From: a virus
IMG/VR virus record: IMGVR_UViG_3300047678_000278
Coordinates: 1 to 50,145 of that record
Reading direction: 5' to 3' (one strand)
Length of the DNA stretch: 50,145 nucleotides
Shown: piece after piece, positions 1 through 50,145 of the stretch
Numbering within the stretch: position 1 is the first letter of the stretch
How the letters are laid out: the number at the start of each line of letters is the position of its first letter
Notes under the pieces: generated by a model
What the model was told of the DNA's origin: nothing
The model's input: only the letters and a program-made list of their open reading frames with translations
Databases searched by the model: none
Program-made: the position numbers and the translations under genes

Positions 1-127
1 AGTAGAGGAGTTCGTGTTTTTGTTTGGGGGAGTTGGGGTTGAACTCCGGGTCAGCAATGAGATAGCGGAGTCGTTCAATTTTCTCATCCGCGAGTTTGGT
101 GAGATCGATCTCGAATTTCTTCATGGT
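1..127. repeat. Terminal overlap, copy 1 (identical to 50019..50145)
   Basis: Base-by-base comparison: agtagaggagttcgtg...gaatttcttcatggt occurs at both window ends (127 nt). It lies inside a coding sequence. Confidence 0.95.
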
Positions 128-793
128 TTCGAGATTAACTCGCATACCGCAGGCAGACATTGCGAGTCCGACGACTGAACGGAAGTGACCATGTGTGAAG
201 TTGTGACGGGCTGGAGGATTCTCATTCAGCAGGTCAACCAACTTGAGTGTGTTGATCATGGTTTCTTTAGTGTCGTTCATGCCGTATTCACAATACTCCT
301 CAAAGTCTTCTGACTTACGACCAGCCTTCCAATACTGATAATCGTCGTTCAAGACTGAGGAAATAAAGTCAAGTGTCTTGGGTAGCTCCGGCCATAACGA
401 CCAGAACATAATCATTGTATCATACGCCCAGTTGTGGACAGGGAGTCCGTATCGCAGCAACCACATCAAATCATAGACGTAGTTCTGTCCGGTGAAGCGA
501 ATGCCGGATGCGTTGAGTCGGCGGTTGGCTTCATAGATTCGAAGGATGTTGCTGGGTGGTCCGGAAGTGATTGATTTGGAAGTTTGATATGGGAAACAGA
601 ATGAATACATCTCATCGCCGATGAGTCCCGTGTAGCAATTAACGGTCATGTAGAATGGCAGAGTCTTCCGTTTCTTTTGGAAAGGGAATGTCTCAATGTC
701 ATTCGATATTAAGTCGGATTGCATCAGGATTTCTTCGGCATTATCAATGTCGGAGTCAGTGAATACAATCGATCGGTGAACTTCTTTAATCAT
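1..793 (-). CDS. DNA polymerase family A, N-terminal part (exonuclease-like region); the ORF runs off the window edge and continues at 50018..48700
   Basis: Reverse-strand ATG at 793..791 follows GAGGGA. My translation is MIKEVHRSIVFTDSDIDNAEE...GQNYVYDLMWLLRYGLP (Exo II-like N..YD). It is in frame with MKKFEIDL at position 124, the first residue of track ORF 48700..50142. It is absent from the track because no stop lies inside the window. Confidence 0.85.
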   Translation of the reverse strand, partial: MIKEVHRSIVFTDSDIDNAEEILMQSDLISNDIETFPFQKKRKTLPFYMTVNCYTGLIGDEMYSFCFPYQTSKSITSGPPSNILRIYEANRRLNASGIRFTGQNYVYDLMWLLRYGLPVHNWAYDTMIMFWSLWPELPKTLDFISSVLNDDYQYWKAGRKSEDFEEYCEYGMNDTKETMINTLKLVDLLNENPPARHNFTHGHFRSVVGLAMSACGMRVNLETMKKFEIDLTKLADEKIERLRYLIADPEFNPNSPKQKHELLY

Positions 794-816
794 AATCCCT
801 CGTGATGGAGTAAGCA

Positions 817-847
817 GGGCCGGGAGTCCTCGTGAATCCCCCGGCCC
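817..847 (-). other. GC hairpin between the upstream gene and the polymerase gene
   Basis: gggccggg (817-824) pairs with cccggccc (840-847). No T-tract follows on the minus strand, so it may be an attenuator or RNA-stability element. Confidence 0.3.
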
Positions 848-869
848 CTAGCTGGCATCGAATGGTCCG

Positions 870-1298
870 CTATCCAATGCTGGCGTCTTCGATAACCCGG
901 AGTGCTGCCTTGACTGCGGCAATGCGACTCCGGATCAAATCGAGTTGTTTGCCGCCGCGCATGATGCCCGCGTCGGCAATTTGTCTGAGAGAGTCATACC
1001 GGTCGATCAGCCGATCCTGCTCCGTCGCCTCGTCTTCCAACCGCGTTGCGACCGACTGTAAGAATCCTTTGGTAAACCTATCAGACGGCCGCGTCATGTT
1101 GCTGTCGAGTGAGGCGAGTTCGTTCAGCGTTACGACAGCTGAGTCGAGCTCGTCCATCGCTCCCGAAGAGTGAACATCGAGATCGACACTGAGTTCTTCT
1201 GACTCCCTGGTCTTCTCGATTTCAGTCTTCAAAACTGCCTCGAAATCCGCCGCTATCAACGAAGCATCCGAGTCGTGATCATTGGCAGCCTTCGCCAT
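870..1298 (-). CDS. Hypothetical protein (142 aa)
   Basis: Track ORF 870..1400 trimmed to the internal Met (MAKAANDHDSD...). That ATG (1298..1296) overlaps the TGA of the upstream ORF as TGATG. Confidence 0.5.
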   Translation of the reverse strand: MAKAANDHDSDASLIAADFEAVLKTEIEKTRESEELSVDLDVHSSGAMDELDSAVVTLNELASLDSNMTRPSDRFTKGFLQSVATRLEDEATEQDRLIDRYDSLRQIADAGIMRGGKQLDLIRSRIAAVKAALRVIEDASIG

Positions 1299-1540
1299 CA
1301 CGCAGCAACCGTGACTTCTTCTTCGTTGATCCAGAGTTCCAGATCTTCGACCTGCTCCGCACCTGCCGCCGAGATGCCGATGACTGCGGTGATCTCGCAT
1401 TCAGCGCCGAGTCCCCATAGGGTAGCGTTGGAGGATTCGGGGAAGCCACGCACGCCCCCTTCCTCATCCGCCGATGGGGCAGGGAGTGCGGCAGCGCGAG
1501 TATCATTGCCGTCATAGTAAAGCACGAGATACTTCTTCAT
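1298..1540 (-). CDS. Hypothetical protein (80 aa)
   Basis: Track ORF MKKYLVLYYDGNDTRA.... Same strand as its neighbours and translationally coupled to the next gene. Confidence 0.45.
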   Translation of the reverse strand: MKKYLVLYYDGNDTRAAALPAPSADEEGGVRGFPESSNATLWGLGAECEITAVIGISAAGAEQVEDLELWINEEEVTVAA

Positions 1541-1549
1541 GGGATTTTC

Positions 1550-2152
1550 CTAACTGATTCGCTTGAGGATTCTACCTGCTTTATTCAAGTCCATCTGAAG
1601 AGTGAACCGGCCATATGGAATCGAGAGCGGTTCAATCCAGATGTCAGTGTTTTCGTTGTCTGTTTCATCACCTCCGTGTTCTTCTTCCCATTCGTTCTTG
1701 TCTGTGAATCCTTCGTTCAACCGCGCAATATCTTTCTCGCGCTTGTTGGCATACCATGCGGACATGCCGAAGAGAATCACAGTATGAACTCCGTGGAGAA
1801 GATAGTGTCCACCACGGAGATTGTCGAGCGTGGATTGATCCCAGTCGGGATTGAATAAGAAGAGCAAAGCAGGGTCAGCACAGAGGCAGAGATCAGGCCT
1901 GAGGGAATCGACTTGCGTCTTCGTCCAGTCTGTGAGAACTTTGAGTACTGCTTTATTCTCGCTATTAAATCCCGGCGATTTGCGATTGCCTTTCTGAATC
2001 AACAGCGGCATCCTATCGCCGAACATACGGTATGCAGAACGACGGTAGATTGTGGTTGTGCTGAGTCCGGCTTTTAGCAACAACGCAGTCCAATACGGTT
2101 CGTATCCGGAAGTGATGCCGAGTTTGTCTTCGAAGAGAAGAATCTTAGGCAT
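1550..2152 (-). CDS. Hypothetical protein (200 aa)
   Basis: Track ORF with an acidic tract EWEEEHGGDETDNEN. Local GC is lower (about 45-50% by hand count on two lines). No motif recognised with confidence. Confidence 0.55.
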   Translation of the reverse strand: MPKILLFEDKLGITSGYEPYWTALLLKAGLSTTTIYRRSAYRMFGDRMPLLIQKGNRKSPGFNSENKAVLKVLTDWTKTQVDSLRPDLCLCADPALLFLFNPDWDQSTLDNLRGGHYLLHGVHTVILFGMSAWYANKREKDIARLNEGFTDKNEWEEEHGGDETDNENTDIWIEPLSIPYGRFTLQMDLNKAGRILKRIS

Positions 2153-2576
2153 GTTCTACCGGAAGATTATCGAGGAATGCTGAGTATGTGCTGGCGAGGG
2201 AGAGCAGGACTTCCTCGTCTGCTGGCCATGGATTCTCTCTACCCATCCAATCTTTCCCAATCCATACTGCTTCGAAGCGATGAATCAAAGGACGCACAAC
2301 ATCCGCGGGAGGTAGCATCCAGCCTGCCGCGATCCCCTCGAATGTAATGTCGTGGATGAATTTGAATTCGCAGGTAGCATTGAACCTAGTCCAATCGTGA
2401 CGGTTTAGATTCAGATAACCGCATCTGTGTTTCGGCGCGGTGCCGGGCGAATGCCCCCCGGTCACAACATAGGTGCTTGATTCTTGATGCACATCAGTCA
2501 GCAGATACCACGACCTGTCCCCATCCACATGGAGACTCGTGGCTACTGCGCGATCATTCAGATTGAAAATAAACAT
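2145..2576 (-). CDS. Hypothetical protein (143 aa)
   Basis: Track ORF. AAGGGG precedes the ATG. It overlaps the next gene by 8 nt. Confidence 0.55.
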   Translation of the reverse strand: MFIFNLNDRAVATSLHVDGDRSWYLLTDVHQESSTYVVTGGHSPGTAPKHRCGYLNLNRHDWTRFNATCEFKFIHDITFEGIAAGWMLPPADVVRPLIHRFEAVWIGKDWMGRENPWPADEEVLLSLASTYSAFLDNLPVEHA

Positions 2577-2596
2577 CGTAACCCCTTTTGAAGACA

Positions 2597-2690
2597 GACT
2601 GGGTGGAGCCTTTGGGGGGGGGGGGGGGACCTTCTCGACTCCACCCAGTCCTACCTACCAGACCCTAGCTTGCGGCCGTGAGTCTGGTAG
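2597..2690 (-). terminator. Two tandem hairpins downstream of the SSB-like gene; one carries a 15-nt homopolymer in its loop
   Basis: gactgggtggag (2597-2608) pairs with ctccacccagtc (2639-2650); the 30-nt loop contains G15 (2614-2628). ctaccagac (2655-2663) pairs with gtctggtag (2682-2690). No clear U-tract. Confidence 0.35.
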
Positions 2691-2704
2691 GATTCAGTAG
2701 CCGA

Positions 2705-3217
2705 TCAGGCCGCCTTGTCGTCCTCGTCCTTCTGCGGGAGCCAGTCGAACGACGCATTGTTGTTGCCGTTCTTTCCGGTCCAGTGACGGACGCGAATGTC
2801 GAAGACGTGGCCGACAGCAGAGTCAGCCCAGCCGGGTTCCGCCCCTTCGACGGCGCCGAACGGACCGGTGAACGGGAGTCCGACCTGCTTATAGCGTCCC
2901 TGCAGAAGACCGACCAGAGTCGAGAAGTCGGTCGGCCATAGAGTGTAACGCTCGCGCATGTTCTTGCCGACGTGGGTCTCCGGGTCCTTCGACTTGTCGA
3001 GCGGCTTCGCGACGAGAATCTCGTACTGGTAGCCGACGAAGAACATCGGGGGCTTGTCGTCCTGGCCCTCGGTCTTCCCTGCCTTGACTTCGGTGCAGCG
3101 CACGGTGAAGATTCCGGCATCGGGCAGACGCGAGAGAAGGACGGTGGTCTCGTCGGTTGTGAGTGCCGCGAGATCGGCCAACGAAAACATGCTGGTTTCG
3201 GCGATCATTTCTGTCAT
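2705..3217 (-). CDS. Putative ssDNA-binding protein (DUF669-like), acidic C-terminus
   Basis: Track ORF. N-terminal pattern LPDAGIFTVRCTEVKAGKTEG...MFFVGYQYEI resembles DUF669 phage proteins. The tail is QKDEDDKAA. It sits beside an AAA_24-like ATPase, a common pairing. Confidence 0.4.
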   Translation of the reverse strand: MTEMIAETSMFSLADLAALTTDETTVLLSRLPDAGIFTVRCTEVKAGKTEGQDDKPPMFFVGYQYEILVAKPLDKSKDPETHVGKNMRERYTLWPTDFSTLVGLLQGRYKQVGLPFTGPFGAVEGAEPGWADSAVGHVFDIRVRHWTGKNGNNNASFDWLPQKDEDDKAA

Positions 3218-3263
3218 GTGTTTTGCTTTCGGTTTGATTGTTGATGATAGTGAGAGGCGAGAT

Positions 3264-4271
3264 TCACTTCTTCATGAATGCTGCCATTGGATTTGCTGGT
3301 TTGGATGGTAGGATTCCTGCGTCCGAAACACCAGCGGGCTTCGGAGCAACGGGTGTGGCAGGGCGTTCAGCTACGAACTCATCGTGTGTGAGGTAGCGAA
3401 TCCACTGCGATTCTGTGGAAGGGTCGTAGGGAGCGGGGCGGCCGAAAAGATTCGAAAAAGACATCTCTTCGATCGGACCTTTCTTGTTGATGGTACCACC
3501 GCTGACTCGTCCGTATTTCGTGGTGAAATCAAGATTGCGTTTGTCCGCGCGATCGATTTCTAACCAACCGATGTCGGTGAAGAACTTGCCGAGACTCCTG
3601 CCGTGTGGTTTGGAGGAAGAGAGAGGGACTTCGATGACTTCGCGAATTATCATCTCACCCTGCTTAACGGCTCCGAGTTTCATGTTGAGGGGTTTTTCGA
3701 GTTTCTCGAACGTGGTAGGGTGAGCCTGAACGATGGTGTGGAACTCGACTTTCTGGAGGATGGCGGCAAGAAGAGTCAACTTCAATCCAGCCACGCCATA
3801 GACTTGTTGTGACTTATTGTCAATCGCCATGTCTTCGAGTGCAGTCTTCTTATCCCCCGCGCCGATCTGCATTGCGTCAAGAGCGACGGCGGACCAGGAA
3901 TCGACCGACAGAATGATCTGTTTGGGGATGCGAGAAGGGTAGATTTGAACCAACTTATCACCCGATGAAGCGGTGCTGGAGGAGTACTCGGAATCCTTGG
4001 TCAGATTCCAACGGAAGACTGCTTTAGTCAACATCCCATCGAGGAAGTCTGCCGGGTGCTCCGTGCCGAAATAGAAGACACGATTCATTGCAGATTGATT
4101 CTTGAGCGCACGGCGGAGAGCGGAGAGTCCGTTGTCGGAGTCCACATATATCATCGGCCAGCCATCCTCGACGGCTTGAGCGCAGAAGGTGGATTTGCCT
4201 GACTTAGTTTCTCCTATGATGAGGAGATGGACTGGGTCGGCGGAGGCTGGAATCTCGGAGAGCTTGGTCAT
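3264..4271 (-). CDS. AAA_24/Sak4-like RecA-fold ATPase
   Basis: Track ORF. Walker A is LLIIGETKSGKST, followed by IYVDSDNG. Position matches a phage recombination/replication module. Confidence 0.6.
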   Translation of the reverse strand: MTKLSEIPASADPVHLLIIGETKSGKSTFCAQAVEDGWPMIYVDSDNGLSALRRALKNQSAMNRVFYFGTEHPADFLDGMLTKAVFRWNLTKDSEYSSSTASSGDKLVQIYPSRIPKQIILSVDSWSAVALDAMQIGAGDKKTALEDMAIDNKSQQVYGVAGLKLTLLAAILQKVEFHTIVQAHPTTFEKLEKPLNMKLGAVKQGEMIIREVIEVPLSSSKPHGRSLGKFFTDIGWLEIDRADKRNLDFTTKYGRVSGGTINKKGPIEEMSFSNLFGRPAPYDPSTESQWIRYLTHDEFVAERPATPVAPKPAGVSDAGILPSKPANPMAAFMKK

Positions 4272-4369
4272 AAGTAGTCATCCAGGCTGGAGTCATATTC
4301 GCCGCGCTCAACCGCAGCACGAATCAGTCCTTCAAGATCCTCTAGTTCATCGTCAGTGAAGTAACTCAT
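4268..4369 (-). CDS. Small acidic ORF (33 aa)
   Basis: My translation: MSYFTDDELEDLEGLIRAAVERGEYDSSLDDYL. Both ends overlap neighbouring genes as ATGA. It is below the track size cutoff. Confidence 0.35.
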   Translation of the reverse strand: MSYFTDDELEDLEGLIRAAVERGEYDSSLDDYL

Positions 4370-4740
4370 TGAATATTCACCCTGCCCTCTTCACGTGTGA
4401 CTAGATTATATGACCGCCCCCCGCTGTCAATCCATGCTTGGAGTCGATCATCCCACGGGAGCCCGGAGCAAAACGCCTCCTTTCTCACCGCCGGCAGGAA
4501 TGACATGAGAGTCCCGAGGTCTTCGAGAGAGTAGAGTTTAACGACTGACTCAGCAACCGCACGCAGATCGACGGTCTTGTCATCGCGTCCTTCGAGAGTG
4601 ATTTGCTCTGGGACCTTAGCGAGAATCCTGATCGCGAGCTTCGCGAAGTGGAAGGCGGCTGAGCACTCGACTGCGTGGGTGGCAGGGAATGAACCGTTGG
4701 GCTCGATGTGATCGGCGTAGATGAAGGGGGTGAGATTCAT
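4366..4740 (-). CDS. Hypothetical protein (124 aa)
   Basis: Track ORF 4366..4836 trimmed to MNLTPFIYADH.... That ATG (4740..4738) overlaps the TAA of the upstream ORF as TAATG. Confidence 0.5.
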   Translation of the reverse strand: MNLTPFIYADHIEPNGSFPATHAVECSAAFHFAKLAIRILAKVPEQITLEGRDDKTVDLRAVAESVVKLYSLEDLGTLMSFLPAVRKEAFCSGLPWDDRLQAWIDSGGRSYNLVTREEGRVNIQ

Positions 4741-4985
4741 TATATTAATCCCTTCTCTTCCGCGATCCATCTTTGAATCAGAATCGCCTTCCGATCTTCC
4801 CTGATCTCGCATTGAGCGCGAGGAATCCAGAACCACTTCAGCTTTCGTATACCGGCGAAGAAATCCTCGACTCCGGTGGTGATTGCAATGGCGCCCTTAT
4901 TGGGGTTGTCAGAAACGATTTCGCAATCGATCTCGATCTCGGAGTTGCCGTCGATGTAGTTACGTTTCACCGTCATCTCCTTCAA
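4740..4985 (-). CDS. Hypothetical protein (78-81 aa)
   Basis: The track ORF begins at TTG 4985. The first ATG is at 4976, directly after GAAGGAG, so the start is uncertain. Confidence 0.45.
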   Translation of the reverse strand: MKEMTVKRNYIDGNSEIEIDCEIVSDNPNKGAIAITTGVEDFFAGIRKLKWFWIPRAQCEIREDRKAILIQRWIAEEKGLI

Positions 4986-5045
4986 TCCACATCTCGTGGT
5001 GGATATTCGTATTGGCCGGTGGTTCAGTGCTCACTTTCGCCAACC

Positions 5046-5189
5046 CTAGCCAATGATTGTAGTAACCCAAACCAGACCGACTAAAGATAATGCTAAGACT
5101 CCGATAGCATACATCAGTAGCGTGATCAAACATGTGAGAGTCAAAAGACTCAACGAGAGAACTGCTCGCGTAGCGCGGAAGACGAACAT
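5046..5189 (-). CDS. Small hydrophobic membrane protein (47 aa)
   Basis: My codon-by-codon translation: MFVFRATRAVLSLSLLTLTCLITLLMYAIGVLALSLVGLVWVTTIIG. A strong SD precedes it (TAGGAGAACCGA then ATG). It competes with track ORF 4960..5229 in another frame, which has no SD. Confidence 0.45.
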   Translation of the reverse strand: MFVFRATRAVLSLSLLTLTCLITLLMYAIGVLALSLVGLVWVTTIIG

Positions 5190-5252
5190 TCGGTTCTCCT
5201 ACTAACCAGATGGGGCCGAGAGAACTCATTTTAAAGAATCAACGAGCGCCAT

Positions 5253-6227
5253 CTAAGCCTCTAACGTCCACACCGGCTCATACGTCCGATCGTATTGCTT
5301 GAATCTGCCAGTTGCCCGCTCGAACTCAAACCACCGCTTGATGAACGGCTTGTCTCTGCGATGGCAGATATCGAGGAATCCACATGGCGTATTCCAGAAC
5401 TCGCAGCCATGCTGCCGACGCGGCCAGTGTTCGGCCATCGCGTAGCGTTTCATGCGTTCGACTCGATCGAGCTTCGCCGTGATCTGATCCTGCATCTCCT
5501 CGTAATCGTAATGGTAGTCGAGGGGATAGACCTTGAGTTCGTACGGCGAGAACCAAGCGACGAGATAGGTGACATCGATGCCTTGAGTCTGCCATTCAAT
5601 CCCCAAAGCGTGGGAGAGGACGAGACCATAGTGACCACCTTGACCGGAGAATCGGAAGGCCGCATCGTGTGACGGTATTGATTTCTCGGTCGTTTTCAGA
5701 TCAACGACTTTGTAGTGACGAGTCTTTCGATGACGCAGGATGAAGTCAATCTTGCCTTGCGTGGCGATATAACCGAGACCGTCCTTGAGTGGAACGAGTC
5801 CGAGAGATGTGTGCACGATTCGATACGGCACTTCAATCGCAGGACCAAAACCTTCGATCTCCACCAACTCCCAGTCATTCCATATAAAATTTGATTTGAT
5901 CTCCTCCAGCATAAGGAGTGCGCTGCCGAGAGTGCGACTCCCGAGTGCGCGCTTGTCGAGGAGTCGCTTCTCCTCTTCCTCCCACGGCCAGAATTTGAGG
6001 AGAGTGTATTCACTGATTACATCTGCGCGTGTCTCCGACTTGCCTTCATGGAGGGCGCGAATCCATTCCTGGGTCGCCTCATGAAGAGCGGTGCCGACAT
6101 TCGCAGGATAGTTGTCACGTTCGTATTCCGGTGACTCAAGCCACACATGCAGGAACTCGAAGCGCCGAGGGCAGCTCTCGAATGTCCCGTCGATAGAGTG
6201 TGAAGTGATTAACTGTGGGACTGACAT
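5253..6227 (-). CDS. PD-(D/E)XK nuclease, Cas4/RecB-like, with a Cys cluster
   Basis: Track ORF trimmed to MSVPQLITSHSIDGTFESCPRRFEF. Nuclease motifs GKIDF...VVDLKTT and QGGHYGLV are present. The C-terminal cysteines CEFWNTPCGFLDIC plus the N-terminal Cys give the Cas4-type four-Cys pattern. Confidence 0.75.
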   Translation of the reverse strand: MSVPQLITSHSIDGTFESCPRRFEFLHVWLESPEYERDNYPANVGTALHEATQEWIRALHEGKSETRADVISEYTLLKFWPWEEEEKRLLDKRALGSRTLGSALLMLEEIKSNFIWNDWELVEIEGFGPAIEVPYRIVHTSLGLVPLKDGLGYIATQGKIDFILRHRKTRHYKVVDLKTTEKSIPSHDAAFRFSGQGGHYGLVLSHALGIEWQTQGIDVTYLVAWFSPYELKVYPLDYHYDYEEMQDQITAKLDRVERMKRYAMAEHWPRRQHGCEFWNTPCGFLDICHRRDKPFIKRWFEFERATGRFKQYDRTYEPVWTLEA

Positions 6228-6234
6228 ACTCAAC

Positions 6235-6801
6235 TCACTCAAACGCGCTAAAGTCAACATCGTCGAAGGCAGCAGCGATTTCCTTACCACCCTTCGAGGT
6301 GGCAGTGGATTTCTTGACTCGCTTCTCCGACTTCTCCTTACCGGTTGCCATTGCAGCGGCAGCATCGATTCGGATATGCCTAATGACAGCGATGATATTG
6401 TGGACGTCGCGGTCGATCAGAATCGAGTCAAGCTCCGGCTCTTCCTTCAGCTGGATCATGATCTCTTTGACGTAGTTGCGGGCGGAGTCGATTGTAGTGA
6501 TCGTGAGACCGAGATCGTCGGCGATGAGAGAGTCGAGCTTAGCCAGCCTACCGCGAAAATCCGGTTTCGGCTCCGCGTCCTTCAAAGCTTGAGTAGCGGT
6601 AGCTTGTTGAATCGCTTCATCCACTGTCTGCGGAGGAGCGGGTTTTGGTGGAACTTTGAGTCCAGCCTGCATCTCATGCATCTGAAGCAAAGGGTTCTTC
6701 TTCTTCTTCGGAAGCTGGGCAGTCGTAGGGACCGTCGGTTTCGACTCCGCTTGCGGTGAAGCTGGCTTGTATTTCGCGAGGAAGCTATCGAAAGAACTCA
6801 T
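6235..6801 (-). CDS. Hypothetical protein, Pro/Lys-rich N-terminus, acidic-aromatic C-terminal tail
   Basis: Track ORF ending ...EIAAAFDDVDFSAFE. ATGA overlap with the upstream gene. Confidence 0.55.
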   Translation of the reverse strand: MSSFDSFLAKYKPASPQAESKPTVPTTAQLPKKKKNPLLQMHEMQAGLKVPPKPAPPQTVDEAIQQATATQALKDAEPKPDFRGRLAKLDSLIADDLGLTITTIDSARNYVKEIMIQLKEEPELDSILIDRDVHNIIAVIRHIRIDAAAAMATGKEKSEKRVKKSTATSKGGKEIAAAFDDVDFSAFE

Positions 6802-7241
6802 TTGCGCACTCCCGGGAATGAATTGCCGATGGGGACATCGTTGAAATCGGAGAGCTGATTCCGTATCTTCTGCAACTCGGTGATGCGACGATGGAGGACT
6901 ACCGCCTCGCCTCGGATACCAGAGTCAGTGTAAGGGAACGGGTCGCTCTGCACGAAACCGTAATGGACAGGGGAGTCCTTCGGATACTTCTTCCGCTCTT
7001 TCGAGAGGGCGACTCGAATGCTGCGAGTGAATCGCTCCGCGCTGCCGGCCTCGGTAATGAGGATGACAGGGAGTTCCTGATTCTCTCTCCACAGATCCAG
7101 CAAAGAGCCGAGAGCCTGCCGAGTCGTGAATGGGTGCCGGAAGAGACTTAGGGTGCGAGGACGCATTGAACTGGATTCCTTCGGGGAAGACGTTTTTTCA
7201 CCACGGTCTTGAAATTTACCGTAATTCAAGGTTGTTGTCAA
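6798..7241 (-). CDS. Hypothetical protein (147 aa)
   Basis: Track ORF with 4-nt overlaps at both ends. Confidence 0.5.
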   Translation of the reverse strand: MTTTLNYGKFQDRGEKTSSPKESSSMRPRTLSLFRHPFTTRQALGSLLDLWRENQELPVILITEAGSAERFTRSIRVALSKERKKYPKDSPVHYGFVQSDPFPYTDSGIRGEAVVLHRRITELQKIRNQLSDFNDVPIGNSFPGVRK

Positions 7242-7528
7242 GAGTTATTTTCTGAGTCACTATTAAAGTTCAACCTGATTACATCATACATGAGAGGCGT
7301 GATGGAACGGATGAACGGGATTTGTTCGAGCTGTGAGTCATCTAACTTGGTCAACAGAATCATCTGACGACGCAAAACTTTGATGCAGGAGCCGTGGATG
7401 ATTAGAGTCGGGAAGCGCGTAGATTGGTAGAACGCGGTCTCCCACTGACGCTCATCATTCGTGAAGTTCGCATGGCTGTTGCCACAGATCGGGCACTGAA
7501 TGATGGGCATGGTGAAAAACCGAGTCAT
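7238..7528 (-). CDS. Hypothetical protein (96 aa) with a CPIC motif
   Basis: Track ORF 7238..7672 trimmed to MTRFFTMPIIQCPICGNSH, 7 nt after the stop of the HTH gene. Confidence 0.45.
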   Translation of the reverse strand: MTRFFTMPIIQCPICGNSHANFTNDERQWETAFYQSTRFPTLIIHGSCIKVLRRQMILLTKLDDSQLEQIPFIRSITPLMYDVIRLNFNSDSENNS

Positions 7529-7535
7529 TGGTAGC

Positions 7536-7808
7536 TCACCGTATCGGAGTGAGAGTGACTTCGACGCCGAGCCGTCCGAGAACCGACCATAGAGTCTTGT
7601 GACTCGGCCAGCGAGTATCGCCGGTAGCGAGGCGCTGAATCGTTGTTGGGGAAAGCTTGCAGTCCTCGGCAATAGTCTTGTAGGTGGAGCCGCAGGTGAG
7701 GAGTCGCTGGCGCACTTCGTTGATGAAGGCGTCGCGGGTGGTGAAAGAGTTCGGGCGGACGGACCGACCGGATGAGAATTGAACGATATCGGATGCTCTG
7801 CGAATCAT
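7536..7808 (-). CDS. Helix-turn-helix DNA-binding protein (XRE/Cro-like)
   Basis: Track ORF. STYKTIAEDCKLSPTTIQRLATGDTRWPSHKTLWSVL fits an HTH_XRE pattern. Confidence 0.6.
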   Translation of the reverse strand: MIRRASDIVQFSSGRSVRPNSFTTRDAFINEVRQRLLTCGSTYKTIAEDCKLSPTTIQRLATGDTRWPSHKTLWSVLGRLGVEVTLTPIR

Positions 7809-7826
7809 GGGGGTTCTCCTGTTGAA

Positions 7827-8630
7827 TTAACGCAAATACCAAGGTTTCGAGTCGCTTATCAATTCAGATTTGAAATTTTTTGTTACAACTTCTTCCGTCC
7901 TGAATTGCTGCAACTCCTCCACCGCGTCTTCCTGTTTCCTCGTATGCGCCTCTCCCCACTCCAGCCCGTATTTATCCGCGCAAATCGGACCATAGCCGTA
8001 ATAGAGAGAATCTTCAGCCGTCAACTCTCTTGCACAGAAGATGCAGTATTTGAGTCGACGGCCGTAGATCGAACCGAACTTAGAAGGGTTATCGATCAGT
8101 TCGTTGATGGCTGGAAAGAGTGGCTCTGGAATCACCAAATCACGATCATGCCGATTGATGACCCAGTAGCCTCTGGAATCCACATGCCCTAATGTCTTCC
8201 ACTCTTTCCATCCGGGGAGATTCTTCTTATCTCTCTCGATATTCACGTAGACGTTGCCGTTCTTGTGAGAGGCGAGTTGGATGGTGTGAGTCGAGTCGCC
8301 ATCAGCAAGCTCGAATTTAATTTTTGGGGTTGAGACGGATGCAGCTTTCGCTTTCTCAAACACCTTATGGATTCCCTCGAGTCGCATCGCAGTAGCGAAT
8401 GTCTGCAACTTCTCGATCGGGGTGAAGTTTGTGGCCTTGGCGTCCTCAGCCGCGAGAATCAACTTACCCACACTCTCCCATTGTTTTTCGGAAAGTCCAG
8501 TGCGAGATTGGCGAAGAAGGGAGTCAGCGAAGTTCTGCCCTGAGACACGGAGTTTGGACTTCAGCTCCTTGAGTAGATCGAGTTTGATTCGACGATCAGC
8601 AGTAATAGGGATTTTGCGCATTGAACTCAC
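7827..8630 (-). CDS. Hypothetical protein with a DUF6011-like C-terminal Cys motif
   Basis: Track ORF. CIFCARELTAEDSLYYGYGPICADKYGL resembles the C..C.R.LT...S...G.GP.CA motif seen in phage proteins. Confidence 0.5.
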   Translation of the reverse strand: MSSMRKIPITADRRIKLDLLKELKSKLRVSGQNFADSLLRQSRTGLSEKQWESVGKLILAAEDAKATNFTPIEKLQTFATAMRLEGIHKVFEKAKAASVSTPKIKFELADGDSTHTIQLASHKNGNVYVNIERDKKNLPGWKEWKTLGHVDSRGYWVINRHDRDLVIPEPLFPAINELIDNPSKFGSIYGRRLKYCIFCARELTAEDSLYYGYGPICADKYGLEWGEAHTRKQEDAVEELQQFRTEEVVTKNFKSELISDSKPWYLR

Positions 8631-8632
8631 TC

Positions 8633-10582
8633 CTAGATATACAATCTAACTCTGGTCTTCAGAGCTCCAAGCGATTCTGCCTGCAACGCCTGATACCGTT
8701 TCACTTTTTCTGCGAGATTCACGCCGAAGATCTTCTGCTTTGCGATCGCAGTCCGCATTCCAAAGTCGGTATAGAGAAGAATCACCCGCTTCTGTGCCCG
8801 CGTAATAGCGGTGTAGAGCCACTCACGACTCAACTGACCTTTTACAATATGATGAACCACGACGATCGCGGTGTCCATCTGCGAGCCTTGGCACTTGTGG
8901 CAGGTGGAAGCATACGCGAGTTGCAGCGCCCCGACTTGCGTCTTGTTGGAGAAGATACGACTTGCGCCATTCGCGAACAGCACTTCAACCCGGTGAGACG
9001 CCGGACCGCCACCTTCACGAACTTCGTCGCTTGAATCTTCACCGTCACCATTGAGGTTTTCGGAAGAGAGATTCAAGTTACCGAAATCCATCGCGGCGAA
9101 CTCAGCGAGCAATCCGGAGTTGTCGTCTTTGCCGTAAAGGATTCGTTCAGCTCTCGCCTTCTTTGCCTCCAGCACTAGATGCTCCGGGCCAACCATTGTG
9201 GCGTCACCAGACCAGGCAGGATTCCTTTCGATCTTTGTGATAACTCCGACCATGCCATTCGTAACTCGATTCTCCACATCAGGAGCTTCGTTCTTGGTGG
9301 CCATGACTCGGTGATTCACTGCGAACCGCTTAAACCCTCCGCGATCGATCTCAATCACATAGCGAGGGTGGTCAGGAGTCGGAGGCTCGATCATATTCGC
9401 GAGCGCCTCGTTGATCCACAGTTGTTGAATCGCCGAGGCTGTGTTGTTCTCGTCAAAGCCGTTGCCAGCAGTAATGATTCGATCACGATACGGATCATAG
9501 ATGAGTGGTTCAGTGGGATCGATGGAAGGGTGGACAGTGCGGGTGCGAAGTTGATTCGCTATCGCAATAATGTTCGCTCCAGCTTTCATCGGGTCGGCCG
9601 GAAGCTCGAACCCGATGACGCGCCAGTTGGGATTCGTCTTCGGATCATCAAACCACTCAGGACCGAACTTCTTCCCTTGCAGAACGGCATGGGCGGTCTC
9701 GATGATTCGATTCGCTGCCGGTTCCTTCTGCCGGTGAATTTTCGTCAACTCCGCAACCGGCCAAGCAGCGAGTGCGTGGGCAAACATCGAGTGAGAAGTG
9801 ACTGGGGGCAGCTGATTCAAGTCCCCAATGAGAATGATTGTCGTGCCACTGCGAGCCGCGTCGAGGATTTGGTGCCAGAGATCGACTCCAACCATTGACG
9901 CTTCGTCCACGATAATGATATCGTAGTCAAATTTATTCGCGGCGTGGCGAGACGGCATGAATATCTTTGTCTCTTTGAAGCTCCCATCCGGCTTGGCTAC
10001 TTCCGTAATAACTGGAGCGTATTCGAGGAGGGAGTGAATCGTTTTGCAAGCAGGATGCAGCCACTCGGGCATGTTCTGCTTGATGACTTGAGTCGCGATG
10101 CCGGTAAACGCACAGAGGGCGATTGAGAGTCCCTGTTTGCCGGTGAGCATGTTGATCTTGCGAGGAGAGATTCCAAGTTCTTCATCCCCATAAACGATTT
10201 TCTCCAAGAGATACTTGGTGACAGTCGTTTTGCCAGAACCAGCCGCGCCAATCAGGCAGCCGTATTGCTCGCTGACTAGCATGTTGATGGCGGCTTCCTG
10301 ACTCGGATCGAGCGTGATCGAAGGGTCGGAGAGACCGCAGACTTCGCGAGGAGGAATCAGCGTGGACTTCACCACTTCCTGCTTAATCGCTTTCGCTTCT
10401 TCCTTCAGCGGATCTTCGAGAGATTCAACCTCCTCGATGATCTCGGTTCCGCTGGCAAGGATTCTCTCGACGATTATATTCGCCTTCGCTTCGAGAGTGT
10501 CGGAGGGAGATTGCCGATCGAGTCGCGCCAACTGGTGCGCCTTGGCGTAGTTAACCATGAACGCAGCGGGATCAAGTGCCAT
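8633..10582 (-). CDS. SF1 DNA helicase, RecD/Dda-like
   Basis: Track ORF. Walker A GAAGSGKTT, Walker B IIIVDEASMV, ILIGDLNQLPPV, TCHKCQGSQMDTAIVV and LYTAITRAQKRVILL are present. Confidence 0.9.
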   Translation of the reverse strand: MALDPAAFMVNYAKAHQLARLDRQSPSDTLEAKANIIVERILASGTEIIEEVESLEDPLKEEAKAIKQEVVKSTLIPPREVCGLSDPSITLDPSQEAAINMLVSEQYGCLIGAAGSGKTTVTKYLLEKIVYGDEELGISPRKINMLTGKQGLSIALCAFTGIATQVIKQNMPEWLHPACKTIHSLLEYAPVITEVAKPDGSFKETKIFMPSRHAANKFDYDIIIVDEASMVGVDLWHQILDAARSGTTIILIGDLNQLPPVTSHSMFAHALAAWPVAELTKIHRQKEPAANRIIETAHAVLQGKKFGPEWFDDPKTNPNWRVIGFELPADPMKAGANIIAIANQLRTRTVHPSIDPTEPLIYDPYRDRIITAGNGFDENNTASAIQQLWINEALANMIEPPTPDHPRYVIEIDRGGFKRFAVNHRVMATKNEAPDVENRVTNGMVGVITKIERNPAWSGDATMVGPEHLVLEAKKARAERILYGKDDNSGLLAEFAAMDFGNLNLSSENLNGDGEDSSDEVREGGGPASHRVEVLFANGASRIFSNKTQVGALQLAYASTCHKCQGSQMDTAIVVVHHIVKGQLSREWLYTAITRAQKRVILLYTDFGMRTAIAKQKIFGVNLAEKVKRYQALQAESLGALKTRVRLYI

Positions 10583-10585
10583 GAC

Positions 10586-10804
10586 TTAATCTTCCTCTGT
10601 CACGTCAAAGACAATGCAGAAGTCATGCATCAATTTTGACTCTTCTCCCAGCTTATCGAGCGCGGAAACGAAAGACGAAAGCAGCATTTGTTTTCTATCA
10701 ATGTGATTCACTGCCGCGAATTTCATTATCGGCGCAGAAAGATAGCGGGTCACTTCTTCGTGGTTAGGATCAGTAACCGAATTAATGCGCACTATGATGG
10801 TCAT
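10586..10804 (-). CDS. Hypothetical protein (72 aa)
   Basis: Track ORF, tightly packed between neighbouring genes. Confidence 0.45.
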   Translation of the reverse strand: MTIIVRINSVTDPNHEEVTRYLSAPIMKFAAVNHIDRKQMLLSSFVSALDKLGEESKLMHDFCIVFDVTEED

Positions 10805-10807
10805 GAC

Positions 10808-12034
10808 TTAACCCTCCTTTTTTCCAAAGTCCGAGAACCTGGCCATCATGGCATCGAATGCAGCGGAGAGCTCAGGGCTGAGTTTAGACGGCGCTTTGGG
10901 CGTTGATTTCTTTGGGGCCTTTTTACGGCCATAGAGTATATCCAATTCTTTCGCCGCTTTTTCGCCGACGTGTTTGATTGTCTGTCCGCCGTCAAGACGG
11001 GCAGCGCGAGCATTGACTCTCTTCATCTCATCCAGCCTACGGTCGGTAAATGAGATTTTCTCAATATCAGTCGTGAGTTGATCGACTGCGACAGTGAGTC
11101 TTTGCCTTTCCAGCTTGCTAACCGAGCCCATTAGATCAGATTGAGTCAGTATCTGCTGGATATTCTGAAGCAATTGACCGGCGGTCGAAGCGGATGACAG
11201 TCGGTTCTGGAGCGTCATTGAGTAAACGCGCTCGATTAAGGTCGGCGGAGTTTTCGTGTCACCGTCCGCGATTTTCGGAATACGACGCCGCAAGACTTTC
11301 ATCGCGGCGGAAATAATCATTGCATTCCCGGAGGGAGTAGGAGAGGAAGCAGTCAATCGCCCCATGTTATCCGCTTCGAGGGAAGAGAATATTGCATGGA
11401 GTGCTAGGAAGTCAAAAGGATTTGACTTATTCTCTAGCCACGCCAGAAATTTCGGTCCGTGGCGCGTGCTATCGACTGCATTGTGGAAGGAGAAGATTGA
11501 GTCAATCCGCAGCATACACTCGAAGACAGCGGTTTCCTCGCACTCAATATCCCACCATTTTTCCGGGAGAGTGGAAAGGTGAGTTTGGAAACGAATTAGG
11601 AAATCCAGTCGTTGGCGAAGTGTGCTGAATGAGTTCTTATGCCGAGCGGGAGTTAGAGTGTCGTAGAAGAAACGACCCATGACATAGCCGAATAGCTTAT
11701 TCGTGCCGTTGAGTTCATCGGCCCGCAAAGCATTGACTAGGGTATGATAGTTGGTATGAAATCGAATTGACGGCGCTGGCCCGCTGGAAAGGATCGCGTG
11801 GCGGATAGCGAATGCATCAACCAATTCCTTCTGAGCCGCTGTCGGCATATCCTGCAAGAGAGATCGCAGACATGTATTCAATTCCTCATCTGACATAACT
11901 CCGTATGCGAAGCCAGTGAGTGAGCAGTAGATATGGTGCATCTTGGCGGCTTTGATCTCGACTATTGATTCAGCCAATACAGGCGGATCGAATACGAAGT
12001 CATTAAAGCCGGAGAGATCGAATGTTTGAGTCAT
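10808..12034 (-). CDS. Hypothetical protein (408 aa), coiled-coil and Lys-rich C-terminus
   Basis: Track ORF 10808..12118 trimmed to MTQTFDLSGF, which is preceded by GGAGCTACTCAC. It ends ...ELSAAFDAMMARFSDFGKKEG. Confidence 0.55.
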   Translation of the reverse strand: MTQTFDLSGFNDFVFDPPVLAESIVEIKAAKMHHIYCSLTGFAYGVMSDEELNTCLRSLLQDMPTAAQKELVDAFAIRHAILSSGPAPSIRFHTNYHTLVNALRADELNGTNKLFGYVMGRFFYDTLTPARHKNSFSTLRQRLDFLIRFQTHLSTLPEKWWDIECEETAVFECMLRIDSIFSFHNAVDSTRHGPKFLAWLENKSNPFDFLALHAIFSSLEADNMGRLTASSPTPSGNAMIISAAMKVLRRRIPKIADGDTKTPPTLIERVYSMTLQNRLSSASTAGQLLQNIQQILTQSDLMGSVSKLERQRLTVAVDQLTTDIEKISFTDRRLDEMKRVNARAARLDGGQTIKHVGEKAAKELDILYGRKKAPKKSTPKAPSKLSPELSAAFDAMMARFSDFGKKEG

Positions 12035-12066
12035 GTGAGTAGCTCCTAGATAGTTGAGTAAGTGGA

Positions 12067-12291
12067 TTAGGTGCGGTTGATTACGATCTCGACGTTCTGG
12101 CTGACTGCCCAACGGCATATGCGAATAAGTCGTTCGCGCCCTGAGTATTTATCGAGATCGATTTCAAATCGAAACGGCTTGTCATTGTGCTTGTATTCAA
12201 GAAAGCACCAGCCGTGTTGAGTCGGTGTTGCCACCGCTGTCTTTGTGATGAAAGAGGGAAGTTGAGCCATGATTGCACCAATTTGATTCAA
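12067..12291 (-). CDS. Hypothetical protein (74 aa)
   Basis: Track ORF with a 4-nt overlap with the upstream gene. Confidence 0.45.
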   Translation of the reverse strand: MNQIGAIMAQLPSFITKTAVATPTQHGWCFLEYKHNDKPFRFEIDLDKYSGRERLIRICRWAVSQNVEIVINRT

Positions 12292-12554
12292 GATTTCGGA
12301 ACGCTATCGATGATAGCCTGAATTTCCTTTTCGTGTCGAATGTGAGCCTCACAGAGTTCGACCATAACGCCACCGTGCAACTCAACTAGATATTGCCCGA
12401 CGTCATATTCAACCAGCGGCGAAAAAAACTCTTTTCCCTTTTCGTTGAATACAACTCCGACCGCCAATCCGCCAGCATTGCGGACGACTTCTTCTGATTT
12501 ATCAAGATCGTATTGCTCAATTTCAGCCAATGTGGCCTGTGACTTATTGCGCAT
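12288..12554 (-). CDS. Hypothetical protein (88 aa)
   Basis: Track ORF. First gene downstream of the candidate promoter at 12616-12645. Confidence 0.5.
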   Translation of the reverse strand: MRNKSQATLAEIEQYDLDKSEEVVRNAGGLAVGVVFNEKGKEFFSPLVEYDVGQYLVELHGGVMVELCEAHIRHEKEIQAIIDSVPKS

Positions 12555-12615
12555 AGCATTGACCCCGTGATTTGGGCAAGAGGGTTGAATACAAGACGTA
12601 GGTGCCCGTGAGAAA

Positions 12616-12645
12616 AGTATAACATGGCGCTAGGGAGCATGGCAA
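12616..12645 (-). promoter_or_regulatory. Sigma70-like promoter with extended -10 (leftward)
   Basis: Minus strand reads TTGCCA, then an 18-nt spacer ending TGt, then TATACT. It lies in a 160-bp gap about 60 nt upstream of ATG 12554. Confidence 0.5.
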
Positions 12646-12713
12646 ACGGAAATTTTCCAATGATATCAATGGGTTAGCGGCCTGTTGGACTCGATAGGAA
12701 AACATTCCTAGCC

Positions 12714-13652
12714 TTATTCCGAGTCTGAACCGAAGGAACCGAGATCGAATCGATTAGCCACCTCGTCGAAGCGATCGAGTTGAGATAGCAGCATCGCTTT
12801 CTTGGTCCCGGGTTTGATTCCTCTCTTATCCAGCGCCTTCTCTTCCATGCGTAACTTCGCTTTACTAATCTCTTCGAGAAGGAGCTTTGAATCTTCGTCC
12901 ATCCTGCTCGGCGACCAGTCGTGGATGGAAGAACTGAATTGTTTCGCCCATTCCTTTACACTCAGTATGGAGTGAAACCGGAATAGAACACGGCGTAAGT
13001 GCCATTGAGGGCGAAAGAAGCGGGGCCAGGGGATTCCGTATTTCGCAAGCATTTCGACTGGGAGGCGAGGAGTACAGGTGAGTCCGGTGATGTGCTGATC
13101 GATTCCGAACTGCCAGCCGTCGTCGATATCTGCCCACATAGGAGGGAGAAGAGAGCGGTCGTGGTTGGAGACTTTATGAGTCAACCATTCAGAGATCGGG
13201 ATTTGGCCGTGTTCGAGCTCTTCGATGAGATTGCCGGTGGATGAGTCAGCGATATACACTGATCCCCAAGATATGTCTCCGAGGACGGATTTTTTGTGAG
13301 CGCCAGAGGAGCGGGAGAGAGAAATCGTTGTGTCTTCTCCGTGGCGAATCTTCGGAAGGAATGGGAGAACGAAGCCGCCATCGAGGAGATCGAAGGGGAT
13401 GAAGGATGGAGGGGAGGAGCGAGTGAGTCGACGATAATACCCACTCGCAGGGCCAATGGAGAACGCGCTCGACCATGCTAGGATTGTGCTGACTCGAGGG
13501 ACGGGGATATGCGAGTCAGCAAGGAATATCTCCCCTCGATCTTGGGAAGCATCGCCTAGGAGATTATGAGCGAGGCCGGCGGAATGAATCTCTGCACTCA
13601 GCGCGCAAACGGACGCGGTGAATTGCTCAGCTGTGATGGATTGAAGGAGCAT
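12714..13652 (-). CDS. Hypothetical early protein (312 aa)
   Basis: Track ORF, no recognisable motif. Third gene of the leftward early transcript. Confidence 0.55.
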   Translation of the reverse strand: MLLQSITAEQFTASVCALSAEIHSAGLAHNLLGDASQDRGEIFLADSHIPVPRVSTILAWSSAFSIGPASGYYRRLTRSSPPSFIPFDLLDGGFVLPFLPKIRHGEDTTISLSRSSGAHKKSVLGDISWGSVYIADSSTGNLIEELEHGQIPISEWLTHKVSNHDRSLLPPMWADIDDGWQFGIDQHITGLTCTPRLPVEMLAKYGIPWPRFFRPQWHLRRVLFRFHSILSVKEWAKQFSSSIHDWSPSRMDEDSKLLLEEISKAKLRMEEKALDKRGIKPGTKKAMLLSQLDRFDEVANRFDLGSFGSDSE

Positions 13653-13667
13653 GTGAGTGAAATGGAC

Positions 13668-14417
13668 TCAGGCGAGTGACGCTTGCGCAACAAGATAGTC
13701 GTCCTTTGACCAGGTTTTGATTTCAGCGCCGTATTGGCTGTTGAGTCGATAGAGGAACTTGAGATGCCCCTGAAGGAGTTTGATGATCCAATCGTTGATT
13801 GGTCTAGAGGGGTAGAAGGGAAGGAATCGTGGAGCCTTCGTCCCCTTGCCCCAGTCATTCATCACCGTCTGCACATCGAGGCAGTAGAGATAAATGATGA
13901 AGAATCGAGCCATCCCGCTCATATCAGACATGGCTTCAGCGGGAAATCCCTCGTCCATATTGTAGATAGAGCCATCGAGTGAGTATGCCCATTCATCGGT
14001 GATATGGATGGGGTTGAATGAGACATTCACGCCGTGTGGGAGAGCGATTGAGTAGTCTTTGAGGCATTCCTCGATTCGCTGACCCAAATCCGCCGGGAGA
14101 TACGGGATGAGGGCTTGGAGGTTGTTGAGAGCCGCTTGATTCGCACTGCCCTTGGTATTGGAATGGAAGTGTAGCGCGCTCATTGCTTTGCGTGGGATGG
14201 TGAGACGAGTGTTGACGGCTGTCTCCGCACGAATCATCGCCCCACAGAACGGGACTAGAAGGAGAGTGAGTTCGAGGAATGTCTCGAGCCCTTTCTTTTG
14301 TGTAGGAGTGAGTGAGACTCGGCGGTTGTAATCTGAATCATATGCGATCACCGCTCGCTCGCCTTGTGACATGAAGATATCACCGAATGACATGTCGGCA
14401 TATGGGTTTGATGACAT
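13668..14417 (-). CDS. Hypothetical early protein (249 aa)
   Basis: Track ORF, no recognisable motif. Confidence 0.55.
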   Translation of the reverse strand: MSSNPYADMSFGDIFMSQGERAVIAYDSDYNRRVSLTPTQKKGLETFLELTLLLVPFCGAMIRAETAVNTRLTIPRKAMSALHFHSNTKGSANQAALNNLQALIPYLPADLGQRIEECLKDYSIALPHGVNVSFNPIHITDEWAYSLDGSIYNMDEGFPAEAMSDMSGMARFFIIYLYCLDVQTVMNDWGKGTKAPRFLPFYPSRPINDWIIKLLQGHLKFLYRLNSQYGAEIKTWSKDDYLVAQASLA

Positions 14418-14421
14418 GGGA

Positions 14422-15357
14422 TTATACCTCGAAGAGATTCAAGAGAGGGGTGATTGTTGGGAAACGAAGTGGGATGGTAGCTCGTACGAATGCATCCCGT
14501 TCTCGCAGAGGCTCATGGAGTCGATAGATTCTCTCAGCCTGAGCGAAGATGACTCTTTTGATTCCTGCACTTCGAGCCTCTGCATCTGCAAGGGCGTTGC
14601 TGTACCGATTCTCGATCACCGATAAATCGTAGTCGCTGATATTCGCCCTATTCTGAAGGGAGTTCTTATCCTGCGTCGCACGGAAAAGCTGTGACTCAAG
14701 TTCAGGCAACCACATGTCTTCACAAGAAACAAAGTAGCGCAAAACGAGTTGTGACATCTGAATTATGTCATACTCTAGCTCCGGACGCAAAATTGGTTTT
14801 GACCTAAATTCATCGAGCAATTTGTCTAGAATCATAAGAGCAGCCGGCTTCGTATCGAATGGGTATTGCAGCCGCATCGTATATGATTTCCACAATGTAG
14901 GTGTGATTGGAGTATCAATGCCGAACTCAGTTGTGACTCGTGAGGCCAGATATGGGAGCGATGACGAGTTCGCAGCTAACAACCCACCAAGTGGAGAGAG
15001 GGTGTATGGGTCAGTGACTCCTAGAGCAGCCAGCCGCATCACAAAGTCATATGAGTTAAGACGCCATGAGTGATTCCGCTCATATTCTGCTTCTTCTTTG
15101 ATCTCGGCTTTGATTCGATCCTTGAGTGCGTGCCGGCTATCTTTCGTAGAGGGCCACCAAGGAAGTGACTCACGTTCATTCTGCGCCAATGCGAGCGTAT
15201 CTATGAAGAACTGCCGGTGATATTTCACCATTCCCTTCTCGAAAGAGAATGCTTCTGCCGGGAGTAGATGGAGTCGATTCTTTAAGATCGCTGCTGTGAG
15301 AGCGCCTTTGAAGTTAAAGGTTAATTCGGCAGTAGTGATATACTTTGGAATCGTCAT
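14422..15357 (-). CDS. Hypothetical early protein (311 aa)
   Basis: Track ORF 14422..15393 trimmed to MTIPKYITT, which is preceded by GAGGATACG. The track's TTG/ATG starts at 15393/15390 lie at or upstream of the predicted transcription start. Confidence 0.55.
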   Translation of the reverse strand: MTIPKYITTAELTFNFKGALTAAILKNRLHLLPAEAFSFEKGMVKYHRQFFIDTLALAQNERESLPWWPSTKDSRHALKDRIKAEIKEEAEYERNHSWRLNSYDFVMRLAALGVTDPYTLSPLGGLLAANSSSLPYLASRVTTEFGIDTPITPTLWKSYTMRLQYPFDTKPAALMILDKLLDEFRSKPILRPELEYDIIQMSQLVLRYFVSCEDMWLPELESQLFRATQDKNSLQNRANISDYDLSVIENRYSNALADAEARSAGIKRVIFAQAERIYRLHEPLRERDAFVRATIPLRFPTITPLLNLFEV

Positions 15358-15392
15358 CGTATCCTCGCTGGCGGAGCACAGAACGAGCATCA

Positions 15393-15421
15393 ATAGTAGA
15401 TGAATCGCGAAAGCATGTCAA
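15393..15421 (-). promoter_or_regulatory. Sigma70-like early promoter, leftward (P_L)
   Basis: Minus strand reads TTGACA (15421-15416), a 17-nt spacer, then TACTAT (15398-15393). Confidence 0.55.
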
Positions 15422-15459
15422 GCGAAATGTGGTGAGTCGGTATAGAATTACGTTGCGGC

Positions 15460-15499
15460 TTCTATTCTACACTGAATGAGAGGAACAGCATGAATAGAA
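15460..15499. promoter_or_regulatory. Inverted pair of the 8-bp box TTCTATTC / GAATAGAA upstream of P_L
   Basis: ttctattc (15460-15467) and gaatagaa (15492-15499) are exact reverse complements. The same box recurs at 16652-16661 and 16669-16678. Confidence 0.4.
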
Positions 15500-15568
15500 A
15501 AACCTGGAGTCTGGTTGCAGGAGGCCAAAGGATTAGCATGTAATATGTGATAGTGAGTCATAGTCCCA

Positions 15569-15585
15569 GCGCCGAAGGCCCTCAC
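15569..15585 (-). repeat. GT(G/A)AGGG + GCC-TTC-GGC motif, copy 1 (inverted orientation)
   Basis: The reverse complement reads gtgagggccttcggcgc. Its upstream flank gagacgtcgcttgtgaggg matches copy 3 (gatacgtcgctcgtaaggg). Confidence 0.7.
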
Positions 15586-15594
15586 AAGCGACGT

Positions 15595-15636
15595 CTCAAC
15601 ACCTCAACACCTCAACACCTCAACACCTCACAACAC
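15595..15636. repeat. Microsatellite (CTCAACAC), 4 perfect copies plus 1 variant
   Basis: Read directly from the sequence; the tract has no G. Confidence 0.95.
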
Positions 15637-15669
15637 TCATGCCCTATCGATTCGTTGCGCTCCCTAGGA

Positions 15670-15723
15670 CATGAGTGTGATGAATGTGATGAATGTGATG
15701 AATGTGATGAATGTGATGAATGC
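15670..15723. repeat. Microsatellite (GATGAATGT), 4 perfect copies plus 2 variants
   Basis: Read directly from the sequence; C occurs only at the first and last positions. Confidence 0.95.
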
Positions 15724-15737
15724 ATAGATTATAAGAA

Positions 15738-15765
15738 CGGTTAATGTAAGGGCGACTGGCGTCGC
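15738..15765 (+). repeat. GTAAGGG + hairpin motif, copy 2 (variant stem GCGAC-TGGC-GTCGC)
   Basis: cggttaatgtaagggcgactggcgtcgc. The upstream half resembles copies 6 and 7 (cggtaaacgtaaggg). Confidence 0.65.
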
Positions 15766-15768
15766 GCT

Positions 15769-15790
15769 ATCTGAATCATATCTGAATCAC
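15769..15790. repeat. 11-bp direct repeat TATCTGAATCA, 2 copies
   Basis: Read directly. Each copy contains TGAATCA, whose reverse complement TGATTCA occurs twice at 15863-15880. Confidence 0.9.
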
Positions 15791-15837
15791 AATTATATAA
15801 TGAGGGGGACTTATGTAATGAGGGAGATACGTCGCTC

Positions 15838-15855
15838 GTAAGGGCAACTTCGTTG
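15838..15855 (+). repeat. GTAAGGG + hairpin motif, copy 3 (stem CAAC-TTC-GTTG)
   Basis: gtaagggcaacttcgttg. The stem sequence differs from other copies but the pairing and the TTC loop are kept. Confidence 0.65.
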
Positions 15856-15859
15856 TGGT

Positions 15860-15880
15860 CATTGATTCAACATTGATTCA
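15860..15880. repeat. Direct repeat CATTGATTCA, 2 copies
   Basis: Read directly. Reverse complement of the TGAATCA pair about 90 bp upstream. Confidence 0.9.
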
Positions 15881-15887
15881 CATCTGC

Positions 15888-15912
15888 GGCGCCGAAGGCG
15901 GAGCGGCCGAAG
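15888..15912 (-). repeat. Core hairpin motif, copy 4 (inverted; CGCC-GAA-GGCG on the plus strand)
   Basis: ggcgccgaaggcggagcggccgaag. The reverse complement contains gccttcggcgcc and a second cttcggc. No GTAAGGG is attached. Confidence 0.5.
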
Positions 15913-15987
15913 AAAACCATCACACTCACTACTAGATTCGTGCTATGTGCGTATTGACTCTATTAATACACCTATCATTGATCTGTC

Positions 15988-16029
15988 ATTCGTTATTCGT
16001 TATTCGTTATTCGTTATTCGTTATTCGTT
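15988..16029. repeat. Microsatellite (ATTCGTT), 6 perfect copies
   Basis: Read directly from the sequence. Confidence 0.95.
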
Positions 16030-16063
16030 ACTCATTATTCACCATTCATTATCCATTATTTAT

Positions 16064-16095
16064 CCATCATCCATCATCCATCATCCATCATCCAT
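16064..16095. repeat. Microsatellite (CCATCAT), 4.5 copies
   Basis: Read directly; G-free. It runs straight into motif copy 5. Confidence 0.95.
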
Positions 16096-16110
16096 AAGGG
16101 CCTTCGGCGT
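16095..16110 (+). repeat. (A)TAAGGG + GCC-TTC-GGC motif, copy 5
   Basis: taagggccttcggcgt. Confidence 0.65.
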
Positions 16111-16176
16111 GCTTGATAGGTTTGCTTGATATGACTCATGTAACCATTGAGCAACAATTCGTATTATACTGTGTGC

Positions 16177-16204
16177 GATGGAGAATGGAGGATGGAGAAT
16201 GGAG
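16177..16204. repeat. Microsatellite ((G/A)ATGGAG), 4 copies
   Basis: gatggag aatggag gatggag aatggag; C-free. It presents four GGA motifs. Confidence 0.95.
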
Positions 16205-16205
16205 A

Positions 16206-16230
16206 CGGTAAACGTAAGGGCCTTCGGCGC
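16206..16230 (+). repeat. 25-mer CGGTAAACGTAAGGGCCTTCGGCGC, copy 6
   Basis: Identical to 16458-16482. Confidence 0.95.
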
Positions 16231-16233
16231 ATT

Positions 16234-16275
16234 GGTGTTGGTGTTGGTGTTGGTGTTGGTGTTGGTGTTGGTGTT
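16234..16275. repeat. Microsatellite (GGTGTT), 7 perfect copies
   Basis: Read directly; contains only G and T. Reverse complement AACACC is embedded in each unit of the CTCAACAC array. Confidence 0.95.
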
Positions 16276-16458
16276 GTTGTTCGTTGACTCGATATCATTC
16301 ATTGACTCGATGCTATCCATTAGCTTGACATTGCCTATTAGCTCAATGGCTCACTGGCTCACTGGCTCAATACTATTCAATGGCTCGATATTATTCATTG
16401 ACTTGACACTATTCACTGGCTCAATGTTATTCATTAGCTCAATATTGTTCATTGGCTC
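16276..16458. repeat. Degenerate 18-bp tandem array (about 9 units, consensus near TATTATTCATTGGCTCAA) with an inserted TGGCTCA(C/A) triplet; iteron-like
   Basis: My hand segmentation gives units ending in ...gactcga, ...gactcga, ...agcttga, ...agctcaa, three tggctca(c/a), then ...ggctcga, ...gacttga, ...ggctcaa, ...agctcaa, ...ggctcgg. Confidence 0.8.
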
Positions 16459-16482
16459 GGTAAACGTAAGGGCCTTCGGCGC
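16458..16482 (+). repeat. 25-mer CGGTAAACGTAAGGGCCTTCGGCGC, copy 7
   Basis: Identical to 16206-16230. Confidence 0.95.
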
Positions 16483-16615
16483 TTCCATTCCCACTCCCCC
16501 TTCACCCCTCCCAATAGTGAATCAATGATGCTGAATCAAGGGCTAAAGTGTGGGTGAGAATGGGATAAAACCGAGAGATATAACACTGATCCATGAGATG
16601 CTTACCTTTAAGAGG

Positions 16616-16680
16616 GGTATTATTTTTTCTATTATATTTATTCTTTCATAGAAGAATAGAAGAACATAAAGAATAGAAAT
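16616..16680. other. AT-rich block with an inverted repeat and GAATAGAA direct repeats (candidate DNA-unwinding element)
   Basis: tattctt (16639-16645) pairs with aagaata (16652-16658). aagaatagaa occurs at 16652-16661 and 16669-16678. This is the most AT-rich stretch I saw in the window. Confidence 0.35.
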
Positions 16681-16953
16681 CCTAAGACCCCCCTAGGAGA
16701 ACCTTTTCACACTCGCACTCATTATATCTCTCTTTTCCTGCCCCACAATTTGACTCATTCCCACCTCACCACGGTGATTCCCAGGGCACACCTACGGAAG
16801 GTGCTACCTACGCCACAACGGTTGACTCTCCGCCCCCCTCCGCCCCTCCTTCCCTCCTCAACCGCTAAAATTTGACTCAACCTCCCCTCACCCGCCCCCA
16901 ACCCATTGATTTTTCAGCAAAAAAAATATCTCGACTCGACCCCCTATCTCACC

Positions 16954-16982
16954 TTTACATCCGTCCCCCAAAAGCGTACACT
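16954..16982 (+). promoter_or_regulatory. Sigma70-like early promoter, rightward (P_R)
   Basis: TTTACA (16954-16959), a 17-nt spacer, then TACACT (16977-16982). It lies about 70 nt upstream of ATG 17054. Confidence 0.45.
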
Positions 16983-17013
16983 TTCCCCAGTCCGCTGCAT
17001 TCAGCACCGGACG

Positions 17014-17040
17014 AAACCAAACCAAACCAAACCAAACCAA
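17014..17040 (+). repeat. (AAACC), 5 copies, in the predicted 5' leader just before the SD of gene 17054
   Basis: gaaaccaaaccaaaccaaaccaaaccaaGGAActcaacaccATG. Confidence 0.9.
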
Positions 17041-17053
17041 GGAACTCAACACC

Positions 17054-17908
17054 ATGTCTACTCTCAACGTAATCACTGACGAAAAATCCATCGAGCGAGT
17101 TAAGAAGGCTGCAACCGGCGGAACCATGCGGAAAGTCTATTCCACTATGGAAGCGGCAATCGCCGCCATGCAGTCCCTCGCTCCTATCGCCGCCGAACTC
17201 AAAATCGCCATCAAGACGGCCGATCCAGAGACCTTTGCAGCCGAAGGAATGCAGCCGGTAATCGCCATCGTCGGCGCTCGCAAAGAAGAAACCGGCGCAG
17301 ACGGCAAGAAGCGCGGAGTCGTCGGCATTAAGGGGGTTGCATTCTTCCCAATCCCCACCCTCGACACATTCCTTTCCGACGAGCAGGGGCGTGACTGGCT
17401 CGTTAAGATCGCCGAGAAAGAAGCCGCACACGTTATCTTCCGTCCACTCCGCTCCGCTGAAAGCCTCGAAGAACTCGATACAGCAGCACTCCCGTCGAGT
17501 GTCGCCGCAATCGTCATGTCGAGCCGCGCCGACGCACTCGATACTGACTGGCTCGATGCAGTCTGGCCGATGGCTCGTGAGGGACTCAAGCTCAAAGCCC
17601 CAAAGCTTTACGAAGCTCTGCCGAAGCAGAAAGCGGAACTCGTGAAGTGCCTGCGCTCGAAGTCCTACGCCGAGGGCGCATACTCAGTCCTAGAGGGAGC
17701 CAACGCATTCACCGGCGCGCTGGCAGCATTCCTTATGAAGGCCGGAGAACTCAACAAGGCGGAAGACGGCACGTCCGACCCGATCGATACCAGCGAACTC
17801 ACTCGCTGGCTTGACGCTCGTGACGAGACCAATCTCGCCATTCCGAAGCCCGCTGACTACTCGGCAATCGCTGGGCAGGACTTTAGCAAGATCGATATCG
17901 GCTTCTAG
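17054..17908 (+). CDS. Hypothetical protein (284 aa), first rightward gene
   Basis: Track ORF with AAGGAA SD. Ala/Glu-rich, ends ...DFSKIDIGF. No motif recognised. Confidence 0.65.
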   Translation: MSTLNVITDEKSIERVKKAATGGTMRKVYSTMEAAIAAMQSLAPIAAELKIAIKTADPETFAAEGMQPVIAIVGARKEETGADGKKRGVVGIKGVAFFPIPTLDTFLSDEQGRDWLVKIAEKEAAHVIFRPLRSAESLEELDTAALPSSVAAIVMSSRADALDTDWLDAVWPMAREGLKLKAPKLYEALPKQKAELVKCLRSKSYAEGAYSVLEGANAFTGALAAFLMKAGELNKAEDGTSDPIDTSELTRWLDARDETNLAIPKPADYSAIAGQDFSKIDIGF

Positions 17909-17929
17909 CCGATCTGCACTCACAACGGT

Positions 17930-17961
17930 TTGGTGCGTCTCAGCCCATCGCGGCGCACCAA
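17930..17961 (+). other. Intercistronic hairpin
   Basis: ttggtgcg (17930-17937) pairs with cgcaccaa (17954-17961), with a 16-nt loop and no T-tract. Confidence 0.35.
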
Positions 17962-18008
17962 CTCTCCCACTCAATCACAACCCGAATTACCTCACAGGAG
18001 TCACTCAA

Positions 18009-18329
18009 ATGGCCAAAATCAACCGCGCTCACTCGCAGACCGGCATTCGCACGGCTGGAATCCCCGGCTTCACTCTCACTATGGAAATCGTCTCGACAAT
18101 CATTCGCGAAGTCGAGCATGATCCGCACGGCGAGAAATTTCAGACTATCGGGCAGCACATTGACGCAATGATCGCGGAAGCCCTCTCACGCAAAGACCGT
18201 CCGAGTAACATCGCAATCGATCTCACCGACATGGCCGAGCTTCTAATCCCCGACCATCGCGGCTTTCAGTCCCTCAACCCACACGGCGACCACTTCGCTA
18301 ACGCCGAGCCGTTCAAAGTCACTCGCTAA
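18009..18329 (+). CDS. Hypothetical protein (106 aa)
   Basis: Track ORF 17811..18329 trimmed to MAKINRAHSQ, which is preceded by CAGGAG at 9 nt. Confidence 0.55.
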   Translation: MAKINRAHSQTGIRTAGIPGFTLTMEIVSTIIREVEHDPHGEKFQTIGQHIDAMIAEALSRKDRPSNIAIDLTDMAELLIPDHRGFQSLNPHGDHFANAEPFKVTR

Positions 18330-18335
18330 TCTACC

Positions 18336-18373
18336 GAGCCGCGCGAGTTACCAAGCCCGCGCGGCTCTTTATT
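18336..18373 (+). terminator. Rho-independent terminator
   Basis: gagccgcgcg (18336-18345) pairs with cgcgcggctc (18358-18367), with a 12-nt loop, followed by TTTATT. Confidence 0.75.
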
Positions 18374-18839
18374 CTGATATATATCTAATTTGATTCAAAA
18401 ATTTTTCCCTACGCTTCGCTTCGGGAAGGAAGAATTGAGCGGAGTCTGCGACGCATTCTCCTCTCGGGCTCGATCCTCGCTAACGCTCGGCGCCCTTCGG
18501 GTTGACTCGTTACACTCGGCCTCCGGCAGGGAGGAAGCTCGCTTCGCTCGACATATTGTGAAGGATTCGCTTCGCTCATGGACAGCGCTGTATCTCCACC
18601 ATGCCTATTATTACCTACACTCCCACTCTACACTACCCACACTCAACCACCACGCACCAACACGAGCGCATTCGATTCATACACTACCACTCACCTTGAC
18701 AGGGGCGGCAGGGGTAACTGGGACTCCTGAATCTTGTGGAGGGGGGCATATCCCCCCAGTGTACTCACGACCCGGCCCCGTTAATATGGGCCCCATGGCT
18801 CCGTAAGACTGCTTAGATCTCGCACCACGGTGAATCAAA

Positions 18840-19622
18840 ATGACAGATATGTTTGAGAAGGAGGGGGCGAAAAAAAATTTGCGAGGAGTCTTTGACGATA
18901 TTGATTTGAGTCAATGGGAGAATCCTGCCGTGGGAGCGGAGAAGGAGAAGGTGGAGGTGGAGGTGGAGAAGGTGATTGCGACTCCGTTGATTCCTGCTGC
19001 CCCGAAGGTGAAGCTGTCGGATATTGCGCGGTTGATTCTGAATGCTGATTCAAACGCGCCGGCTGGGAACGCGGAGGGGTTGAATGCCTCCCGTCAGGTT
19101 TTGGCTGATCGACTCGGCTGCACTGTGGCTGATATTAAGGAGGTCGCGGATAGCTACGGAGTCGATGCCTGGACCGCCCTTGTTTCGGAGGAGCGGGTGA
19201 AGCGGAGTCTTTCGATTGCGGCTGAACGCGATATCAGCTGGGATCGGCTCGAGAGTGTGGTGCTCAGGAAGTTGTTGAATCTGGTTGAGAACGATCGCGT
19301 GCAGACGGTGTCGGAGTTGGCCGCACTCAGCAAGCTGGCGAATCAAGCGACTCGTAGCCCGGATCGTAAAAGGGTTGGCGGTGGCGCGGACCAGCCGGGA
19401 GTTGGGTTGCAGGTGAATCAGCAATTCAACAATTATCTTCCTGGGAGCCCGGAGCACGGGGTTCTTCCTTCAGGGCATCTTGGCCGAATGACTCTTTCCC
19501 TCACCCACCGGATTCACAAGCAGATCGAAGGCGACGTGGTGAAGGGTGCGAGGGATTTGGATTCGCTGGAGATGCTGAGCCTGAAGGATATCCAGGAAGC
19601 AGAGAAGGCGTATGGGACGTGA
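18840..19622 (+). CDS. Putative small terminase subunit (assigned by position)
   Basis: Track ORF. It lies immediately upstream of TerL and overlaps it as GTGA. No diagnostic motif, so the call rests on position only. Confidence 0.4.
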   Translation: MTDMFEKEGAKKNLRGVFDDIDLSQWENPAVGAEKEKVEVEVEKVIATPLIPAAPKVKLSDIARLILNADSNAPAGNAEGLNASRQVLADRLGCTVADIKEVADSYGVDAWTALVSEERVKRSLSIAAERDISWDRLESVVLRKLLNLVENDRVQTVSELAALSKLANQATRSPDRKRVGGGADQPGVGLQVNQQFNNYLPGSPEHGVLPSGHLGRMTLSLTHRIHKQIEGDVVKGARDLDSLEMLSLKDIQEAEKAYGT

Positions 19623-21181
19623 GTCAGACCTCTCCATTCGTTAGGGTTGAGTTCGATCGTGCTGAGTTAAAGCAAGCGATTGCTCGTGACTGCATCACAG
19701 CTTTGACGTTTTATCTTGGGGAGGAGTTGACTCTCGAGGTCCCCGCATTCCATGAAGAGATATGGGGTGAGTTGGTGCGGTATCTTGATCGAGTCAGTGA
19801 GCCTGAGTTTCTTGTGGGGCATTTGCAGAAATTATTTGCGGTTCCGAGAGAGCATTCGAAATCAACTCTCGCGAAAGTCGCGGTTATCATATTCATGCGG
19901 TATTCCCCGCTTTCATTCACACTTTACATCTCCCGGACCTCTGGTATCGCTTTGAATGCTATCAAGGATGTTGTTGCATTCATGAAATCTGAGAATGAGG
20001 TTGAGTTGTATGGGCAGCCGACTGTCATTAAGGCGAATGAAACTGATTCCCTCTACATAGTCTCCATCTGGAGAGCGGATGGGACTCGAAAGACGGTGAT
20101 TCTGAAGGCAGTCGGTGCTCAGCATCAGGTTCGTGGACTCCTGATCGAAAACAAACGCCCCGATTTCGTGGTATTTGACGACGTGGAGGACTATGAGACA
20201 GCGGATGGGGGAGTCCAGCAAAAGAAACTCGACGAATGGGTGATGGGCACCGTCATGAAAGCTACGGCGAGGCGGAGTTTCCGACTCATGCTGGGCAATA
20301 TGGTCCGGAATACCACGCTTCTTGCGAGATTGAGTAAAGATGCAGACTGGAACCCGACTGTGTTTGGTGCGTTGGTCCGGGATAAAGTGACTGGGGCGCT
20401 TCAAGCCCTCTGGGAGGGCCGCTGGACCGTTGAATCCTTGATGGAGGACTATCGGAAGTATCGGAAGTTAGGCCTCGGTCATATCTGGGAGACGGAGATG
20501 ATGAATCTCTCCAAAGATGTGTTGTTCACAGCGGACCTGAGTGCTATGCCGATGCTTGAGTATGTCTCTCCGGATGACGTAGAAGCTGGGTTTCTGTGTC
20601 TCGACCCCGCATTCGGACAGAATGCGTGGAATGACGAGTCAGCCATCACTGTCCACGTCCGAGTGAAGGACTACCCCATCCCAGTTATTGTGGCTCACCG
20701 CGTAGGTCGATTCACCGAGAACCAGATCCTCGACAATATGGTCGAGTTGAGCTATTATTGGAATCTGACCTCCTGGGCCGTCGAGTCTCAGGCGGCGCAG
20801 CGGCTTCTGATCCCGTTGTTCCGCCTCCTTTTGTTGGATCGGAAGGTGAATCCCGACGTGTTCCTCATGCTGCCTGTCTTTACCGGGCAGAACACGAAAT
20901 CATCGCGCATTATCGCCTTCAGGACTTCTTGCGGTGCCGGTTCATACGCGATGACAGAGGATCAGGTGGATATTCGACTCAAACTCGAAGACTACTCCCC
21001 GGATACAAAGGATCATGACGATTTGTGCGACTCGGCTGCATTCGGTCCGATTGTTTGGAGTGCTTTCGGGGAATCGATTCAGTCTCAAGGGCGTGCTGAT
21101 ATCGCAGGTGCGTTGTTGCAACAAGATTCAAACTTATTCGGCAGAAGAACTGTAGGAGAGCTCGATGCATGTGCGCACTAA
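19619..21181 (+). CDS. terL: Terminase large subunit
   Basis: Track ORF with a GTG start. P-loop-like VPREHSKST, Walker B DFVVFDDVED and nuclease-domain CLDPAFGQ...DESAITV are present. Confidence 0.85.
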   Translation: MSQTSPFVRVEFDRAELKQAIARDCITALTFYLGEELTLEVPAFHEEIWGELVRYLDRVSEPEFLVGHLQKLFAVPREHSKSTLAKVAVIIFMRYSPLSFTLYISRTSGIALNAIKDVVAFMKSENEVELYGQPTVIKANETDSLYIVSIWRADGTRKTVILKAVGAQHQVRGLLIENKRPDFVVFDDVEDYETADGGVQQKKLDEWVMGTVMKATARRSFRLMLGNMVRNTTLLARLSKDADWNPTVFGALVRDKVTGALQALWEGRWTVESLMEDYRKYRKLGLGHIWETEMMNLSKDVLFTADLSAMPMLEYVSPDDVEAGFLCLDPAFGQNAWNDESAITVHVRVKDYPIPVIVAHRVGRFTENQILDNMVELSYYWNLTSWAVESQAAQRLLIPLFRLLLLDRKVNPDVFLMLPVFTGQNTKSSRIIAFRTSCGAGSYAMTEDQVDIRLKLEDYSPDTKDHDDLCDSAAFGPIVWSAFGESIQSQGRADIAGALLQQDSNLFGRRTVGELDACAH

Positions 21182-23162
21182 CGAGACGCTGAGGCGTCCG
21201 GACTTCAAACTGGCGGCTGTGCCGGGGACTCTAAACGACATGAGCGACGAGGATCATGGGGAGCTGATCGGGTATCTCGTCTCCCGGCTCAAGACCACGC
21301 ATTCCAATAGGTCGACGCGACTCAATCGTTATTCCCGCATCGACAAACTGATCTCCACCTGGCAGAAACTCAATGCCGACGACACGCAACGTGAGTTGAC
21401 CGAGGACAACACCGGTCGGCAGGCTCCGATCGCGATGAATCTCCCGATTCTCGCCGCTCACCTGGAAGATTTCGTGAGTTTCTACTCCGAGGTCTTCGCT
21501 CCGCACCGCAGGGATTTCTTCGTGACTCCCGAGTCCCCCAAAGGTCCCGACTCTCCGGAAAAGGACGACTCGCGGGGCATCGTGGAGTTGGGGAAGAAGA
21601 TGAATCGGGATACGAAATCCCGTGGGTATTATGCCGAGGTGTGCAAGACTCTGCGTGCTCTCGCGAAGTACAATGTCGGCGGATTCGCAGTCCGGATGGA
21701 ACCGGGTGGCGGAATCGGTGAGTTGGCATCTCCTGGGAATCGTGTTGAGTCCATTGATATGTATAATTACCTGTGGGATACTTCGATCACGGACATCAGC
21801 AAGGTGTCGACGGATGCGGAGTGGGCGGCGCGCGTGAGCCTGAAGAATCAGTTCTGGGTGCAGCGGAAGGCTCTGAAGGGGGAGTTGCAGCGAGTCACAC
21901 AGCTGATGACATACATGGAGCAAGAGAAAGAACTGCGTAGGAACTCGAAACGTTCGATCACGTTCTATCGTTCTCCGCCGACGCATGTCGGACTCACCAT
22001 CGACGGCCGTGATCAGCAGAGCAGCGGGACCGACAACGCTCAGACCGTGAACTGGGAGTCGTACGGCGCCGGACTCGAAGATGACAGCCAGGAAGAAACA
22101 GATGGTTTCGAGATCACCGAGATGTATTGCTGGTTGAATCCCTGGCAGTTCGGTCTCGTTCCGGAAACGGCAGGCTCGGCGAATACTGGTGCGGATGGCA
22201 GCGTCGGCACTGATTCGCGCGGCCAGGGCTATCAACTCTGGCGGTTCATCATTGCTGATTCGTGCCAGGTATTGCTGGCTGAACCGGTCATGGCTACTGT
22301 GCAGGATGAGGAGCCCCAGATTCCTCACTATCTCGCCTATATGACGCAGGATGATATGAAGGAAGCGCAGCGGAGTGTGATGGAGTTACTGAAGCCGTTC
22401 CAGCGCTTTGGCTCGTTTCTCATGAACATCTTCGTGACGGGGGCGAGAAAGAATATCTGGGGATTCAAGGGCGTCGATCCTTCCATGTTCGATACGAGCC
22501 AGTTCGAGCACGGTGAAGTCGCTGGCTGGATGAAGTCGAAGGTTCCAGGGCGAGATGTTCGGACGGGGCTGATCGGGCTCGACTCGAATACCGGCGTCCA
22601 GGAATCGATGCAAATGCTCGACCAAGTGCTGGGAGTGAGCCGGAGTTTGTTCCCGAGTCAGGCAATGCCTGCCCAGATTGCGAGTATTGACCGGGCGGTG
22701 AAGAATCAGGTCAGTGCTGTTATGCAAGGAGTGCATCGTCGCCTCCACATGACTGCACGGACGCTCGACGCGAATATGTTCAATCCGATGCGGATGCAGT
22801 GCTATCGCAATCTCGCGGCGAATGATGCAGATGGACTCGAGGGGCTGAAGGAAGAAGCGGTCGCCACGCTGCTCGGTTCTGGACTCCAGTCGTTGAACGC
22901 CGAAGCGGCGGCTGCGGAACTGCGGGAGATCATCTTCTCGATCATCCAGAATCAGGAGGCGATGGCCGTATTCGACATCGCGGCACTGTTCACGTTCTGG
23001 AGTCAATTGCTCAACCTTCCGACGGATCTCGGTTCGTTCGTGAAGGCACAGCAGCCCGGTGCATTGGCGGGTGCGCTCGGAGGAGCGGCTGGTGCTGGAG
23101 GACTCCCCGGAGGTCCTCCCACCGCAGGAAGTCAGATGCCGCCTGAAGGCATGGGAATCTAA
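21165..23162 (+). CDS. Portal protein (by position and size), Gly/Ala/Pro-rich C-terminal tail
   Basis: Track ORF. AGGAG lies 7 nt before ATG 21165. It follows TerL, is 665 aa, and ends ...GALGGAAGAGGLPGGPPTAGSQMPPEGMGI. Confidence 0.6.
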   Translation: MHVRTNETLRRPDFKLAAVPGTLNDMSDEDHGELIGYLVSRLKTTHSNRSTRLNRYSRIDKLISTWQKLNADDTQRELTEDNTGRQAPIAMNLPILAAHLEDFVSFYSEVFAPHRRDFFVTPESPKGPDSPEKDDSRGIVELGKKMNRDTKSRGYYAEVCKTLRALAKYNVGGFAVRMEPGGGIGELASPGNRVESIDMYNYLWDTSITDISKVSTDAEWAARVSLKNQFWVQRKALKGELQRVTQLMTYMEQEKELRRNSKRSITFYRSPPTHVGLTIDGRDQQSSGTDNAQTVNWESYGAGLEDDSQEETDGFEITEMYCWLNPWQFGLVPETAGSANTGADGSVGTDSRGQGYQLWRFIIADSCQVLLAEPVMATVQDEEPQIPHYLAYMTQDDMKEAQRSVMELLKPFQRFGSFLMNIFVTGARKNIWGFKGVDPSMFDTSQFEHGEVAGWMKSKVPGRDVRTGLIGLDSNTGVQESMQMLDQVLGVSRSLFPSQAMPAQIASIDRAVKNQVSAVMQGVHRRLHMTARTLDANMFNPMRMQCYRNLAANDADGLEGLKEEAVATLLGSGLQSLNAEAAAAELREIIFSIIQNQEAMAVFDIAALFTFWSQLLNLPTDLGSFVKAQQPGALAGALGGAAGAGGLPGGPPTAGSQMPPEGMGI

Positions 23163-23174
23163 CTGGAGGGTAAC

Positions 23175-23537
23175 ATGGACGGTATTGTTGCGGGTTTCTT
23201 CGGAGTCTTTTCTCCAAAGGGGAAATTGGAGCATGTGGATGGGAGTGAGGATGCTGCGAAGCATACCGCTCTTGCCATGTCTCCGAAGTCAGGTGGTGCG
23301 GTGCGATTGAATCGCACTATTCAACCTGTCACGATCCTGACGCTTCCGTTCGAGAATGCGCTGGATCAGCTGTTCTTCATCGCGATGCGGCAGAAGATCA
23401 AGCAACTCGAGGCGATCCTGCAGGAGTTCGAATCGAAACCGCCTTCAGACTGGCAGGAGCGATATCAGGCGCAAACGAGACTTGATTCGGCGTGGAAGGT
23501 CTATGCAGCGCTGGATGAAGTGTTCGGATCGACGTGA
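23175..23537 (+). CDS. Hypothetical protein (120 aa)
   Basis: Track ORF with GGAGGG SD. Confidence 0.5.
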   Translation: MDGIVAGFFGVFSPKGKLEHVDGSEDAAKHTALAMSPKSGGAVRLNRTIQPVTILTLPFENALDQLFFIAMRQKIKQLEAILQEFESKPPSDWQERYQAQTRLDSAWKVYAALDEVFGST

Positions 23538-23791
23538 TGCTCCAGCTCAAAGAGATATACTCGGCGTATCTTCCGGATGATAAGGCGAAGCTTCTCGCCG
23601 CTTTCCAGACTCTGGAAGTCACCGGGATGCTGGAGCGTATGCAGCGAGCTGCTGCGGAATCGTTAGTGAGTCAAGCGAGGGGGACCCCGCTCGATCAGTT
23701 GAGTAATTTGAGTCAAGCCGTGACCGGTCTCAATTCAATTGAGGCATTCACACGTGAAATCAGAGAAATCCTCACAGAGAGCGGAAGGTAG
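23537..23791 (+). CDS. Hypothetical protein (84 aa)
   Basis: Track ORF 23534..23791. The ATG at 23537 overlaps the upstream TGA as TGATG. Confidence 0.45.
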   Translation: MLQLKEIYSAYLPDDKAKLLAAFQTLEVTGMLERMQRAAAESLVSQARGTPLDQLSNLSQAVTGLNSIEAFTREIREILTESGR

Positions 23792-23798
23792 TAGAATC

Positions 23799-24596
23799 AT
23801 GGCAACGGGCGGAATGTTCAGCGGTATGTTTGGTGGAGGGCAGAGGCCAGCACCGGCTCAGCAACCGAATCAGCAGGAACAGAATCAGAACGGCAATGGC
23901 GGTGGCGGCGGCGGCGGCGGCGGGGCTGATGATTTCGTCGATCAGGACGATGATTCGCAATATGGCGCGCTCGCGGAGCTGTTCGCGGAAGACGAAAACG
24001 ACGACGACGATGGTGCGGGCGATGATCTGAATCCCGACGGCACCAAGAAGACCGCCGACCCCAACGCCGACACGCCGGAGAAGAAGCTGGCGGCCGAGAT
24101 TCAGAGCATGCTCAAGGGCTTCACGATCACTCCGGAAGATCTCGGTGAGGATTTCGACGTAAATGATCCGGCGAAGTTCGCGGCGGCAATGACTGCTGTG
24201 CAGCGCAAGACGGCTGTGGCGACGATGCAGATGGCATTCAAGCCCATGCAGCAGGCGTTGACGCAGATGTCGGCGGATATCCGGACTCAGATTCAGAGCT
24301 CTCTCCAGGAGTTCGGTCAGGGGAATAACGCAAGATCGACTCTTGCCGAGGTCGTTCCAGAAGTCAACGATCCGGAGCTCTCCGGACTCGTCAACTCGCT
24401 CTTCGTCCAGGCGCAGAAGAAGCACGGCAAGAACGCGAAAGCGGCGGCAGATGGAGTCCGGAAGGCGCTCGATGCCATGGGCGTCAAGTCGACGAAGGTG
24501 AAGAGGAATCAAACGGACCCTTCCGAGGGGGCTTCTAGGCGGGAGGGTCGCGACGCACTCGACCTGTACAGCCCCCTTCCGAATCGCCGCGCATAG
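23799..24596 (+). CDS. Putative scaffolding protein
   Basis: Track ORF trimmed to MATGGMFSGMFGG. Low-complexity Gln/Gly run (G11) and an acidic block DENDDDDGAGDD. It lies directly upstream of the capsid gene. Confidence 0.5.
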   Translation: MATGGMFSGMFGGGQRPAPAQQPNQQEQNQNGNGGGGGGGGGADDFVDQDDDSQYGALAELFAEDENDDDDGAGDDLNPDGTKKTADPNADTPEKKLAAEIQSMLKGFTITPEDLGEDFDVNDPAKFAAAMTAVQRKTAVATMQMAFKPMQQALTQMSADIRTQIQSSLQEFGQGNNARSTLAEVVPEVNDPELSGLVNSLFVQAQKKHGKNAKAAADGVRKALDAMGVKSTKVKRNQTDPSEGASRREGRDALDLYSPLPNRRA

Positions 24597-24703
24597 CATC
24601 ATTCCGCTTGAGTTTACCTGCCGGATGGGGTAGTCTACTCAGCATTCGGCAGGTAATTCTCCTAGCCGAGATTTCAAAACGGCACCGAACAGGAGATTCT
24701 CAG

Positions 24704-25906
24704 ATGGCTGTCCGTGGAATATTCGCCTCTCACTCGGGAATCGTCGGCGATCGCCAGACCGATCTCGCTGCCCGAGTCCTTCTCACCATGCCCGGCGGAA
24801 TGGCTCCGCTCTTGGCACTCTCGTCCGGAATGCAGTCGGCGCCGGCGCACGATACCGCGTTCAGCTGGATCGAGGATTCGTGGATTTCCGGCAACACCGC
24901 TTCGGCGGAGACAGTGAATGCGGCCGCGACGGACTTCGACGTTGTCGACGCGAACATCTGGACGCCGAATACGATCATCATGAACGAGGACTCCGGCGAA
25001 TACATGCTCATCACCGCGATCAGCGGCGTGAACGTGACCGTGATTCGCGGCATCGGCGGCACCACGGCGGCGGAAGTCACCAGCGGCGATACGCTTCAGT
25101 CGATCGGCACGGGATTCGCGGAAGGTTCCGGCAAACCCACTCCGGTGGCGCAGCGTGGCGAGACTCGCACGAACTACGTGCAGATCTTCAAGAATGGCTG
25201 GGCAATCACCGGGACGGCGACGGCGATCGACTTCACGACCGGCAGCCAGATGGCGATGAATCGCGAGCAGTGCCTCGCCTATCACGCTGAGGACATCGAG
25301 CGTGCGTTCCTCTGGGGCAAGAAGGATGTCCGAGTCATCGGCAACCAGCAGTTCCGGCTCTCAGACGGCATCCTGACCCAGATCGAACAGTTCGGCGGCC
25401 TCGTCGAATCGGCGGCATATCTCGGCCAGGCGGGTGAGATGTCGCTGTTCGGGATGCAGAACTTCATGCGGCGAATCTTCGACCGTCGTGTCAAGGGAAT
25501 GCCGAACGAGCGCATCGCGTTCTGCGGCTCGCTGTTCCTGGAGCGAATCCAGCAGATGGCGATGATGGACGCCACCTACAATATCGAGGCGAACGAATCC
25601 GAGTTCGGTATCCAGATCACGAAGCTAAAATTCTTCAACGGCCAGCTGAATCTCATCACCCATCCGATGATGGTCGAGAACGCGATCTGGAACCAGGAAC
25701 TCTATGTGCTGCACCCCGGCCTCATCAAGCGGCGCGTGTTGCGCGACTCCTGGTCGGAGGAGTTCTCTTCGAAAAAGCAGAACAACAACGGCACGGACTC
25801 GACCGAGGGCTACATCGCCATCGAGCAGGGCTTCGAGGTCAAGGGCGTCGAGACGATGGGCATTCTGCGGGATGTGACGACTCCGGTTCCGTCGATCCAG
25901 CCGTAA
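24704..25906 (+). CDS. Major capsid protein (HK97-fold type, by position and N-terminal pattern)
   Basis: Track ORF trimmed to MAVRGIFASHSG, which follows AGGAGA. It contains an F.WIED.W pattern. It has the highest GC I measured (about 62% on one line), follows the scaffold gene, and is followed by a strong hairpin. Confidence 0.65.
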   Translation: MAVRGIFASHSGIVGDRQTDLAARVLLTMPGGMAPLLALSSGMQSAPAHDTAFSWIEDSWISGNTASAETVNAAATDFDVVDANIWTPNTIIMNEDSGEYMLITAISGVNVTVIRGIGGTTAAEVTSGDTLQSIGTGFAEGSGKPTPVAQRGETRTNYVQIFKNGWAITGTATAIDFTTGSQMAMNREQCLAYHAEDIERAFLWGKKDVRVIGNQQFRLSDGILTQIEQFGGLVESAAYLGQAGEMSLFGMQNFMRRIFDRRVKGMPNERIAFCGSLFLERIQQMAMMDATYNIEANESEFGIQITKLKFFNGQLNLITHPMMVENAIWNQELYVLHPGLIKRRVLRDSWSEEFSSKKQNNNGTDSTEGYIAIEQGFEVKGVETMGILRDVTTPVPSIQP

Positions 25907-25959
25907 TTCGAATCAGCGCCGCTCACACTCCTCCAGCCGGCGGTGTTGATTCGATAGTC

Positions 25960-25994
25960 GGGGCCGGCAATTTCTGGGGGTTTGTGCCGGCCCC
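25960..25994 (+). terminator. Strong GC hairpin after the capsid gene (partial terminator or mRNA stabiliser)
   Basis: ggggccggca (25960-25969) pairs with tgccggcccc (25985-25994), with a 15-nt loop and no U-tract. Confidence 0.45.
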
Positions 25995-26036
25995 GATGCA
26001 AACATAGTCCCCACCAAATCTTCAGGAGAGTCGTCA

Positions 26037-26504
26037 ATGCCAACCTTCACATTCAAACATCGGAAGATCAAGAACTACCGCGTCGGCAAGTTCGAGTTCA
26101 AGAATCATCTACTCGTCGTCCGTTCGGAAGCGGAGAGGGTGGAGTTCATCGATATCGTTTCGAAGTTCTCGCGGCGAATCAGCCAGGACATCACCGAGCT
26201 GAACGAGGAGGCCATGCGTCGGCTGGAATCGGACCCGTTCACGCAGGCGAGGAAGCAGAGCCGCGTGGTTCTCGGCGCTCAGGGTTCGAGCACGATTCCT
26301 TCGTCGGCGAAGGGCACCGGCGTGATGCGGCCGGCGGCTCTGGATCAGAGTGGTCATGTCGATCCGTTCGATCTCAGCCATCCGACCGGCGGTGGGTTGG
26401 AGATTGATTCGCCGCAGGGCCTGGACAGCGCCGGGGAGAAGGACCCGCTCGCCGGATTCGACTTCCTCAACAAGCCGGTGTCGCCCGCGCAGCCCACGCA
26501 GTAA
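26037..26504 (+). CDS. Hypothetical virion-module protein (155 aa)
   Basis: Track ORF with AGGAGA SD. Confidence 0.5.
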   Translation: MPTFTFKHRKIKNYRVGKFEFKNHLLVVRSEAERVEFIDIVSKFSRRISQDITELNEEAMRRLESDPFTQARKQSRVVLGAQGSSTIPSSAKGTGVMRPAALDQSGHVDPFDLSHPTGGGLEIDSPQGLDSAGEKDPLAGFDFLNKPVSPAQPTQ

Positions 26505-26516
26505 GGTCGACTCATC

Positions 26517-27236
26517 ATGTCCACCTTCAGCCAACTCGTTGATGAACTCACCGTCGAGCATCTCCGTCCGGATTTGCGCGTGACGATTTCGAGTTACCTC
26601 AACGCGACGATTCGTGAAGTTCACATGCACGAGCAGACGCAAGTGCCGGTGTATTACGATTCGAATCGGCTGGAGGTGGAGGTGACGATTTCAGGGAGCC
26701 CGCCTGCTCTCTGGGAGATACCGAAGGTTACGCGATTCCAGGCAGTCGATGCGATTTATTATTCGGATTTCGGAGTGTATGCAGTCAAGCGTGCGCCCAC
26801 GAAAGTGTATGCTCCGCATCTGCAAGGATCGCCGTATTATTGGTACCGGAGTGGACAGACGATTGCGCTTGGTGGACTCAATGCCACCAACAAGGCAAAA
26901 ATATCGTGGTTTGAATACCCGAAGACTCTGTTGTATTACGCTGCCGCAGCCAGGCCGATGGTTTGGAATGTGGAAACAGAGTCTCCGAGTTTTCAAACGG
27001 TTGGAGCGGTGGATTATAATTCGACTCCTGAGTTGCAGGCGACCGCGCTGGAGTTGACGACGAATTGGCTGATTCAACGCTGGGCAGAAATGCTGAAGCA
27101 GGGAGTAAGGAACAAGGTATTCGCTCGTCTCGGCGAGATGGATAGGACTCGGACGAGTTATTCGATGTATGCCTCCCAGAGGGCTCAATGCATCAACTCC
27201 GAGTCTATGGAACTTAACACCGTCTATGGGGGGTGA
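26517..27236 (+). CDS. Hypothetical virion protein (239 aa; adaptor or tail-tube candidate by position only)
   Basis: Track ORF. No motif recognised. Confidence 0.5.
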   Translation: MSTFSQLVDELTVEHLRPDLRVTISSYLNATIREVHMHEQTQVPVYYDSNRLEVEVTISGSPPALWEIPKVTRFQAVDAIYYSDFGVYAVKRAPTKVYAPHLQGSPYYWYRSGQTIALGGLNATNKAKISWFEYPKTLLYYAAAARPMVWNVETESPSFQTVGAVDYNSTPELQATALELTTNWLIQRWAEMLKQGVRNKVFARLGEMDRTRTSYSMYASQRAQCINSESMELNTVYGG

Positions 27237-27240
27237 TGAC

Positions 27241-28077
27241 ATGCAAGTGAGTCTCTCGAAAGGACTGAAGCAGAATCTCCAGCGAATTTATTCCGCCCCA
27301 TTGTATGGGTATAAGGGAGTCATTGATGGCATATTCGGTGAAAAAACCGAAACGGCCGTCTACAATATCCTGCGCGAGTTCGACCAGTTGGAGCGGATTC
27401 GTGGCTGGCCGAACGACCGGAAAGCGATTGCGGCCGGGCAGATTTGGCTCGAAGCCTGTGGGCATCAACCGGGAACGATCGATGGCTATTGGGGCCACAA
27501 CTCCGAGAACGCTTTTCTTGAATGGGATCACAAGCAGCGGACCGGCCAGGTACTCATTCTGCCGAGCGATCCGATTCGTGCTCCGATCAAGAGCAAATTT
27601 CCGACACAGAGTGGATTCCGGGAGTTCTACGGAGCGCCTGGAGTCGGTGGGATTGCCGAGTCAAGGCTCGTTAGCATCGTGCCACCGTATCAGATGCGGA
27701 TCGATTGGAACCTGAATCAGAAGGTCAAAACGATCCGACTGCATGAGAAGTGCGCTCAGAGTGCAGAGGATGCGCTGAAGCATATCGGTCGGCATTATGG
27801 GGAGAAACGACTCAGCATCCTCGGTCTCGATCGGTTTGCTGGTTCGTATGTCCCGCGGTTGATGCGCGGTGGGACGAGCTGGTCGACTCATGCCTATGGA
27901 GCAGCAATCGACTTCTACGCGGCGCCGAATGGGCTGACGACTCGTTGCCCGAACGCACTCTTCTGCCGCGCGGATTACGATCAGTTCTTCGACATTTGGG
28001 AAGATCACGGCTGGACGAGTCTCGGGCGCGCCATTGGTCGCGACTGGATGCACGTCCAGGCCGGGAGTGTGAGTTAA
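27241..28077 (+). CDS. Peptidoglycan hydrolase: PG-binding repeat(s) plus an M15-type zinc peptidase domain
   Basis: Track ORF trimmed to MQVSLSKG. PG_binding-like YGYKGVIDGIFGEKTETAV and TIDGYWGHNSENAF are present. Peptidase M15 signatures are SWSTHAYGAAIDF and DWMHVQ. Confidence 0.8.
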   Translation: MQVSLSKGLKQNLQRIYSAPLYGYKGVIDGIFGEKTETAVYNILREFDQLERIRGWPNDRKAIAAGQIWLEACGHQPGTIDGYWGHNSENAFLEWDHKQRTGQVLILPSDPIRAPIKSKFPTQSGFREFYGAPGVGGIAESRLVSIVPPYQMRIDWNLNQKVKTIRLHEKCAQSAEDALKHIGRHYGEKRLSILGLDRFAGSYVPRLMRGGTSWSTHAYGAAIDFYAAPNGLTTRCPNALFCRADYDQFFDIWEDHGWTSLGRAIGRDWMHVQAGSVS

Positions 28078-28101
28078 ACTCAGAGAGAAAGGAATGGAAT
28101 G

Positions 28102-28275
28102 ATGGAGAAAGTGAGCAAGGCCATCGCCGCAGGAATCGGCGGTGGCACGGTGGGAACGATGGCGCTGCCATTCATGCCCGACGGGACTCCCTGGTATGGA
28201 TACGTGGCGGCATATGCCGTCGCGATTCTTGTTCCGGCGGTGATCACGTATCTCGCGCCGAAGAACGCGAACTGA
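28102..28275 (+). CDS. Small membrane protein (57 aa), holin candidate
   Basis: My translation: MEKVSKAIAAGIGGGTVGTMALPFMPDGTPWYGYVAAYAVAILVPAVITYLAPKNAN. AAAGGAA SD. It lies directly after the peptidase gene and is below the track cutoff. Confidence 0.5.
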   Translation: MEKVSKAIAAGIGGGTVGTMALPFMPDGTPWYGYVAAYAVAILVPAVITYLAPKNAN

Positions 28276-28326
28276 TTCATCCCTGTGAATGAAAATCCCC
28301 AACTCATTCAGTCGGGAGCGCATAAG

Positions 28327-28782
28327 ATGACAACGGCGCAGAAAATCGTGGATAGCAGTTTGTTGGCCGCTGCGGCTCGAATCTCCATGGCTCTCTTTCT
28401 GCCGACTGTTGGGTTGCTGGCGACTCTGACCAGCAACAACATCGCGCAGTTGGATAAGGCGCAGACCGCCGCACTCACTGCAACGACGAAGCAGTTTGAG
28501 TTGCAGAACAAAATTCTGGACGACAAGCTCACGCAAATCGTGCTGGGATTGCAGTCGGATCGGGCCGCAATCTCTTCCACTCAACGTCAGCTCGGGATTC
28601 TGGAGGTGCAGCAGCGGAACGACGCTGCACGATTTCAGTCCTTTGAGCAGTCGTTTCTCGGAAAGCACGATAAATTGCAAGACACGATCGTCGCCTTGTC
28701 GACTCAGCTTTCCGCACTAACCGCTTCATTGCAGTCGGTGGTGCAGGAACGGCGTGACTCCCACAAAGACGGAGCATTGTGA
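28327..28782 (+). CDS. Membrane-anchored coiled-coil protein (i-spanin-like)
   Basis: Track ORF 28285..28782. An internal ATG at 28327 follows GGGAGCG. Hydrophobic LLAAAARISMALFLPTVGLLATL is followed by a Gln/Leu-rich helical region. Confidence 0.4.
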   Translation: MTTAQKIVDSSLLAAAARISMALFLPTVGLLATLTSNNIAQLDKAQTAALTATTKQFELQNKILDDKLTQIVLGLQSDRAAISSTQRQLGILEVQQRNDAARFQSFEQSFLGKHDKLQDTIVALSTQLSALTASLQSVVQERRDSHKDGAL

Positions 28783-29732
28783 TGGCGAAGTCCAGCTACG
28801 CGAAGAACGCTCCGATCATCTATCGTACGTTGCTGAGTGAGGGATTCAGCGACATCGCGGCAAAGGGAGCGCTGGCTCGTATTCGGCAGGAGTCGGGATT
28901 CAACCCCAAAGCCATCAACAAGAATGACGCTGGGCCTGGGCTGCATTCGCAGGGGATTTTCCAATGGAACCGCGATCGGCTCGATAATCTGAAGCGATTC
29001 GGCGGCAAGAACTGGCAGGATGTGGAGACGCAGGCGCGATTCTTTGCTGCCGAAGCGAAGGGGAAGATCGGTGGTGAGGGTAAATACGGTTCGAAGCTCC
29101 TGGCCGCAAAGACTCCTGAGCAAGCGGCGGAGGCTGTGATCTCGATGGCGCGTCCTTCGGGATGGACGTCGAAGAATCCTCGCGGTGGGCACGGCTGGAA
29201 TAACACGGTAAACTGGGCGAGGAATATGAATGTGAAGGCGGCAGGGCCTTCGACTCTCTATGCCAGGAACGAAAAGGGGGCGCCGGCGGATGGTGGAGTG
29301 CTGGATAACGTAATGCTGGCACTCACGGCCGAGGCTGGGCAGAAGTATTCAGTGCCGCAGGGCACGGCTGCGGGGATCACATCAGATGGAAAACTTGCTG
29401 ATTCTGGTGGTGGTGCCCTCAGTGTTGTGGATTTCCTCACCATGCCGACCGGACCTGGAGTGAAGAAGGAATCAGGGGTCGACGGCAAGCCGGGACTGGA
29501 AGTGTCTGATGGAAAGATTGATCCGGCGGATCTGAATCTGCTCCCGCGTGATGGCGTGAAGACGGATGACGGCCCGAGCGATGCTATGGGGATGGCCGCG
29601 GGGTTGTTGAAGGGTGTGTCGACATTCCTCGACGCATTCAACAGCAAAGAAGCCACGTGGCTAAAGAGCCCCGGACAACGGCATGGGACTTCACCGAGCC
29701 ATGGACTCCTTTCGCCCCGCATGGTGGGTTGA
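28782..29732 (+). CDS. Phage tail lysozyme / lytic transglycosylase-like domain protein
   Basis: Track ORF. RIRQESGFNPKAINKNDAGPGLHSQGIFQWNRDRLDNLKRF...ETQARFFAAE matches the ESGFNP ... G(I/L)(F/A)QW ... R pattern of tail lysozyme domains. Confidence 0.7.
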   Translation: MAKSSYAKNAPIIYRTLLSEGFSDIAAKGALARIRQESGFNPKAINKNDAGPGLHSQGIFQWNRDRLDNLKRFGGKNWQDVETQARFFAAEAKGKIGGEGKYGSKLLAAKTPEQAAEAVISMARPSGWTSKNPRGGHGWNNTVNWARNMNVKAAGPSTLYARNEKGAPADGGVLDNVMLALTAEAGQKYSVPQGTAAGITSDGKLADSGGGALSVVDFLTMPTGPGVKKESGVDGKPGLEVSDGKIDPADLNLLPRDGVKTDDGPSDAMGMAAGLLKGVSTFLDAFNSKEATWLKSPGQRHGTSPSHGLLSPRMVG

Positions 29733-29738
29733 CGGTTA

Positions 29739-30299
29739 ATGGTTGCCCCTCCCGTTCCTCGCACGAACCAAGAGAATCGTTTCCTACGCATACCGTCGTA
29801 TGATTGGAATCGACTCATCAAGGACCTGCAGGACCTGAACGCGGAAGTTCAGGCTCTCGGGACTCGTGCGGATCAGGGCGGCGATAAAGGGGATCAGGGG
29901 CCGGCGGGGACTCCTGGGGCGCCAGGTGAGCCTGGATCGCCGGGTGCGGCTGGCGCGATTGGGGCGCCGGGATTGAGTGGATCGAACGGCCTCAGTGCGT
30001 ATGAGATCGCGGTTCTCTTTGGATTCACAGGCACGATTGAGGAATGGTTGGCGTTAACCGCACCATTCACGCTCTCGGAGGCAGTGAGTCTAAGGATAAT
30101 TGCTTCGAGTCCTACTGTTCAGGCTCTGCTGCGTGGGGATATTCCTGAATACTGGGATGGCGGTCATATCGATCGTGATTACGGGTTGCTCGGTGACTCG
30201 ATGGATCTTGATCTAACCGGTTCGTTTGAGATTACGCAGGATGGATTGCTGATCGTGACCGAGAACGGTAATAATTACATTGCGGTGGAAGGAATCTAA
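29739..30299 (+). CDS. Collagen-like repeat tail fibre protein
   Basis: Track ORF. G-X-Y run GDKGDQGPAGTPGAPGEPGSPGAAGAIGAPGLSGSNG is followed by SAYEIAVLFGFTGTIEEWL, a common phage fibre motif. Confidence 0.8.
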   Translation: MVAPPVPRTNQENRFLRIPSYDWNRLIKDLQDLNAEVQALGTRADQGGDKGDQGPAGTPGAPGEPGSPGAAGAIGAPGLSGSNGLSAYEIAVLFGFTGTIEEWLALTAPFTLSEAVSLRIIASSPTVQALLRGDIPEYWDGGHIDRDYGLLGDSMDLDLTGSFEITQDGLLIVTENGNNYIAVEGI

Positions 30300-30301
30300 C
30301 G

Positions 30302-31318
30302 ATGGCCAGAACACCGATCACGATTGCCCAGCTGATTGCGAATCGTCTCGCCACCGCACTGGCGGGCACGGAGGGGTGGCACGGACGGCAGGGTGCTGGC
30401 AGTGTTGGAATCACCGCCCAGCTGGTAAAGGATTTCACGCTCAGTGGGTTGGCTGGGACGAGTGTGGGGCATACGCCTGATGGGAATATTATTGCGACGA
30501 ATGTGAGCGCGGCTATCGCGGAGCTTGACTCGGAGAAAGTGGCAAAAGCCGGAGATACGATGACGGGGTCGTTGACTCTGTCTGGCTCTCCCGTCAACAC
30601 CGGGCACGCTACCACGAAAGGGTATGTGGATGCAGCTGACGACACGAAACTGATTCGAACCGGCGACACGGGGGTGGGTATTTATTCTTTCCTCGGCAGC
30701 GCACATACTCCGCAGACTCCAGCTTCCGGGACGACCTTTATTGTTTCGGACAGTGGTGGGGTGACTCGTGTCCTGTATGACAACTATAATACAGGCGCTG
30801 GCGGACCGACTGTCACATTCAGGAAAGCTCGCGGAACGGCTGCTGCTCCGAGCCGGCTTTCTGCCAGCGATCAAATCATGAATATCGGAGGATTCGGTTT
30901 TGGTACGACCGTTTACTCAATTAATTCGAGAGTCGGAATCACGGCTCGGGCGACAGAGCTTTGGACTGATACTGCACATGGGACGAGCATCAGCTTCAAC
31001 GTGACTCCGGCCACCACGGCAACGACTGTGACTGGGTTGCTGCTGACTTCTGCCGTGATGGATTTGGTGTCGACTGCCTCGTTCCAGATGGGTGGAGTCG
31101 ACGTCATCACCTCCGCTCGTAACCTCATTCATCGCTCATATACCGTGGGGACTCTCCCAACCGCTGGTATCGTTGGTCGCACGTGCTGGGCTTCGAATTG
31201 CAGGGCATTCAACGGCGCCGGAGTCCAGGAAGGCGCTGGTCTCGGAACCGGTTCTTTGGTGACGGATAACGGCGCCGCGTGGAAAATCGCTGGAACGAAT
31301 GTAACGGCTGTGGCATAG
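30302..31318 (+). CDS. Tail fibre protein
   Basis: Track ORF. KAGDTMTGSLTLSG and HATTKGYVD are typical fibre-shaft motifs. Confidence 0.7.
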   Translation: MARTPITIAQLIANRLATALAGTEGWHGRQGAGSVGITAQLVKDFTLSGLAGTSVGHTPDGNIIATNVSAAIAELDSEKVAKAGDTMTGSLTLSGSPVNTGHATTKGYVDAADDTKLIRTGDTGVGIYSFLGSAHTPQTPASGTTFIVSDSGGVTRVLYDNYNTGAGGPTVTFRKARGTAAAPSRLSASDQIMNIGGFGFGTTVYSINSRVGITARATELWTDTAHGTSISFNVTPATTATTVTGLLLTSAVMDLVSTASFQMGGVDVITSARNLIHRSYTVGTLPTAGIVGRTCWASNCRAFNGAGVQEGAGLGTGSLVTDNGAAWKIAGTNVTAVA

Positions 31319-31329
31319 GGATTCAAACA

Positions 31330-31692
31330 ATGGAATATTGGCTGGAAGAATTCACCTACCGCGGTCGTCCCCCGAGTGGGGAGGGCAGTGAGTCTCCCCC
31401 GGAATACCATGTCAGGATCGGATTTCAGCAGCCCGATCCCTTCAATCCTGATGGGTCGATGAAGCGGTCAATTTCGGATGCGCTGACTCCGGCGAGAGCG
31501 GAAGCTGCTGGTTGGCCGCTTTCGATGGTGGTGAAGGCGATCAATGCTGAGACTCTGAAAGCGCTCGATGCAGCGACTACCGAGGTTGCGGCTCTCCGGG
31601 AAGCTCTTGAGGAAAAGAGCAGTCAGGTCACCGACTTGACTGCAATGGTGCAGCAGATTCAGGAGTCGAGCAATGGCAATCCTAAGGCCTAG
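31330..31692 (+). CDS. Hypothetical protein (120 aa), C-terminal coiled coil
   Basis: Track ORF 31279..31692 trimmed to MEYWLEEF. Confidence 0.45.
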   Translation: MEYWLEEFTYRGRPPSGEGSESPPEYHVRIGFQQPDPFNPDGSMKRSISDALTPARAEAAGWPLSMVVKAINAETLKALDAATTEVAALREALEEKSSQVTDLTAMVQQIQESSNGNPKA

Positions 31693-32002
31693 CCGAGGAT
31701 CGACCAAAGATTCCCTGATCTACACAGGGCTCGACGGCGAGATCACGTATGATACGGACCTGAAGCGGTTGCGTATTCATGACGGAGTCACTCCCGGCGG
31801 CACGTTGATTGCCGCAGGTAATGATGTGGCTCCGAATGCGCTGGTTGGAATCGGAGTCAGGACAGTGCATGTTTTGACTCAAGATGAATACGACGCAATC
31901 GTCTACCCCGACAATCAGACTCTTTATATCATTGCACCTGCGAGGATCGTCATGCTCCCTATCGGGTATGCACTCGGTGCGCCGATCATGAACGCTTTGT
32001 AA
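31673..32002 (+). CDS. Small fibre-like protein with a G-E-x-x-Y-D-T-D ... H-D-G-V-T-P-G-G motif
   Basis: Track ORF with AGGAG SD. GEITYDTDLKRLRIHDGVTPGG resembles N-terminal motifs of phage fibre or tropism proteins. Confidence 0.5.
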   Translation: MAILRPSRGSTKDSLIYTGLDGEITYDTDLKRLRIHDGVTPGGTLIAAGNDVAPNALVGIGVRTVHVLTQDEYDAIVYPDNQTLYIIAPARIVMLPIGYALGAPIMNAL

Positions 32003-32018
32003 GGAACAGGAGACTCAG

Positions 32019-32444
32019 ATGGCAACCCCGACCTTCTTCCAGAATTTTGCGCTCGATCTGGCGCTGAAGCAACACAATCTCGACACCGACACACTCAAGA
32101 TCACACTGTGCTCGCACGCGAACATTCCGAACTATGCGGCTGATTCGAAGCTGGCTGATCTCACGCCGATTTCGATGACGAATCTGCCGGCGGTTACGCT
32201 GAATGTGCCGAGCGTGGCGCAGGTGGGGGGACTCCTCACGGTCATCATCGATGATTTCAATGTGCTGGCGAGTGGTGGTTCGGTTGGGCCGTTCAGGCAT
32301 GTCGTGATCTACAACGATACGTCGACGAACGATTCGCTGATCGTCGGCTACGATATCGGTGCGGAGATCACGCTGCTCGACACTCAGCAGATCACGCTCG
32401 ACTTCGATCCGGTCAATGGCGCGATCTTCCTCTCCCCGATCTGA
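32019..32444 (+). CDS. Hypothetical virion-module protein (141 aa)
   Basis: Track ORF with AGGAGA SD. Confidence 0.5.
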   Translation: MATPTFFQNFALDLALKQHNLDTDTLKITLCSHANIPNYAADSKLADLTPISMTNLPAVTLNVPSVAQVGGLLTVIIDDFNVLASGGSVGPFRHVVIYNDTSTNDSLIVGYDIGAEITLLDTQQITLDFDPVNGAIFLSPI

Positions 32445-32450
32445 TCTCCC

Positions 32451-33437
32451 ATGGCGTCTTTCTATCGCGGTCTGAATCCTCAAGTCCTCTACATCGGAGA
32501 GTATCCGGCGCGGAGGGCTTATATTGGCACGGTCCAGGTTATAGGGCCGGAGGATTCATACCGCATGGGTATTGCGGGAATGGGGTATGGCGTTACTGGC
32601 TTGTATCAGGAAGCTTCGTATTCTTTCACTCCTGCTGGATATGAGTTTGGCGCATCAGTGATGCGTGTCACAGTGGGTCGGATTCCAATGGCTCCTGGCG
32701 GGTTTGAGTATGGCGGCGGGGACTTGACTGACCCGTTGACGCTGCACGATCCTTATTTTTCGAGTGTGGTATTTCTTTGTAGTTTCGACGGAGCGAATAA
32801 CTCGACGAGCTTCACGGATGATTCTCCTGTCGGGCGCACACTTACTCCGGTGAATAACGCGAAGGTGAGCACTTCTCAGTTTGTGTTTGGCGGGGCTTCT
32901 GCGTTTTTCGATGGAATCAATGATGCCGTCGAAGCCGCGGATAGCAATGACTGGCATCTGTTTAATTCAGTTGCGGATGAATTTACTGTAGAGGGGTGGT
33001 TTAGGGCAACCGCGCTTTCTAGCGACAGATTCATCTGCGGGCAAGCTGGCTGGTCGATCGGGACACAGATTTCATGGGCGGTGTATGTTGAGTCCGGGCA
33101 GTTGGTTTTCTACTATCGAGTCGCTTCTGGCGGACCGAACGTGATCATCACTAGCTCTGGCGCAGGAATCACCACCAACACGTGGTATCACTTCGCGGTA
33201 GATAAATCGTCTGCCGGGGTCTTCCGGTTATATATTAACGGTGTTATGGTTGGTACGGCGACTCCGGCCACGCAAACACTGAATAACTCCACGGTTGCTT
33301 TCCGCGTGGGTCTTTCAGCCAATAACCTTAGTGATTTCGCAGGGCACATTGATGAGTTGCGAATCACTAAGGGAGTTGCACGTTATAAGTCTAACTCTGG
33401 TTTCACAGTCCCGACTGCTGCATATCCGAAATCTTGA
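32451..33437 (+). CDS. LamG/concanavalin-A-like lectin-domain protein
   Basis: Track ORF. FDGINDAVEAADS...FTVEGWFRA...NTWYHFAVDK...FRLYINGV...GHIDELRITKG fits a Laminin_G_3 pattern. Confidence 0.65.
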   Translation: MASFYRGLNPQVLYIGEYPARRAYIGTVQVIGPEDSYRMGIAGMGYGVTGLYQEASYSFTPAGYEFGASVMRVTVGRIPMAPGGFEYGGGDLTDPLTLHDPYFSSVVFLCSFDGANNSTSFTDDSPVGRTLTPVNNAKVSTSQFVFGGASAFFDGINDAVEAADSNDWHLFNSVADEFTVEGWFRATALSSDRFICGQAGWSIGTQISWAVYVESGQLVFYYRVASGGPNVIITSSGAGITTNTWYHFAVDKSSAGVFRLYINGVMVGTATPATQTLNNSTVAFRVGLSANNLSDFAGHIDELRITKGVARYKSNSGFTVPTAAYPKS

Positions 33438-33447
33438 GGATTGAACG

Positions 33448-35406
33448 ATGCCAAAAGTTCGTCATAGAATCCAAGAGATCAAGGGGATTGATCCGGCGAT
33501 AGAGAGTCGCCCGATCGACGACACGCGCATTTTAAGCGGTCGGAACTTCATGTGGGACTCGAAAGGTCCGAAGTCGGGATTCGGAACAAGACTGCTTGCG
33601 AATGGGCAGGTGATTGAGCAGCCAGATGGAGTCGTGCAGTCGATTGAGATCGGCGGGCAGTCGTTTGTATTCACTTCGACGAAAATCTGGGTGTTGAGTG
33701 ATGATACGCTGGAGTTTGTTGAGATTTATGATCTGACTCCGGTATACGGCACTGCCGTTGATCCGTGGAGAAAGAAATGGACTGCGGCGTATCTCTCGAA
33801 AGGGATTTATTTCGCGCATTACGACTTCGGGCTCTTCAAGGCCGGGCGCGATGGACTCGATTGGCTCTTTATCCCCCGCACGCAGGAGGATATTCCCGGG
33901 ATTCCTTACCAGCCTATCGCCGTGGCGGAGACGTCTGGGCGGTTAGTGATTCTGGGAAGGAAATATCTCGGCTGGAGCTCCCCGTCGAATGCTGAGCGGT
34001 GGATTCCCGAGCTCGGCGGCGCTGGTCAGCAGCTGTTGAGTGATCGAGTCCATGGTCGGCCTGTGACCATGGAACCGTATCAAAACGGCGTGTTGGTCTG
34101 GACGGAGAACGATTGCTTGATCGTCGAGTTCATCGGCGGTGACACGGTATTTCGCTATGACCGGATGCATACGCGACAGATTCCTCTCGGCGCATGGGGA
34201 ATTGAGCGGTTGCCAGATGGTAGCCAGGTAATCATGACGAAACAGGGGTTGTTTCGAACGGGGAATGCTTCGCAGCCTGTGCCGTTGACACCGCTGTTCA
34301 ACGAGTTCTTCCGGAGACGTCTCTCGGATCGCAATTTCCTCCAAGTCCGACTGACTTATATTCTTGAATATGACATACTGTATGTGCAGTGCCGGGATAC
34401 CACGAATCACTACGTCAACACCTTCCTTCTCTCGCTGACCCTCGACCGCTGGGGATCATTTGACGAGAGGCATTACGGAATCATCCGTTACCGAAATGAG
34501 CGCGGCGCGTTCGGCTATGTGGATAATGACGGCGTTGCGCATCGATTCGTCGACTATTCTCGTTGGCGTGAACGTGCAGGTGGGTCGTATGTGGGACTGG
34601 ATTCGTATGTCGAGATCGGTTATGTGAAGCCAGCCGAACTGCACCCGGAAATTGACTCTCTGCACGAGATACAGGAGATGTTTGTTGGCGGCATTCCGTC
34701 TCGTCCATCGTGGAGTGGGTTGAACGAAATTGATATGGGAGAGATTGTTATCCCGAATCCGTATACCTGCGATCCGTTTGAACTCACCGCGAATTACCTG
34801 ACGGGGGCGTATACGGTGAACGCTGAGTCGGTCCTGGCCGCGCAGGCCATGATCTTGTTCGAGGCGGCCGAAGTGTTCGCGGATGGATTGCAGGTATGGA
34901 GTGCAGGAGAGGGGAGGCCAAGAATCCCCGGGCAATCCCCGACCGCGGAGCTGTTCGCTGCTGCACTCGTGTGTGGCGTGACCATCATCATGGATGTGGA
35001 TGTTACGGCTGGAGTCAGCGGTCCGCTATTCAACCTGACAACGGGGGCGCCCGAAAGTCTCGCGATCACATTGGAGATGACTGAATACGGAACGGTGGCG
35101 CTGAACATTCCGTTTGGTGATTCGTTGGAAGCGACGCAAGCCGCCCCAACATCGATCGTGAAAGTCGGAGTTACGCTCGGACGTGAAGACGGCGACTCCA
35201 GGCACTATGCCGTTGTGATTAACGGGGAAACAGTCGACACAACGACGACAACGAACGAGCTCTGGGAGGATTTCATCCCGTCTGTCCTGCTTCAAATCGG
35301 CCACATTATCTCCGACGATGTGTATTTGGGTGCTGGGGAGTTCATTCGTTCCGTTCGCGTTATCTCCCCAGTATCGGATGCGCAACTCCAGACACTAACT
35401 GCTTGA
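33448..35406 (+). CDS. Large tail structural protein (652 aa), function unassigned
   Basis: Track ORF with GAGGA SD. Assigned by size and position in the tail module. Confidence 0.55.
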   Translation: MPKVRHRIQEIKGIDPAIESRPIDDTRILSGRNFMWDSKGPKSGFGTRLLANGQVIEQPDGVVQSIEIGGQSFVFTSTKIWVLSDDTLEFVEIYDLTPVYGTAVDPWRKKWTAAYLSKGIYFAHYDFGLFKAGRDGLDWLFIPRTQEDIPGIPYQPIAVAETSGRLVILGRKYLGWSSPSNAERWIPELGGAGQQLLSDRVHGRPVTMEPYQNGVLVWTENDCLIVEFIGGDTVFRYDRMHTRQIPLGAWGIERLPDGSQVIMTKQGLFRTGNASQPVPLTPLFNEFFRRRLSDRNFLQVRLTYILEYDILYVQCRDTTNHYVNTFLLSLTLDRWGSFDERHYGIIRYRNERGAFGYVDNDGVAHRFVDYSRWRERAGGSYVGLDSYVEIGYVKPAELHPEIDSLHEIQEMFVGGIPSRPSWSGLNEIDMGEIVIPNPYTCDPFELTANYLTGAYTVNAESVLAAQAMILFEAAEVFADGLQVWSAGEGRPRIPGQSPTAELFAAALVCGVTIIMDVDVTAGVSGPLFNLTTGAPESLAITLEMTEYGTVALNIPFGDSLEATQAAPTSIVKVGVTLGREDGDSRHYAVVINGETVDTTTTTNELWEDFIPSVLLQIGHIISDDVYLGAGEFIRSVRVISPVSDAQLQTLTA

Positions 35407-35427
35407 ACATAATCGGGAGTGATTTCG

Positions 35428-35763
35428 ATGCCGGATGAACTTGACGAGTTGGAAGACGGTGAGACTCTTGATTTGCAGGGCGCCGGGTTTGGGGTGGCAG
35501 AGACGACGTTTGAGTCGAACGGCCCTTACTCATTCCTGAATTTCATTGAATATGGAATTACGGTTGCGAGTGATTTGGACGGTCTGTATGATGAAATCGT
35601 AACGACTCCCGAAATGGCCAATGAGCAGGCAGCCGGGATTCTCTGGGTTCTTATGACCAGCGGTTTTTTCCATCGTATTCGATTCACAGCAAATGAAGTC
35701 GGAGACGGGTTTCACATCCGACTCTTTGAGGCGACGGTCTACTATCAGGGACAGCTATCGTGA
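35428..35763 (+). CDS. Hypothetical acidic protein (111 aa)
   Basis: The track ORF starts at GTG 35419. ATG 35428 has GGGAG 9 nt upstream. Confidence 0.45.
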   Translation: MPDELDELEDGETLDLQGAGFGVAETTFESNGPYSFLNFIEYGITVASDLDGLYDEIVTTPEMANEQAAGILWVLMTSGFFHRIRFTANEVGDGFHIRLFEATVYYQGQLS

Positions 35764-37022
35764 AAACTCTGCTCAATCCTCGTGCTGATACCGCCACAAA
35801 CGATGCTTACACCGGACCGGCGAGTCAGCTTACCGTTGACACGAGTCGATGGGAGCTGCGGCTGCATGATGGCGTGACGCCGGGCGGGCACCGGATTCTG
35901 AACCTTCAACAGCTCCTCTTGCTGTTCATGAGCAAGGATTCGGAATTCGGTGAGGTTGCATTCGCGGAGGGAGAGCTTGGGTATCTGGTGCGAATCGGTG
36001 ACCGCCAGTATGAGCTCCGAGAGATTACGGCTGACGTGAATGGCGGAGTCATCGTCACCAATGGGCTGGCGACGGCAGCGAATACCAGCATTAAGATCGA
36101 TACGGCGTGGCTGAGCAAGCAGGTCTCGGATTTGCGCGCGAGTGGGATTCGTTATCTCGTCACCGCGGGCACAAACATCGCTCTGACTCTCTCGATTCCA
36201 GTCGCCAATCCGGACTACGATCCGGAGGACGAGGAGTCAGAAGAGCCGGAAACAGTTACCGATATTCCGTGGCCGGCAGAGGCGGTCAATGGGACTTTGC
36301 TGGGAGTCAAATTCCACATCAACGTCTTGAATACGGCGACGCTTTCGATCAATGGGCAGGCGGGGAAGCCGATTCTTCTGGCCGGCAACGTCTCGAATAT
36401 CGAGAAGACGGCGCTGATTGGAGTACATGCCCTCTTGATGAAGGTGGACACCAGCTGGATTGTGATCGGCGCCTACCGGGCAGATTTGATTCCGATCGTC
36501 GAAATCCCCGGACTGAATTTCACCGAGGCCACGACTGACCCGGTGGTGGCAGCGGTTCCGGCGAAGAATGTGCAGGAAGCACTCACGGCGTTGAAGCGTT
36601 TGGTGGATGGTGACGACGACGATGATAATAATTTGGCAGGTGGCGCAAGCCTGCGATACATATTCGGCGCCCCGTCAGCATATGTGGGGACGCTGGATGC
36701 CCGAGTCGCCGCACTCACCAACGGGCAAGCATTCCTTGCCATGTGGAGTCAGTCGACCGGGAATGGTTCCCCTGAGAATCCCTTGGTCTACGCCACACAC
36801 GCCTACATGCTATTCAAATATCACGGCAAAGCATATGCCGCGGAAGTTGCAAAAGTGGGGAGTCAAGACAACTACGCCGACGTTTACGGAGCCACCACCC
36901 TTTACGGGATTCCATTGATCGCCATCGAGTATGGAATCGGCACCGGACCAGTCGGTGACCGCGTTCGTGCACAACACAAGGGGTTCATCACCCCTACCGT
37001 CAACCCGCTCAGCTTGGTCTAA
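35760..37022 (+). CDS. Tail fibre/spike-like protein (420 aa)
   Basis: Track ORF with a GTGA-coupled GTG start. N-terminal LTVDTSRWELRLHDGVTPGG is paralogous to the motif in 31673..32002. Confidence 0.55.
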   Translation: MKTLLNPRADTATNDAYTGPASQLTVDTSRWELRLHDGVTPGGHRILNLQQLLLLFMSKDSEFGEVAFAEGELGYLVRIGDRQYELREITADVNGGVIVTNGLATAANTSIKIDTAWLSKQVSDLRASGIRYLVTAGTNIALTLSIPVANPDYDPEDEESEEPETVTDIPWPAEAVNGTLLGVKFHINVLNTATLSINGQAGKPILLAGNVSNIEKTALIGVHALLMKVDTSWIVIGAYRADLIPIVEIPGLNFTEATTDPVVAAVPAKNVQEALTALKRLVDGDDDDDNNLAGGASLRYIFGAPSAYVGTLDARVAALTNGQAFLAMWSQSTGNGSPENPLVYATHAYMLFKYHGKAYAAEVAKVGSQDNYADVYGATTLYGIPLIAIEYGIGTGPVGDRVRAQHKGFITPTVNPLSLV

Positions 37023-37035
37023 GAGGAATATTCAG

Positions 37036-37734
37036 ATGTTCGAAAGCATTCTTGGAATCCTCGGCAGTCTCGGCGGCTTGTTCGGTGGGAACAAGAAGCA
37101 GACTCAGCACGAGTCGTGGAATGAGTGGAAAGAGAATTGGTCGAAGGCTGATTCTCAAGATCTCTCCCCGGAGCTTCTGAAGAGCCTCGAAGGGCTGTTC
37201 ATGAAGCAGATGAACTCTGGGCAGTTCGAGAGTGGGACCAATGCGATTCAGGGCCGACTCGAGCAGCTGATGAAGCAGTCGCAGGACCCGCAGTTCGATG
37301 TGGATAAGTACGCGTCGGGGATTCGTGACCAGGCTACTTCGGCGGCGCAACTTGATCTCGAGTCCGGCATCAACTCCATGCTTTCTCAAGCGGGGGTGAG
37401 CGAGGGCGGGAACTCGATGAACGCTCTCATGGCGAACAAAATGCGGAATACGACGGCCGCGAATCTCGGTGGCGTCTTCTCCCAGGCATATGGGGAGGGT
37501 GAGCAGATTCGTCAGGCGCAGCAGGGTCAGCTGACCGAAGGTATCCAAGGGCTCGGCGGATCGTTGGTGGAGTCCATGCTCGGACTCATCGGCGCCACTC
37601 GCGGTGCCTCGCAGACAGGGAAGAGCCAGACTCTGGAGCATGGCTGGGGCAAGAGCACGGCCAGCACGAAGGGTGCGCAGGGGATTCCCGACAATGACTA
37701 CCTCGGTGACTTCTTCAAGAATTTCTTCAAGTAG
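37036..37734 (+). CDS. Putative internal virion protein (232 aa)
   Basis: Track ORF trimmed to MFESILGILGSLGGLFGG, which follows AAGAGGAA. It is the first of three terminal genes of rising size, an arrangement like T7 gp14/15/16 (analogy only). Confidence 0.4.
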   Translation: MFESILGILGSLGGLFGGNKKQTQHESWNEWKENWSKADSQDLSPELLKSLEGLFMKQMNSGQFESGTNAIQGRLEQLMKQSQDPQFDVDKYASGIRDQATSAAQLDLESGINSMLSQAGVSEGGNSMNALMANKMRNTTAANLGGVFSQAYGEGEQIRQAQQGQLTEGIQGLGGSLVESMLGLIGATRGASQTGKSQTLEHGWGKSTASTKGAQGIPDNDYLGDFFKNFFK

Positions 37735-37748
37735 GTGGAGGCTAACCA

Positions 37749-40256
37749 GTGGCCGGTTTTGACTTCCAGGCTCTTCAGAGTCAAATGGACGAACACAATG
37801 CCCTCGCGGAACAGCGGCGGCAGATGGAGGAGGCTGCGGCTCAAAGACAGCGGCAGATTGCTGAGAAGTCGGCAAGGTTGACGAGTCAATATGGCCAGTC
37901 TCTCACATTCCTGAGGGATACGCTGGAGCAGAATAACGCGGCAGTGACTCGTGAACGGAAACTGCAAAGCGGGAACATTTTCGATCAAATCACCCTCGAA
38001 GGGTTGAAGATGATTGACCCGAATCGATTCGATGCTCAGCGCCGGTCGCAGCGGTTATCGGAAGACATGCAGCGCGCAGGTGCGGTTGGGCAGCTGCATA
38101 ACGCGAATCAGAGTGTCCTACAGGCTGAAGCAATGGAGGGTGCTTCGCAGGTAGAGGAGATGAAAACGATCGAGGGTCTGTCGCTTCAGCGGCTGAAGAG
38201 CTTTCGTGAGTCCGCCGAGATCATGCGCGGGAATTTCGAGGCCGCGGAGACGATGACTATACTCGCGACCAACGGTATGGATACGAGTCAACTCGACGCC
38301 GCAATCGCGCAGGCGCAGTTGAGTGGCGGGAAGACGAATATCGGCGGCGTGGATATCTCGTTGGATCGGCTGAAGGGACTCCGGACTGACCGTTCCGAAG
38401 TGGAATTCACTCGGGAGTATCGCGGACTCATTCAAGAGCGCCAGCTATTCGAAGCGCAGGAGCTGGTGAAGAACATTCCCGGCGAGCAGGCGATCAATGA
38501 TGTGAAGCGGCGCCCGGAGAACGTGCAGGCCGAGCAGTTGTTGGCGCAGGAGTCGGTGAACGACCGTCTCCGAATCATGGACCAGCGCGCGCAGGAACGG
38601 ATGCTCGGGCATGTGCCGTTGGAACGAATCAATGAGATCCGTGCGAACAATTACATCGATCCCGAAGATGGGATGAAGTACGATCCGGCGATCGTGGACA
38701 CTGCGCACTCACGGCAGCTGGCTGCGAGAAGTGACACCATTGCCAACCGCGTGAATGAAGAGACGTTCAAGCAGTATGATACGAAGGCGCTGATGGGTGA
38801 GGCGGATCGAGTCGATGCTCTCATGCCGCGATTCCCTGCGAATTCCCCGTTGGCTCAGACGGCTTACAAATACAAGCAGACTCTCGCTACCGTCAGCAAC
38901 GTGGTTGGTCCGGATCGTCCGGCCACCGATCGTATGGTTGGTATGACTATGTTGGATGCTGCGCGATCAGCATTCGACAAAGCGATCGATGCTCAAGTCA
39001 AGGTCGATACCAAAGACGCGAATATGCAGGAGGTATACCGGGAGTTCTACCGCGGCAATCCGATTCCGACGGAGAATCTCTTCTCAGCTCTCGATGAACG
39101 CCTACGCTCCAACAAATCACTCTCCGGAGTCCTTCCGGCTGACCTCGCGATTCGTGTGCAGAAATACTACGCGCAGGGATATCAGCAGAAGAAAGTTGCT
39201 TCCATGGGCAGTATCGGTGGCGGAACTGATGACAAGCTCCTCCGTGCTGAAGCGGCGCAGGAAGCACTCGATCGAACCATCGGGGAGATGAGCGCTACTC
39301 AATCGAACGGCGCCATTCTCGATCAGATCAACTTCCCCGGCCATCCGCTTCGGTCCATGGGGAAGGAACGATTCATGTCGGTCATTGCGACCGCGGATCA
39401 GAAGGCATTCACAGTCTGGGCGGAAGGGAATAAACTGACTCCGGAGAACGCCTTCAAGATCAGTCAGGGTGAGACTGTGGAAGGACTCGATCCGGCCGAA
39501 GCGCAGTCGCTGTTCTCGCAGTTGCAGCAGAGTCAGAATACGCAGCTCCTGCTTCAACTCGAAGCTCATCGCCCAGGCGCCGGAACCGAACTCACCGAAT
39601 GGTGGGCGCAGTCGGGGATGGATTATATCTCGAATATCAATCCGACTGTGCGTGGTGGCGCGACTGTGTCGGATGGCGTGGTGAATTCTCTGGTGAAGGA
39701 CCGGCTGCAGGAGCAGTTGAAGAACTACGGTCTGAATCTGTATCAAGCCGATGGCAACATTCGGCAGGAGCAGGCGAAAGACTTCGCAGGCATGATCAAT
39801 TTCGGCGGGAATCCCGAAGCCAGCCAGATCATCATGCTAAATATGGCGAAGGAACTCGGCCCGGATGAGAAGCGTCGAGTGTTCGATGGAGTCATCAAGC
39901 CGCTGCTGGTGGAAGCGGAGCAGCGTGGGCTGGGGTTCAAGGATGCGAATGCATTCGTGGAGAACGGGATTCTCAACCCCTCTCCCAACGTCGATCCAGG
40001 GGTGGTGTCGCTGCTGAAGACTCTGAAGCGGACTCGCGGCGACGTAGTCGATCACGTCGATCAGCTGGCGAGGTGGGGAGCCTATTATTACGCCTACAGT
40101 TGGGAGGGGTATGACGAGAAGACTCAGAACCCGACGCCCGACTATCTCGATTGGTATAAGGGTGGGCAGAAATTCAAGAAGGGTCCAGGATACCCGACTT
40201 CGGATGACAATACCCGCCCGAAGTATAAGCTCCCGCGCCTCGGAATCACCCCGTAA
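37749..40256 (+). CDS. Putative internal virion protein (835 aa)
   Basis: Track ORF. GTG start follows GGTGGAGG. Gln/Ala-rich helical sequence. Confidence 0.45.
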   Translation: MAGFDFQALQSQMDEHNALAEQRRQMEEAAAQRQRQIAEKSARLTSQYGQSLTFLRDTLEQNNAAVTRERKLQSGNIFDQITLEGLKMIDPNRFDAQRRSQRLSEDMQRAGAVGQLHNANQSVLQAEAMEGASQVEEMKTIEGLSLQRLKSFRESAEIMRGNFEAAETMTILATNGMDTSQLDAAIAQAQLSGGKTNIGGVDISLDRLKGLRTDRSEVEFTREYRGLIQERQLFEAQELVKNIPGEQAINDVKRRPENVQAEQLLAQESVNDRLRIMDQRAQERMLGHVPLERINEIRANNYIDPEDGMKYDPAIVDTAHSRQLAARSDTIANRVNEETFKQYDTKALMGEADRVDALMPRFPANSPLAQTAYKYKQTLATVSNVVGPDRPATDRMVGMTMLDAARSAFDKAIDAQVKVDTKDANMQEVYREFYRGNPIPTENLFSALDERLRSNKSLSGVLPADLAIRVQKYYAQGYQQKKVASMGSIGGGTDDKLLRAEAAQEALDRTIGEMSATQSNGAILDQINFPGHPLRSMGKERFMSVIATADQKAFTVWAEGNKLTPENAFKISQGETVEGLDPAEAQSLFSQLQQSQNTQLLLQLEAHRPGAGTELTEWWAQSGMDYISNINPTVRGGATVSDGVVNSLVKDRLQEQLKNYGLNLYQADGNIRQEQAKDFAGMINFGGNPEASQIIMLNMAKELGPDEKRRVFDGVIKPLLVEAEQRGLGFKDANAFVENGILNPSPNVDPGVVSLLKTLKRTRGDVVDHVDQLARWGAYYYAYSWEGYDEKTQNPTPDYLDWYKGGQKFKKGPGYPTSDDNTRPKYKLPRLGITP

Positions 40257-40268
40257 AGGACACCATAC

Positions 40269-43200
40269 ATGCCGTCCTTCAGCTCGTATTCGACTCAGCC
40301 TGATTACCTCTCCAAGAAGTTGGGTGGTGGGCAGAGTCAGCTTGCACTATCCGCGGCGCAGCAGATGGGTTTGACTCGTCAGCTCTTCAACTCGCAGGTT
40401 CAGGATCGTGAGCAGCAGAATATGGGGTGGACTCCATGGATTCTCCGCACCGGTGCTGCCGCGACGCTTGATTTCGTGGATGTGCTGAACTCCTCCAGCC
40501 CGTGGGGCATTGCTTCCAGGGGGATTGAGAGCGCAATCGGAATCAACATTCCCCTGAACGCACGCGGGGATATGTGGGACCTCACGGAAGAGTATGGGAT
40601 GGAGGCCGGGCGTGATTTAGCCCAATTCTACCGCGCAAATTCTACGATGGTTGAGGCAGTCGGAGGAATTGGTGGCGCGATCGCTACCGCCGGAATCGCC
40701 TCCTCGCTCGTCCTCCCGAAAATCACGAACGCACTCGCTTCATCTTCGATGATCTCCGGTTCCAAGCTTTGGCAGGCAGGGGCAAGAGTCAATGCATCCG
40801 TCAGATCGAGACTCGCCACGGCGCAAGCAGAAGCTGCTCAAAACGGTCAAGCGTTTAAGTATCTCTCAGGTCCGGGACTCCAGTACATCGGACTCCGCGC
40901 CACTCAGGGCGTTGGTGTCGCGGCTTTTGAGGAGGCTGCGATCATCGCTGCTATGAATCAGAACTCCCTGATCGTTGGCGATGACATGGCGAACAACCTG
41001 TTCTGGGCTTCAATCGGTATCACGGCTGGCGGAGCGCTTGGCGGTGTGGCGTCGAGATTCGAGATGCGCCGGATGCTGAATGACCAGAACATCGTGGCGC
41101 AGAGAGCGGTGGCAATGGACCCACAGAATGTATTGCGGATGTGGGAAGAGAATCCCTCGTCGTTCAACACCGGGCAAAAAGCGGGGAGTGGCGGGAAGGA
41201 GTCGGCGGTATACACGGCTCTGAGAGTTGCGAGTCGACAGGAGACCCCGACTTCAGCGAGCCCTGAGTTGGGCGGGAGACTTGACGCGTTCAGGAACCAG
41301 AATCTGGCAGAGTCCCAGATGGTTCTTCAGAAACTGACGACGCGCGGAATCGAGGGGAATAAGAACACGGGGTTCAGCGTCAACATCACTGATAAGAAAT
41401 ACAACTACGGCCAGCATCTGATGGAAGCGAGTCAAGAGAATCCGACTCTGCTCTTGGGTGCGGACTCGATCGGGACGTTCAATCGGGTGGATTTGAATGA
41501 CATCAAGCCGGATGTGATTTTGCCGGCCGATACCGGGAATGTGCTTCTGGATGCGGCTCGCGCTACATTCAAACAGTCTGGGCAGCCGAATGCGCAGGCA
41601 ATTTCGGTGCAGAAATTCAAGGCATCGCACACTCCGCAAGAAGTCCGGACGTATCGGAAGGAGTTGCTTCGGTTGCAGAAGCAGAGCGGGGAATGGGCGA
41701 AGAGAATGACGGCTGCGAAGGACAGCGGTTCGCCTCTCCGAGTCACGATGGAGGCTCGGAAGATTCACATCGAGTCCCTGTATGCAGCTGGCGATCCGGC
41801 TCTGGCGAAGAGGGCAAGGGAGCTGGAGATTCAGCAGCCGTTGATGCTGGTGAATAAGGGCTGGCTGCCGGCCGATACTGCGGATGCGTTTGAGTTCGCG
41901 CAGTACAAGCGAGGTTCAGTCAAGGTTTCGCAGCCGACAACTGGAGTGCATGATTATGCGCTCGGCCTCACTTCGGGCAGCAAACGGCGAGTGAATGAAT
42001 CACTGGATGCTGGCAAAATTCATAACCTCTCCACGAGCACTTGGCTGGAAACGGTCGAGGGCATGGGTGAGGTGATGAAAAAGATGATGCGCGCGAAGCA
42101 AGCACTCGTTGTGCCGAAGACTGCTTCGTGGTCACAGCTGGATGCGTTCCGAGAGTATGAGAAGCGTGGCGGCGTGGTTGACTGGAAGACGCAAGCCGGT
42201 ATGCAGGGTGCGGAAGACGCGGAACTGGCATCGATTCAGGCTAAAGCCAAGATCGTTGGGACGCTGGGGAATACCGGTGCTGGGGGATACTGGAATCGAC
42301 TCAAGCTGAACCTTCCGCTTCCGAGTTCTCTCGAACGAATCTACGATCCCGCCGGCGACACGATGCGCGCGGTGTTGGAAGCGGCTACCAAGGGCGCGAC
42401 ACTCGCTGAACTGAAGCAGCTTCGAGTCAACATGATGAACCAGCACGGGTTCAGGCTGAAGGAATCGGTCCCGAATCTCGATGGCGACATGTTCAATTTC
42501 AATCTTTCGGAACAGACGAAGGAGTGGATGGACACTCCGGTTGCCTTCTTTGATACGGCGCCGACAAATCCCGTATTCCACCAGGGTGTGATTGCGGAGC
42601 AGATCGCTGAGTTGAAGGCACATCGGTTCATCGCTTTGACTGAGAATGCGCTCCCTGGTCAGATGCTTCCGACTTTCACGAAACAGATCGTGAGTTCGCC
42701 AAATTTCGTGGAGTCTTCGAATATCCGTGGACTCGCGGACGATCAAGTTACGGGGTTAGGGAATTGGGGTACACAGTTGGCGGGGGAACTGCTGACTCGT
42801 GAACACCGGTATCGCGACTCGAAAGTCATGCTCTCTGCCCTGAAGATAGCGGAAGAGAAGACGCGCGGAACCGATGCGTATCTGCAAACCCTCGTCAAGA
42901 ACGAGATGGCCGATGTGATTCCTCGGCTCAACGCTGCCCCTGCAGCTGGGAGCAAGGTGCTGTTGAATCAGTTCCTCTCCAACACATCTGGTTGGGATTT
43001 GAGAGCCAGCCCGGTGATGACTGGCGGAGGGAAGTGGGCGTTTGAATTGGCAGAAACGCTGGCCAATGAGACGCGGTTGGGAAGGAAGGTAGTGCCGGGG
43101 GAGATACTGAAGAATCCTCGCACCGGAAATGAGATCGTGCTGGATGATCTTGGACTTGAGTTCATGACTCGGTTCAATTCAGCCAGTGAGTATATCCGAG

Positions 43201-45557
43201 CTGATCGTAATAGGGTGAGGACTGCGCTCGGACTCGATCAGATCGCTCGCCGTGAATGGTATACTCCGCCCGCCTACACGAAGAATAAGTATGTGGCGTT
43301 TACGTTCGACGCGGATAACAACCCGATTCCCGGCGGCGCTATCATCGGTGAGACACAGGCGCACTTCAATCAACTCATGTCAGAGAAAAGGGCGACGCTT
43401 CCGAAGGGCCACAAGATCTGGACTCGTGAAGAAGTCGAGTCGACTGCGGATATCTACGGAATGGCGGCGGTTGACTGGATTGATCCGGGAACCGGAGTCG
43501 CGCCTGCCCGCGCACAGACCGGCACGCTCGCGATGGATACTGTGAATCAGTATGCTGTCCAAGACACGATGGACTGGATGAAGCGGAGTGTGGAATCGAA
43601 TGCCAACGGCGCCGTCAGAGTGCTGTATGACGCGCAGTTGGGGATCGCACGCGCTCGCGGTGCGGCTGAACGAATGGGCGGGGCAGGAAAGAAAGCGAAG
43701 GAGAGCGTTCGCAGTATCTGGGATGAATATGAAGCAACGATTCTCGGCCGAAAGCTCGGAGATACTGGGAGGTCGATCACCGGGAATGTGATGAAGCCGA
43801 TTGAATCATTCCTTGATCGCGGTCTGGAGGAAGTGTGGCCGGCAATGAGTGCAGTCGGGCCGACTCAGTGGGCTCGGTGGTATTCGAATGTGCTGGAGAG
43901 AGTCGGCGCCCCAACGCACAAGGCCCGGACGTTCTCACAGTTGGCACAGAATCTCGGTCCCTACACGCCGTATAAGGATGCGGTGGATTACGCGGAACAG
44001 ACTCTGAAGATTCAGCGCCCGGCTGAAGTCAAGAAAATTTCGGAGAAGCTGAACTGGCTGGCTGCTTCGACTCTTCTCCGCTACATGGAAATCCCACACG
44101 CGGCGATGAATCTTATCGGCATCATGACCACTATGCCGTCGATCGCGCAGTCTGGGAGAGCACCGATCACTGGCTTCATGCAGGCTGGCAAGCAACGGTT
44201 CGGCGTGGTGGACACGTATAAGATACTCGGTGAGAGTGTGAAGGACATGACTCGTATGTCCCGCCACCCTGACTGGAAGCATATGGTAGATATGGGGTAT
44301 ACGGAACAGCAAGTCGCGGAATACAATTTGACTATGAGTGCAATTAAGGATCGGGGCAGCTTCAACCGTGTGTTCTTCGGTGATCCGAATCGAACCGGCA
44401 ACACCCTCGGAGATAAAGTGGCGCAGAAAGGAATCGATGGCGTCATCTCGCTGTTGACGGATACAACCGAGTCGTGGTCGAGGACTTACTCCCACTTCGT
44501 CGGTCTTCGGCTCGCGGATGCGCATGGGATCACTGGACTTGCTCAACGGCATGAGTTCGCGCATGAGGTAGCGAATGCTGCGATCGCGAATTACAACCCG
44601 CTCAATCGCCCTGAACTCTATAACTCCGCAATGGGTTCGATGTTTGGGTTGTTCATGAGTTGGACGCAGAATTACAATCAGCGACTCTTCCGCTGGCTGG
44701 AGCAAGGGGATTATCAGAGCGTCGGTCGACAGCTGGGAGTGCAGTCGGCTCTGTTCGGTGTCGCGTCGATGCCGGGGTATAACCATCTCGAATCGTTGCT
44801 CATGTCCACCGGGAATCTCGAAACGGAAGACGGCAATGATGCAACGATGATGGATATGATCTATGCGAAGTTCGGTCCGCAGATCGGATCGATGATTGCA
44901 CACGGTGGAATCAATCAGTTCAACACCGTGCTCTACACTCGCGGTGATATGAACTACCGGAATGCAAGCCTCGACCCGACTCAGCTCATGGCTGGCGTAT
45001 CGGTGATTGGGAGCGGAGTCAAAGCTGCGTGGGAGGCTGGGCAGGCGATGACTTCCACTTATGGGTTGGAAGATGCGAATCGACTCGGTGAGATCTTCGC
45101 CCGGAACATGCCGAACCGTATGTTGAAGGGAACGATGGAGGCGATACTGAATGGTGGGCAGTCCATCGATGCGAATGGGAGGATCATTTCCGAGAACCGC
45201 ACCGCTTTCGAGTCCAGCCTGAGGATTCTCGGTCTTCGATCCTCACGCCAGCAAGCGGAGATTGAAGCGTTCTATGCGGACAAGCAGCAACAGGCGAGGG
45301 AGGCAGCGCGTTCCGAGTCACTGCGAGAGGACACACGGAATCTGATGCGCAAGGGTCCGGGCTGGGAGAAGTCGCTGCCGGAGATTTTTGAGAAGTATAT
45401 GAAGCTGGGATTCAGGCCCGAACACTTCAGGACTTGGGTGCAGAACCAGTTGCGAGATTCGACGGATACGCGCGGAATAAGGGATTTGCAGAGGGCGATG
45501 CAGAATCCCCAGATGCAGCAGTCGGTGTGGAGGTATAATGCGTACGGGGCGCTTTAA
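40269..45557 (+). CDS. Giant virion protein (1762 aa), function unknown
   Basis: Track ORF and the last gene of the rightward arm. I recognised no catalytic motif. Confidence 0.6.
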   Translation: MPSFSSYSTQPDYLSKKLGGGQSQLALSAAQQMGLTRQLFNSQVQDREQQNMGWTPWILRTGAAATLDFVDVLNSSSPWGIASRGIESAIGINIPLNARGDMWDLTEEYGMEAGRDLAQFYRANSTMVEAVGGIGGAIATAGIASSLVLPKITNALASSSMISGSKLWQAGARVNASVRSRLATAQAEAAQNGQAFKYLSGPGLQYIGLRATQGVGVAAFEEAAIIAAMNQNSLIVGDDMANNLFWASIGITAGGALGGVASRFEMRRMLNDQNIVAQRAVAMDPQNVLRMWEENPSSFNTGQKAGSGGKESAVYTALRVASRQETPTSASPELGGRLDAFRNQNLAESQMVLQKLTTRGIEGNKNTGFSVNITDKKYNYGQHLMEASQENPTLLLGADSIGTFNRVDLNDIKPDVILPADTGNVLLDAARATFKQSGQPNAQAISVQKFKASHTPQEVRTYRKELLRLQKQSGEWAKRMTAAKDSGSPLRVTMEARKIHIESLYAAGDPALAKRARELEIQQPLMLVNKGWLPADTADAFEFAQYKRGSVKVSQPTTGVHDYALGLTSGSKRRVNESLDAGKIHNLSTSTWLETVEGMGEVMKKMMRAKQALVVPKTASWSQLDAFREYEKRGGVVDWKTQAGMQGAEDAELASIQAKAKIVGTLGNTGAGGYWNRLKLNLPLPSSLERIYDPAGDTMRAVLEAATKGATLAELKQLRVNMMNQHGFRLKESVPNLDGDMFNFNLSEQTKEWMDTPVAFFDTAPTNPVFHQGVIAEQIAELKAHRFIALTENALPGQMLPTFTKQIVSSPNFVESSNIRGLADDQVTGLGNWGTQLAGELLTREHRYRDSKVMLSALKIAEEKTRGTDAYLQTLVKNEMADVIPRLNAAPAAGSKVLLNQFLSNTSGWDLRASPVMTGGGKWAFELAETLANETRLGRKVVPGEILKNPRTGNEIVLDDLGLEFMTRFNSASEYIRADRNRVRTALGLDQIARREWYTPPAYTKNKYVAFTFDADNNPIPGGAIIGETQAHFNQLMSEKRATLPKGHKIWTREEVESTADIYGMAAVDWIDPGTGVAPARAQTGTLAMDTVNQYAVQDTMDWMKRSVESNANGAVRVLYDAQLGIARARGAAERMGGAGKKAKESVRSIWDEYEATILGRKLGDTGRSITGNVMKPIESFLDRGLEEVWPAMSAVGPTQWARWYSNVLERVGAPTHKARTFSQLAQNLGPYTPYKDAVDYAEQTLKIQRPAEVKKISEKLNWLAASTLLRYMEIPHAAMNLIGIMTTMPSIAQSGRAPITGFMQAGKQRFGVVDTYKILGESVKDMTRMSRHPDWKHMVDMGYTEQQVAEYNLTMSAIKDRGSFNRVFFGDPNRTGNTLGDKVAQKGIDGVISLLTDTTESWSRTYSHFVGLRLADAHGITGLAQRHEFAHEVANAAIANYNPLNRPELYNSAMGSMFGLFMSWTQNYNQRLFRWLEQGDYQSVGRQLGVQSALFGVASMPGYNHLESLLMSTGNLETEDGNDATMMDMIYAKFGPQIGSMIAHGGINQFNTVLYTRGDMNYRNASLDPTQLMAGVSVIGSGVKAAWEAGQAMTSTYGLEDANRLGEIFARNMPNRMLKGTMEAILNGGQSIDANGRIISENRTAFESSLRILGLRSSRQQAEIEAFYADKQQQAREAARSESLREDTRNLMRKGPGWEKSLPEIFEKYMKLGFRPEHFRTWVQNQLRDSTDTRGIRDLQRAMQNPQMQQSVWRYNAYGAL

Positions 45558-45712
45558 TCGGAGTGCCATTCGTGTAGTAGAGTCCGCTGAGCGAATCGTA
45601 TTTATCACCTAGCGGAGAACTACTCCATCGGACTAGCTGATCCGGGCAGCGGACAGCCCCGTATTCCCACGCGATTTCCATCTGTCTCTTGAGAGATCTG
45701 AATACAGTCATT

Positions 45713-47110
45713 TCACCCTCCCTGACGAATCTTGATAAGCCGGTCGATATACTGACCGGCTTTTTCTACGCCCATTGACTCGGCAATCTTGAGTCGTCCG
45801 CCTTCTCCGCGGATTTTATTCATGCGAGTGAGGACATCGAATATGTGGATGACTTCCTGCTCGGTCCATCCGGCTTTCATCAGGTGAGAAGTCATCCGCA
45901 GATGATCGCCTTCTTCGGGGCCGAGGGATTCTAGAATCTCTCGCATCAACACATACGCGCGAGCTTCGATGGTTTTATTCATCCCCATGTATGCGGCGTC
46001 CATGTCGATCTCAGTGAGGATGAGAATCACATGTGCCAGCCCAAGGTCTTCACGGGAGACTTGGTATGGGGATTCACCGCGGAGCAGACAGATGATTGCA
46101 GCAACGCGGACTAGATGGATTGCTCGGCGACCGGCGTAGGCATTGAGTCGGAACTCTCCGGTAATCACGCTATAGTTGTAGAGGTGAGTGTATTCTTTCG
46201 CGGCTTCGGGAGTGAATGTGATCTCTCCCTCTGCCTCAATCACTGCCTGCTCTAATCTCTCACTAAGAATTGCCTCGACTTCGATCTCTTGTTCAGTTCT
46301 TGAAGGAGGTAGTGGCACAGACCGCTCATTCTTTGCTCCGTAGACGAAGATGAGTCGCGAAAGGAACCCATGATCATGAGCGTCTCGAGGAAGTATGTTG
46401 CTGAGTGAGCCTGGCGTGGTCGCACCCAGCAAGTTAATGAGCGGAGCTGAGAGTCGAACGTTGCCATTCTTGGTCTGGTAGAATATAGCTTCACCGTCAA
46501 GTCCATCAGCAAAGAAGTCAAGAAGTTCACGAGTCGGCGAGGTGAGGAGCCTTCCCAGCTCCTTGCTCGCAAAGTAGATAGAAGAAGGGCGCGTTCGGTT
46601 TCGTCGCACTCGAGCAACAGTGGATGTGAATTCCGATAGTGCAAAATCTCGTAGATTGAGAGGCTGTTTGGTTTGGCCTGGGGAGTCATCTTTAATATCC
46701 TCTTGTAAACGGTTTTGCATTGCGTGCATGATTCCATGCCGCGCTCCACCTGTATCGGTGGGTCCGTAATTCAAGCTGAGATTGGAAGCGAATCGTTGTG
46801 AGAACGAGATCGCGGAGGATTTACGGAGGGCCGGCCGACCAATCAGCACCACCCCGAGATTGAGCTTGATTCGCCCAGCCACACCATGGTTGAACCATAC
46901 GGTGTTTGACGTTAGGGCAGAAGTCAGTGACAGCAGCGACCATAAGTGGTACTGCCGCGGATTCTCGGTGTTCCTCGAAAGGAAGAGGTACTTGCGGATG
47001 GAGTCGAAGCTCTGCCCGAAAGCTAAGTCGACGTCATTGCCATGCCATAAGTCCTGCCAGCCGAAGCTGGTGCCAGATCGATCCTTCGGGGGGATTGTTG
47101 AGTCGTTCAT
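45713..47110 (-). CDS. DUF3987-like P-loop ATPase (putative replicative helicase or primase-associated protein)
   Basis: Track ORF 45713..47113 (GTG then ATG). YHLWSLLSLTSALTS...LNLGVVLIGRPALRKSSAI resembles the DUF3987 pattern with a Walker-A-like G.P...KS. Confidence 0.45.
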   Translation of the reverse strand: MNDSTIPPKDRSGTSFGWQDLWHGNDVDLAFGQSFDSIRKYLFLSRNTENPRQYHLWSLLSLTSALTSNTVWFNHGVAGRIKLNLGVVLIGRPALRKSSAISFSQRFASNLSLNYGPTDTGGARHGIMHAMQNRLQEDIKDDSPGQTKQPLNLRDFALSEFTSTVARVRRNRTRPSSIYFASKELGRLLTSPTRELLDFFADGLDGEAIFYQTKNGNVRLSAPLINLLGATTPGSLSNILPRDAHDHGFLSRLIFVYGAKNERSVPLPPSRTEQEIEVEAILSERLEQAVIEAEGEITFTPEAAKEYTHLYNYSVITGEFRLNAYAGRRAIHLVRVAAIICLLRGESPYQVSREDLGLAHVILILTEIDMDAAYMGMNKTIEARAYVLMREILESLGPEEGDHLRMTSHLMKAGWTEQEVIHIFDVLTRMNKIRGEGGRLKIAESMGVEKAGQYIDRLIKIRQGG

Positions 47111-47612
47111 CACACATTGCCAATGCAGTCAAGGAGTCTGGAGCGGAGAAGCCGTTCATCGGAAACACACGCCGACGGTAGTTGTCAGCATAGAGTCCGT
47201 AAAGCGGAATCGCATCCGGAGCCACGACGATGGTGATGATTTGGTGGAATACGGGGGCGGCAGAATAAAGATAGAGTTGTTCGATGGGATCCGCGATAGA
47301 ATCGTTGAGCACCAGTTGCACATTGGATGGAATGGTGCGAGCCATTCGTTTGATCCAGTAGCCAGGATCGACTCGCTGGCGCATCTCTGCCCATTCGATC
47401 AGCTTGGCTCGGCCGGTCTGGCCATCGAGGAAACGCTTCTCGCGGAAGGATTCATAGTCATCCACCCACCCATACTCGCGCTTCACTTCCGTCCAGATTT
47501 CATCACGAGCCGATCGAATGATCGTGAGTTCTGGCTTGAATACATCTTTTAATCGGCGAGCGAGCCATGTCTTGCCGGCTCTAACTTCGCCGTTAATGGC
47601 GATCATAAACAT
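47034..47612 (-). CDS. dNMP-kinase-like P-loop protein
   Basis: Track ORF with GGAGGG SD. IAINGEVRAGKTWLARRL and RAKLIEWAEMRQRVDPGYWIKRM resemble phage deoxynucleotide monophosphate kinases. Confidence 0.45.
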   Translation of the reverse strand: MFMIAINGEVRAGKTWLARRLKDVFKPELTIIRSARDEIWTEVKREYGWVDDYESFREKRFLDGQTGRAKLIEWAEMRQRVDPGYWIKRMARTIPSNVQLVLNDSIADPIEQLYLYSAAPVFHQIITIVVAPDAIPLYGLYADNYRRRVFPMNGFSAPDSLTALAMCDERLNNPPEGSIWHQLRLAGLMAWQ

Positions 47613-47626
47613 TGATTCCCTCCAGA

Positions 47627-47663
47627 GACAAATGAAACGCGGCCGAGTTGATCCCGGCCGCGT
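47627..47663 (-). terminator. Rho-independent terminator (minus strand)
   Basis: acgcggccg (47637-47645) pairs with cggccgcgt (47655-47663), with a 9-nt loop. The minus strand continues TTTCATTTGT. Confidence 0.65.
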
Positions 47664-47681
47664 AGTCCAGTGGTGGATTCT

Positions 47682-48359
47682 TTACGGAATCACGGGAGCG
47701 GGGACAACACCACTGACGTTGAAGAGAACGCCGGCAGCTGGAGTCGTCGTCGCGATGAAGCCGAAGTAGGTGGTGGTCGCCGTCGCCACGAAGCGGAGCT
47801 TGACGGAATCATACAAACCGTTCGACGTGGGACCGCTGACTTCGTCGACAGCCTGACTCGCGAGAGGCGCCGTAAGAGCAGCCGAGTTAGAGACCGCGAG
47901 CAGGAGTGCGTCGTTGATCTCGAAGGTGCGGAAATCGATCTCGTATTCGATGCCGATGACGGTCGTCATGGAGGCGGAGACATAGAGTGCGCCGCCACCG
48001 CCGGCAGTGAGAGTCGAGATCAGCTTTCCACCGGCTGCCGAGAGGGCATTGGTCGCGGCTTCTGCACCGCCATCCGCCCAGCCCGTGGTTGCGACAAAGG
48101 GATTCCCGCCGTTCGCGAAGTAGACGGTTTGGACGACAGAATCCCGGAGATCGAGCAGTGCTTTGTAGAGGAAATCTCGGCAGGCCGGAGCCATCTGATC
48201 GAGGAAGAATCGTTTGGCGTATTCGGGCGACGCTTCCTCGATCGTGATCATGTTGATGAGTTGCTGGACCTTGCCCTGATTGCCGTATGCGTTGACGTAG
48301 GCGATCGGGGATTTCAGTCCGATGACCGCCGAGGCCATGTGAGAGTTTCGGGACGTCAT
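47682..48359 (-). CDS. Hypothetical Ala/Gly/Thr-rich protein (225 aa); its N-terminal domain is paralogous to the upstream gene
   Basis: Track ORF with AGAAGGAA SD. KVQQLINMITIEEASPEYAKRFFLDQMAPACRD aligns with the 48393..48635 product. Confidence 0.6.
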   Translation of the reverse strand: MTSRNSHMASAVIGLKSPIAYVNAYGNQGKVQQLINMITIEEASPEYAKRFFLDQMAPACRDFLYKALLDLRDSVVQTVYFANGGNPFVATTGWADGGAEAATNALSAAGGKLISTLTAGGGGALYVSASMTTVIGIEYEIDFRTFEINDALLLAVSNSAALTAPLASQAVDEVSGPTSNGLYDSVKLRFVATATTTYFGFIATTTPAAGVLFNVSGVVPAPVIP

Positions 48360-48392
48360 TGATTCGGTTCCTTCTTGGAGATCGCGACGCGG

Positions 48393-48635
48393 TTAAGCGT
48401 TGACGATCGCCGTCTTGAGTGCGATGAGGGTGGCGATCATGGAGTCGCGGCAAGCCGGCGACATTTCGTCGAGATAGCCGCGCGGCACGTTGGGATCGGT
48501 GCCTTCGCGGGAGATCAAATCGATCAGCTGCTGAACTGCACCTTTGTTGTCGTCGCCAGCAGTGCCGGAGTCGAAGGTGACCGGAGACTGAATGCCCTTG
48601 ATGGCATTCGTGATATACGGGTTGGTGTCGGACAC
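48393..48635 (-). CDS. Hypothetical protein (80 aa), paralogue of the N-terminus of 47682..48359
   Basis: Track ORF 48393..48710 overlaps the polymerase stop by 11 nt. An in-frame GTG at 48635 follows AAGGGGAACCAA. The product contains AVQQLIDLISREGTDPNVPRGYLDEMSPACRD. Confidence 0.5.
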   Translation of the reverse strand: MSDTNPYITNAIKGIQSPVTFDSGTAGDDNKGAVQQLIDLISREGTDPNVPRGYLDEMSPACRDSMIATLIALKTAIVNA

Positions 48636-48699
48636 TTGGTTCCCCTTTCGTGGGTAGTGAGTGTGTGCATCAGTAGAGTAGCATTGTGAAAAAATTTCT

Positions 48700-50145
48700 T
48701 CAAGCCACAACGGTCTGCTTATTTGATGGGTAGCGAGGAGTTTCAGCCAGCCATTGCTCGACTCCTTCTAGCCCTCCAATCGTTCTACCCTCTTTCCCAG
48801 CCCACTTGTAGCTGACTTCCGCCTCAATGCCGACCACAAATGTTTGGTCTCGGCATACGACGGGCCGACTCATCACATGAAAGATATCCTTGATGCCATC
48901 TTTCCACCGAGGGTGAGTGTAGCGAATATTAAAAGTGAGAGAATCATGAGTCTGAAGACGTAGGCTGGCCCCGTGAGTTTGAGGGCTGATTCTCCGTGGA
49001 GGGTCAGCAGCATCAGGAGCAGGACCATCCCGAAAAGAGCAAGTTCGGATACCAAGGATCAGTTCCTCCATTACGGTGTTGATTCGTCCGGCTGTATTCG
49101 CCTGCCCCATAGTGGCTGCACCAGCGCGTAGTACTTCATCGTCAAGCGGATCACCAATGAACCGTTGGAAATAATTGAAGATAGTTCGTAGTCCACCTGT
49201 AGCGACAAGCTCTTTCCGAATGTCGGTATACCAGGAATCAGCACCTGTTCGTTTAAGCCGAACATAGTGGGCTCGGAATTTATGTTCGAGTTCGGCGCAG
49301 AATTTAACGAGCCTTTCCTGCTGCCAGAGTCCAGCGTCCTTATTCCCCAACTCCTGTGCGGCAGCAACGATTGCTTCTCGACCGGCGGTCATGAGTAGAG
49401 TCAAACCCGCCATCAAATAGTTATTCCCGTGGACTAGCTTCTTAGTGATTTGACGAATGCCAGTAATCGGATGAACGATCTTCGGATCGTGAGTTTTTTT
49501 GCCGGCGACGATTCTCTCATAGGTCCAGTTTGTGAAGAAGATGAGGGCATTGGAGGCATGAATGTCACGACCTGAACGGATGAGATCAATCTTTCTTGGA
49601 TCGCCTGACTCAAAGGACACGAACACTTCGTCGGCTCCAGAGAAGTCAATGTCCAGCAGGAAGGAATCTGAGTCAGCCTCAAGGAATACTCGGTATTCTT
49701 TTCGGATATTCTGAGCGTTACCCCCGTGTCCGAACGCAGAGCCCCGTGATGAAAGCCGAGTCGTCGTTGTGCCAACACCGTCATATGCCGTAAGGAATCG
49801 GAACTCACCTGGACGGTGACGGATCGGGAACTGTGGCATGCCCACGACATTGGACAGCTGCTTGGCGGGCTCGATTGCTTCGAGGATTCCATTGCTAACT
49901 CTCCTGAAAACTGGGTGTTCGTCCCGCATTGCGCGCAGAACCATTGCGCCAGTAGAGGCTTCCTCGGTTTTCTTAACGAATCGGCCACGTGCATTTCTCG
50001 GGCGAGCGCCGAGGATGGAGTAGAGGAGTTCGTGTTTTTGTTTGGGGGAGTTGGGGTTGAACTCCGGGTCAGCAATGAGATAGCGGAGTCGTTCAATTTT
50101 CTCATCCGCGAGTTTGGTGAGATCGATCTCGAATTTCTTCATGGT
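48700..50145 (-). CDS. DNA polymerase family A, C-terminal polymerase domain (joined length 2112 nt, 703 aa)
   Basis: Track ORF 48700..50142. Motif A-like DIDFSGADEV, motif B-like RQITKKLVHGNNYLMAG and motif C-like LQTHDSL are present. The 5' end continues through the 127-nt overlap into 1..793. Confidence 0.9.
   Translation of the reverse strand, partial: TMKKFEIDLTKLADEKIERLRYLIADPEFNPNSPKQKHELLYSILGARPRNARGRFVKKTEEASTGAMVLRAMRDEHPVFRRVSNGILEAIEPAKQLSNVVGMPQFPIRHRPGEFRFLTAYDGVGTTTTRLSSRGSAFGHGGNAQNIRKEYRVFLEADSDSFLLDIDFSGADEVFVSFESGDPRKIDLIRSGRDIHASNALIFFTNWTYERIVAGKKTHDPKIVHPITGIRQITKKLVHGNNYLMAGLTLLMTAGREAIVAAAQELGNKDAGLWQQERLVKFCAELEHKFRAHYVRLKRTGADSWYTDIRKELVATGGLRTIFNYFQRFIGDPLDDEVLRAGAATMGQANTAGRINTVMEELILGIRTCSFRDGPAPDAADPPRRISPQTHGASLRLQTHDSLTFNIRYTHPRWKDGIKDIFHVMSRPVVCRDQTFVVGIEAEVSYKWAGKEGRTIGGLEGVEQWLAETPRYPSNKQTVVA
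50019..50145. repeat. Terminal overlap, copy 2 (identical to 1..127)
   Basis: Same 127-nt string as 1..127. The unique genome length is therefore 50018 bp. Confidence 0.95.

Follow-up and report, generated by a model that had tools for sequence, protein, structure and literature searches.

The window, by which we mean the whole 50,145-bp stretch of viral DNA analysed, carries 683 GANTC sites (positions 1-50145; 13.6 per kb by exact count) at a density of 10-21 per kb everywhere outside two islands, and at a probability of roughly 0.4 this array would have been selected so that a symmetric protein reading GANTC, likeliest a CcrM/HinfI-type methyltransferase of the host, can dock on it. An architectural coat protein is the main rival. 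The pattern extends beyond the initial annotation in being a trait of the whole uncultured clade, with stepped, quasi-regular spacing, compensatory turnover and a GANTC-depleted sister lineage, and no description of an evenly spaced, over-represented GANTC pattern was found in the literature.

The genome-wide over-representation proposed in the initial annotation is borne out and indeed stronger than noted, since base composition predicts 192 sites (O/E 3.55). The manual sample counts behind the proposal were accurate for 1-600 (6), 9001-9600 (11), 1441-2580 (14) and 15394-17053 (21), and close but not exact for 33448-34050 (11 rather than 9) and 40261-42000 (27 rather than about 29). A first-order Markov null predicts 359 sites (O/E 1.90, with a dinucleotide null likewise giving about 1.9) and a second-order null 415 (O/E 1.64), while the maximal-order null, with 638 expected and an O/E of 1.07, is uninformative, because it is conditioned on the GANT and ANTC tetramers that are themselves inflated by the motif. 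Codon-aware nulls were computed on 41 confident coding sequences holding 551 of the sites. Synonymous-codon shuffling gave 260 ± 12 sites (O/E 2.12, z 25), codon permutation 201 (O/E 2.74), and a shuffle preserving amino acids as well as dinucleotides, in which phase-0 sites are untouchable and which is therefore the most conservative of the three, 380 ± 10 (O/E 1.45, z 17). Codon bias is accordingly insufficient to account for the excess, as had been supposed; of the O/E range of 1-1.5 that had been named as speaking against the claim, the two standard nulls stay clear and only the strictest grazes the limit. Overall the over-representation exceeds Markov and codon nulls at z 17-26, as in the HIP1 palindrome of cyanobacteria discussed below. 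Sites are furthermore found in all codon phases (121/184/246), in genes on both strands and in non-coding DNA at 14.1 per kb, a density equal to that of coding DNA, in keeping with the earlier observation; indeed the 21 sites at 15394-17053 lie where the leftward early genes give way to the rightward late ones, in DNA that is mostly non-coding, which shows the excess to be independent of coding sequence.

Within genes the sites are created mainly via context-dependent synonymous codon choice, the Ile codon ATT being used in 79% of cases when flanked by G and C versus 22% elsewhere, the Thr codon ACT in 65% versus 17% and the Asn codon AAT in 83% versus 37%. The notion that the motif is a by-product of composition, be it GA/TC excess, codon usage or amino acids, or that it acts in RNA as GANUC, is the least probable of the explanations considered. 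The GA and TC dinucleotides are each about 1.36-fold over-represented, which covers about half of the raw 3.55-fold excess, and a palindrome is by its nature present in transcripts from either strand, but composition as a sufficient cause is refuted by the 2.1-2.7-fold excess left over the codon nulls, by a 1.9-fold excess over the dinucleotide product that is specific to the one-base spacer, by the spacing order and by outgroups of similar composition that show nothing, and the equal density in non-coding DNA likewise speaks against it.

With respect to form, no dinucleotide pair with a spacer of 0-6 deviates more than GA-N-TC (z 17.3), and the excess is limited to the one-base spacer, with O/E values of 0.96 for GATC and 0.90 for GANNTC. 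The central base is unconstrained (26/23/26/25% A/C/G/T), all four variants are equally enriched, strand asymmetry is absent (GAGTC 176 vs GACTC 156; GAATC 177 vs GATTC 174), and the flanks hold at most 0.1 bit, except for a weak avoidance of T at +1; a weak Y-GANTC-R preference is also seen. This is the form of a CcrM/HinfI-type motif, a palindrome whose centre is free and which needs no particular flanking bases. Restriction-site avoidance is evident in the window for GTAC (O/E 0.15) and CTAG (O/E 0.20), whereas GANTC is not depleted but 3.55-fold enriched, which supports the earlier suggestion of a positive function. An epigenetic or base-modification target and a decoy, both among the options first listed, may also apply. 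The equal enrichment of all four centres and the strand symmetry do not, however, agree with two further options, GAGTC-specific nicking of the PleI/MlyI/Nt.BstNBI type and T7-primase-like priming at GTC, and double-strand nicking at palindromes every 60-70 bp was rejected, since the genome would fragment. A DNA-processing signal in the wider sense is quite improbable, whether it marks a site of priming or nicking or, like Chi, attenuates a helicase-nuclease of the phage or of RecBCD/AddAB type. The phage does encode a RecD/Dda-like helicase, a PD-(D/E)XK nuclease and a primase-helicase, and Chi is a precedent for self/non-self discrimination by motif density; but Chi and primase sites lack symmetry and have an orientation, and a site of Chi, primase or nickase type would show asymmetry or a fixed central base, whereas GANTC is a palindrome that is free at its centre and unbiased between the strands. 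The same enzymes are moreover present in GANTC-poor relatives, palindromic nicks every 60 bp would equal double-strand cuts, and the stepping described below is not predicted.

The stretch at 1-127 is identical to 50019-50145 and reflects assembler overlap, and the 50,018-bp genome is either a closed circle or circularly permuted, with the ORF of a family-A DNA polymerase crossing the junction. The only genome match is a mis-binned contig. The first low-GANTC island (10705-12688; 9 sites, O/E 1.17) covers most of the gene of a 436-aa orphan together with small ORFs, and the second (16933-18392; 5 sites, O/E 0.96) a conserved 284-aa gene upstream of a putative small terminase. Counterparts of both islands are GANTC-rich in relatives. 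The first is probably a recent recombinational import that is still without acquired GANTC sites, and the second, given its GANTC-rich homologues, is probably an import as well.

The sites are also ordered. Gaps in the window have a mean of 73 bp and a median of 64 bp, with a typical interval of roughly 60 bp, and their coefficient of variation, about 1.0 for control motifs and outgroups, falls to 0.76 in the window and to 0.44-0.67 in its relatives. Gaps longer than 150 bp make up 1.5% in the pooled relatives against 8.1% expected, and longer site-free stretches are selected against. Between 5 and 38 bp there is an exclusion zone (O/E 0.2-0.5), within which a preferred pair spacing of 21-24 bp, sharp at 24 bp, stands out; a site less than about 38 bp from another adds nothing, its frequency there being that of the neutral background save for the 21-24-bp pairs. 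Nearest-neighbour distances are stepped at 24, 41, 54 and 68 bp with a period of about 13.5 bp (13.3-13.7), and the stepping is reproduced in independent subsets of the data (r=0.73; controls at most 0.27) with a power of 41 versus a jitter-null maximum of 21; helical phasing at 10.5 bp was not seen. These spacing statistics argue strongly against a neutral molecular drive, in which biased repair or gene conversion would turn near-cognates into GANTC with no benefit to the phage. Such a drive would resemble very-short-patch repair or the model proposed for HIP1, the site-poor imported islands would fit gradual accumulation by any directional process, and the inner one-mismatch variants of GANTC are mildly depleted (0.70-0.85). 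However, no single donor sequence is strongly depleted, a context-blind process would leave the probability of a site independent of its neighbours and so could not account for the exclusion zone, for the lack of long gaps, for the stepping or for compensated turnover, and the sites are conserved in position above background, all of which makes this drive very unlikely.

The trait was mapped across the family with the Dda/RecD-like SF1 helicase (8633-10582, minus strand) as marker, by which 80 related early regions were obtained, and the major capsid protein (24608-25906, plus strand; Pfam SU10_MCP) served as marker to retrieve related structural regions. Repeating the statistic in related phages, as the initial annotation had proposed, showed the GANTC excess to be a clade trait shared by about 25 related metagenomic contigs (O/E 3-5.4) with only 35-85% protein identity, while outgroups of the same architecture lie near 1 (Tiera 1.14, EBPR podovirus 3 1.15) and about 70 more distant helicase relatives lack it. 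A sister lineage is strongly GANTC-depleted (O/E 0.29-0.40), as is the Caulobacter phage Kuura (O/E 0.31), indicating that GANTC-reading systems exert selection in the hosts of this phage family. At about 70% nucleotide identity 45-54% of the sites are conserved in position versus a mean of 32% for other gapped tetramers, which in diverged genomes is the HIP1-like behaviour of standing above other motifs, the loci L094 and L095 both lying at the 97th percentile among gapped tetramers and L014 only at the 50th. Lost sites are furthermore compensated, with a replacement within 30 bp in 64% of cases versus 40% at random. The sites are kept by purifying selection, and a loss tends to be offset by a new site nearby.

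As to the reader, neither a methyltransferase nor any other modification enzyme emerged from Pfam, PHROG and PADLOC scans, which covered essentially all ORFs, in line with the initial annotation, which had recognised no methyltransferase, and related loci hold no consistent DPPY-type ORF. The cognate methyltransferase that would accompany a CcrM/HinfI-type target array is thus not recognisable in the phage, for which reason it would be supplied by the host. Among the phage genes of the region covered, none correlates perfectly with the trait, which likewise favours a host-encoded reader. On this basis we suggest that a two-fold-symmetric protein, most likely a host-supplied N6-adenine methyltransferase of the CcrM/HinfI family, would recognise GANTC in duplex DNA and act along the whole phage genome, that phage DNA, as it replicates, would be methylated to m6A on its two strands at intervals of about 60 bp, which would give it an epigenetic coat or a self-mark, and that the exclusion zone and the ~13.5-bp steps may reflect steric or cooperative packing of adjacent bound proteins. 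Against this it should be mentioned that a plain methylation coat does not predict the 13.5-bp step and the sharp 24-bp pair spacing, that m6A at GANTC shields only from GANTC-specific enzymes unless there is a sensor of methylation density, and that, according to work on Caulobacter, GANTC is scarcer than expected in host genomes with CcrM and the enzyme is present only briefly during the cell cycle.

The trait-linked family of a 312-aa orphan (12714-13652, minus strand), found only in GANTC-rich phages, could instead provide a phage-encoded reader. It occurs in 6/6 newly fetched GANTC-rich contigs and 6/8 earlier loci, and its predicted structure is a confident model with no known fold relative; correlation makes it a candidate reader. 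The 436-aa orphan (10808-12118, minus strand), directly upstream of the helicase, with a linker rich in Lys and an ARFGDF motif conserved in its C-terminal part, is a weaker candidate, because the GANTC-depleted sister phage has it too. It is possible, though on the whole doubtful, that a non-catalytic GANTC-specific protein, either phage-encoded such as the 312-aa orphan or a host nucleoid protein, nucleates at the sites and builds up cooperatively into a genome-long array with about 13-14 bp per subunit in the manner of phi29 p6, thereby organising, shielding or marking the phage DNA. The period, the 24-bp pairs and the ~60-bp mean spacing resemble p6 distances, the exclusion zone is compatible with a protein footprint, and the 312-aa family is confined to GANTC-rich contigs. 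However, neither a DNA-binding domain nor a gene like that of p6 was detected by Pfam and PHROG, two GANTC-rich loci, L018 and L022, lack the 312-aa protein, that protein is without any fold match, its co-occurrence with the trait may just be shared ancestry, and helical phasing is lacking. An unlikely explanation is a sponge or recruitment platform, in which a host factor that binds GANTC (CcrM, GcrA-RNA polymerase or a HinfI-like enzyme) is titrated by the array or drawn onto phage DNA, so that transcription is hijacked or the host cell cycle disturbed. Methylated GANTC is bound by GcrA, a cofactor of sigma-70, Pfam detects neither an RNA polymerase nor a sigma factor in the phage, and even spacing beyond the footprint would maximise the number of simultaneously occupied sites; but the clade is without any tie to Alphaproteobacteria, titration of a nuclease would be suicidal, and methylation would be needed in addition.

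Short palindromes are expected to be avoided in phage genomes, and this clade does the reverse, paying a genome-wide cost in synonymous codons for dense, even GANTC with local replacement of lost sites, which implies a strong and continuous selective agent reading the whole chromosome. Tentatively, the lattice of ~13.5-bp steps, 24-bp doublets and ~60-bp intervals might be a structural code positioning a new sequence-specific coat, of protein or of protein plus m6A; such a coat would be viral chromatin or a self-identity mark, and its reader may be a clade-restricted orphan without a known fold. Knowing the reader could uncover a novel anti-defence or self-marking strategy, a novel form of viral chromatin or a further role for host CcrM-type methylation that has not been seen before. 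The low-GANTC islands, set against the remaining genome, offer a natural test bed, and the pattern is a simple signature by which to find such phages and their hosts in metagenomes.

Among known systems, the CcrM and M.HinfI sites of Alphaproteobacteria and Haemophilus are identical in sequence, with the same free central base and two-fold symmetry. Caulobacter and related CcrM-bearing cellular genomes under-represent GANTC within genes, and phages of CcrM hosts are normally GANTC-depleted; unlike these (Kuura, 0.31), the present phage is enriched, ordered and encodes no enzyme. Chi and the DNA uptake sequences (USS/DUS) are short motifs in genome-wide excess that are read by known DNA-processing machines, and USS are more evenly spaced than random. 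GANTC is similarly short and over-represented throughout the genome, but Chi and USS/DUS are asymmetric 8-12-mers, often oriented and spaced on the kb scale in cellular genomes, whereas GANTC is symmetric and viral. As in restriction-site avoidance by phages, which GTAC and CTAG display in the window, selection acts on palindrome counts through synonymous positions, yet with opposite sign for GANTC. GANTC is depleted in about half of pelagiphages (PMC9516812). The phi29 p6 protein coats all viral DNA, each dimer taking up 24 bp, each monomer 12 bp and each superhelical turn 63 bp (PMC10899789). The distances in the sequence pattern here are similar in the 24-bp mode and the ~60-bp mean. A p6-type array would make regular protein contacts with a repeat below 25 bp along the whole genome, and what the present genome shows is a 13.5-bp step and a 24-bp mode at sequence level. 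The step is about 13.5 bp, not 12, and neither a p6 homologue nor a gene for a small abundant DNA-binding protein was detectable by Pfam or PHROG. Furthermore, p6 reads bendability and not a sequence motif, whereas the GANTC array is motif-based, and no iterated motif is known from the phi29 genome. HIP1 (GCGATCGC), the highly iterated palindrome of cyanobacteria, is an 8-mer of cellular genomes, 15-300-fold enriched and with 10-90 kb periodicity (Xu, Lawrence & Durand 2018, PMC5861425). GANTC shares with it a short palindrome in genome-wide excess, selected positional conservation and non-random spacing, but is a viral 5-mer, 2-5-fold enriched, ordered at 24-150 bp and without a methyltransferase gene. 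HIP1 has reportedly been linked to methyltransferases, by Elhai in 2015, with cognate orphan enzymes in the same genome. GANTC, too, contains a methyltransferase target, and the array may be regarded as a relative of the HIP1 puzzle that is easier to tackle.

The window contains 683 GANTC sites, or 13.6 per kb by exact count, and the regional counts of the initial annotation are essentially exact. The observed/expected ratio (O/E) is 3.55 relative to base composition, and the excess holds against a first-order Markov model and the dinucleotide product (1.90 and 1.91), a second-order Markov model (1.64), a synonymous-codon shuffle (2.12, z 25), a codon permutation (2.74, z 26) and a shuffle preserving both amino acids and dinucleotides (1.45, z 17). 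A maximal-order Markov null gives 1.07 and was set aside as uninformative, since this value shows only that the GANT and ANTC tetramers are themselves inflated and carry the signal. Furthermore, when all pairs of dinucleotides with spacers of 0-6 bases are compared, GA-N-TC stands out most strongly, and the excess is confined to the one-base spacer, as GATC and GANNTC have O/E values of 0.96 and 0.90. Non-coding DNA is with 14.1 sites per kb as dense as coding DNA, which makes an RNA-level motif a worse fit. Within genes, codon usage is strongly context-dependent; the Ile codon ATT is used in 79% of cases between G and C versus 22% elsewhere, and 35% of the possible synonymous GANTC positions are occupied, with 12% expected. 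Taken together, codon nulls, spacer specificity, non-coding density and codon context lead us to reject composition and codon bias as sufficient causes, in agreement with the initial view that codon bias alone was unlikely to account for the excess. All four bases are used equally at the centre of the motif and its flanks carry almost no information; this free centre and the symmetry of the site point to a reader that is a dimeric protein acting on duplex DNA. A Chi-like, priming or nicking signal, the latter two among the functions originally proposed, would need an asymmetric and oriented motif, and since GANTC is neither, these options fit worse. The window also strongly avoids GTAC (28 sites versus 192 expected, O/E 0.15) and CTAG (39 sites, O/E 0.20), so that avoidance of the classic restriction type is found side by side with the GANTC excess; TA is its rarest dinucleotide (rho 0.53).

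The window comprises the complete assembly of a phage genome. The exact direct repeat of 127 bp at its ends (1-127 and 50019-50145) is an assembler overlap and the contig a closed genome, a unique circle of 50,018 bp, with the family-A DNA polymerase encoded by a 721-aa open frame across the junction (793 to 128 joined to 50145 to 48700, minus strand). Polaromonas phage Tiera and EBPR podovirus 3 have a similar gene order, with identities of only 22-30%. A leftward replication and recombination block holds the DNA polymerase, a DUF3987-type primase-helicase, a dNMP kinase, a Sak4-like ATPase, a PD-(D/E)XK nuclease and a Dda/RecD-like helicase, and a rightward block runs from the large terminase via a 665-aa gene, which occupies the place of the portal gene in Tiera, and an SU10-type capsid protein through further virion genes to a 1,762-aa virion protein. 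The tail module, placed only approximately at 31279-32002 and 27169-29732 by synteny with the related locus L094 rather than by Pfam matches to each gene, comprises a collagen-repeat protein, an Mtd_N/Phage_tail_C protein resembling the major tropism determinant and Laminin_G_3, together with the lysis or virion enzymes Peptidase_M15_4, PG_binding_1, SLT and phage tail lysozyme; no reverse transcriptase is found in the window by Pfam, and hence no diversity-generating retroelement is evident. Among cultured phages, a nucleotide search gave no close relative and protein searches reached at best 28% identity (Pseudomonas 119X/PaP2-like phages, Polaromonas Tiera, EBPR podovirus 3 and Caulobacter Kuura). 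Capsid homologues number more than 600 in metagenomes, and many of them lie on contigs of 47-52 kb.

The capsid protein, terminase, helicase and one orphan protein served to fetch relatives. All those with 35-85% protein identity have a GANTC O/E of 3.1-5.4 when base composition sets the expectation and of 2.3-3.7 when dinucleotides do, and the excess is thus a property of the entire clade. Outside the clade, phages of the same architecture are near neutrality (Tiera 1.14, EBPR podovirus 3 1.15), and some 70 further helicase relatives range from 0.1 to 2.3. Nested inside the GANTC-rich clade, IMGVR_UViG_3300025018_000242 (loci L006 and L021, GC 44-46%) is strongly depleted with an O/E of 0.29-0.40; its capsid protein is 52-53% and its helicase 42% identical to those of the window. 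The depletion is suggestive of a change of host that reversed the selection. Caulobacter phage Kuura is likewise depleted (0.31). An enriched clade, a depleted sister and a depleted Kuura argue for strong selection on GANTC in both directions within this phage family. GTAC is absent altogether from the capsid-region locus L006, and its O/E across relatives varies from 0.00 to 0.66. The wider family also shows extreme site avoidance, as GATC is at or near zero in the distant helicase relatives L090, L023, L026, L053, L056, L067 and L079, the first of which has a GANTC value of 0.11 as well. Two database entries belonging to the GANTC-rich clade are mislabelled, namely a 49-kb phage contig (L014, CAZYSQ010000008.1) binned in an 'uncultured Acholeplasmataceae' MAG, and a capsid protein (P0102, KAK0039459.1) assigned to the snail Biomphalaria pfeifferi.

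At about 70% nucleotide identity, 45-54% of the window sites are kept at the orthologous position, compared to 32% for other gapped tetramers; two relatives, the closest ones, place the window sites at the 97th percentile, a third only at the median. When a site of the window is not conserved, in 64% of cases the relative carries a site of its own no more than 30 bp away, versus 40% at random. Two stretches of the window (10705-12688 and 16933-18392) have GANTC at background frequency only. Since the homologous regions are GANTC-rich in relatives, the best reading of these islands is that they were recently imported by recombination from GANTC-poor phages and have yet to acquire sites; their genes gave nothing against PDB sequences, PADLOC, Pfam or PHROG. 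A similar low-GANTC island, a gap of 970 bp, is found in the related contig L098. Since no one-mismatch neighbour of GANTC is strongly depleted, there is no indication of VSP-like conversion.

The sites are furthermore spaced non-randomly. The coefficient of variation of nearest-neighbour gaps is 0.76 for the window, and most relatives have values of 0.44-0.67, versus approximately 1.0 for control motifs and outgroups, and in 308 kb of relatives gaps above 150 bp make up 1.5% (8.1% expected) and gaps above 200 bp 0.3% (3.5% expected). Against random realisations of the potential synonymous sites, the window has too many gaps of 40-79 bp (242 versus 135-153 +/- 9) and too few of 9-39 bp (93 versus 164-189). 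In the pair-correlation function, distances of 5 to about 38 bp form an exclusion zone with an O/E of 0.2-0.5. This level is approximately the neutral background frequency, and from this tie to the background we infer that there is apparently just no selection for a further site in the vicinity of one already present. Nearest-neighbour distances are stepped, with modes at about 12-14, 24, 41, 54, 68, 79 and 94 bp and troughs between them, the 24-bp mode being very sharp (148 pairs versus 14 at 20 bp). A dominant period of 13.3-13.7 bp is found in two independent subsets, structural-region and early-region loci, whose detrended profiles correlate with r=0.73 (at most 0.27 for control motifs), and the spectral power of the period of about 13.5 bp is 41, whereas 300 jittered nulls reach 21 at most. 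The window has the same stepped pattern, its first modes being about 2 bp shorter; a 48-bp peak and a trough at 57-59 bp seen in the window alone were not reproduced in relatives and are not claimed. There is no 10.5-bp helical phasing or long-range lattice of GANTC; apart from the 3-bp codon signal, the spectrum shows only that long-wavelength fluctuations are suppressed. The 24-bp pairs hide neither an extended motif nor hairpin logic, as they have no conserved bases and their central bases are not complementary. A neutral mutational drive fits worse, since it leaves the spacing order unexplained, and a context-blind drive cannot account for a site probability that depends on the neighbouring site. 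We can conclude that selection, and not drift or drive, shapes the array.

The reading we favour, with a probability of roughly 70%, is that the array consists of selected docking sites for a GANTC-specific duplex-DNA reader obliged to cover the chromosome. To our knowledge, no class of GANTC reader other than the CcrM/HinfI-type enzymes has been described, and the first-ranked, if still tentative, version of this reading is a putative dense m6A methylation of phage GANTC by such an enzyme of the host, for which no phage gene would be required. A close rival, in itself rather unlikely, is a non-catalytic GANTC coat protein forming a cooperative array along the genome, which accounts better than methylation for the steps of 13.5 bp and the 24-bp doublet and has a numerical precedent in the genome-coating protein p6 of phi29, with 24 bp per dimer, 12 bp per monomer and 63 bp per superhelical turn (PMC10899789).

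As to the docking-site reader itself, no methyltransferase, transglycosylase, hydroxymethylase, glycosyltransferase, RNA polymerase or p6-like protein is recognisable in the phage, so the original remark that no methyltransferase gene was recognised stands. In a presence/absence comparison of 16 rich and 11 poor loci by tblastn and jackhmmer, none of the genes followed the trait perfectly. The depleted sister shares almost all of the core gene set, which favours a host-encoded reader. The best candidate phage gene is a 312-aa orphan (12714-13652, minus strand; the JGI gene call covers the C-terminal 181 aa only), whose family is tiny, with about 35 representatives out of 1.8 billion proteins. 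All contigs with a homologue, even one of 27-33% identity, are GANTC-rich, but the gene is missing from two rich loci, being limited to such loci and not universal there, and its distribution may simply follow phylogeny. Its AlphaFold2 model is confident (pLDDT 89, pTM 0.85) and has no Foldseek match in the PDB or BFVD, nor does the family profile match PDB sequences, and the predicted fold is possibly new. A 436-aa orphan (10808-12118, minus strand) adjoins the helicase on its upstream side. About 300 aa of its N-terminal part are conserved, as is an ARFGDF motif at the extreme C-terminus, and the protein also has a low-complexity linker rich in Lys. This architecture looks like a tethered protein-interaction peptide, and a helicase loader or replication-initiation factor would be our guess. 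Host clues were not obtained from tRNAs (none in the window), from cluster names or from the 835-aa virion protein, which has metagenomic relatives only, and the sole match in a GTDB search was a phage contig mis-binned in an Acholeplasmataceae MAG. A sponge or recruitment platform leans on the identity of the host and requires methylation as well, and fits worse.

Published work on GANTC in phages describes depletion, as in pelagiphages (PMC9516812), and full-text searches gave no account of enrichment or of ordered spacing. The nearest described phenomenon is HIP1 of cyanobacteria, a hyper-abundant, selected and non-randomly spaced palindrome whose function is not established (PMC5861425). 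With this precedent, and with no enrichment found in those searches, we place the GANTC array as a variant among the selected iterated genomic motifs, although the system behind it has a substantial chance of being categorically new. The array differs from HIP1 in residing in a virus, in motif length and degree of enrichment and in having no cognate enzyme, but the main difference is its nucleosome-scale short-range order, and this spatial ordering of GANTC sites is a new finding.

Follow-up and report, generated by a model that had tools for sequence, protein, structure and literature searches.

In bacteriophage T7, short tandem or near-tandem units, the SRL and SRR repeats, occupy a stretch without genes beside the packaging end of this podovirus's genome and are accompanied by host RNA polymerase promoters. 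The T7 units belong to one family with a spacing of about 13 bp, and arrays are found at positions 174-245, 282-340 and 39646-39675 of T7, beside its terminal repeats. In the 'a' sequence of herpesviruses, varied short tandem reiterations with strain-variable copy numbers cluster around the cleavage/packaging signal, the core of which is rich in A and T and bounded by runs of G and of C. The pac site of phage P1 is a 162-bp site inside a gene, where clustered methylatable Dam GATC hexamers flank the cut. Tandem units also serve as cooperative binding sites, e.g. heptads for ribbon-helix-helix repressors and partition proteins, 8-bp metboxes and iterons. The genome ends of Caulobacter phage Kuura, a distant TerL relative of the phage studied here, have been determined and consist of a 606-bp direct terminal repeat (DTR) directly upstream of terS (PMC9959647).

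The stretch of DNA analysed here (the window, 50,145 nucleotides) holds the genome of an orphan, podovirus-like phage, assembled as a circle of 50,018 bp that closes over a 127-bp k-mer overlap. Positions 15394-17053 form the sole large intergenic hub of this genome, with the replication arm running leftward from it and the packaging and virion arm rightward. The first leftward gene starts with an ATG at 15357. The conserved first gene of the right arm starts at 17054, and a putative terS (18840) and TerL (19619) lie downstream of it. As originally predicted, the hub contains no credible open reading frame. A suggested kinship to the T7 group was not borne out. Scans of 44 proteins with Pfam and/or PHROGs revealed no RNA polymerase, the capsid protein belongs to the SU10 type and TerL has non-T7 relatives, the best matches being Polaromonas phage Tiera, EBPR podovirus 3 and Pseudomonas 119X/PaP2 at approximately 27% identity. 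Pfam and PDB sequence searches assigned no packaging class to TerL, no DNA-binding domain was detected in the proteins adjoining the hub, no cas or toxin genes lie near it, and an Rfam search of the hub gave no match.

Sigma-70-type promoter-like sites are present at both edges of the hub. P_L (TTGACA-17-TACTAT, 10 of 12 matches) lies on the minus strand at 15393-15421, about 35 nt upstream of the first leftward gene, and direct reading of the sequence finds TTGACA at the equivalent place in the relatives L003 and L005. P_R (TTTACA-17-TACACT) lies on the plus strand at 16954-16982, about 70 nt upstream of gene 17054, and is kept in the relative L004. The claim of two divergent early promoters is therefore correct as to the divergent units and the promoter-like sites, but the right arm encodes packaging and virion functions and is not a classical early region. 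Within the hub neither promoter-like sites (5 versus 4.2 expected) nor terminator-like sites (4 versus 2.2 expected) are in excess.

Tandem Repeats Finder (TRF) recovered every array on which the original prediction was built and confirmed how exceptional they are. At a TRF score of at least 40, arrays cover 501 of the 1660 bp of the region (30%) and 309 of the 48,485 bp in the rest of the genome (0.64%), a 47-fold concentration, while 200 first-order Markov simulations of the region yielded a mean of 0.02 arrays. At least ten unrelated kinds of unit occur, with periods of 5, 6, 7, 8, 9, 11 and 18. From left to right on the plus strand they begin with array A (CTCAACAC x4.5, 15595-15630) and array B (ATGAATGTG x5.8, 15671-15722), followed by the 11-bp arrays C (TATCTGAATCA x2, 15768-15789) and D (CATTGATTCAA x1.9, 15860-15880). 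Array E (ATTCGTT x7.6, 15988-16040) is followed by a smaller array, E' (CATTATTTATC x3.3), which continues into array F (ATCCATC x4.9, 16062-16095); E' and F together span 16033-16095, and G is absent throughout. Array G (ATGGAGA, equivalent to (G/A)ATGGAG x4, 16177-16205), array H (TTGGTG x8.3, 16232-16281) and array I, about ten degenerate 18-bp units with the consensus TCATTGGCTCAATATTAT (16284-16458), come next, and array J (AAACC x5.4, 17014-17040) lies in the predicted 5' leader of gene 17054. Besides E', smaller arrays beyond those first listed are GCTCACTG x3.6, ATAGAAGA x3.8 and C-rich 8-11-bp units at 16828-16903. The restricted alphabets noticed at first reading are real: G is absent from A, F and J, C is absent from B and G, and H consists of G and T only. 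Within A, C, D, F and J the units are identical (100%); identity is 93-97% in B, E and H, and in G 100% as a 14-bp unit or 90% at period 7; only the 18-bp array and the CATTATTTATC array fall to 75-80%. Since unit identity is mostly 93-100%, we read the arrays as young.

Between the arrays the hub is punctuated by a dispersed motif of 17-25 nt, present in 3-4 near-exact and 3 degenerate or partial copies on both strands at spacings of 92-348 bp. Motif and repeat searches place near-exact copies at 15568-15585 (GTGAGGGCCTTCGGCGCT, minus strand) and 16094-16109 (ATAAGGGCCTTCGGCG, plus strand), and a perfect 25-mer direct repeat, CGGTAAACGTAAGGGCCTTCGGCGC, at 16206-16230 and, 252 bp further on, at 16458-16482 (both plus strand). 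Direct-repeat searches add degenerate plus-strand copies at 15746-15766 (GTAAGGGCGACTGGCGTCGCG) and 15838-15858 (GTAAGGGCAACTTCGTTGTGG), and the inverted and direct repeats a partial minus-strand copy at 15889-15899 (GCGCCGAAGGC, the complement of GCCTTCGGCGC). Allowing up to 3 mismatches, a 16-mer of this motif matches the window 5 times versus 0.37 expected; in a scan of 185,579 species genomes it gave only single, taxonomically scattered matches. The motif folds no better than shuffled sequence (z between -1.6 and +0.4). A host element of the REP/BIME type was rejected, as the motif is multicopy in no scanned genome and is not predicted to form a stable hairpin. A CRISPR array, in which identical 24-48-nt repeats recur regularly in a single orientation with spacers of like length, was likewise rejected, given copies on both strands 92-348 bp apart and no cas genes nearby. 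Type III antitoxin (ToxI-type) repeats were discarded because the units measure 5-18 nt versus approximately 34-40 nt, no toxin gene is near and Rfam gave no match.

Several palindromic elements accompany the arrays. The end of array A and the start of array B form an inverted repeat with 19-nt arms, 84% complementary (15628-15683), the fold of which is not significant (z = -1.6). Arrays C and D lie in opposite arms of an imperfect palindrome of about 140 bp (15757-15897) with a predicted fold of -55 kcal/mol (z = -3.4, 0 of 200 shuffles as good), each arm of which bears two TGAWTCA (GANTC) heptamers (15772/15783 and 15863/15874). The 12-mer ATATGACTCATG (16128-16139), a palindrome centred on GANTC and read directly from the sequence, also occurs in the intergenic gap of the relative L031 (5054-5065), and 7-mers related to it are common to 6-7 relatives. 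When parsed, the units of array I show a dyad core CATTG-N3-CAATG derived from the palindrome ATTGACTCAAT, which is present in perfect form in the relative L035. A C-rich tract without G followed by a TGAATCA doublet (16518, 16532) occupies 16483-16540 of the plus strand, and two AATTTGACTCA direct-repeat boxes (16747 and 16869), each followed by C-rich, G-poor sequence, occupy 16747-16892; similar boxes, (A)AATT(C/T)GACTCA, were read directly in the relative L003. Ten of the 49 TGANTCA heptamers lie in the region, which makes up 3.4% of the genome, a 6-fold enrichment. GANTC itself is 3-4.7-fold enriched and evenly spaced throughout the phage clade. In this genome that spacing is broken by the arrays, with gaps of 177, 153 and 215 bp, each containing arrays; by a rough estimate, cutting each array to one unit would bring these gaps near the clade-typical 60-90 bp. 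An AT-rich island at 16601-16694, between GGGG and CCCCCC runs, contains a 35-nt imperfect inverted repeat (16611-16645/16660-16694), and no other 80-nt segment of the genome is as rich in A and T as its first part (16601-16680, 77.5% AT). A GC-skew dip at 16.5-18.5 kb is not cleanly reproduced in relatives.

Eight relatives share the divergent architecture (L003, L005, phage Tiera (L026), L031-L033, L035 and L036) and keep a hub of 0.8-1.5 kb at the equivalent place. Their gaps contain 0-3 small arrays each, and every relative has its own dispersed motif family, e.g. 7 copies of a motif of about 20 nt in L005. The 18-bp array of the present phage is found in none of them, while the gap position is retained in all. 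One relative, L004, is close enough for a base-level comparison, which covers only 139 bp of the region. Its protein next to the hub is 73% identical and its noncoding DNA approximately 65-70% identical; P_R and the leader blocks are conserved, and the AAACC array is a single unit, GAAACCAA. The comparison with related phages, proposed at the outset as a way to tell conserved from variable blocks, thus finds the hub kept, together with P_R and the leader blocks in L004, and the arrays not kept. This lack of the arrays in relatives did not figure in the original prediction, nor did the punctuating motif, the 140-bp palindrome of the two 11-bp arrays or the AT-rich island. Judged from these sequences, the arrays are lineage-specific, since eight relatives hold 0-3 small ones and L004 a single unit of the AAACC type. 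Of the four functional options first offered (physical ends, origin, decoys and repeat RNAs), this comparison favours a candidate origin or packaging hub, and it speaks against a conserved function for the individual arrays.

We therefore propose, with a probability of roughly 0.5, that the region is a hub of origin, packaging and control functions that recent slipped-strand expansions have inflated. Origin and packaging are candidate roles, suggested by the architecture of the hub alone. A conserved scaffold would house replication initiation and/or terminase recognition with the genome ends, and on this scaffold a single lineage would have gained at least nine young arrays. These may have arisen when short local seeds underwent slipped-strand mispairing or unequal exchange, at a site that would be the least constrained and probably the most often nicked or unwound DNA of the genome. 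Local seeds are indicated by the unit of array A, which matches exactly the 9 nt that precede the start codon at 17054, and by the 18-bp unit, a degenerate copy of the ATTGACTCAAT palindrome of the clade. If the expansions are recent and the DNA is under low constraint, most arrays would be at most spacer or unstructured leader rather than conserved sequence-specific elements. The arrays resemble recent products of slippage, peculiar to this lineage and set on a conserved region with promoters and a probable origin or packaging role; they do not resemble a conserved functional device. Neutral slippage alone leaves unexplained why ten arrays should gather in one 1.7-kb stretch of a compact, lytic-type genome when relatives contain few, and it does not account for the two- or three-base alphabets and strong strand asymmetry of most of them. 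Hints of selection or gene conversion come from the perfect 25-mer pair and from the identity of the array A unit with the sequence at the translation start.

A possible though doubtful alternative assigns a packaging role to the arrays themselves: the genome ends would lie inside the region as a short DTR collapsed in the circular assembly, and the arrays would aid concatemer processing and packaging or stem from end repair. In location this overlaps with the inflated hub proposed above. The region lies directly upstream of the packaging module (gene 17054, putative terS, TerL), the relative position in which Kuura carries its terminal repeat (PMC9959647), and the 127-bp circular overlap is as expected for a collapsed DTR or a permuted genome. 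The T7 parallel, raised in the original prediction, holds in so far as the T7 arrays adjoin terminal repeats and both phages combine gene-free DNA beside the packaging end with short units and host RNA polymerase promoters. It fails in that T7 has one repeat family and this region at least ten unrelated units; moreover, no single-subunit RNA polymerase was seen in the present phage, whose TerL and capsid protein belong to other lineages. The AT-rich island between GGGG and CCCCCC recalls herpesvirus pac1, yet cleavage here is only hypothetical and the eukaryotic virus has no sequence kinship with this phage. Doublets of the methylatable TGAWTCA palindrome, symmetric in the arms of the 140-bp palindrome and again at 16518/16532, resemble the P1 hexamers; those are Dam GATC sites, whereas GANTC is enriched genome-wide here, so its clustering is weak evidence for a likeness to pac. 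Relatives with the same packaging genes lack arrays, so these are not essential for packaging in the clade, and the TerL searches, which returned no packaging class, lend this alternative no help.

It is unlikely that the arrays act as repeat RNAs, in which transcribed tracts of A and C only (arrays A and J, the start region) and of G and U only (arrays H and B) would pair with each other or titrate factors, for instance as an anti-start-site switch for gene 17054 or, for the GGA-rich array G, as a CsrA-type sponge. The 9-mer CTCAACACC of array A occurs at just six sites in the window, four in array A, one elsewhere and one that follows the Shine-Dalgarno sequence of gene 17054 and directly precedes its ATG (17045-17053, plus strand), and this last site is complementary to a word of array H, TGGTGTTG. 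Predicted duplexes of H with the 5' leader, which includes array J, and with A reach -45.5 and -48.8 kcal/mol, stronger than those with random genome segments (-13 to -20). Against composition- and period-matched permuted units, however, this complementarity is not specific (A-H 0.07, H-J 0.89, F-G 0.14); only C/D is. The unremarkable counts of promoter- and terminator-like sites, the negative Rfam search, the poor folding of the punctuating motif and the lack of conservation of the arrays also speak against RNA function.

We give equally little weight to the idea that each array is a cooperative binding site, platform or decoy, for a different phage or host DNA-binding protein. Units of 6-11 bp in 4-8 head-to-tail copies do resemble the operator arrays of omega, ParR and MetJ, the 18-bp units have dyad symmetry, and TGANTCA palindromes are enriched in the region. 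Ten unrelated units would, however, require about ten specificities, there is no dyad symmetry in units of two or three letters such as GGTGTT and AAACC, and the neighbouring genes, whose products show no detected DNA-binding domain, are kept in relatives without the arrays. The older, degenerate 18-bp array beside the AT-rich island is the best candidate for a protein-binding, origin-type element. Iteron origins (lambda ori type; plasmids, P4) combine at least three direct repeats, each roughly 17-22 bp long and often with an internal dyad, with a neighbouring AT-rich unwinding element, and a cognate initiator binds the repeats. Here, likewise, about ten direct repeats that match at 75-80% and contain an internal dyad (16284-16458) lie near the AT-richest segment of the genome, a possible unwinding element (16601-16680) approximately 140 bp away, in a hub beside the replication arm. 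There are two differences from such origins: relatives carry dispersed motifs of other kinds and do not share the array as such, and the remaining nine arrays have no counterpart there.

The longest open reading frame of the region (16178-16528, 116 aa) has low complexity and arises from reading through the GGTGTT and 18-bp arrays. That it encodes a hydrophobic peptide of six-residue repeats (LVLVLV..., 109 aa if started at ATG 16199) is very improbable. A strong Shine-Dalgarno-like GGAGGA lies 5 nt before this ATG, and the frame stays open across arrays with periods of 6 and 18 bp, multiples of 3; but both consensus units can be read without a stop in all three forward frames, which makes an open frame the expectation. 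The reading frame is absent from the called genes on the record and has no homologue in the gaps of relatives, and in arrays A, C, D, E, F, G and J, seven of the main ten, the period is not a multiple of 3. Least credible of all is that the arrays are chimeric or collapsed products of short-read assembly: the contig is a metagenome assembly with a k=127 circular overlap, and an independent Logan assembly (ERR9963791_52637, 49,472 bp) ends inside arrays B (ATGAATGTG) and H (TTGGTG), but the perfect arrays, all of at most 53 bp, are shorter than the reads and than k=127, the Logan contig breaks only in the two longest perfect arrays because the repeats there exceed k=31, and it reproduces the flanks, arrays A, I and J and all other overlapping bases of the region identically.

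Bacterial contingency loci, simple-sequence repeats in promoter spacers or coding sequences that switch expression when slippage alters their copy number, offer a further comparison. Here too, perfect short-unit repeats lie near promoters and in a 5' leader, and their expansion is lineage-specific, with AAACC x5.4 versus x1 in the relative. The setting differs, being a lytic-type phage with no array between -35 and -10 or inside a real open reading frame; the arrays lie outside the predicted -35/-10 spacers, and only AAACC is in a 5' leader. It remains a long shot that the arrays are a hypervariable regulatory device, in which transcribed A/C- and G/U-only tracts form a multivalent sense/antisense set tuned by slippage. 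If this were true, an RNA-level device would tune the first gene of the right arm or the balance between the replication and packaging arms, and would be the phage counterpart, at the RNA level, of bacterial contingency loci.

The two ends of the phage assembly share an exact overlap of 127 bp (window 1-127 and 50019-50145), and it is therefore a circular assembly (k=127) with a genome length of 50,018 bp. The minus-strand genes, which extend from 45713 across the junction as far as 15357, comprise those for DNA polymerase A, a DUF3987 primase/helicase, a PD-(D/E)XK nuclease and a RecD/Dda-type helicase. The plus-strand genes (17054-45557) specify a conserved protein without fold match, a putative small terminase together with TerL, an SU10-type capsid protein, tail proteins, an endolysin and a protein of 1762 aa. 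The two arms therefore diverge at one point only, the region between them (15394-17053). The most likely account of this region, to which we give a probability of about one half, is that it consists of two layers. The conserved layer would serve the clade as a hub for promoters, origin and/or packaging; its marks are the promoter-like sites P_L and P_R at the left and right edges, dispersed motifs that differ between lineages, palindromes of the form TGANTCA, an array resembling iterons and an AT-rich island. The recent layer would be made of slipped-strand expansions of this lineage, and these would form the bulk of the striking patchwork of repeats.

The window phage is an orphan. Its TerL is about 27% identical to those of Polaromonas phage Tiera, EBPR podovirus 3 and Pseudomonas phages 119X/PaP2. 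The original prediction drew a comparison with T7-group genomes; since no RNA polymerase was found among the 44 proteins scanned, a place in the T7 group is unsupported. The left neighbour of the region (14422-15357) has no homologue other than itself. The product of the right neighbour, gene 17054 (17054-17908), has no match in Pfam or PHROG, and its fairly confident AlphaFold model (mean pLDDT 80, pTM only 0.46) found none in PDB or BFVD by Foldseek. It belongs to an uncharacterised family (P0001-P0007) without detectable fold match, and its gene heads the packaging arm. Further along the same arm, a small protein (29739-30299) shows a borderline match to the collagen triple-helix repeat (26.5 bits, Pfam cut-off 27.2 bits) and is probably a tail fibre or decoration component.

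Tandem Repeats Finder recovered every array of the original prediction in its place, together with further smaller ones. Arrays scoring at least 40 occupy 501 of the region's 1660 bp (30%) vs 309 of the 48,485 bp elsewhere in the window (0.64%), and the region simulated 200 times with a first-order Markov model yielded 0.02 arrays on average. The restricted alphabets were equally borne out: the tracts of CTCAACAC, ATCCATC and AAACC lack G, those of ATGAATGTG and ATGGAGA lack C, and the TTGGTG tract is built exclusively of G and T. No match to the region was obtained by blastn among 50,697 phage records. Unit identity is 93-100% in all arrays except the 18-bp array, CATTATTTATC and ATGGAGA; the last shows 90% at period 7 but 100% if its unit is taken as 14 bp. 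Array A repeats CTCAACACC, the 9-mer immediately 5' of the ATG at 17054; this 9-mer occurs only six times in the window, four times in array A, once at this start site and once elsewhere. All long gaps between GANTC sites inside the hub (177, 153 and 215 bp) contain arrays, and with the arrays reduced to single units these gaps come, by a rough estimate, near the 60-90 bp typical of the clade. Taken together, unit identities, the 9-mer of array A and the GANTC gaps point to a recent local expansion of short seeds.

Comparison with relatives separates what is shared from what is particular to this phage. Homologues of gene 17054 (30-73% identity) define a family including the Logan contigs L003 (47 kb), L004 from sample SRR17191901 and L005, the small metagenome contigs L027-L030 and, from IMG/VR, five genomes of 46-52 kb (L031-L033, L035, L036) and the shorter contig L034. 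The divergent layout with a gene-free gap of 0.8-1.5 kb is common to all of them; in the more distant isolate Tiera the gap measures 780 bp. The patchwork is found in none of the relatives. Their gaps hold zero to three small arrays, the richest being that of L035 (ATTCAT x7.3 and two other arrays), and each gap holds its own dispersed repeat family. In L004, where comparison at base level is possible, the counterpart of the AAACC x5.4 array is one GAAACCAA, and promoter and leader around the array are kept. In the distant relative L005, the intergenic gap (2729-3057) contains a motif of about 20 nt (GAGCGCATCGCATAAAGC...) some seven times, always in one orientation and at a spacing of about 40-60 nt, a series that looks iteron-like and unlike that of the window phage. 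L003 carries an 18-bp unit x3.5 and GCAC x7.2 at 11340-11436, just downstream (not upstream) of its gene 17054 homologue. The equivalent divergent gap of Tiera contains a perfect 72-bp tandem duplication (2929-3073 of the stretch L026, 43928-44072 of the record), which may be related to the genome ends of this phage.

P_L (TTGACA-17-TACTAT, 15421-15393, minus strand) lies about 35 nt ahead of the first leftward gene, and P_R (TTTACA-17-TACACT, 16954-16982) about 70 nt ahead of gene 17054; both hexamers of P_R and several leader blocks are kept in L004, whose adjacent protein is 73% identical. A punctuating motif with the core GTAAGGGCCTTCGGCG occurs as perfect 25-mer copies at 16206 and 16458, close copies at 16094 (plus strand) and 15568-15585 (minus strand), a partial copy at 15889 (minus strand) and degenerate copies at 15746 and 15838. 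As a terminator or hairpin it was rejected, its fold being no better than that of shuffles, and as a host REP element or marker of relatives too, exact matches in IMG/VR and species genomes being single and scattered; none of the bacterial genomes sampled carries it in multiple copies. Read as coding it gives 'VNVRAFGA', and the three differences of the copy at 15740 look synonymous. In this frame no start codon lies upstream, and a pattern of this kind has a chance probability of about 0.1; for these two reasons the coding reading was dropped.

An imperfect 140-bp palindrome (15757-15897) has as its arms the two 11-bp arrays C and D, with two TGAWTCA heptamers per arm and an RNA fold z of -3.4. 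The 18-bp array comprises about ten units, each with a dyad core CATTG-N3-CAATG. Each unit is a degenerate copy of ATTGACTCAAT; this palindrome is centred on GANTC and is intact in L035. About 140 bp to the right of this array, the AT island (16601-16680) is the most AT-rich stretch of 80 nt in the genome (77.5% AT) and contains a 35-nt inverted repeat. The idea that GANTC sites cluster specially in the region was discarded, their density there being the genome average; only the extended TGANTCA form is enriched, 6-fold in the hub (10 of the 49 heptamers). GC skew dips at 16.5-18.5 kb in the window, a dip that is inconsistent in relatives, and was rejected as an origin marker.

A second possibility, clearly less probable than the two-layer account, sees the arrays as terminal or concatemer-junction repeats that take part in packaging. 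In Caulobacter phage Kuura, whose ends were experimentally inferred, a 606-bp terminal repeat lies immediately upstream of terS (PMC9959647). Kuura is a distant TerL relative, and its terminal repeat and the hub occupy the same relative position, a location also compatible with the two-layer account. Sequence searches of PDB and Pfam gave no assignment of the TerL to a packaging class. As a repeat-rich region the hub resembles the terminal or origin regions of T7, lambda-type origins and herpesvirus termini, from which its number of unrelated arrays sets it apart; it does not belong to the T7 class.

That the arrays are protein-binding platforms is improbable, since about ten specificities would be needed and the arrays are unconserved. 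An action as repeat RNAs has a similarly small chance. Predicted duplexes are extreme compared with random genome segments: -45.5 kcal/mol between array H (TTGGTG) and the 5' leader, -48.8 for H/A, -40.5 for A/B and -34.9 for F/G (ATCCATC and ATGGAGA). However, in controls with permuted units, which keep composition and period, specificity survives for C/D alone, the sole true inverted repeat among the array pairs tested. The sense/antisense pattern is therefore mostly one of A/C-only vs G/U-only composition. A/B, F/G, H/J (J being AAACC) and H/A were accordingly rejected as specifically complementary pairs, base composition explaining their energies once units are permuted. Moreover, sigma-70 promoter-like sites and intrinsic terminators inside the region do not exceed expectation, and Rfam at E<=1 gave two chance snoRNA matches and no family; tRNAs were likewise absent.

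It is unlikely that the arrays encode a translated repeat protein. In line with the gene-free character originally proposed, the longest ORF, of 116 aa (16178-16528), arises by reading through the 6-bp and 18-bp arrays and yields LVLVLV... and six-residue repeats, and neither this ORF nor 15947-16129 is recorded as a called gene. An assembly artefact is unlikely as well: a Logan assembly made independently from run ERR9963791 (49,472 bp) agrees with the window throughout its overlap with the region and terminates within the ATGAATGTG and TTGGTG arrays, which alone among the perfect repeats have the length needed to loop a k=31 graph, and so the arrays are not a product of assembly. The region accounts for the fragmentation of this genome in k-mer assemblies.

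A separate observation concerns GANTC, a CcrM/HinfI-type site. The window contains 683 sites (13.6 per kb), 3.55 times the expectation from base composition, and enrichment is 2.9-4.7-fold in all eight clade members sampled (window, L003, L005, L031, L032, L033, L035, L036); it is absent in Tiera, Kuura, PaP2, T7 and unrelated contigs. In 34 genes we counted 537 sites vs 257 +/- 12 with synonymous codons shuffled, the excess being present in each of the three frames and for each of the four central bases. Spacing is even in the same eight members, with a gap coefficient of variation of 0.46-0.76 vs 0.99 +/- 0.05 for sites placed at random. When pooled, the gaps form a single broad peak at 40-80 bp with a median of 60, and gaps under 40 bp are depleted. 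Exceptions are the genes 17054-17908 and 10808-12118 (2.3 and 4.6 sites per kb vs 13.6 genome-wide), the latter below even the synonymous-shuffle expectation. The gene 17054 homologue has no site in L005 and about half the local density in L003, L031, L033 and L035; L032 and some small contigs show no such depletion. In the proteins scanned, neither a methyltransferase nor an obvious binder of GANTC was detected, and a literature search found no description of such enrichment. The opposite, GANTC depletion, is reported for some pelagiphages in one study (PMC9516812).

The density of tandem-repeat clustering seen here is very unusual for compact phage genomes, and the comparison with relatives is a warning not to infer function from striking but unconserved repeats. 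The clade-wide density of GANTC and its even spacing of about 60 bp may outweigh the arrays in importance; the pattern would make a selective constraint at the level of DNA directly testable. The arrays are natural length markers with which the evolution of strains in an uncultured phage clade can be tracked through metagenomes. If the region holds an origin or a packaging cut, it shows such a site turning into a local microsatellite factory.

Follow-up and report, generated by a model that had tools for sequence, protein, structure and literature searches.

Clusters of methylation sites are known from replication origins, with GATC repeats in E. coli oriC and P1 oriR and GANTC in the Caulobacter Cori. 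Operators of ribbon-helix-helix (RHH) repressors (omega, MetJ, Arc) and of XRE/Cro proteins lie in promoter regions and consist of units of 7-8 bp, arrayed directly or in inverted orientation and spaced by about one helical turn. The half-sites of a classical helix-turn-helix (HTH) dimer are read ~10 bp apart, not 4 bp. The pac site of phage P1 comprises 161 bp within pacA and harbors seven TGATCA/G hexamers carrying the Dam site GATC; its cleavage is controlled by methylation (PMC10028697). For GcrA, a pyrimidine is favored on the 5' side of the motif, which is TGATTCG or, in its broader form, YGAKTCK (PMC7987155).

The window, i.e. the whole stretch of viral DNA analysed here (50,145 nucleotides), derives from a phage whose genome is complete (50,018 bp), and contains a concentration of the palindromic heptamer TGAnTCA that is reminiscent of P1 pac. 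Both contain short palindromes built as T-[adenine-methylation site]-A, with copies grouped on both sides of a core (2+2 in 109 bp in the window, 4+3 in 161 bp in P1); in both they are tied to the small-terminase gene region, and the methylation state is a possible built-in switch. However, the unit is a heptamer around GANTC here and a hexamer around GATC in P1. The heptamer is also identical to the AP-1/GCN4 bZIP site TGA(C/G)TCA where N is C or G, but that site belongs to a eukaryotic factor family, while N is any base here, and the resemblance is regarded as coincidental.

The divergent non-coding region

Of the 12 sites in the two large non-coding regions, 10 lie in a large divergent region, 34% of which is made up of short tandem repeats; a comparable large gap was found in 12 relatives. 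Its features are the following.

15394..17053: divergent region, non-coding according to the ORF map and a codon-score gene model, flanked by the early genes (leftward) and gene A (rightward); 21 GANTC sites, 10 of them TGANTCA
15393..15421, minus strand: sigma-70-like promoter TTGACA-17-TACTAT, leftward, with GATTC in the spacer, upstream of the first early gene
15554..15560: heptamer TGAGTCA, 7 nt from the GC hairpin element 15568-15585 (repeat D8)
15772..15880: densest heptamer cluster of the genome, with TGAATCA at 15772 and 15783 and TGATTCA at 15863 and 15874
15819..15792, minus strand: promoter-like ATTACA-16-TATAAT, reading through 15783 and 15772
16132..16138: heptamer TGACTCA, 21 nt past the hairpin element 16094-16110
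16518..16538: TGAATCA pair (16518/16532), 14 nt apart, 35 nt past the hairpin element 16465-16482 (repeats I5, I9)
16619..16698: AT-rich tract (83% A+T over 60 bp), then a minus-strand terminator-like hairpin (16698..16680)
16747..16770, plus strand: repeat D9 copy 1, AATTTGACTCA and a C-rich tail, with the heptamer at 16751 inside
16869..16892, plus strand: repeat D9 copy 2, with the heptamer at 16873 inside
16954..16982, plus strand: sigma-70-like promoter TTTACA-17-TACACT, rightward, for gene A (TTTACA-17-CATACT in the relative L168)

The first early gene, leftward, has its probable ATG at 15357. Downstream of repeat D9 copy 1, a -10 element was sought at 16-18 nt and none was found.

All 12 exact TGANTCA sites listed in the original prediction are present at their positions, and 15394-18839 contains no further ones. 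The two direct pairs of the densest cluster are, as had been described, mutually reverse-complementary and each in an 11-nt register; they are arranged in inverted orientation about a 73-bp core with TTATATAAT. A T precedes 17 of the 21 GANTC sites in 15394-17053, exactly the number claimed, and an A also follows in 10 of the 21. The reference values chosen for these counts did not hold. In coding DNA, T precedes 24-28% of the GANTC sites rather than about one in six, and the chance expectation of 0.4 heptamers is too low, since GANTC is enriched throughout the genome: local dinucleotide shuffles yield 0.84 for the divergent region (10 observed, a number reached by 0 of 2000 shuffles) and 0.09 for the second non-coding region (2 observed, reached by 0.4% of shuffles). 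Given the GANTC sites and how often T precedes any other GA locally (0.39), ~3.1 heptamers are expected in the divergent region vs the 10 observed (P=5e-4), and collapsing the tandem duplicates leaves ~6 of 16 independent units (P=0.025). The heptamer excess is real, but measured against a fair local null it is ~3-fold instead of 30-fold. Nor are heptamers equally frequent in coding DNA once GANTC enrichment is allowed for, their share of GANTC sites being 48% for the divergent region and 5% for the coding DNA of the window.

The region could also be part of a replication origin, which we consider improbable: an AT-rich unwinding element would be flanked by clustered methylation sites, like the GATC clusters of oriC and P1 oriR, or by iterons, like those of the P4 ori that a primase-helicase reads. 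As at origins with methylation-site clusters, a large non-coding region combines repeated methyltransferase targets with a neighboring AT-rich tract; the tract with 83% A+T (16619-16680) has the pair 16518/16532 on one side and the repeats at 16751 and 16873 on the other. A polymerase and a DUF3987 primase/helicase-type protein are encoded by the phage itself. The GC skew is uniformly positive except for a single reversal at 16-19 kb, but this negative stretch is also where C-rich repeats lie. There are no DnaA or CtrA boxes, IHF boxes were tested and are not supported, no arrangement of sites about the AT-rich tract is kept in the relatives, and an origin leaves the enrichment in a coding gene, the terS-like gene described below, unexplained.

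Genome-wide GANTC background

GANTC occurs 683 times in the window, compared with 360 in dinucleotide shuffles and 192 expected from base composition, a 3.5-fold enrichment that extends across the whole genome with equal density in non-coding and coding DNA. The genome-wide number of TGANTCA, 49, is as predicted by GANTC density and flank composition (~52 expected). The clade-wide, evenly spaced hyper-enrichment of GANTC is a more remarkable fact than the heptamer excess itself.

These numbers would suit a heptamer without a function of its own: a GANTC selector (e.g. a methyltransferase or another reader) would mildly prefer a 5' T, visible under weak coding constraint, while tandem duplication and TGA-rich repeats would inflate the count in the window. 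The duplicated units indeed hold 8 of the 12 sites, the local background of T before GA is already 0.39, and the two flanks are nearly independent (T 0.44, A 0.44, both 0.23 vs 0.19 expected). We nevertheless rate this explanation as rather unlikely, as the structural arm contains 11 heptamers where ~20 are expected; further points against it come from the terS-like gene and the relatives.

From gene A to the large terminase

The second concentration of sites lies downstream of gene A.

17054..17908, plus strand: gene A, 284 aa, clade-conserved, no assigned fold
18330..18839: second non-coding region, with 8 GANTC sites and 2 heptamers
18336..18375, plus strand: intrinsic terminator with a perfect GC stem of 10 bp and then TTTATTCT, kept in the relatives L168 and L169
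18391..18397: heptamer in the 11-mer TTTGATTCAAA, immediately past the terminator
18697-18790: conserved element with TTGAC-N19-21-GGGACTCCT, a G/C hairpin, and a hairpin with TTAATATG
18831..18837: heptamer TGAATCA, 9 nt before the terS-like ATG
18840..19622, plus strand: terS-like gene, 260-aa product, with four further heptamers (18907, 19046, 19414, 19620)
19619..21181, plus strand: large terminase (phrog_38, E=3e-38)

Gene A of the window has few GANTC sites and no heptamers; its operon, which includes a small gene (18009-18329), is closed by the terminator. The 11-mer TTTGATTCAAA is invariant in an alignment of the window, L168, and L169, though its flanks diverge. The predicted distance of 9 nt between the 18831 site and a start codon, at 18840, was confirmed, and a heptamer at most 20 nt from the terS-like start codon is likewise found in L002, L016, L004, and L168.

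Three parts of the genome show an excess of GANTC flanked by T and A, namely the divergent region, the second non-coding region, and, overlooked before, the terS-like gene, which lies just upstream of the large terminase. Within 15394-19626, excluding gene A, heptamers account for 17 of 48 GANTC sites vs about 33 of 631 elsewhere. The terS-like gene also has the highest GANTC density of all genes. Its product is not demonstrably a small terminase, a label derived from where the gene lies and from a weak resemblance to HTH proteins: it has no match in Pfam, PHROG, or PDB, and hhalign against the putative terS of phage Tiera gave E=0.055.

Recurrence in relatives

About a dozen distant relatives (partial genomes, 25-60% protein identity) were compared. 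In their divergent regions, 55 of 261 GANTC sites are heptamers vs 267 of 2874 in coding DNA (p=5e-8), and the preference persists when compared with how often T precedes other GA locally (OR 1.7, p=3e-7). Their terS-like genes behave alike, with 34 of 174 vs 195 of 2569 (p=1e-6; OR 2.1, p=7e-8 against local TGA), and heptamers recur there at the same alignment columns. A heptamer lacking a function is at odds with this persistence under the local TGA control, with a high share in the coding terS-like gene next to a low one in gene A (5 of 169), and with one site that is invariant in three genomes despite diverged flanks; the relative L014, with an elevated proportion of heptamers even among its coding GANTC sites (17%), is in its favor.

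In 7 of 13 partial genomes, the 170-bp stretch with the densest heptamers belongs to the divergent region, and in 3 more it lies around the terS-like gene or the TerL start. The 2+2 layout of the window (15772-15874) is shared with L094. The conservation of site positions, which had been proposed as a check, is seen for TTTGATTCAAA and the terS-like columns but not for spacing and number, which differ among the relatives. Caulobacter phage Kuura has the same architecture, with an exact 606-bp terminal repeat in the equivalent divergent region; its terS gene holds 5 of that phage's 45 GANTC sites.

Candidate readers and transcription signals

Possible, though doubtful, is a role of the sites as operators of a phage or host transcriptional regulator for the early and late operons, e.g. 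an RHH protein reading 7-bp units or an HTH protein. As in RHH and XRE/Cro operators, short units form direct and inverted arrays at about helical-turn spacing, and the 11-nt register places the members of a pair on one helix face. Sites occur in both intergenic control regions: the 15772/15783 pair just downstream of the minus-strand ATTACA-16-TATAAT, the invariant 18391 site past the terminator and ahead of the late operon, and, in relatives, heptamers 8-32 nt before the gene A start (L169, L004, L094, L092) and near the terS-like start (five genomes). In L092, the first early gene beside the region encodes a small DNA-binding-like protein with a weak GcrA-N-like domain and an RHH-like tail. 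Operators do not, however, predict an enrichment that runs on through the coding terS-like gene, and the position of the sites relative to the two credible sigma-70 promoters is not fixed. The first leftward genes are not common to the relatives, no conserved candidate regulator lies beside the region, and the window yielded no RHH gene. For XRE-type dimers, a half-site distance of ~10 bp is normally required. The XRE-like HTH ORF on the minus strand (7536..7808), formerly named as an obvious candidate reader, is not supported in that role: it lies 7.6 kb away, its HTH_3 match (E=4e-4, 20.8 bits, cut-off 23) is below the Pfam threshold, and no link to the sites was found.

The idea of a dimeric operator with GANTC inside was only partly upheld. 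Recurrence in the clade and the invariance of TTTGATTCAAA, together with the non-coding enrichment, fit selected protein-binding sites that may embed a GANTC methylation target. The flanks, however, are independent rather than jointly constrained, so the signal represents a T-GANTC half-site preference and is not proof of a symmetric dimer operator; the enrichment, moreover, enters a coding gene. A shared context beyond the heptamer was sought across the sites and not found.

It is highly improbable, and largely refuted, that the T flank stems from promoter elements, either TTGAnTC as a sigma-70 -35 element or methylation-dependent GcrA/CcrM-type motifs. Seven TTGACTC sites of the window resemble TTGACA, and among the words of the relatives' divergent regions, 8-mers of the form TTGAnTCA recur most, but none of the seven has a -10 element at 16-18 nt, and TANNNT at the right offset is not in excess downstream of the clade's 346 TGANTC or 129 TTGANTC half-sites. 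With the GcrA/CcrM promoters of Alphaproteobacteria, the sites share the GANTC core, the 5' pyrimidine preferred by GcrA (PMC7987155), and the location in intergenic control DNA, and the weak GcrA-N-like protein of L092 is encoded beside the region. Their 3' flank, in contrast, is A instead of G/T, YGAKTCK is matched by only 3 of the 29 GANTC sites in non-coding DNA vs 26% genome-wide, no -35/-10 association was found, and the window lacks a GcrA homolog.

A possible role at genome termini and in packaging

Tentatively, we favor TGAnTCA as binding sites in a zone that may control termini or packaging in a P1 pac-like manner. This is suggested by the zone-specific enrichment (17/48 vs about 33/631) and the same pattern in distant relatives, by densest clusters in the divergent region or near the terS-like gene and TerL start, by the positional conservation of TTTGATTCAAA, of the terS-like columns, and of the start-codon heptamers, by the Kuura terminal repeat in the equivalent region, and by the precedent of P1 pac. 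The comparison is weakened because the sites extend over ~4 kb, not ~160 bp, with the tight cluster 3 kb upstream of the terS-like gene, because their number and spacing are not conserved, and because Kuura has fixed terminal repeats instead of P1-like headful packaging. The near-independent flanks without further shared context, the ~33 heptamers outside 15394-19626, the window-only P of just 0.025 after conditioning and de-duplication, and the uncertain identity of the 260-aa protein also count against it, as does a search of the phage for a methyltransferase, which found none. Several sites adjoin promoters, the terminator, or start codons, which transcriptional control fits equally.

If sites of this kind do serve packaging, TGAnTCA would represent flank-extended forms of GANTC, the motif that saturates this genome, maintained at high density in one zone made up of the two non-coding regions and the terS-like gene. 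Within this zone, the heptamers would act in cis as recognition sites for a sequence-specific DNA-binding protein, possibly the terS-like product. Their most likely role would be the recognition of genome termini, which may lie in this zone, or of the region where packaging is initiated, comparable to the several T-[adenine-methylation site]-A palindromes bound by the packaging protein of P1. The embedded GANTC may be methylated, and its methylation state could gate binding or cutting.

Genome organization and relatives

The two ends of the window overlap by 127 identical nt (1-127 and 50019-50145) and the sequence is thus regarded as a complete genome of 50,018 bp, assembled as a circle; an overlap of this kind fits permuted as well as terminal-repeat genomes. 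The gene of a family A DNA polymerase (PolA) runs unbroken across the contig junction, so that 2-793 and 48700-50142 form one gene. The phage is podovirus-like with an SU10-type major capsid protein, which shares only ~27% identity with the capsid proteins of phages in culture (the Pseudomonas PaP2/119X group, EBPR podovirus 3, Caulobacter Kuura, and Polaromonas Tiera). Since replication genes on the minus strand lie to the left and structural genes on the plus strand to the right, 15394-17053 constitutes a divergent control region.

Organization of the phage genome
1-15393 and 45713-50145, minus strand: replication genes (Dda-like helicase, PD-(D/E)XK nuclease, DUF3987 primase/helicase-type protein, PolA)
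15394-17053: divergent region, non-coding
17054-45557, plus strand: structural genes
17054-17908, plus strand: gene A
18330-18839: second non-coding gap, preceding a 260-aa terS-like ORF
18840-19622, plus strand: terS-like gene (putative small terminase), abutting the large terminase

Related capsid and terminase proteins number in the hundreds in public assemblies, many of them on contigs of 47-52 kb, and the terminase neighbourhoods of related public contigs served as the comparison set. The closest relatives found are the loci L168, with a gene A 73% identical to that of the window, and L169; the two large non-coding gaps are common to relatives with at least 37% terminase identity. Searches of phage GenBank records for near-identical DNA and of IMG/VR for the flanking proteins returned none, and the host search in genome contigs matched only a mis-binned MAG copy of a related contig. 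A scan of ~55 window ORFs against Pfam or PHROGs gave no match to a methyltransferase or GcrA homolog. Gene A heads the rightward operon and is kept in every GANTC-rich relative; its product is modelled by AlphaFold with fair confidence (pLDDT 80), yet matched no fold in PDB or BFVD and no family. The single-sequence model of the terS-like protein is unusable (pLDDT 45), and its profile retrieved nothing credible from PDB. Rfam covariance models over 15200-19000 yielded two sub-threshold snoRNA-model matches only (E=0.3-0.9), and a scan of the region found no tRNA genes.

GANTC saturation across the clade

The heptamer TGAnTCA is a palindrome built around the adenine-methylation motif GANTC. 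In the window, densities of GANTC reach 13.6/kb, and in relatives with at least 37% terminase identity 14-20/kb, corresponding to 3.5-5.5 times expectation (survey of the window, L001-L025, and L086-L098) and to one site per 50-75 bp in the clade of GANTC-rich relatives. Among the 16 palindromic XYNY'X' pentamers only GANTC is strongly enriched (3.55-fold, the next 1.57-fold). Coding DNA harbors 587 sites versus 279±12 after synonymous-codon shuffling, with an excess in all three frames, and the densities of non-coding and coding DNA are equal. The spacing is evener than random (CV 0.47-0.76), with gaps below 30 nt at half their expected number. Relatives outside the clade avoid the motif: distant terminase relatives show strong depletion, with as few as 1-2 sites over 10-20 kb, and depletion extends to cultured phages of alphaproteobacterial hosts (Kuura 0.31-fold, CRP-810 0.47-fold), so that distant relatives and cultured Caulobacter/Roseobacter phages span 0.02-0.5 times expectation; the betaproteobacterial phage Tiera is neutral (1.14-fold). 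No description of GANTC-enriched phages was found in the literature searched.

Three islands in the window are poor in GANTC:
10808-12118: 4.6 sites per kb
12288-12554: 0 sites per kb
17054-17908 (gene A): 2.3 sites per kb

As gene A homologs in relatives carry 10-20 GANTC per kb, the allele of the window was probably imported recently from a phage lacking GANTC enrichment.

The TGAnTCA clusters may represent the high-affinity end of whatever reads GANTC. An extended version, in which they would be entry points of a chromosome-wide GANTC-reading system whose array marks the phage DNA as self or soaks up methyltransferase, is considered improbable. Self-marking would employ host CcrM methylation, or a phage protein spreading from the clusters near termini and packaging genes; as a decoy, the array would titrate the cell-cycle methyltransferase of the host, which would then stall.

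TGAnTCA sites in excess of chance

All 12 exact sites of the original prediction lie where it had placed them (15554, 15772, 15783, 15863, 15874, 16132, 16518, 16532, 16751, and 16873 in the divergent region, 18391 and 18831 in the second gap), its description of the pairs is correct, and T precedes GANTC in 17 of the 21 sites of 15394-17053, as claimed. Its comparison with chance was unfair, with GANTC itself occurring at 683 sites in the window (~13.6 per kb), against 360 expected from dinucleotide shuffles and 192 from base composition. From these 683 sites and flanks of 27% T and 28% A, ~52 heptamers are predicted genome-wide and 49 are found. That the heptamers are a by-product of genome-wide GANTC selection, the reading to which this total bears, is judged rather unlikely. 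In the divergent region alone, dinucleotide shuffles predict 0.84 heptamers, and the observed 10 were not attained in any of 2000 shuffles. Given the 21 GANTC sites and T before 39% of other GA, a background taken from the region's own repeat-rich DNA, ~3.1 heptamers are expected (P=5e-4); counting tandem duplicates once leaves P=0.025. By these local nulls (shuffling, conditioning, and de-duplication), the excess in the window by itself is moderate but genuine. The observation is confirmed, its interpretation finds partial support, and the sites are probably functional; their improbability is far below that first claimed, and a role as operators did not emerge from the analysis.

In the divergent regions of the relatives, heptamers account for 21% of GANTC sites (55/261) versus 9% in confident coding DNA (267/2874; p=5e-8), and T stands before GANTC at a frequency of 0.42 versus 0.29 before other GA (p=3e-7). 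The most widely recurring words among the genomes are TGAATCAA and TGACTCAA, i.e. TTGAnTCA. A check of site positions found 18391 invariant in the window, L168, and L169: in both relatives the site lies within an invariant TTTGATTCAAA, directly 3' of an intrinsic terminator that is itself conserved, amid diverged surrounding sequence. The 11-mers common to the window's non-coding region and relatives are mostly chance matches.

Extent of the enrichment zone

Four more heptamers, missed by the original prediction, lie inside the terS-like gene (18907, 19046, 19414, and 19620), which has the highest GANTC density of all genes. In its homologs from ten genomes, 34 of 174 GANTC sites (19.5%) are heptamers, compared with 7.6% for the remaining coding DNA (p=1e-6); correction for the local TGA background leaves the excess standing (OR 2.1, p=7e-8), and some heptamers occupy matching alignment columns and positions around the start codon. 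Heptamers are scarce in gene A, the conserved gene between both non-coding regions (5/169), and the structural arm of the window holds 11 versus ~20 predicted from flank frequencies. In 7 of 13 partial genomes, the 170-bp stretch richest in heptamers falls in the divergent region, and in 3 more it lies around the terS-like gene or the start of the terminase. Enrichment of the terS-like gene, depletion of gene A, and the cluster locations together define the feature as a zone with the divergent region at one end and the terS-like gene at the other, and not as a trait of non-coding DNA as such. The tightest cluster of the window (15772-15880) comprises 2+2 heptamers within 109 bp, two TGAATCA and two TGATTCA inverted around a 73-bp core. 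A 2+2 arrangement within 170 bp recurs in the relative L094, while other relatives show 2-3 clustered sites without a fixed layout.

Several other elements share this part of the genome. Short tandem arrays of about a dozen kinds make up a third of the divergent region (window 15568-16482), their units of 5-18 nt including CTCAACAC, ATGAATGTG, ATTCGTT, ATCCATC, and TTGGTG; as a feature of the clade the arrays were rejected, being largely specific to the window genome. Approximately seven copies of an element consisting of GTRAGGGC and a small GC hairpin are interspersed among them, four of them with a single or paired heptamer at a distance of 5-7 nt, and a search of IMG/VR for the exact pattern found none. 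A further, conserved element, made up of TTGAC-N19-21-GGGACTCCT, an invariant G5-6/C5-6 hairpin, and another hairpin that presents TTAATATG, is located upstream of the terS-like gene:
Window: 18697-18790
L168: 1647-1715
L169: 2221-2289
L004, a further relative: 3636-3705
Conceivable roles are those of a leader RNA with structure, of a promoter of unusual type, or of a packaging signal; the element is known from these four sequences, in which covariation is not decisive.

Character of the motif and candidate readers

The two flanks of GANTC behave almost independently, T and A occurring together in 0.23 of sites versus 0.19 expected. What is preferred is therefore a T immediately before GANTC, on either strand, and not a palindrome constrained as a unit. 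Alignment of 346 TGANTC half-sites gave no consensus past TGAnTCa.

Known DNA-binding systems were compared with the sites. A reading as sigma-70 -35 elements was rejected, as TANNNT is not in excess 16-18 nt downstream of 346 TGANTC and 129 TTGANTC half-sites, and the window's seven TTGACTC sites, although they resemble -35 hexamers, all lack a -10 element. The credible sigma-70-type promoters of the region lack the heptamer:
15421..15393, minus strand: leftward promoter
16954..16982, plus strand: rightward promoter, conserved in L168

GcrA recognizes the extended motif YGAKTCK (TGATTCG) (PMC7987155). This GcrA/CcrM motif was likewise rejected, since it fits 3 of 29 non-coding sites versus 179 of 683 genome-wide and is under-represented in the regions. 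The locus L092 carries as its first early gene (4806-5177, minus strand), adjoining the divergent region, a 123-aa protein that combines an RHH-like C-terminal part with a weak GcrA-N-like DNA-binding domain (PF07750, E=2e-4, below cut-off). The protein, a hint of an alphaproteobacterial host, is without a homolog in the window.

The XRE-like ORF (7536-7808), a plausible small HTH protein that the original prediction had put forward as reader, is situated 7.6 kb from the sites and falls below the Pfam cut-off, and no connection to them was found. XRE/Cro-type operators have inverted half-sites about one helical turn apart, overlapping a promoter, with the HTH gene adjacent; the TGAnTCA half-sites are 4 bp apart and do not fit this class. 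Transcriptional operators, the reading ranked second, are judged unlikely, with some support: sites adjoin a promoter-like element, a terminator, and start codons, the promoter-like element adjoining only the 15772/15783 pair among the heptamers. Elements of a replication origin are a quite improbable reading; an AT-rich tract (16619-16680) is flanked by heptamers, but a consensus scan of the regions found neither DnaA boxes (up to 1 mismatch) nor CtrA boxes. The corresponding scan for IHF gave a single IHF-like match, at 16899.

A possible role in termini and packaging

The reading ranked first, itself tentative, is that the heptamers would be recognition sites of a protein controlling termini or packaging, possibly gated by methylation. 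It takes this rank because the enrichment zone coincides with the position of the genome ends and packaging genes in this kind of phage and because phage P1 provides a precedent. Caulobacter phage Kuura (L170) shows the same divergent architecture as the window and has an exact 606-bp direct terminal repeat (1-606 and 43208-43813), which lies between the early genes and terS, within the counterpart of the window's divergent region. By analogy, this suggests where the ends of the window genome may be located. Of only 45 GANTC sites in Kuura, 5 lie within the small-terminase gene.

The packaging site of P1 (pac) spans 161 bp within pacA and contains seven TGATCA/G hexamers in a 4+3 arrangement about the cut; these are T-GATC-A/G palindromes containing the Dam site, whose methylation controls cleavage (PMC10028697). 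It is the closest functional precedent, and the cluster 15772-15880 recalls it on a small scale: repeat groups flank a cleavage core within ~160 bp in P1, and 2+2 sites surround the 73-bp core within 109 bp in the window. In P1, pac lies within the pacase gene; in this clade heptamers are enriched in and around the putative small-terminase gene, although the tightest cluster of the window is found 3 kb upstream of it. P1 packages by headful, with binding as well as cleavage dependent on adenine methylation, and the window's relative Kuura has a 606-bp DTR.

Significance

The TGAnTCA sites are probably functional, conserved candidate binding sites bearing a methylation motif, and are akin to established repeats of methylation sites, of which P1 pac and the GATC clusters of origins are examples. 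Should they act as methylation-gated packaging or control signals, they would be to GANTC and CcrM-type methylation what the classic cases of P1 pac and oriC are to Dam. The GANTC enrichment is a context weightier than the heptamer itself, and a search for a GANTC-reading protein would most naturally begin at the heptamer clusters. Self-marking or the soaking up of methyltransferase, if true, would be a new viral use of an epigenetic motif. The larger puzzle, now testable, concerns uncultured, widespread 47-52 kb podophages of soil and freshwater, a whole clade of which has raised a methylation motif 4-5 fold at regular spacing, while its relatives avoid that motif.

Follow-up and report, generated by a model that had tools for sequence, protein, structure and literature searches.

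A hairpin-plus-heptamer motif in the non-coding region of a podophage genome, a possible single-strand initiation signal

The hairpins of phage N4 promoters have stems of 5-7 bp and lie upstream of +1, centred at -11, on the template strand (PMC4496689). The mini-hairpin heptamer CCGAAGG has been described in RSF1010 ssiA, a signal read by the RepB' primase, and G4-type complementary-strand origins carry GCGAAAGC (PMC13037366). The Syn5 promoter ends in ...CCCGTAA and initiates with G (ATTGGGCACCCGTAA followed by G; PMC3950665). Here we analyse a short repeated motif that calls each of these systems to mind, found in a window of 50,145 nt (positions 1 to 50,145 of IMG/VR record IMGVR_UViG_3300047678_000278) from a lineage of double-stranded DNA podophages with a distant relationship to Fredfastierviridae. 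To our knowledge, nothing is known about origins or regulatory DNA in this lineage. The motif resides in a 1.7-kb non-coding region, with the replication genes running leftward on one side of it and the packaging genes rightward on the other.

The first-pass annotation of this DNA had listed seven copies of a GTAAGGG-plus-mini-hairpin motif in both orientations, and all seven are present in 15568-16482, six as RTRAGGG plus a hairpin in fixed register and one as the hairpin alone. Five are in plus sense and copies 1 and 4 in minus sense, as had been reported, and the circular 50-kb genome holds no further copy of the composite motif. Copy 1 (15568-15594, inverted; minus-sense sequence ACGTCGCTTGTGAGGGCCTTCGGCGCT) reads ACGTCGCTT-GTGAGGG-CC-TTC-GG-CGCT on the minus strand, and its hairpin appears on the plus strand as GCC-GAA-GGC at 15571-15579. 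In copy 2 (15738-15767, plus strand; CGGTTAATGTAAGGGCGACTGGCGTCGCGC), CGGTTAAT-GTAAGGG is followed by the stem GCGAC, the loop TGGC (GCCA on the minus strand), the stem GTCGC and then GC, with a G5-C closing pair beyond a GxG mismatch. Copy 3 (15829-15855, plus strand; ACGTCGCTCGTAAGGGCAACTTCGTTG) consists of ACGTCGCTC-GTAAGGG, the stem CAAC, the loop TTC and the stem GTTG; its 5' flank does match that of copy 1, a likeness already pointed out in the annotation. Copy 4 (15889-15900, minus strand) is the hairpin core only, CGCCGAAGGCG, lacking GTAAGGG and forming CGCC-GAA-GGCG on the plus strand, and has the upstream context TGAnTCA-N8-GCGCCGAAGGC in common with copy 1. Copy 5 (plus strand; ATAAGGGCCTTCGGCGT) reads ATAAGGG-CC-TTC-GG-CGT and adjoins an (ATCCATC)n array; it is present as described, except that it spans 16094-16110 and thus starts at 16094 rather than 16095. 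Copies 6 (16206-16230, plus strand, between the (ATGGAGA)4 and (TTGGTG)8 arrays) and 7 (16458-16482, plus strand, at the right edge of an 18-bp array) are indeed the same 25-mer, CGGTAAACGTAAGGGCCTTCGGCGC, with unrelated flanks on both sides. The outermost copies, 1 and 7, are the left and right arms of an 18-nt inverted repeat pointing outward, and the spacing between copies is irregular, from 50 to 350 bp.

The sole sequence common to the six full copies is RTRAGGGC (7-8 nt), which begins with a purine in every one of them. The flanks upstream either belong to one of two unrelated classes or are missing, and the sequence on the side of the hairpin away from the heptamer is not conserved between copies, while the conserved core GCGCCGAAGGC reaches beyond the stem. 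The combination of two 5' flank types with three stem types, together with the unrelated surroundings of the identical 25-mers, points to a discrete module and agrees with the earlier suggestion that this is no simple duplication. The motif is also clustered: GCCTTCGGC occurs five times, always within 15571-16480 (0.52 expected), four of the five exact GTAAGGGC in 50 kb fall in the non-coding region (binomial P = 6e-6), and RTRAGGG is accompanied by a same-register hairpin at 6 of 9 sites inside that region and at none of 14 outside.

It had been claimed that pairing is kept despite differing stems, and this holds: three stem types occur in one register, with a joint chance of 1.9e-5 (by chance, stems reaching 3, 4 and 5 bp are expected at rates of 0.10, 0.027 and 0.007). 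One change is truly compensatory, G:C to A:T, between GCGAC/GTCGC in copy 2 and GCAAC/GTTG(T) in copy 3, and a G5-C closing pair past a single GxG mismatch is common to copies 1, 2, 6 and 7. The mini-hairpin loops were likewise correctly recognised, as all minus-strand loops are GNA or GNNA closed by C-G (GAA in six copies, GCCA in one). Five copies have stems of 3 bp, one has 4 bp (in addition to the core-only copy, also 4 bp) and one has 5 bp; the independent stem types number only three, and GCC/GGC is common to four or five copies, probably by descent. MAFFT alignment of the copies is inconsistent across the three stem lengths, and a covariance model based on it would amount to searching for sequence of the GCC type. 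Computed by the nearest-neighbour method, folding energies are small (-1 to -7 kcal/mol), in an energy model which omits the extra stability of mini-hairpins. Furthermore, the genome contains 63 C-GNA-G hairpins of 3 bp over its two strands, so the hairpin by itself, being common, is not special. A scan for intrinsic terminators (G+C-rich stem of at least 5 bp plus a T run) flagged no motif hairpin and gave one weak match overlapping the tail of copy 6, T runs being absent, and an Rfam covariance-model search of 15000-17400 returned only two sub-threshold snoRNA chance matches.

The short tandem arrays punctuated by the motif (15595-16281, repeat scan) are 93-100% identical internally; the first four are CTCAACAC x4.5, ATGAATGTG x5.8, TATCTGAATCA x2 and CATTGATTCAA x2, and the others ATTCGTT x7.6, ATCCATC x4.9, ATGGAGA x4 and TTGGTG x8.3. 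Copies 6 and 7 bracket an iteron-like array (16284-16458) of about nine 18-bp repeats with cores T[TC][GA][GA]CTC[AG]AT, and TGANTCA is a further repeated element resembling a protein site. There are two AT-rich troughs, one at 15940-16100 and one at 16580-16700, the latter with 27.5% G+C, a 35-nt imperfect inverted repeat and the makings of a candidate unwinding element. DnaA boxes are absent from the region, and GC skew, negative just right of the cluster, gives no clear origin signal. Sigma-70-like promoters face both operons, TTGACA-17-TACTAT (15393-15421, minus strand) the leftward early one and TTTACA-17-TACACT (16954-16982, plus strand) the rightward one. Within the cluster, a strong sigma-70-like promoter, ATTACA-16-TATAAT, lies on the minus strand at 15819-15792 with copy 2 about 20 nt downstream, and a perfect TATAAT at 16168-16163, seen by eye and missed by the promoter scan, lies ahead of copy 5. 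ORFs of 47 and 116 aa cross the motif, and since neither has a homologue a coding explanation was rejected. The assembly is circular and carries no end signal; Logan contigs break at 15705 and 16252 (counting a 127-bp terminal overlap), inside tandem arrays longer than k = 31, and none breaks at the motif.

We searched the encoded proteins for an enzyme that could read the motif. The first-pass annotation had recognised no primase, in error: the ORF at 45713-47113 (minus strand) is a DUF3987 protein and matches phrog_14296, 'DNA primase', with E = 2.6e-31. This assignment comes from family annotation; DUF3987 is the ATPase part, and in PaMx41 the homologue carries an ORC-like label. The genome further encodes PolA and a RecD-like helicase. 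RNA polymerases were sought with Pfam and PHROGs (larger ORFs and most smaller ones), by a six-frame DxDGD scan, and by checking nine large or early ORFs for motif B and HDS; the ORFs scanned yielded no enzyme of T7-like, N4-like or two-barrel type and no PF00940-like match. For a virion-packaged polymerase there was no Pfam, PHROG or PDB-sequence match, and neither motif B (Rx3Kx6-7YG) nor HDS is present in the virion proteins of 1762 and 835 aa. HUH, relaxase and Y1 transposase domains are absent from every scanned ORF. For the early ORFs, Pfam, PHROGs, NCBIfam and PDB-sequence searches were all empty; those without known homologues are 14422-15357, 13668-14417, 12714-13652 and 10808-12118, and the single-sequence model of the 436-aa early protein was unusable (pLDDT 39.6). 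No DNA-binding fold was identified in the genes flanking the region: AlphaFold gave a model of the 284-aa family (pLDDT 80) without a fold match in the PDB, and a protein-database search with the left-flank gene returned no homologue.

A blastn comparison of the region with 50,697 phage records gave no match, and scanning IMG/VR with a 16-mer and a 15-mer gave single matches at chance level and no motif-bearing relative. Relatives were therefore sought via the adjacent 284-aa protein. In the sole close relative (L021, from SRR17191901) this protein is 73% identical, and the contig ends 139 nt upstream of its gene and so lacks the region, the rightward promoter being conserved; in the other relatives (30-45% identity) the non-coding DNA is different. 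Long, repeat-rich non-coding DNA is likewise present at this place in relatives whose gene order is the same, and one of them (L023) has there at least four copies, by eye up to seven, of another motif at a spacing of about 50 bp. Matches to a descriptor of RTRA(A)GGG plus hairpin did not exceed the background rate in the relatives or in PaMx41, Kuura, Tiera and P5, and the composite motif was not seen in any relative available, the contig of the close one ending short of the region. The ends of the PaMx41 record carry TATAGGGG and AAGGTAG repeats, and neither PaMx41 nor 119X, the syntenic cultured relatives, has an annotated RNA polymerase. Kuura, a more distant phage reached through capsid and terminase searches, has fixed ends just upstream of its packaging genes. 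That the motif might be a host REP-like element had been named as a possible refutation, and the exact 17-mer GTAAGGGCCTTCGGCGC was sought in 185,579 GTDB species genomes. The 94 matches (about 70 expected by chance) are single and all lie inside conserved coding genes; Pseudarthrobacter sp. H2 is the only genome listed twice, with identical flanks at both matches, which look like one site fetched twice. We rejected the REP-like reading, for the exact core, as these are coding-sequence coincidences, and also a CRISPR array or solitary repeat, since no locus in GTDB or IMG/VR has multiple regularly spaced matches and the motif's own spacing is 50-350 bp.

The reading we favour, though only tentatively and at less than even probability, is that the motif is a hairpin-plus-tail signal for initiation or loading on single-stranded DNA in an origin or control region. 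On the minus strand the unit is 5'-[compact hairpin, GNA/GNNA loop closed by C-G]-CCCTTAC-3'. The region might be made single-stranded by unwinding from the iteron-like array and AT-rich stretch, or by passage of a fork. The mini-hairpin would then resist coating by single-strand binding protein and position the neighbouring conserved heptamer, on which an enzyme would start a strand, the product being purine-first, 5'-RTRAGGG..., and running into the hairpin; the purine at the first base in 6/6 RTRAGGG is as expected for an initiating nucleotide. The likeliest enzyme would be the phage primase/helicase-family protein (45713-47113) or a host primase, and synthesis could exit the region both ways because the outermost copies point outward. 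The flanking microsatellite arrays would most simply be by-products of polymerase stalling or slippage beside stable hairpins in freely varying DNA.

In favour of an initiation signal we count the confinement of the composite motif to the 1.7 kb between the divergent replication and packaging blocks, the three paired stem types with the compensatory copies 2/3, the closing pair in copies 1, 2, 6 and 7 and the loop type. The context is origin-like, with iteron-like repeats (about nine) between identical copies and the two AT-rich troughs, and the primase/helicase-family protein, PolA and RecD-like helicase, the outward inverted repeat and the repeat-rich relatives also count for it. Against it stand the 3-bp stems of five copies with their weak predicted energies, known ssi hairpins being much longer, the frequency of chance C-GNA-G hairpins and the small number (three) of independent stems. 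The lack of DnaA boxes, a GC skew without a clear origin, the absence of the motif from available relatives, the ATPase nature of DUF3987 with its ORC-like PaMx41 homologue, and five copies in the same orientation, compared with one per strand for RSF1010 ssiA/ssiB, weigh in the same direction. With low probability, the motif could instead be the recognition or start signal of an unrecognised RNA polymerase or primase encoded among the early genes without homologues listed above, reading a 3-5 bp DNA mini-hairpin plus CCCTTAC on single-stranded DNA, in which case the inter-copy arrays would be its products or templates (for example decoy repeat RNAs or DNAs) and not slippage debris.

It strikes us as rather unlikely that a phage protein binds the motif in duplex form, as an iteron or operator in which GTAAGGGC would be the contacted half and the palindrome incidental or made for a dimer; the protein might be a replication initiator, a small terminase or pac-recognition protein, or a regulator of early or late transcription. 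The position of seven copies between divergent operons and directly upstream of packaging genes suits such a site, as do a core (GCGCCGAAGGC) that extends past the stem, the TGANTCA and 18-bp repeats nearby, the different motif of L023 in the same place, and the terminal repeats of related podophages just upstream of terminase genes, 606 bp long in Kuura (PMC9959647). A base-specific dimer site, however, should not tolerate three unrelated stems with the dyad kept, the spacing of 50 to 350 bp is irregular, and the flanking genes yielded no DNA-binding fold, the 284-aa family and the left-flank gene having no PDB match and no homologues, respectively. It is also unlikely that the motif has no dedicated function and that its copies are remnants of local duplication or gene conversion in an unconstrained, slippage-prone spacer, with hairpins of chance or mutational origin. 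The region is indeed full of young tandem arrays, one stem recurs in four or five copies, small hairpins are common, no relative examined has the composite motif and the ORFs through the region lack homologues; yet two 25-mers are identical despite unrelated flanks, the three stem types pair in fixed register (1.9e-5), the loop type is consistent on one strand and a mismatch-plus-closing-pair architecture is common to copies.

We regard as distinctly doubtful a start site for a phage-specific RNA polymerase, T7/Syn5-type or an N4 variant, where RNA would begin at the GGG following RTRA and carry a stabilising 5' stem-loop: the stem begins at G7 and G5 is paired, so that RNA from G5 would be fully paired at its 5' end, and the outermost copies face the flanking operons. 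CGTAAGGG in the motif echoes the G-initiating Syn5 promoter end (PMC3950665), and N4 promoters also contain GAA-loop mini-hairpins (PMC13037366, PMC4496689). Nevertheless, the ORFs scanned include no T7-like, N4-like or two-barrel polymerase, nor is one annotated in PaMx41 or 119X; sigma-70-like promoters already serve both operons, the rightward one conserved in L021; 7-8 common nt are too few for a single-subunit polymerase promoter; and the stems are shorter than those of N4, with the hairpin downstream, not upstream, of the putative start. It is improbable that the motif acts as RNA, in the form of a hairpin plus CCCUUAC in leftward (minus-strand) transcripts, whether for nut/boxB-boxA-like antitermination or as a processing or stability signal of the early operon. 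Five copies have that order on the strand coding for the early genes, ATTACA-16-TATAAT would transcribe copy 2, TATAAT precedes copy 5, and GCCCUUA of the motif is one base off the boxA core, GCUCUUA. However, GAA triloops and a GCCA loop are not privileged in RNA, no promoter can be recognised ahead of copies 3, 6 and 7, a tandem of five nut-like sites would be without precedent, and Rfam has no match in the region. Least probable, and by our estimate very remote, is that a strand-specific nuclease cuts or nicks DNA at the motif, be it an HUH-type initiator, a relaxase-like enzyme or a terminase at the boundaries of terminal repeats. The targets of such enzymes combine a hairpin with a conserved single-stranded tail next to it, and the hairpin with its 7-nt tail containing TTAC resembles oriT/HUH sites and the GTAG-plus-hairpin units of REP/RAYT; the position just upstream of packaging genes, where Kuura has its fixed ends, would also fit. 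Against a nick site, the scanned ORFs have no HUH, relaxase or Y1 transposase domain, the circular assembly has no end signal, and the Logan contigs break inside tandem arrays instead of at the motif.

In practical terms, the motif marks where to seek the origin or packaging signals of an uncultured phage group, and it supplies a defined oligonucleotide substrate with which to test the primase/helicase-family protein and early proteins without an assigned function. If it is a single-strand initiation signal, it would be a minimal hairpin-plus-heptamer start signal, in which a 3-bp mini-hairpin does the job of the far longer hairpins of RSF1010, G4 and N4, and it would provide a concrete mechanism tying stable mini-hairpins to the local birth of microsatellites.

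REP/BIME and CRISPR-like solitary repeats resemble the motif in having a short conserved tag beside a small palindrome, in multiple copies and both orientations, and differ in that the motif lacks regular spacing and host copies (exact core; 185,579 species genomes). Similar runs of short repeats in non-coding DNA, beside the podophage packaging/early region, occur where the genomes of PaMx41-like phages end. The SRL/SRR arrays next to the terminal repeats of T7 likewise place short repeats beside that region, but neither these nor the PaMx41-like arrays are known to be punctuated by a hairpin motif. With T7/Syn5-type promoters the motif shares ...GTAA followed by GGG, as in Syn5, and a possible stem-loop at the 5' end of the putative transcript; those promoters have 15-23 conserved nt where the motif has 7-8, no polymerase gene was found and sigma-70 promoters serve both operons. 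The earlier idea of a +1 GGG start is therefore not supported; it has a real sequence echo in Syn5, but this is limited to 7-8 common nt, and no polymerase was found to use it.

N4 virion RNA polymerase promoters have the same 3-nt purine loop, sheared G:A pair and C-G closure, with a stem that varies while pairing is kept, and are also found in non-coding DNA ahead of early genes (PMC4496689). Unlike them, the phage motif has its heptamer on the 3' side of the hairpin strand, whereas the N4 hairpin is upstream of +1, and no virion RNA polymerase was found here, the 1762-aa virion protein lacking motif B and HDS. The proposed analogy to N4-type promoters therefore fails, on 3-bp stems in five copies, a reversed geometry and the lack of an N4- or T7-like RNA polymerase among the ORFs scanned. 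Lastly, the ssi signals differ from the motif in their hairpin of about 20 nt, compared with stems of 3-5 bp in seven copies, five of them in the same orientation, and in having no similarity to it outside the heptamer; the putative primase here is assigned by family match. RSF1010 ssiA/ssiB and the G4-type origins have the mini-hairpin cap in common with it, CCGAAGG being identical to the ssiA heptamer (PMC13037366), and in both cases a conserved tail, in the phage presumably single-stranded, lies 3' of the hairpin, iterons (in the phage iteron-like repeats) and AT-rich DNA adjoin, and copies occur on both strands.

The GTAAGGG-type motif (RTRAGGG followed by a mini-hairpin) is a real and statistically supported element of this phage, and is probably structured. 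All seven copies reported in the first-pass annotation were found within the 1.7-kb non-coding region at 15358-17053, with two corrections: copy 5 starts at 16094 (16094-16110), and the minus-strand copy at 15889-15900 (copy 4, counting from the left) comprises the hairpin core only. The others lie at 15568-15594 (copy 1, minus strand), 15738-15767 (copy 2) and 15829-15855 (copy 3), and copies 6 and 7 are identical plus-strand 25-mers at 16206-16230 and 16458-16482. The string GCCTTCGGC was found five times, each time within 15571-16480, against an expectation of 0.5, and four of the five genome occurrences of exact GTAAGGGC fall in the non-coding region. A both-strand descriptor scan for RTRAGGG with the hairpin in fixed register returned six sites, all between 15585 and 16466; RTRAGGG occurs at 14 further sites beyond the non-coding region, none of which has the hairpin in register.

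The compensatory nature of the stems was confirmed, as pairing is kept in three stem types (GCC/GGC, CAAC/GTTG and GCGAC/GTCGC), and copies 2 and 3, which are clearly related (GTAAGGGCGACT versus GTAAGGGCAACT), show one clean G:C to A:T change. Under a first-order Markov null the probabilities of at least 3, 4 and 5 bp in register are 0.10, 0.027 and 0.007, which gives a joint chance of about 2e-5 for the three types, these being the only independent stems. In copies 1, 2, 6 and 7 a single GxG mismatch beyond the stem is followed by a closing G-C pair, which explains the conserved 'GC' after the hairpin. The proposed C-GAA-G loops of the opposite strand also hold, the minus strand reading GAA in six of seven copies and GCCA in one, all C-G closed. 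Small hairpins of the C-GNA-G kind abound, with 63 in the genome, and the nearest-neighbour folding energies are weak (-1 to -7 kcal/mol) in a model that omits the extra stability of mini-hairpins; GCGNAGC-type mini-hairpins are reported to be unusually stable (PMC13037366).

Every copy has a tandem array next to it, on one side or on both, and copies 6 and 7 bracket (TTGGTG)8 together with about nine 18-bp iteron-like repeats (16284-16458, consensus TCATTGGCTCAATATTAT). An 18-nt inverted repeat is made up of the two outermost copies (15568-15585 and 16466-16483), their GTAAGGG sequences reading outward to the operons on either side, and AT-rich troughs occur at 15940-16100 and 16580-16700. 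The 116-aa ORF at 16178-16528 (plus strand) reads both 25-mers in frame as VNVRAFGA and is held open by the period-6 and period-18 arrays; it is probably non-coding, as it lacks a ribosome-binding site and none of 1.84 billion representative proteins is a homologue. Homologues were likewise found for none of the ORFs running through the motif, and an Rfam search of the region gave no match. The palindrome TGANTCA, probably the operator of some regulator, occurs 49 times genome-wide (19.3 +/- 4.4 expected), with 36 of the 49 in the first 20 kb and 10 in the non-coding region (15554-16879). The strings TAATGAGGGGGA and TAATGAGGGAGA (15792-15826), 18 nt apart, overlap a strong minus-strand sigma-70-like promoter (ATTACA-16-TATAAT, 15819-15792), and ATAGGGA- and TATAGGGG-like strings recur in non-coding DNA of the relatives L022 and L023 and of phages 119X and PaMx41.

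The setting is an unusual, microsatellite-rich control region in a very divergent phage. The ends of the window (1-127 and 50019-50145) overlap exactly over 127 bp, which makes the assembly a closed circle of about 50,018 bp and the window therefore a complete phage genome. The same phage was also assembled independently at k = 31 (Logan contig ERR9963791_52637, represented by L020 and L193; L020, the one end compared, is 100% identical). That assembly is without 15706-16251, breaking at 15705 and 16252 within ATGAATGTG and TTGGTG arrays longer than its k-mer, so that the central array region rests on a single assembly. Left of the non-coding region, early and replication genes run leftward; to the right, packaging and structural genes run rightward. 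The minus-strand block encodes a RecD-like helicase, a PD-(D/E)XK nuclease, a Sak4-like protein, a DUF3987 protein and a family A DNA polymerase, and the plus strand carries the large terminase (19619-21181), an SU10-type major capsid protein (24608-25906), an endolysin and tail genes. For capsid and terminase, identity to the nearest cultured phages, PaMx41 and 119X (Fredfastierviridae), Tiera and EBPR podovirus 3, is only about 27%; gene order is common to this phage and PaMx41, and most of its other proteins belong to no recognisable family. Outward-facing sigma-70-like promoters mark the left edge (TTGACA-17-TACTAT, 15421-15393, minus strand) and the right edge (TTTACA-17-TACACT, 16954-16982, plus strand), the latter being kept in a relative with 73% identity in the adjacent 284-aa protein. 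On the plus strand both gene blocks have a positive GC skew, except at 16-19 kb; the skew is thus independent of transcription direction, which hints at largely unidirectional replication. The plus strand of 16483-17053 is strongly C-rich (skew down to -0.69, CCCC runs), and (AAACC)5.4 closes the stretch, right up against the start codon at 17054; PaMx41 has a similar C-rich leader ahead of its small terminase gene.

The 17-mer GTAAGGGCCTTCGGCGC gave 94 single hits in one genome from each of 185,579 species, where about 70 are expected by chance; every one of the 94 falls within a conserved gene that encodes a protein, and the 17-mer is a repeat family in none of the genomes. When 15- and 16-mers were run against 2.9 million IMG/VR contigs, the hits were single and at chance level only. 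In these scans the exact core, at least, is thus neither a host REP-like element, named earlier as what would undo the proposal, nor a CRISPR-like repeat. The contig of the only close relative reaches no more than 139 nt upstream of the adjacent gene, the protein database holds no homologue of the left-flank gene, and the non-coding DNA of the remaining relatives (30-45% identity) differs from that of the window. In these relatives and in PaMx41, Kuura, Tiera and Aeromonas phage P5, RTRA(A)GGG with a hairpin occurs at background rate and in coding DNA only. Weak echoes were seen in the equivalent region of L022, with two exact CGTAAAGGGG in opposite orientation, and in the equivalent intergenic region of L023 (2729-3057), where GAGYGCATCGCATAAAGC recurs roughly every 50 bp, at least four times and by eye as many as seven, one copy carrying GCCGAAGGC; the L023 repeats are an analogous set of different sequence. 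Unlike the GTAAGGG motif, a TTGACTCA/GACTCAAAC-type motif found at 16751, 16815, 16873 and 16937 (about 60-bp spacing, upstream of the rightward promoter) is conserved family-wide: in distant relatives it lies 25-40 nt ahead of the start codon in homologues of the 284-aa gene, and it occurs at about 40 in L021, 249 in L024, 287 in L026, 388 in L028 and 1025 in L029, and at 9590-9960 in L022. For the conserved 284-aa neighbour, an AlphaFold model (pLDDT 80) matched no PDB fold, and the 436-aa early protein gave a poor model (pLDDT 39.6).

Among candidate readers, we agree with the first-pass annotation that no RNA polymerase is recognisable: none was found by Pfam and PHROGs searches of the larger and most smaller ORFs or by PDB sequence search, a six-frame DxDGD scan returned nothing in any real ORF, and T7-like motif B and HDS are absent from the nine large or early ORFs checked, among them the virion proteins of 1762 aa and 835 aa. 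The former (40269-45557, plus strand, end of the structural block) matches PHROG 16165, a family of unknown function, and is the syntenic counterpart of the 1849-aa PaMx41 gp24; it lacks polymerase motifs and is likely an ejection or internal protein. A putative primase had been missed: the product of 45713-47113 (minus strand; DUF3987, phrog_14296 'DNA primase', E = 2.6e-31) is, judging from these matches, a primase/helicase-family protein. The first 170 residues at its N-terminus have no assignment, and its PaMx41 homologue is annotated as ORC-like.

The promoter analogies drawn earlier are not supported. N4 promoter hairpins have 5-7 bp stems and lie upstream of +1 on the template strand (PMC4496689), whereas five copies here have 3-bp stems and the conserved heptamer sits on the 3' side of the hairpin strand; with no polymerase found, the N4 analogy fails on structure, geometry and enzyme. 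The '+1 GGG' reading recalls the end of the Syn5 promoter, ATTGGGCACCCGTAA|G (PMC3950665), an echo of eight bases for which a polymerase to read GGG was again not found. That the motif is the promoter of an unrecognised phage polymerase, giving transcripts with a 5' stem-loop, is for the same want of an enzyme in the ORF searches quite unlikely. A nut-like or stability element in the leftward RNA is more doubtful still, as the C-G-closed GNA/GNNA loops on one strand, the minus strand in five copies, favour DNA over RNA.

A binding site in duplex DNA for an initiator, terminase or regulator has a modest chance, given that stem sequence changes while pairing is retained, which favours a folded single strand over a duplex protein site. 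Duplication debris without function is unlikely; the identical 25-mers stand in unrelated sequence on either side, and two kinds of 5' flank, CGGTWAAY and ACGTCGCTY, are paired with differing stems, so the unit is a discrete module rather than part of a larger duplication, as had been argued. A strand-specific cut site seems most improbable.

We tentatively favour a different role, in which the motif may be a start signal for strand synthesis leaving the origin or control region in both directions. Read on the minus strand, a compact hairpin comes first in the unit and CCCTTAC after it; the mini-hairpin would resist single-strand binding protein and present the neighbouring start site, and the tandem arrays may have arisen by slippage where the polymerase stalls at the hairpins. 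The tail's complement, RTRAGGG, has a purine as its first base in every case, which together with the outward-pointing outermost copies and the adjacent iteron-like and AT-rich DNA fits a bidirectional start signal. We hold this strand-synthesis reading to be possible rather than probable, since each of its functional steps is inferred, stem length is very small and a role as origin finds no independent sign: the region has no DnaA boxes, and GC skew is uninformative on origin position. The motif fits none of the families tested, and by analogy its architecture most resembles the hairpin-plus-tail signals of single-strand DNA. Single-strand initiation signals are built in the same way, from a hairpin that resists single-strand binding protein and an adjacent start site that it presents; RSF1010 ssiA, read by the RepB' primase, has the same CCGAAGG mini-hairpin, and G4-type origins carry GCGAAAGC (PMC13037366).
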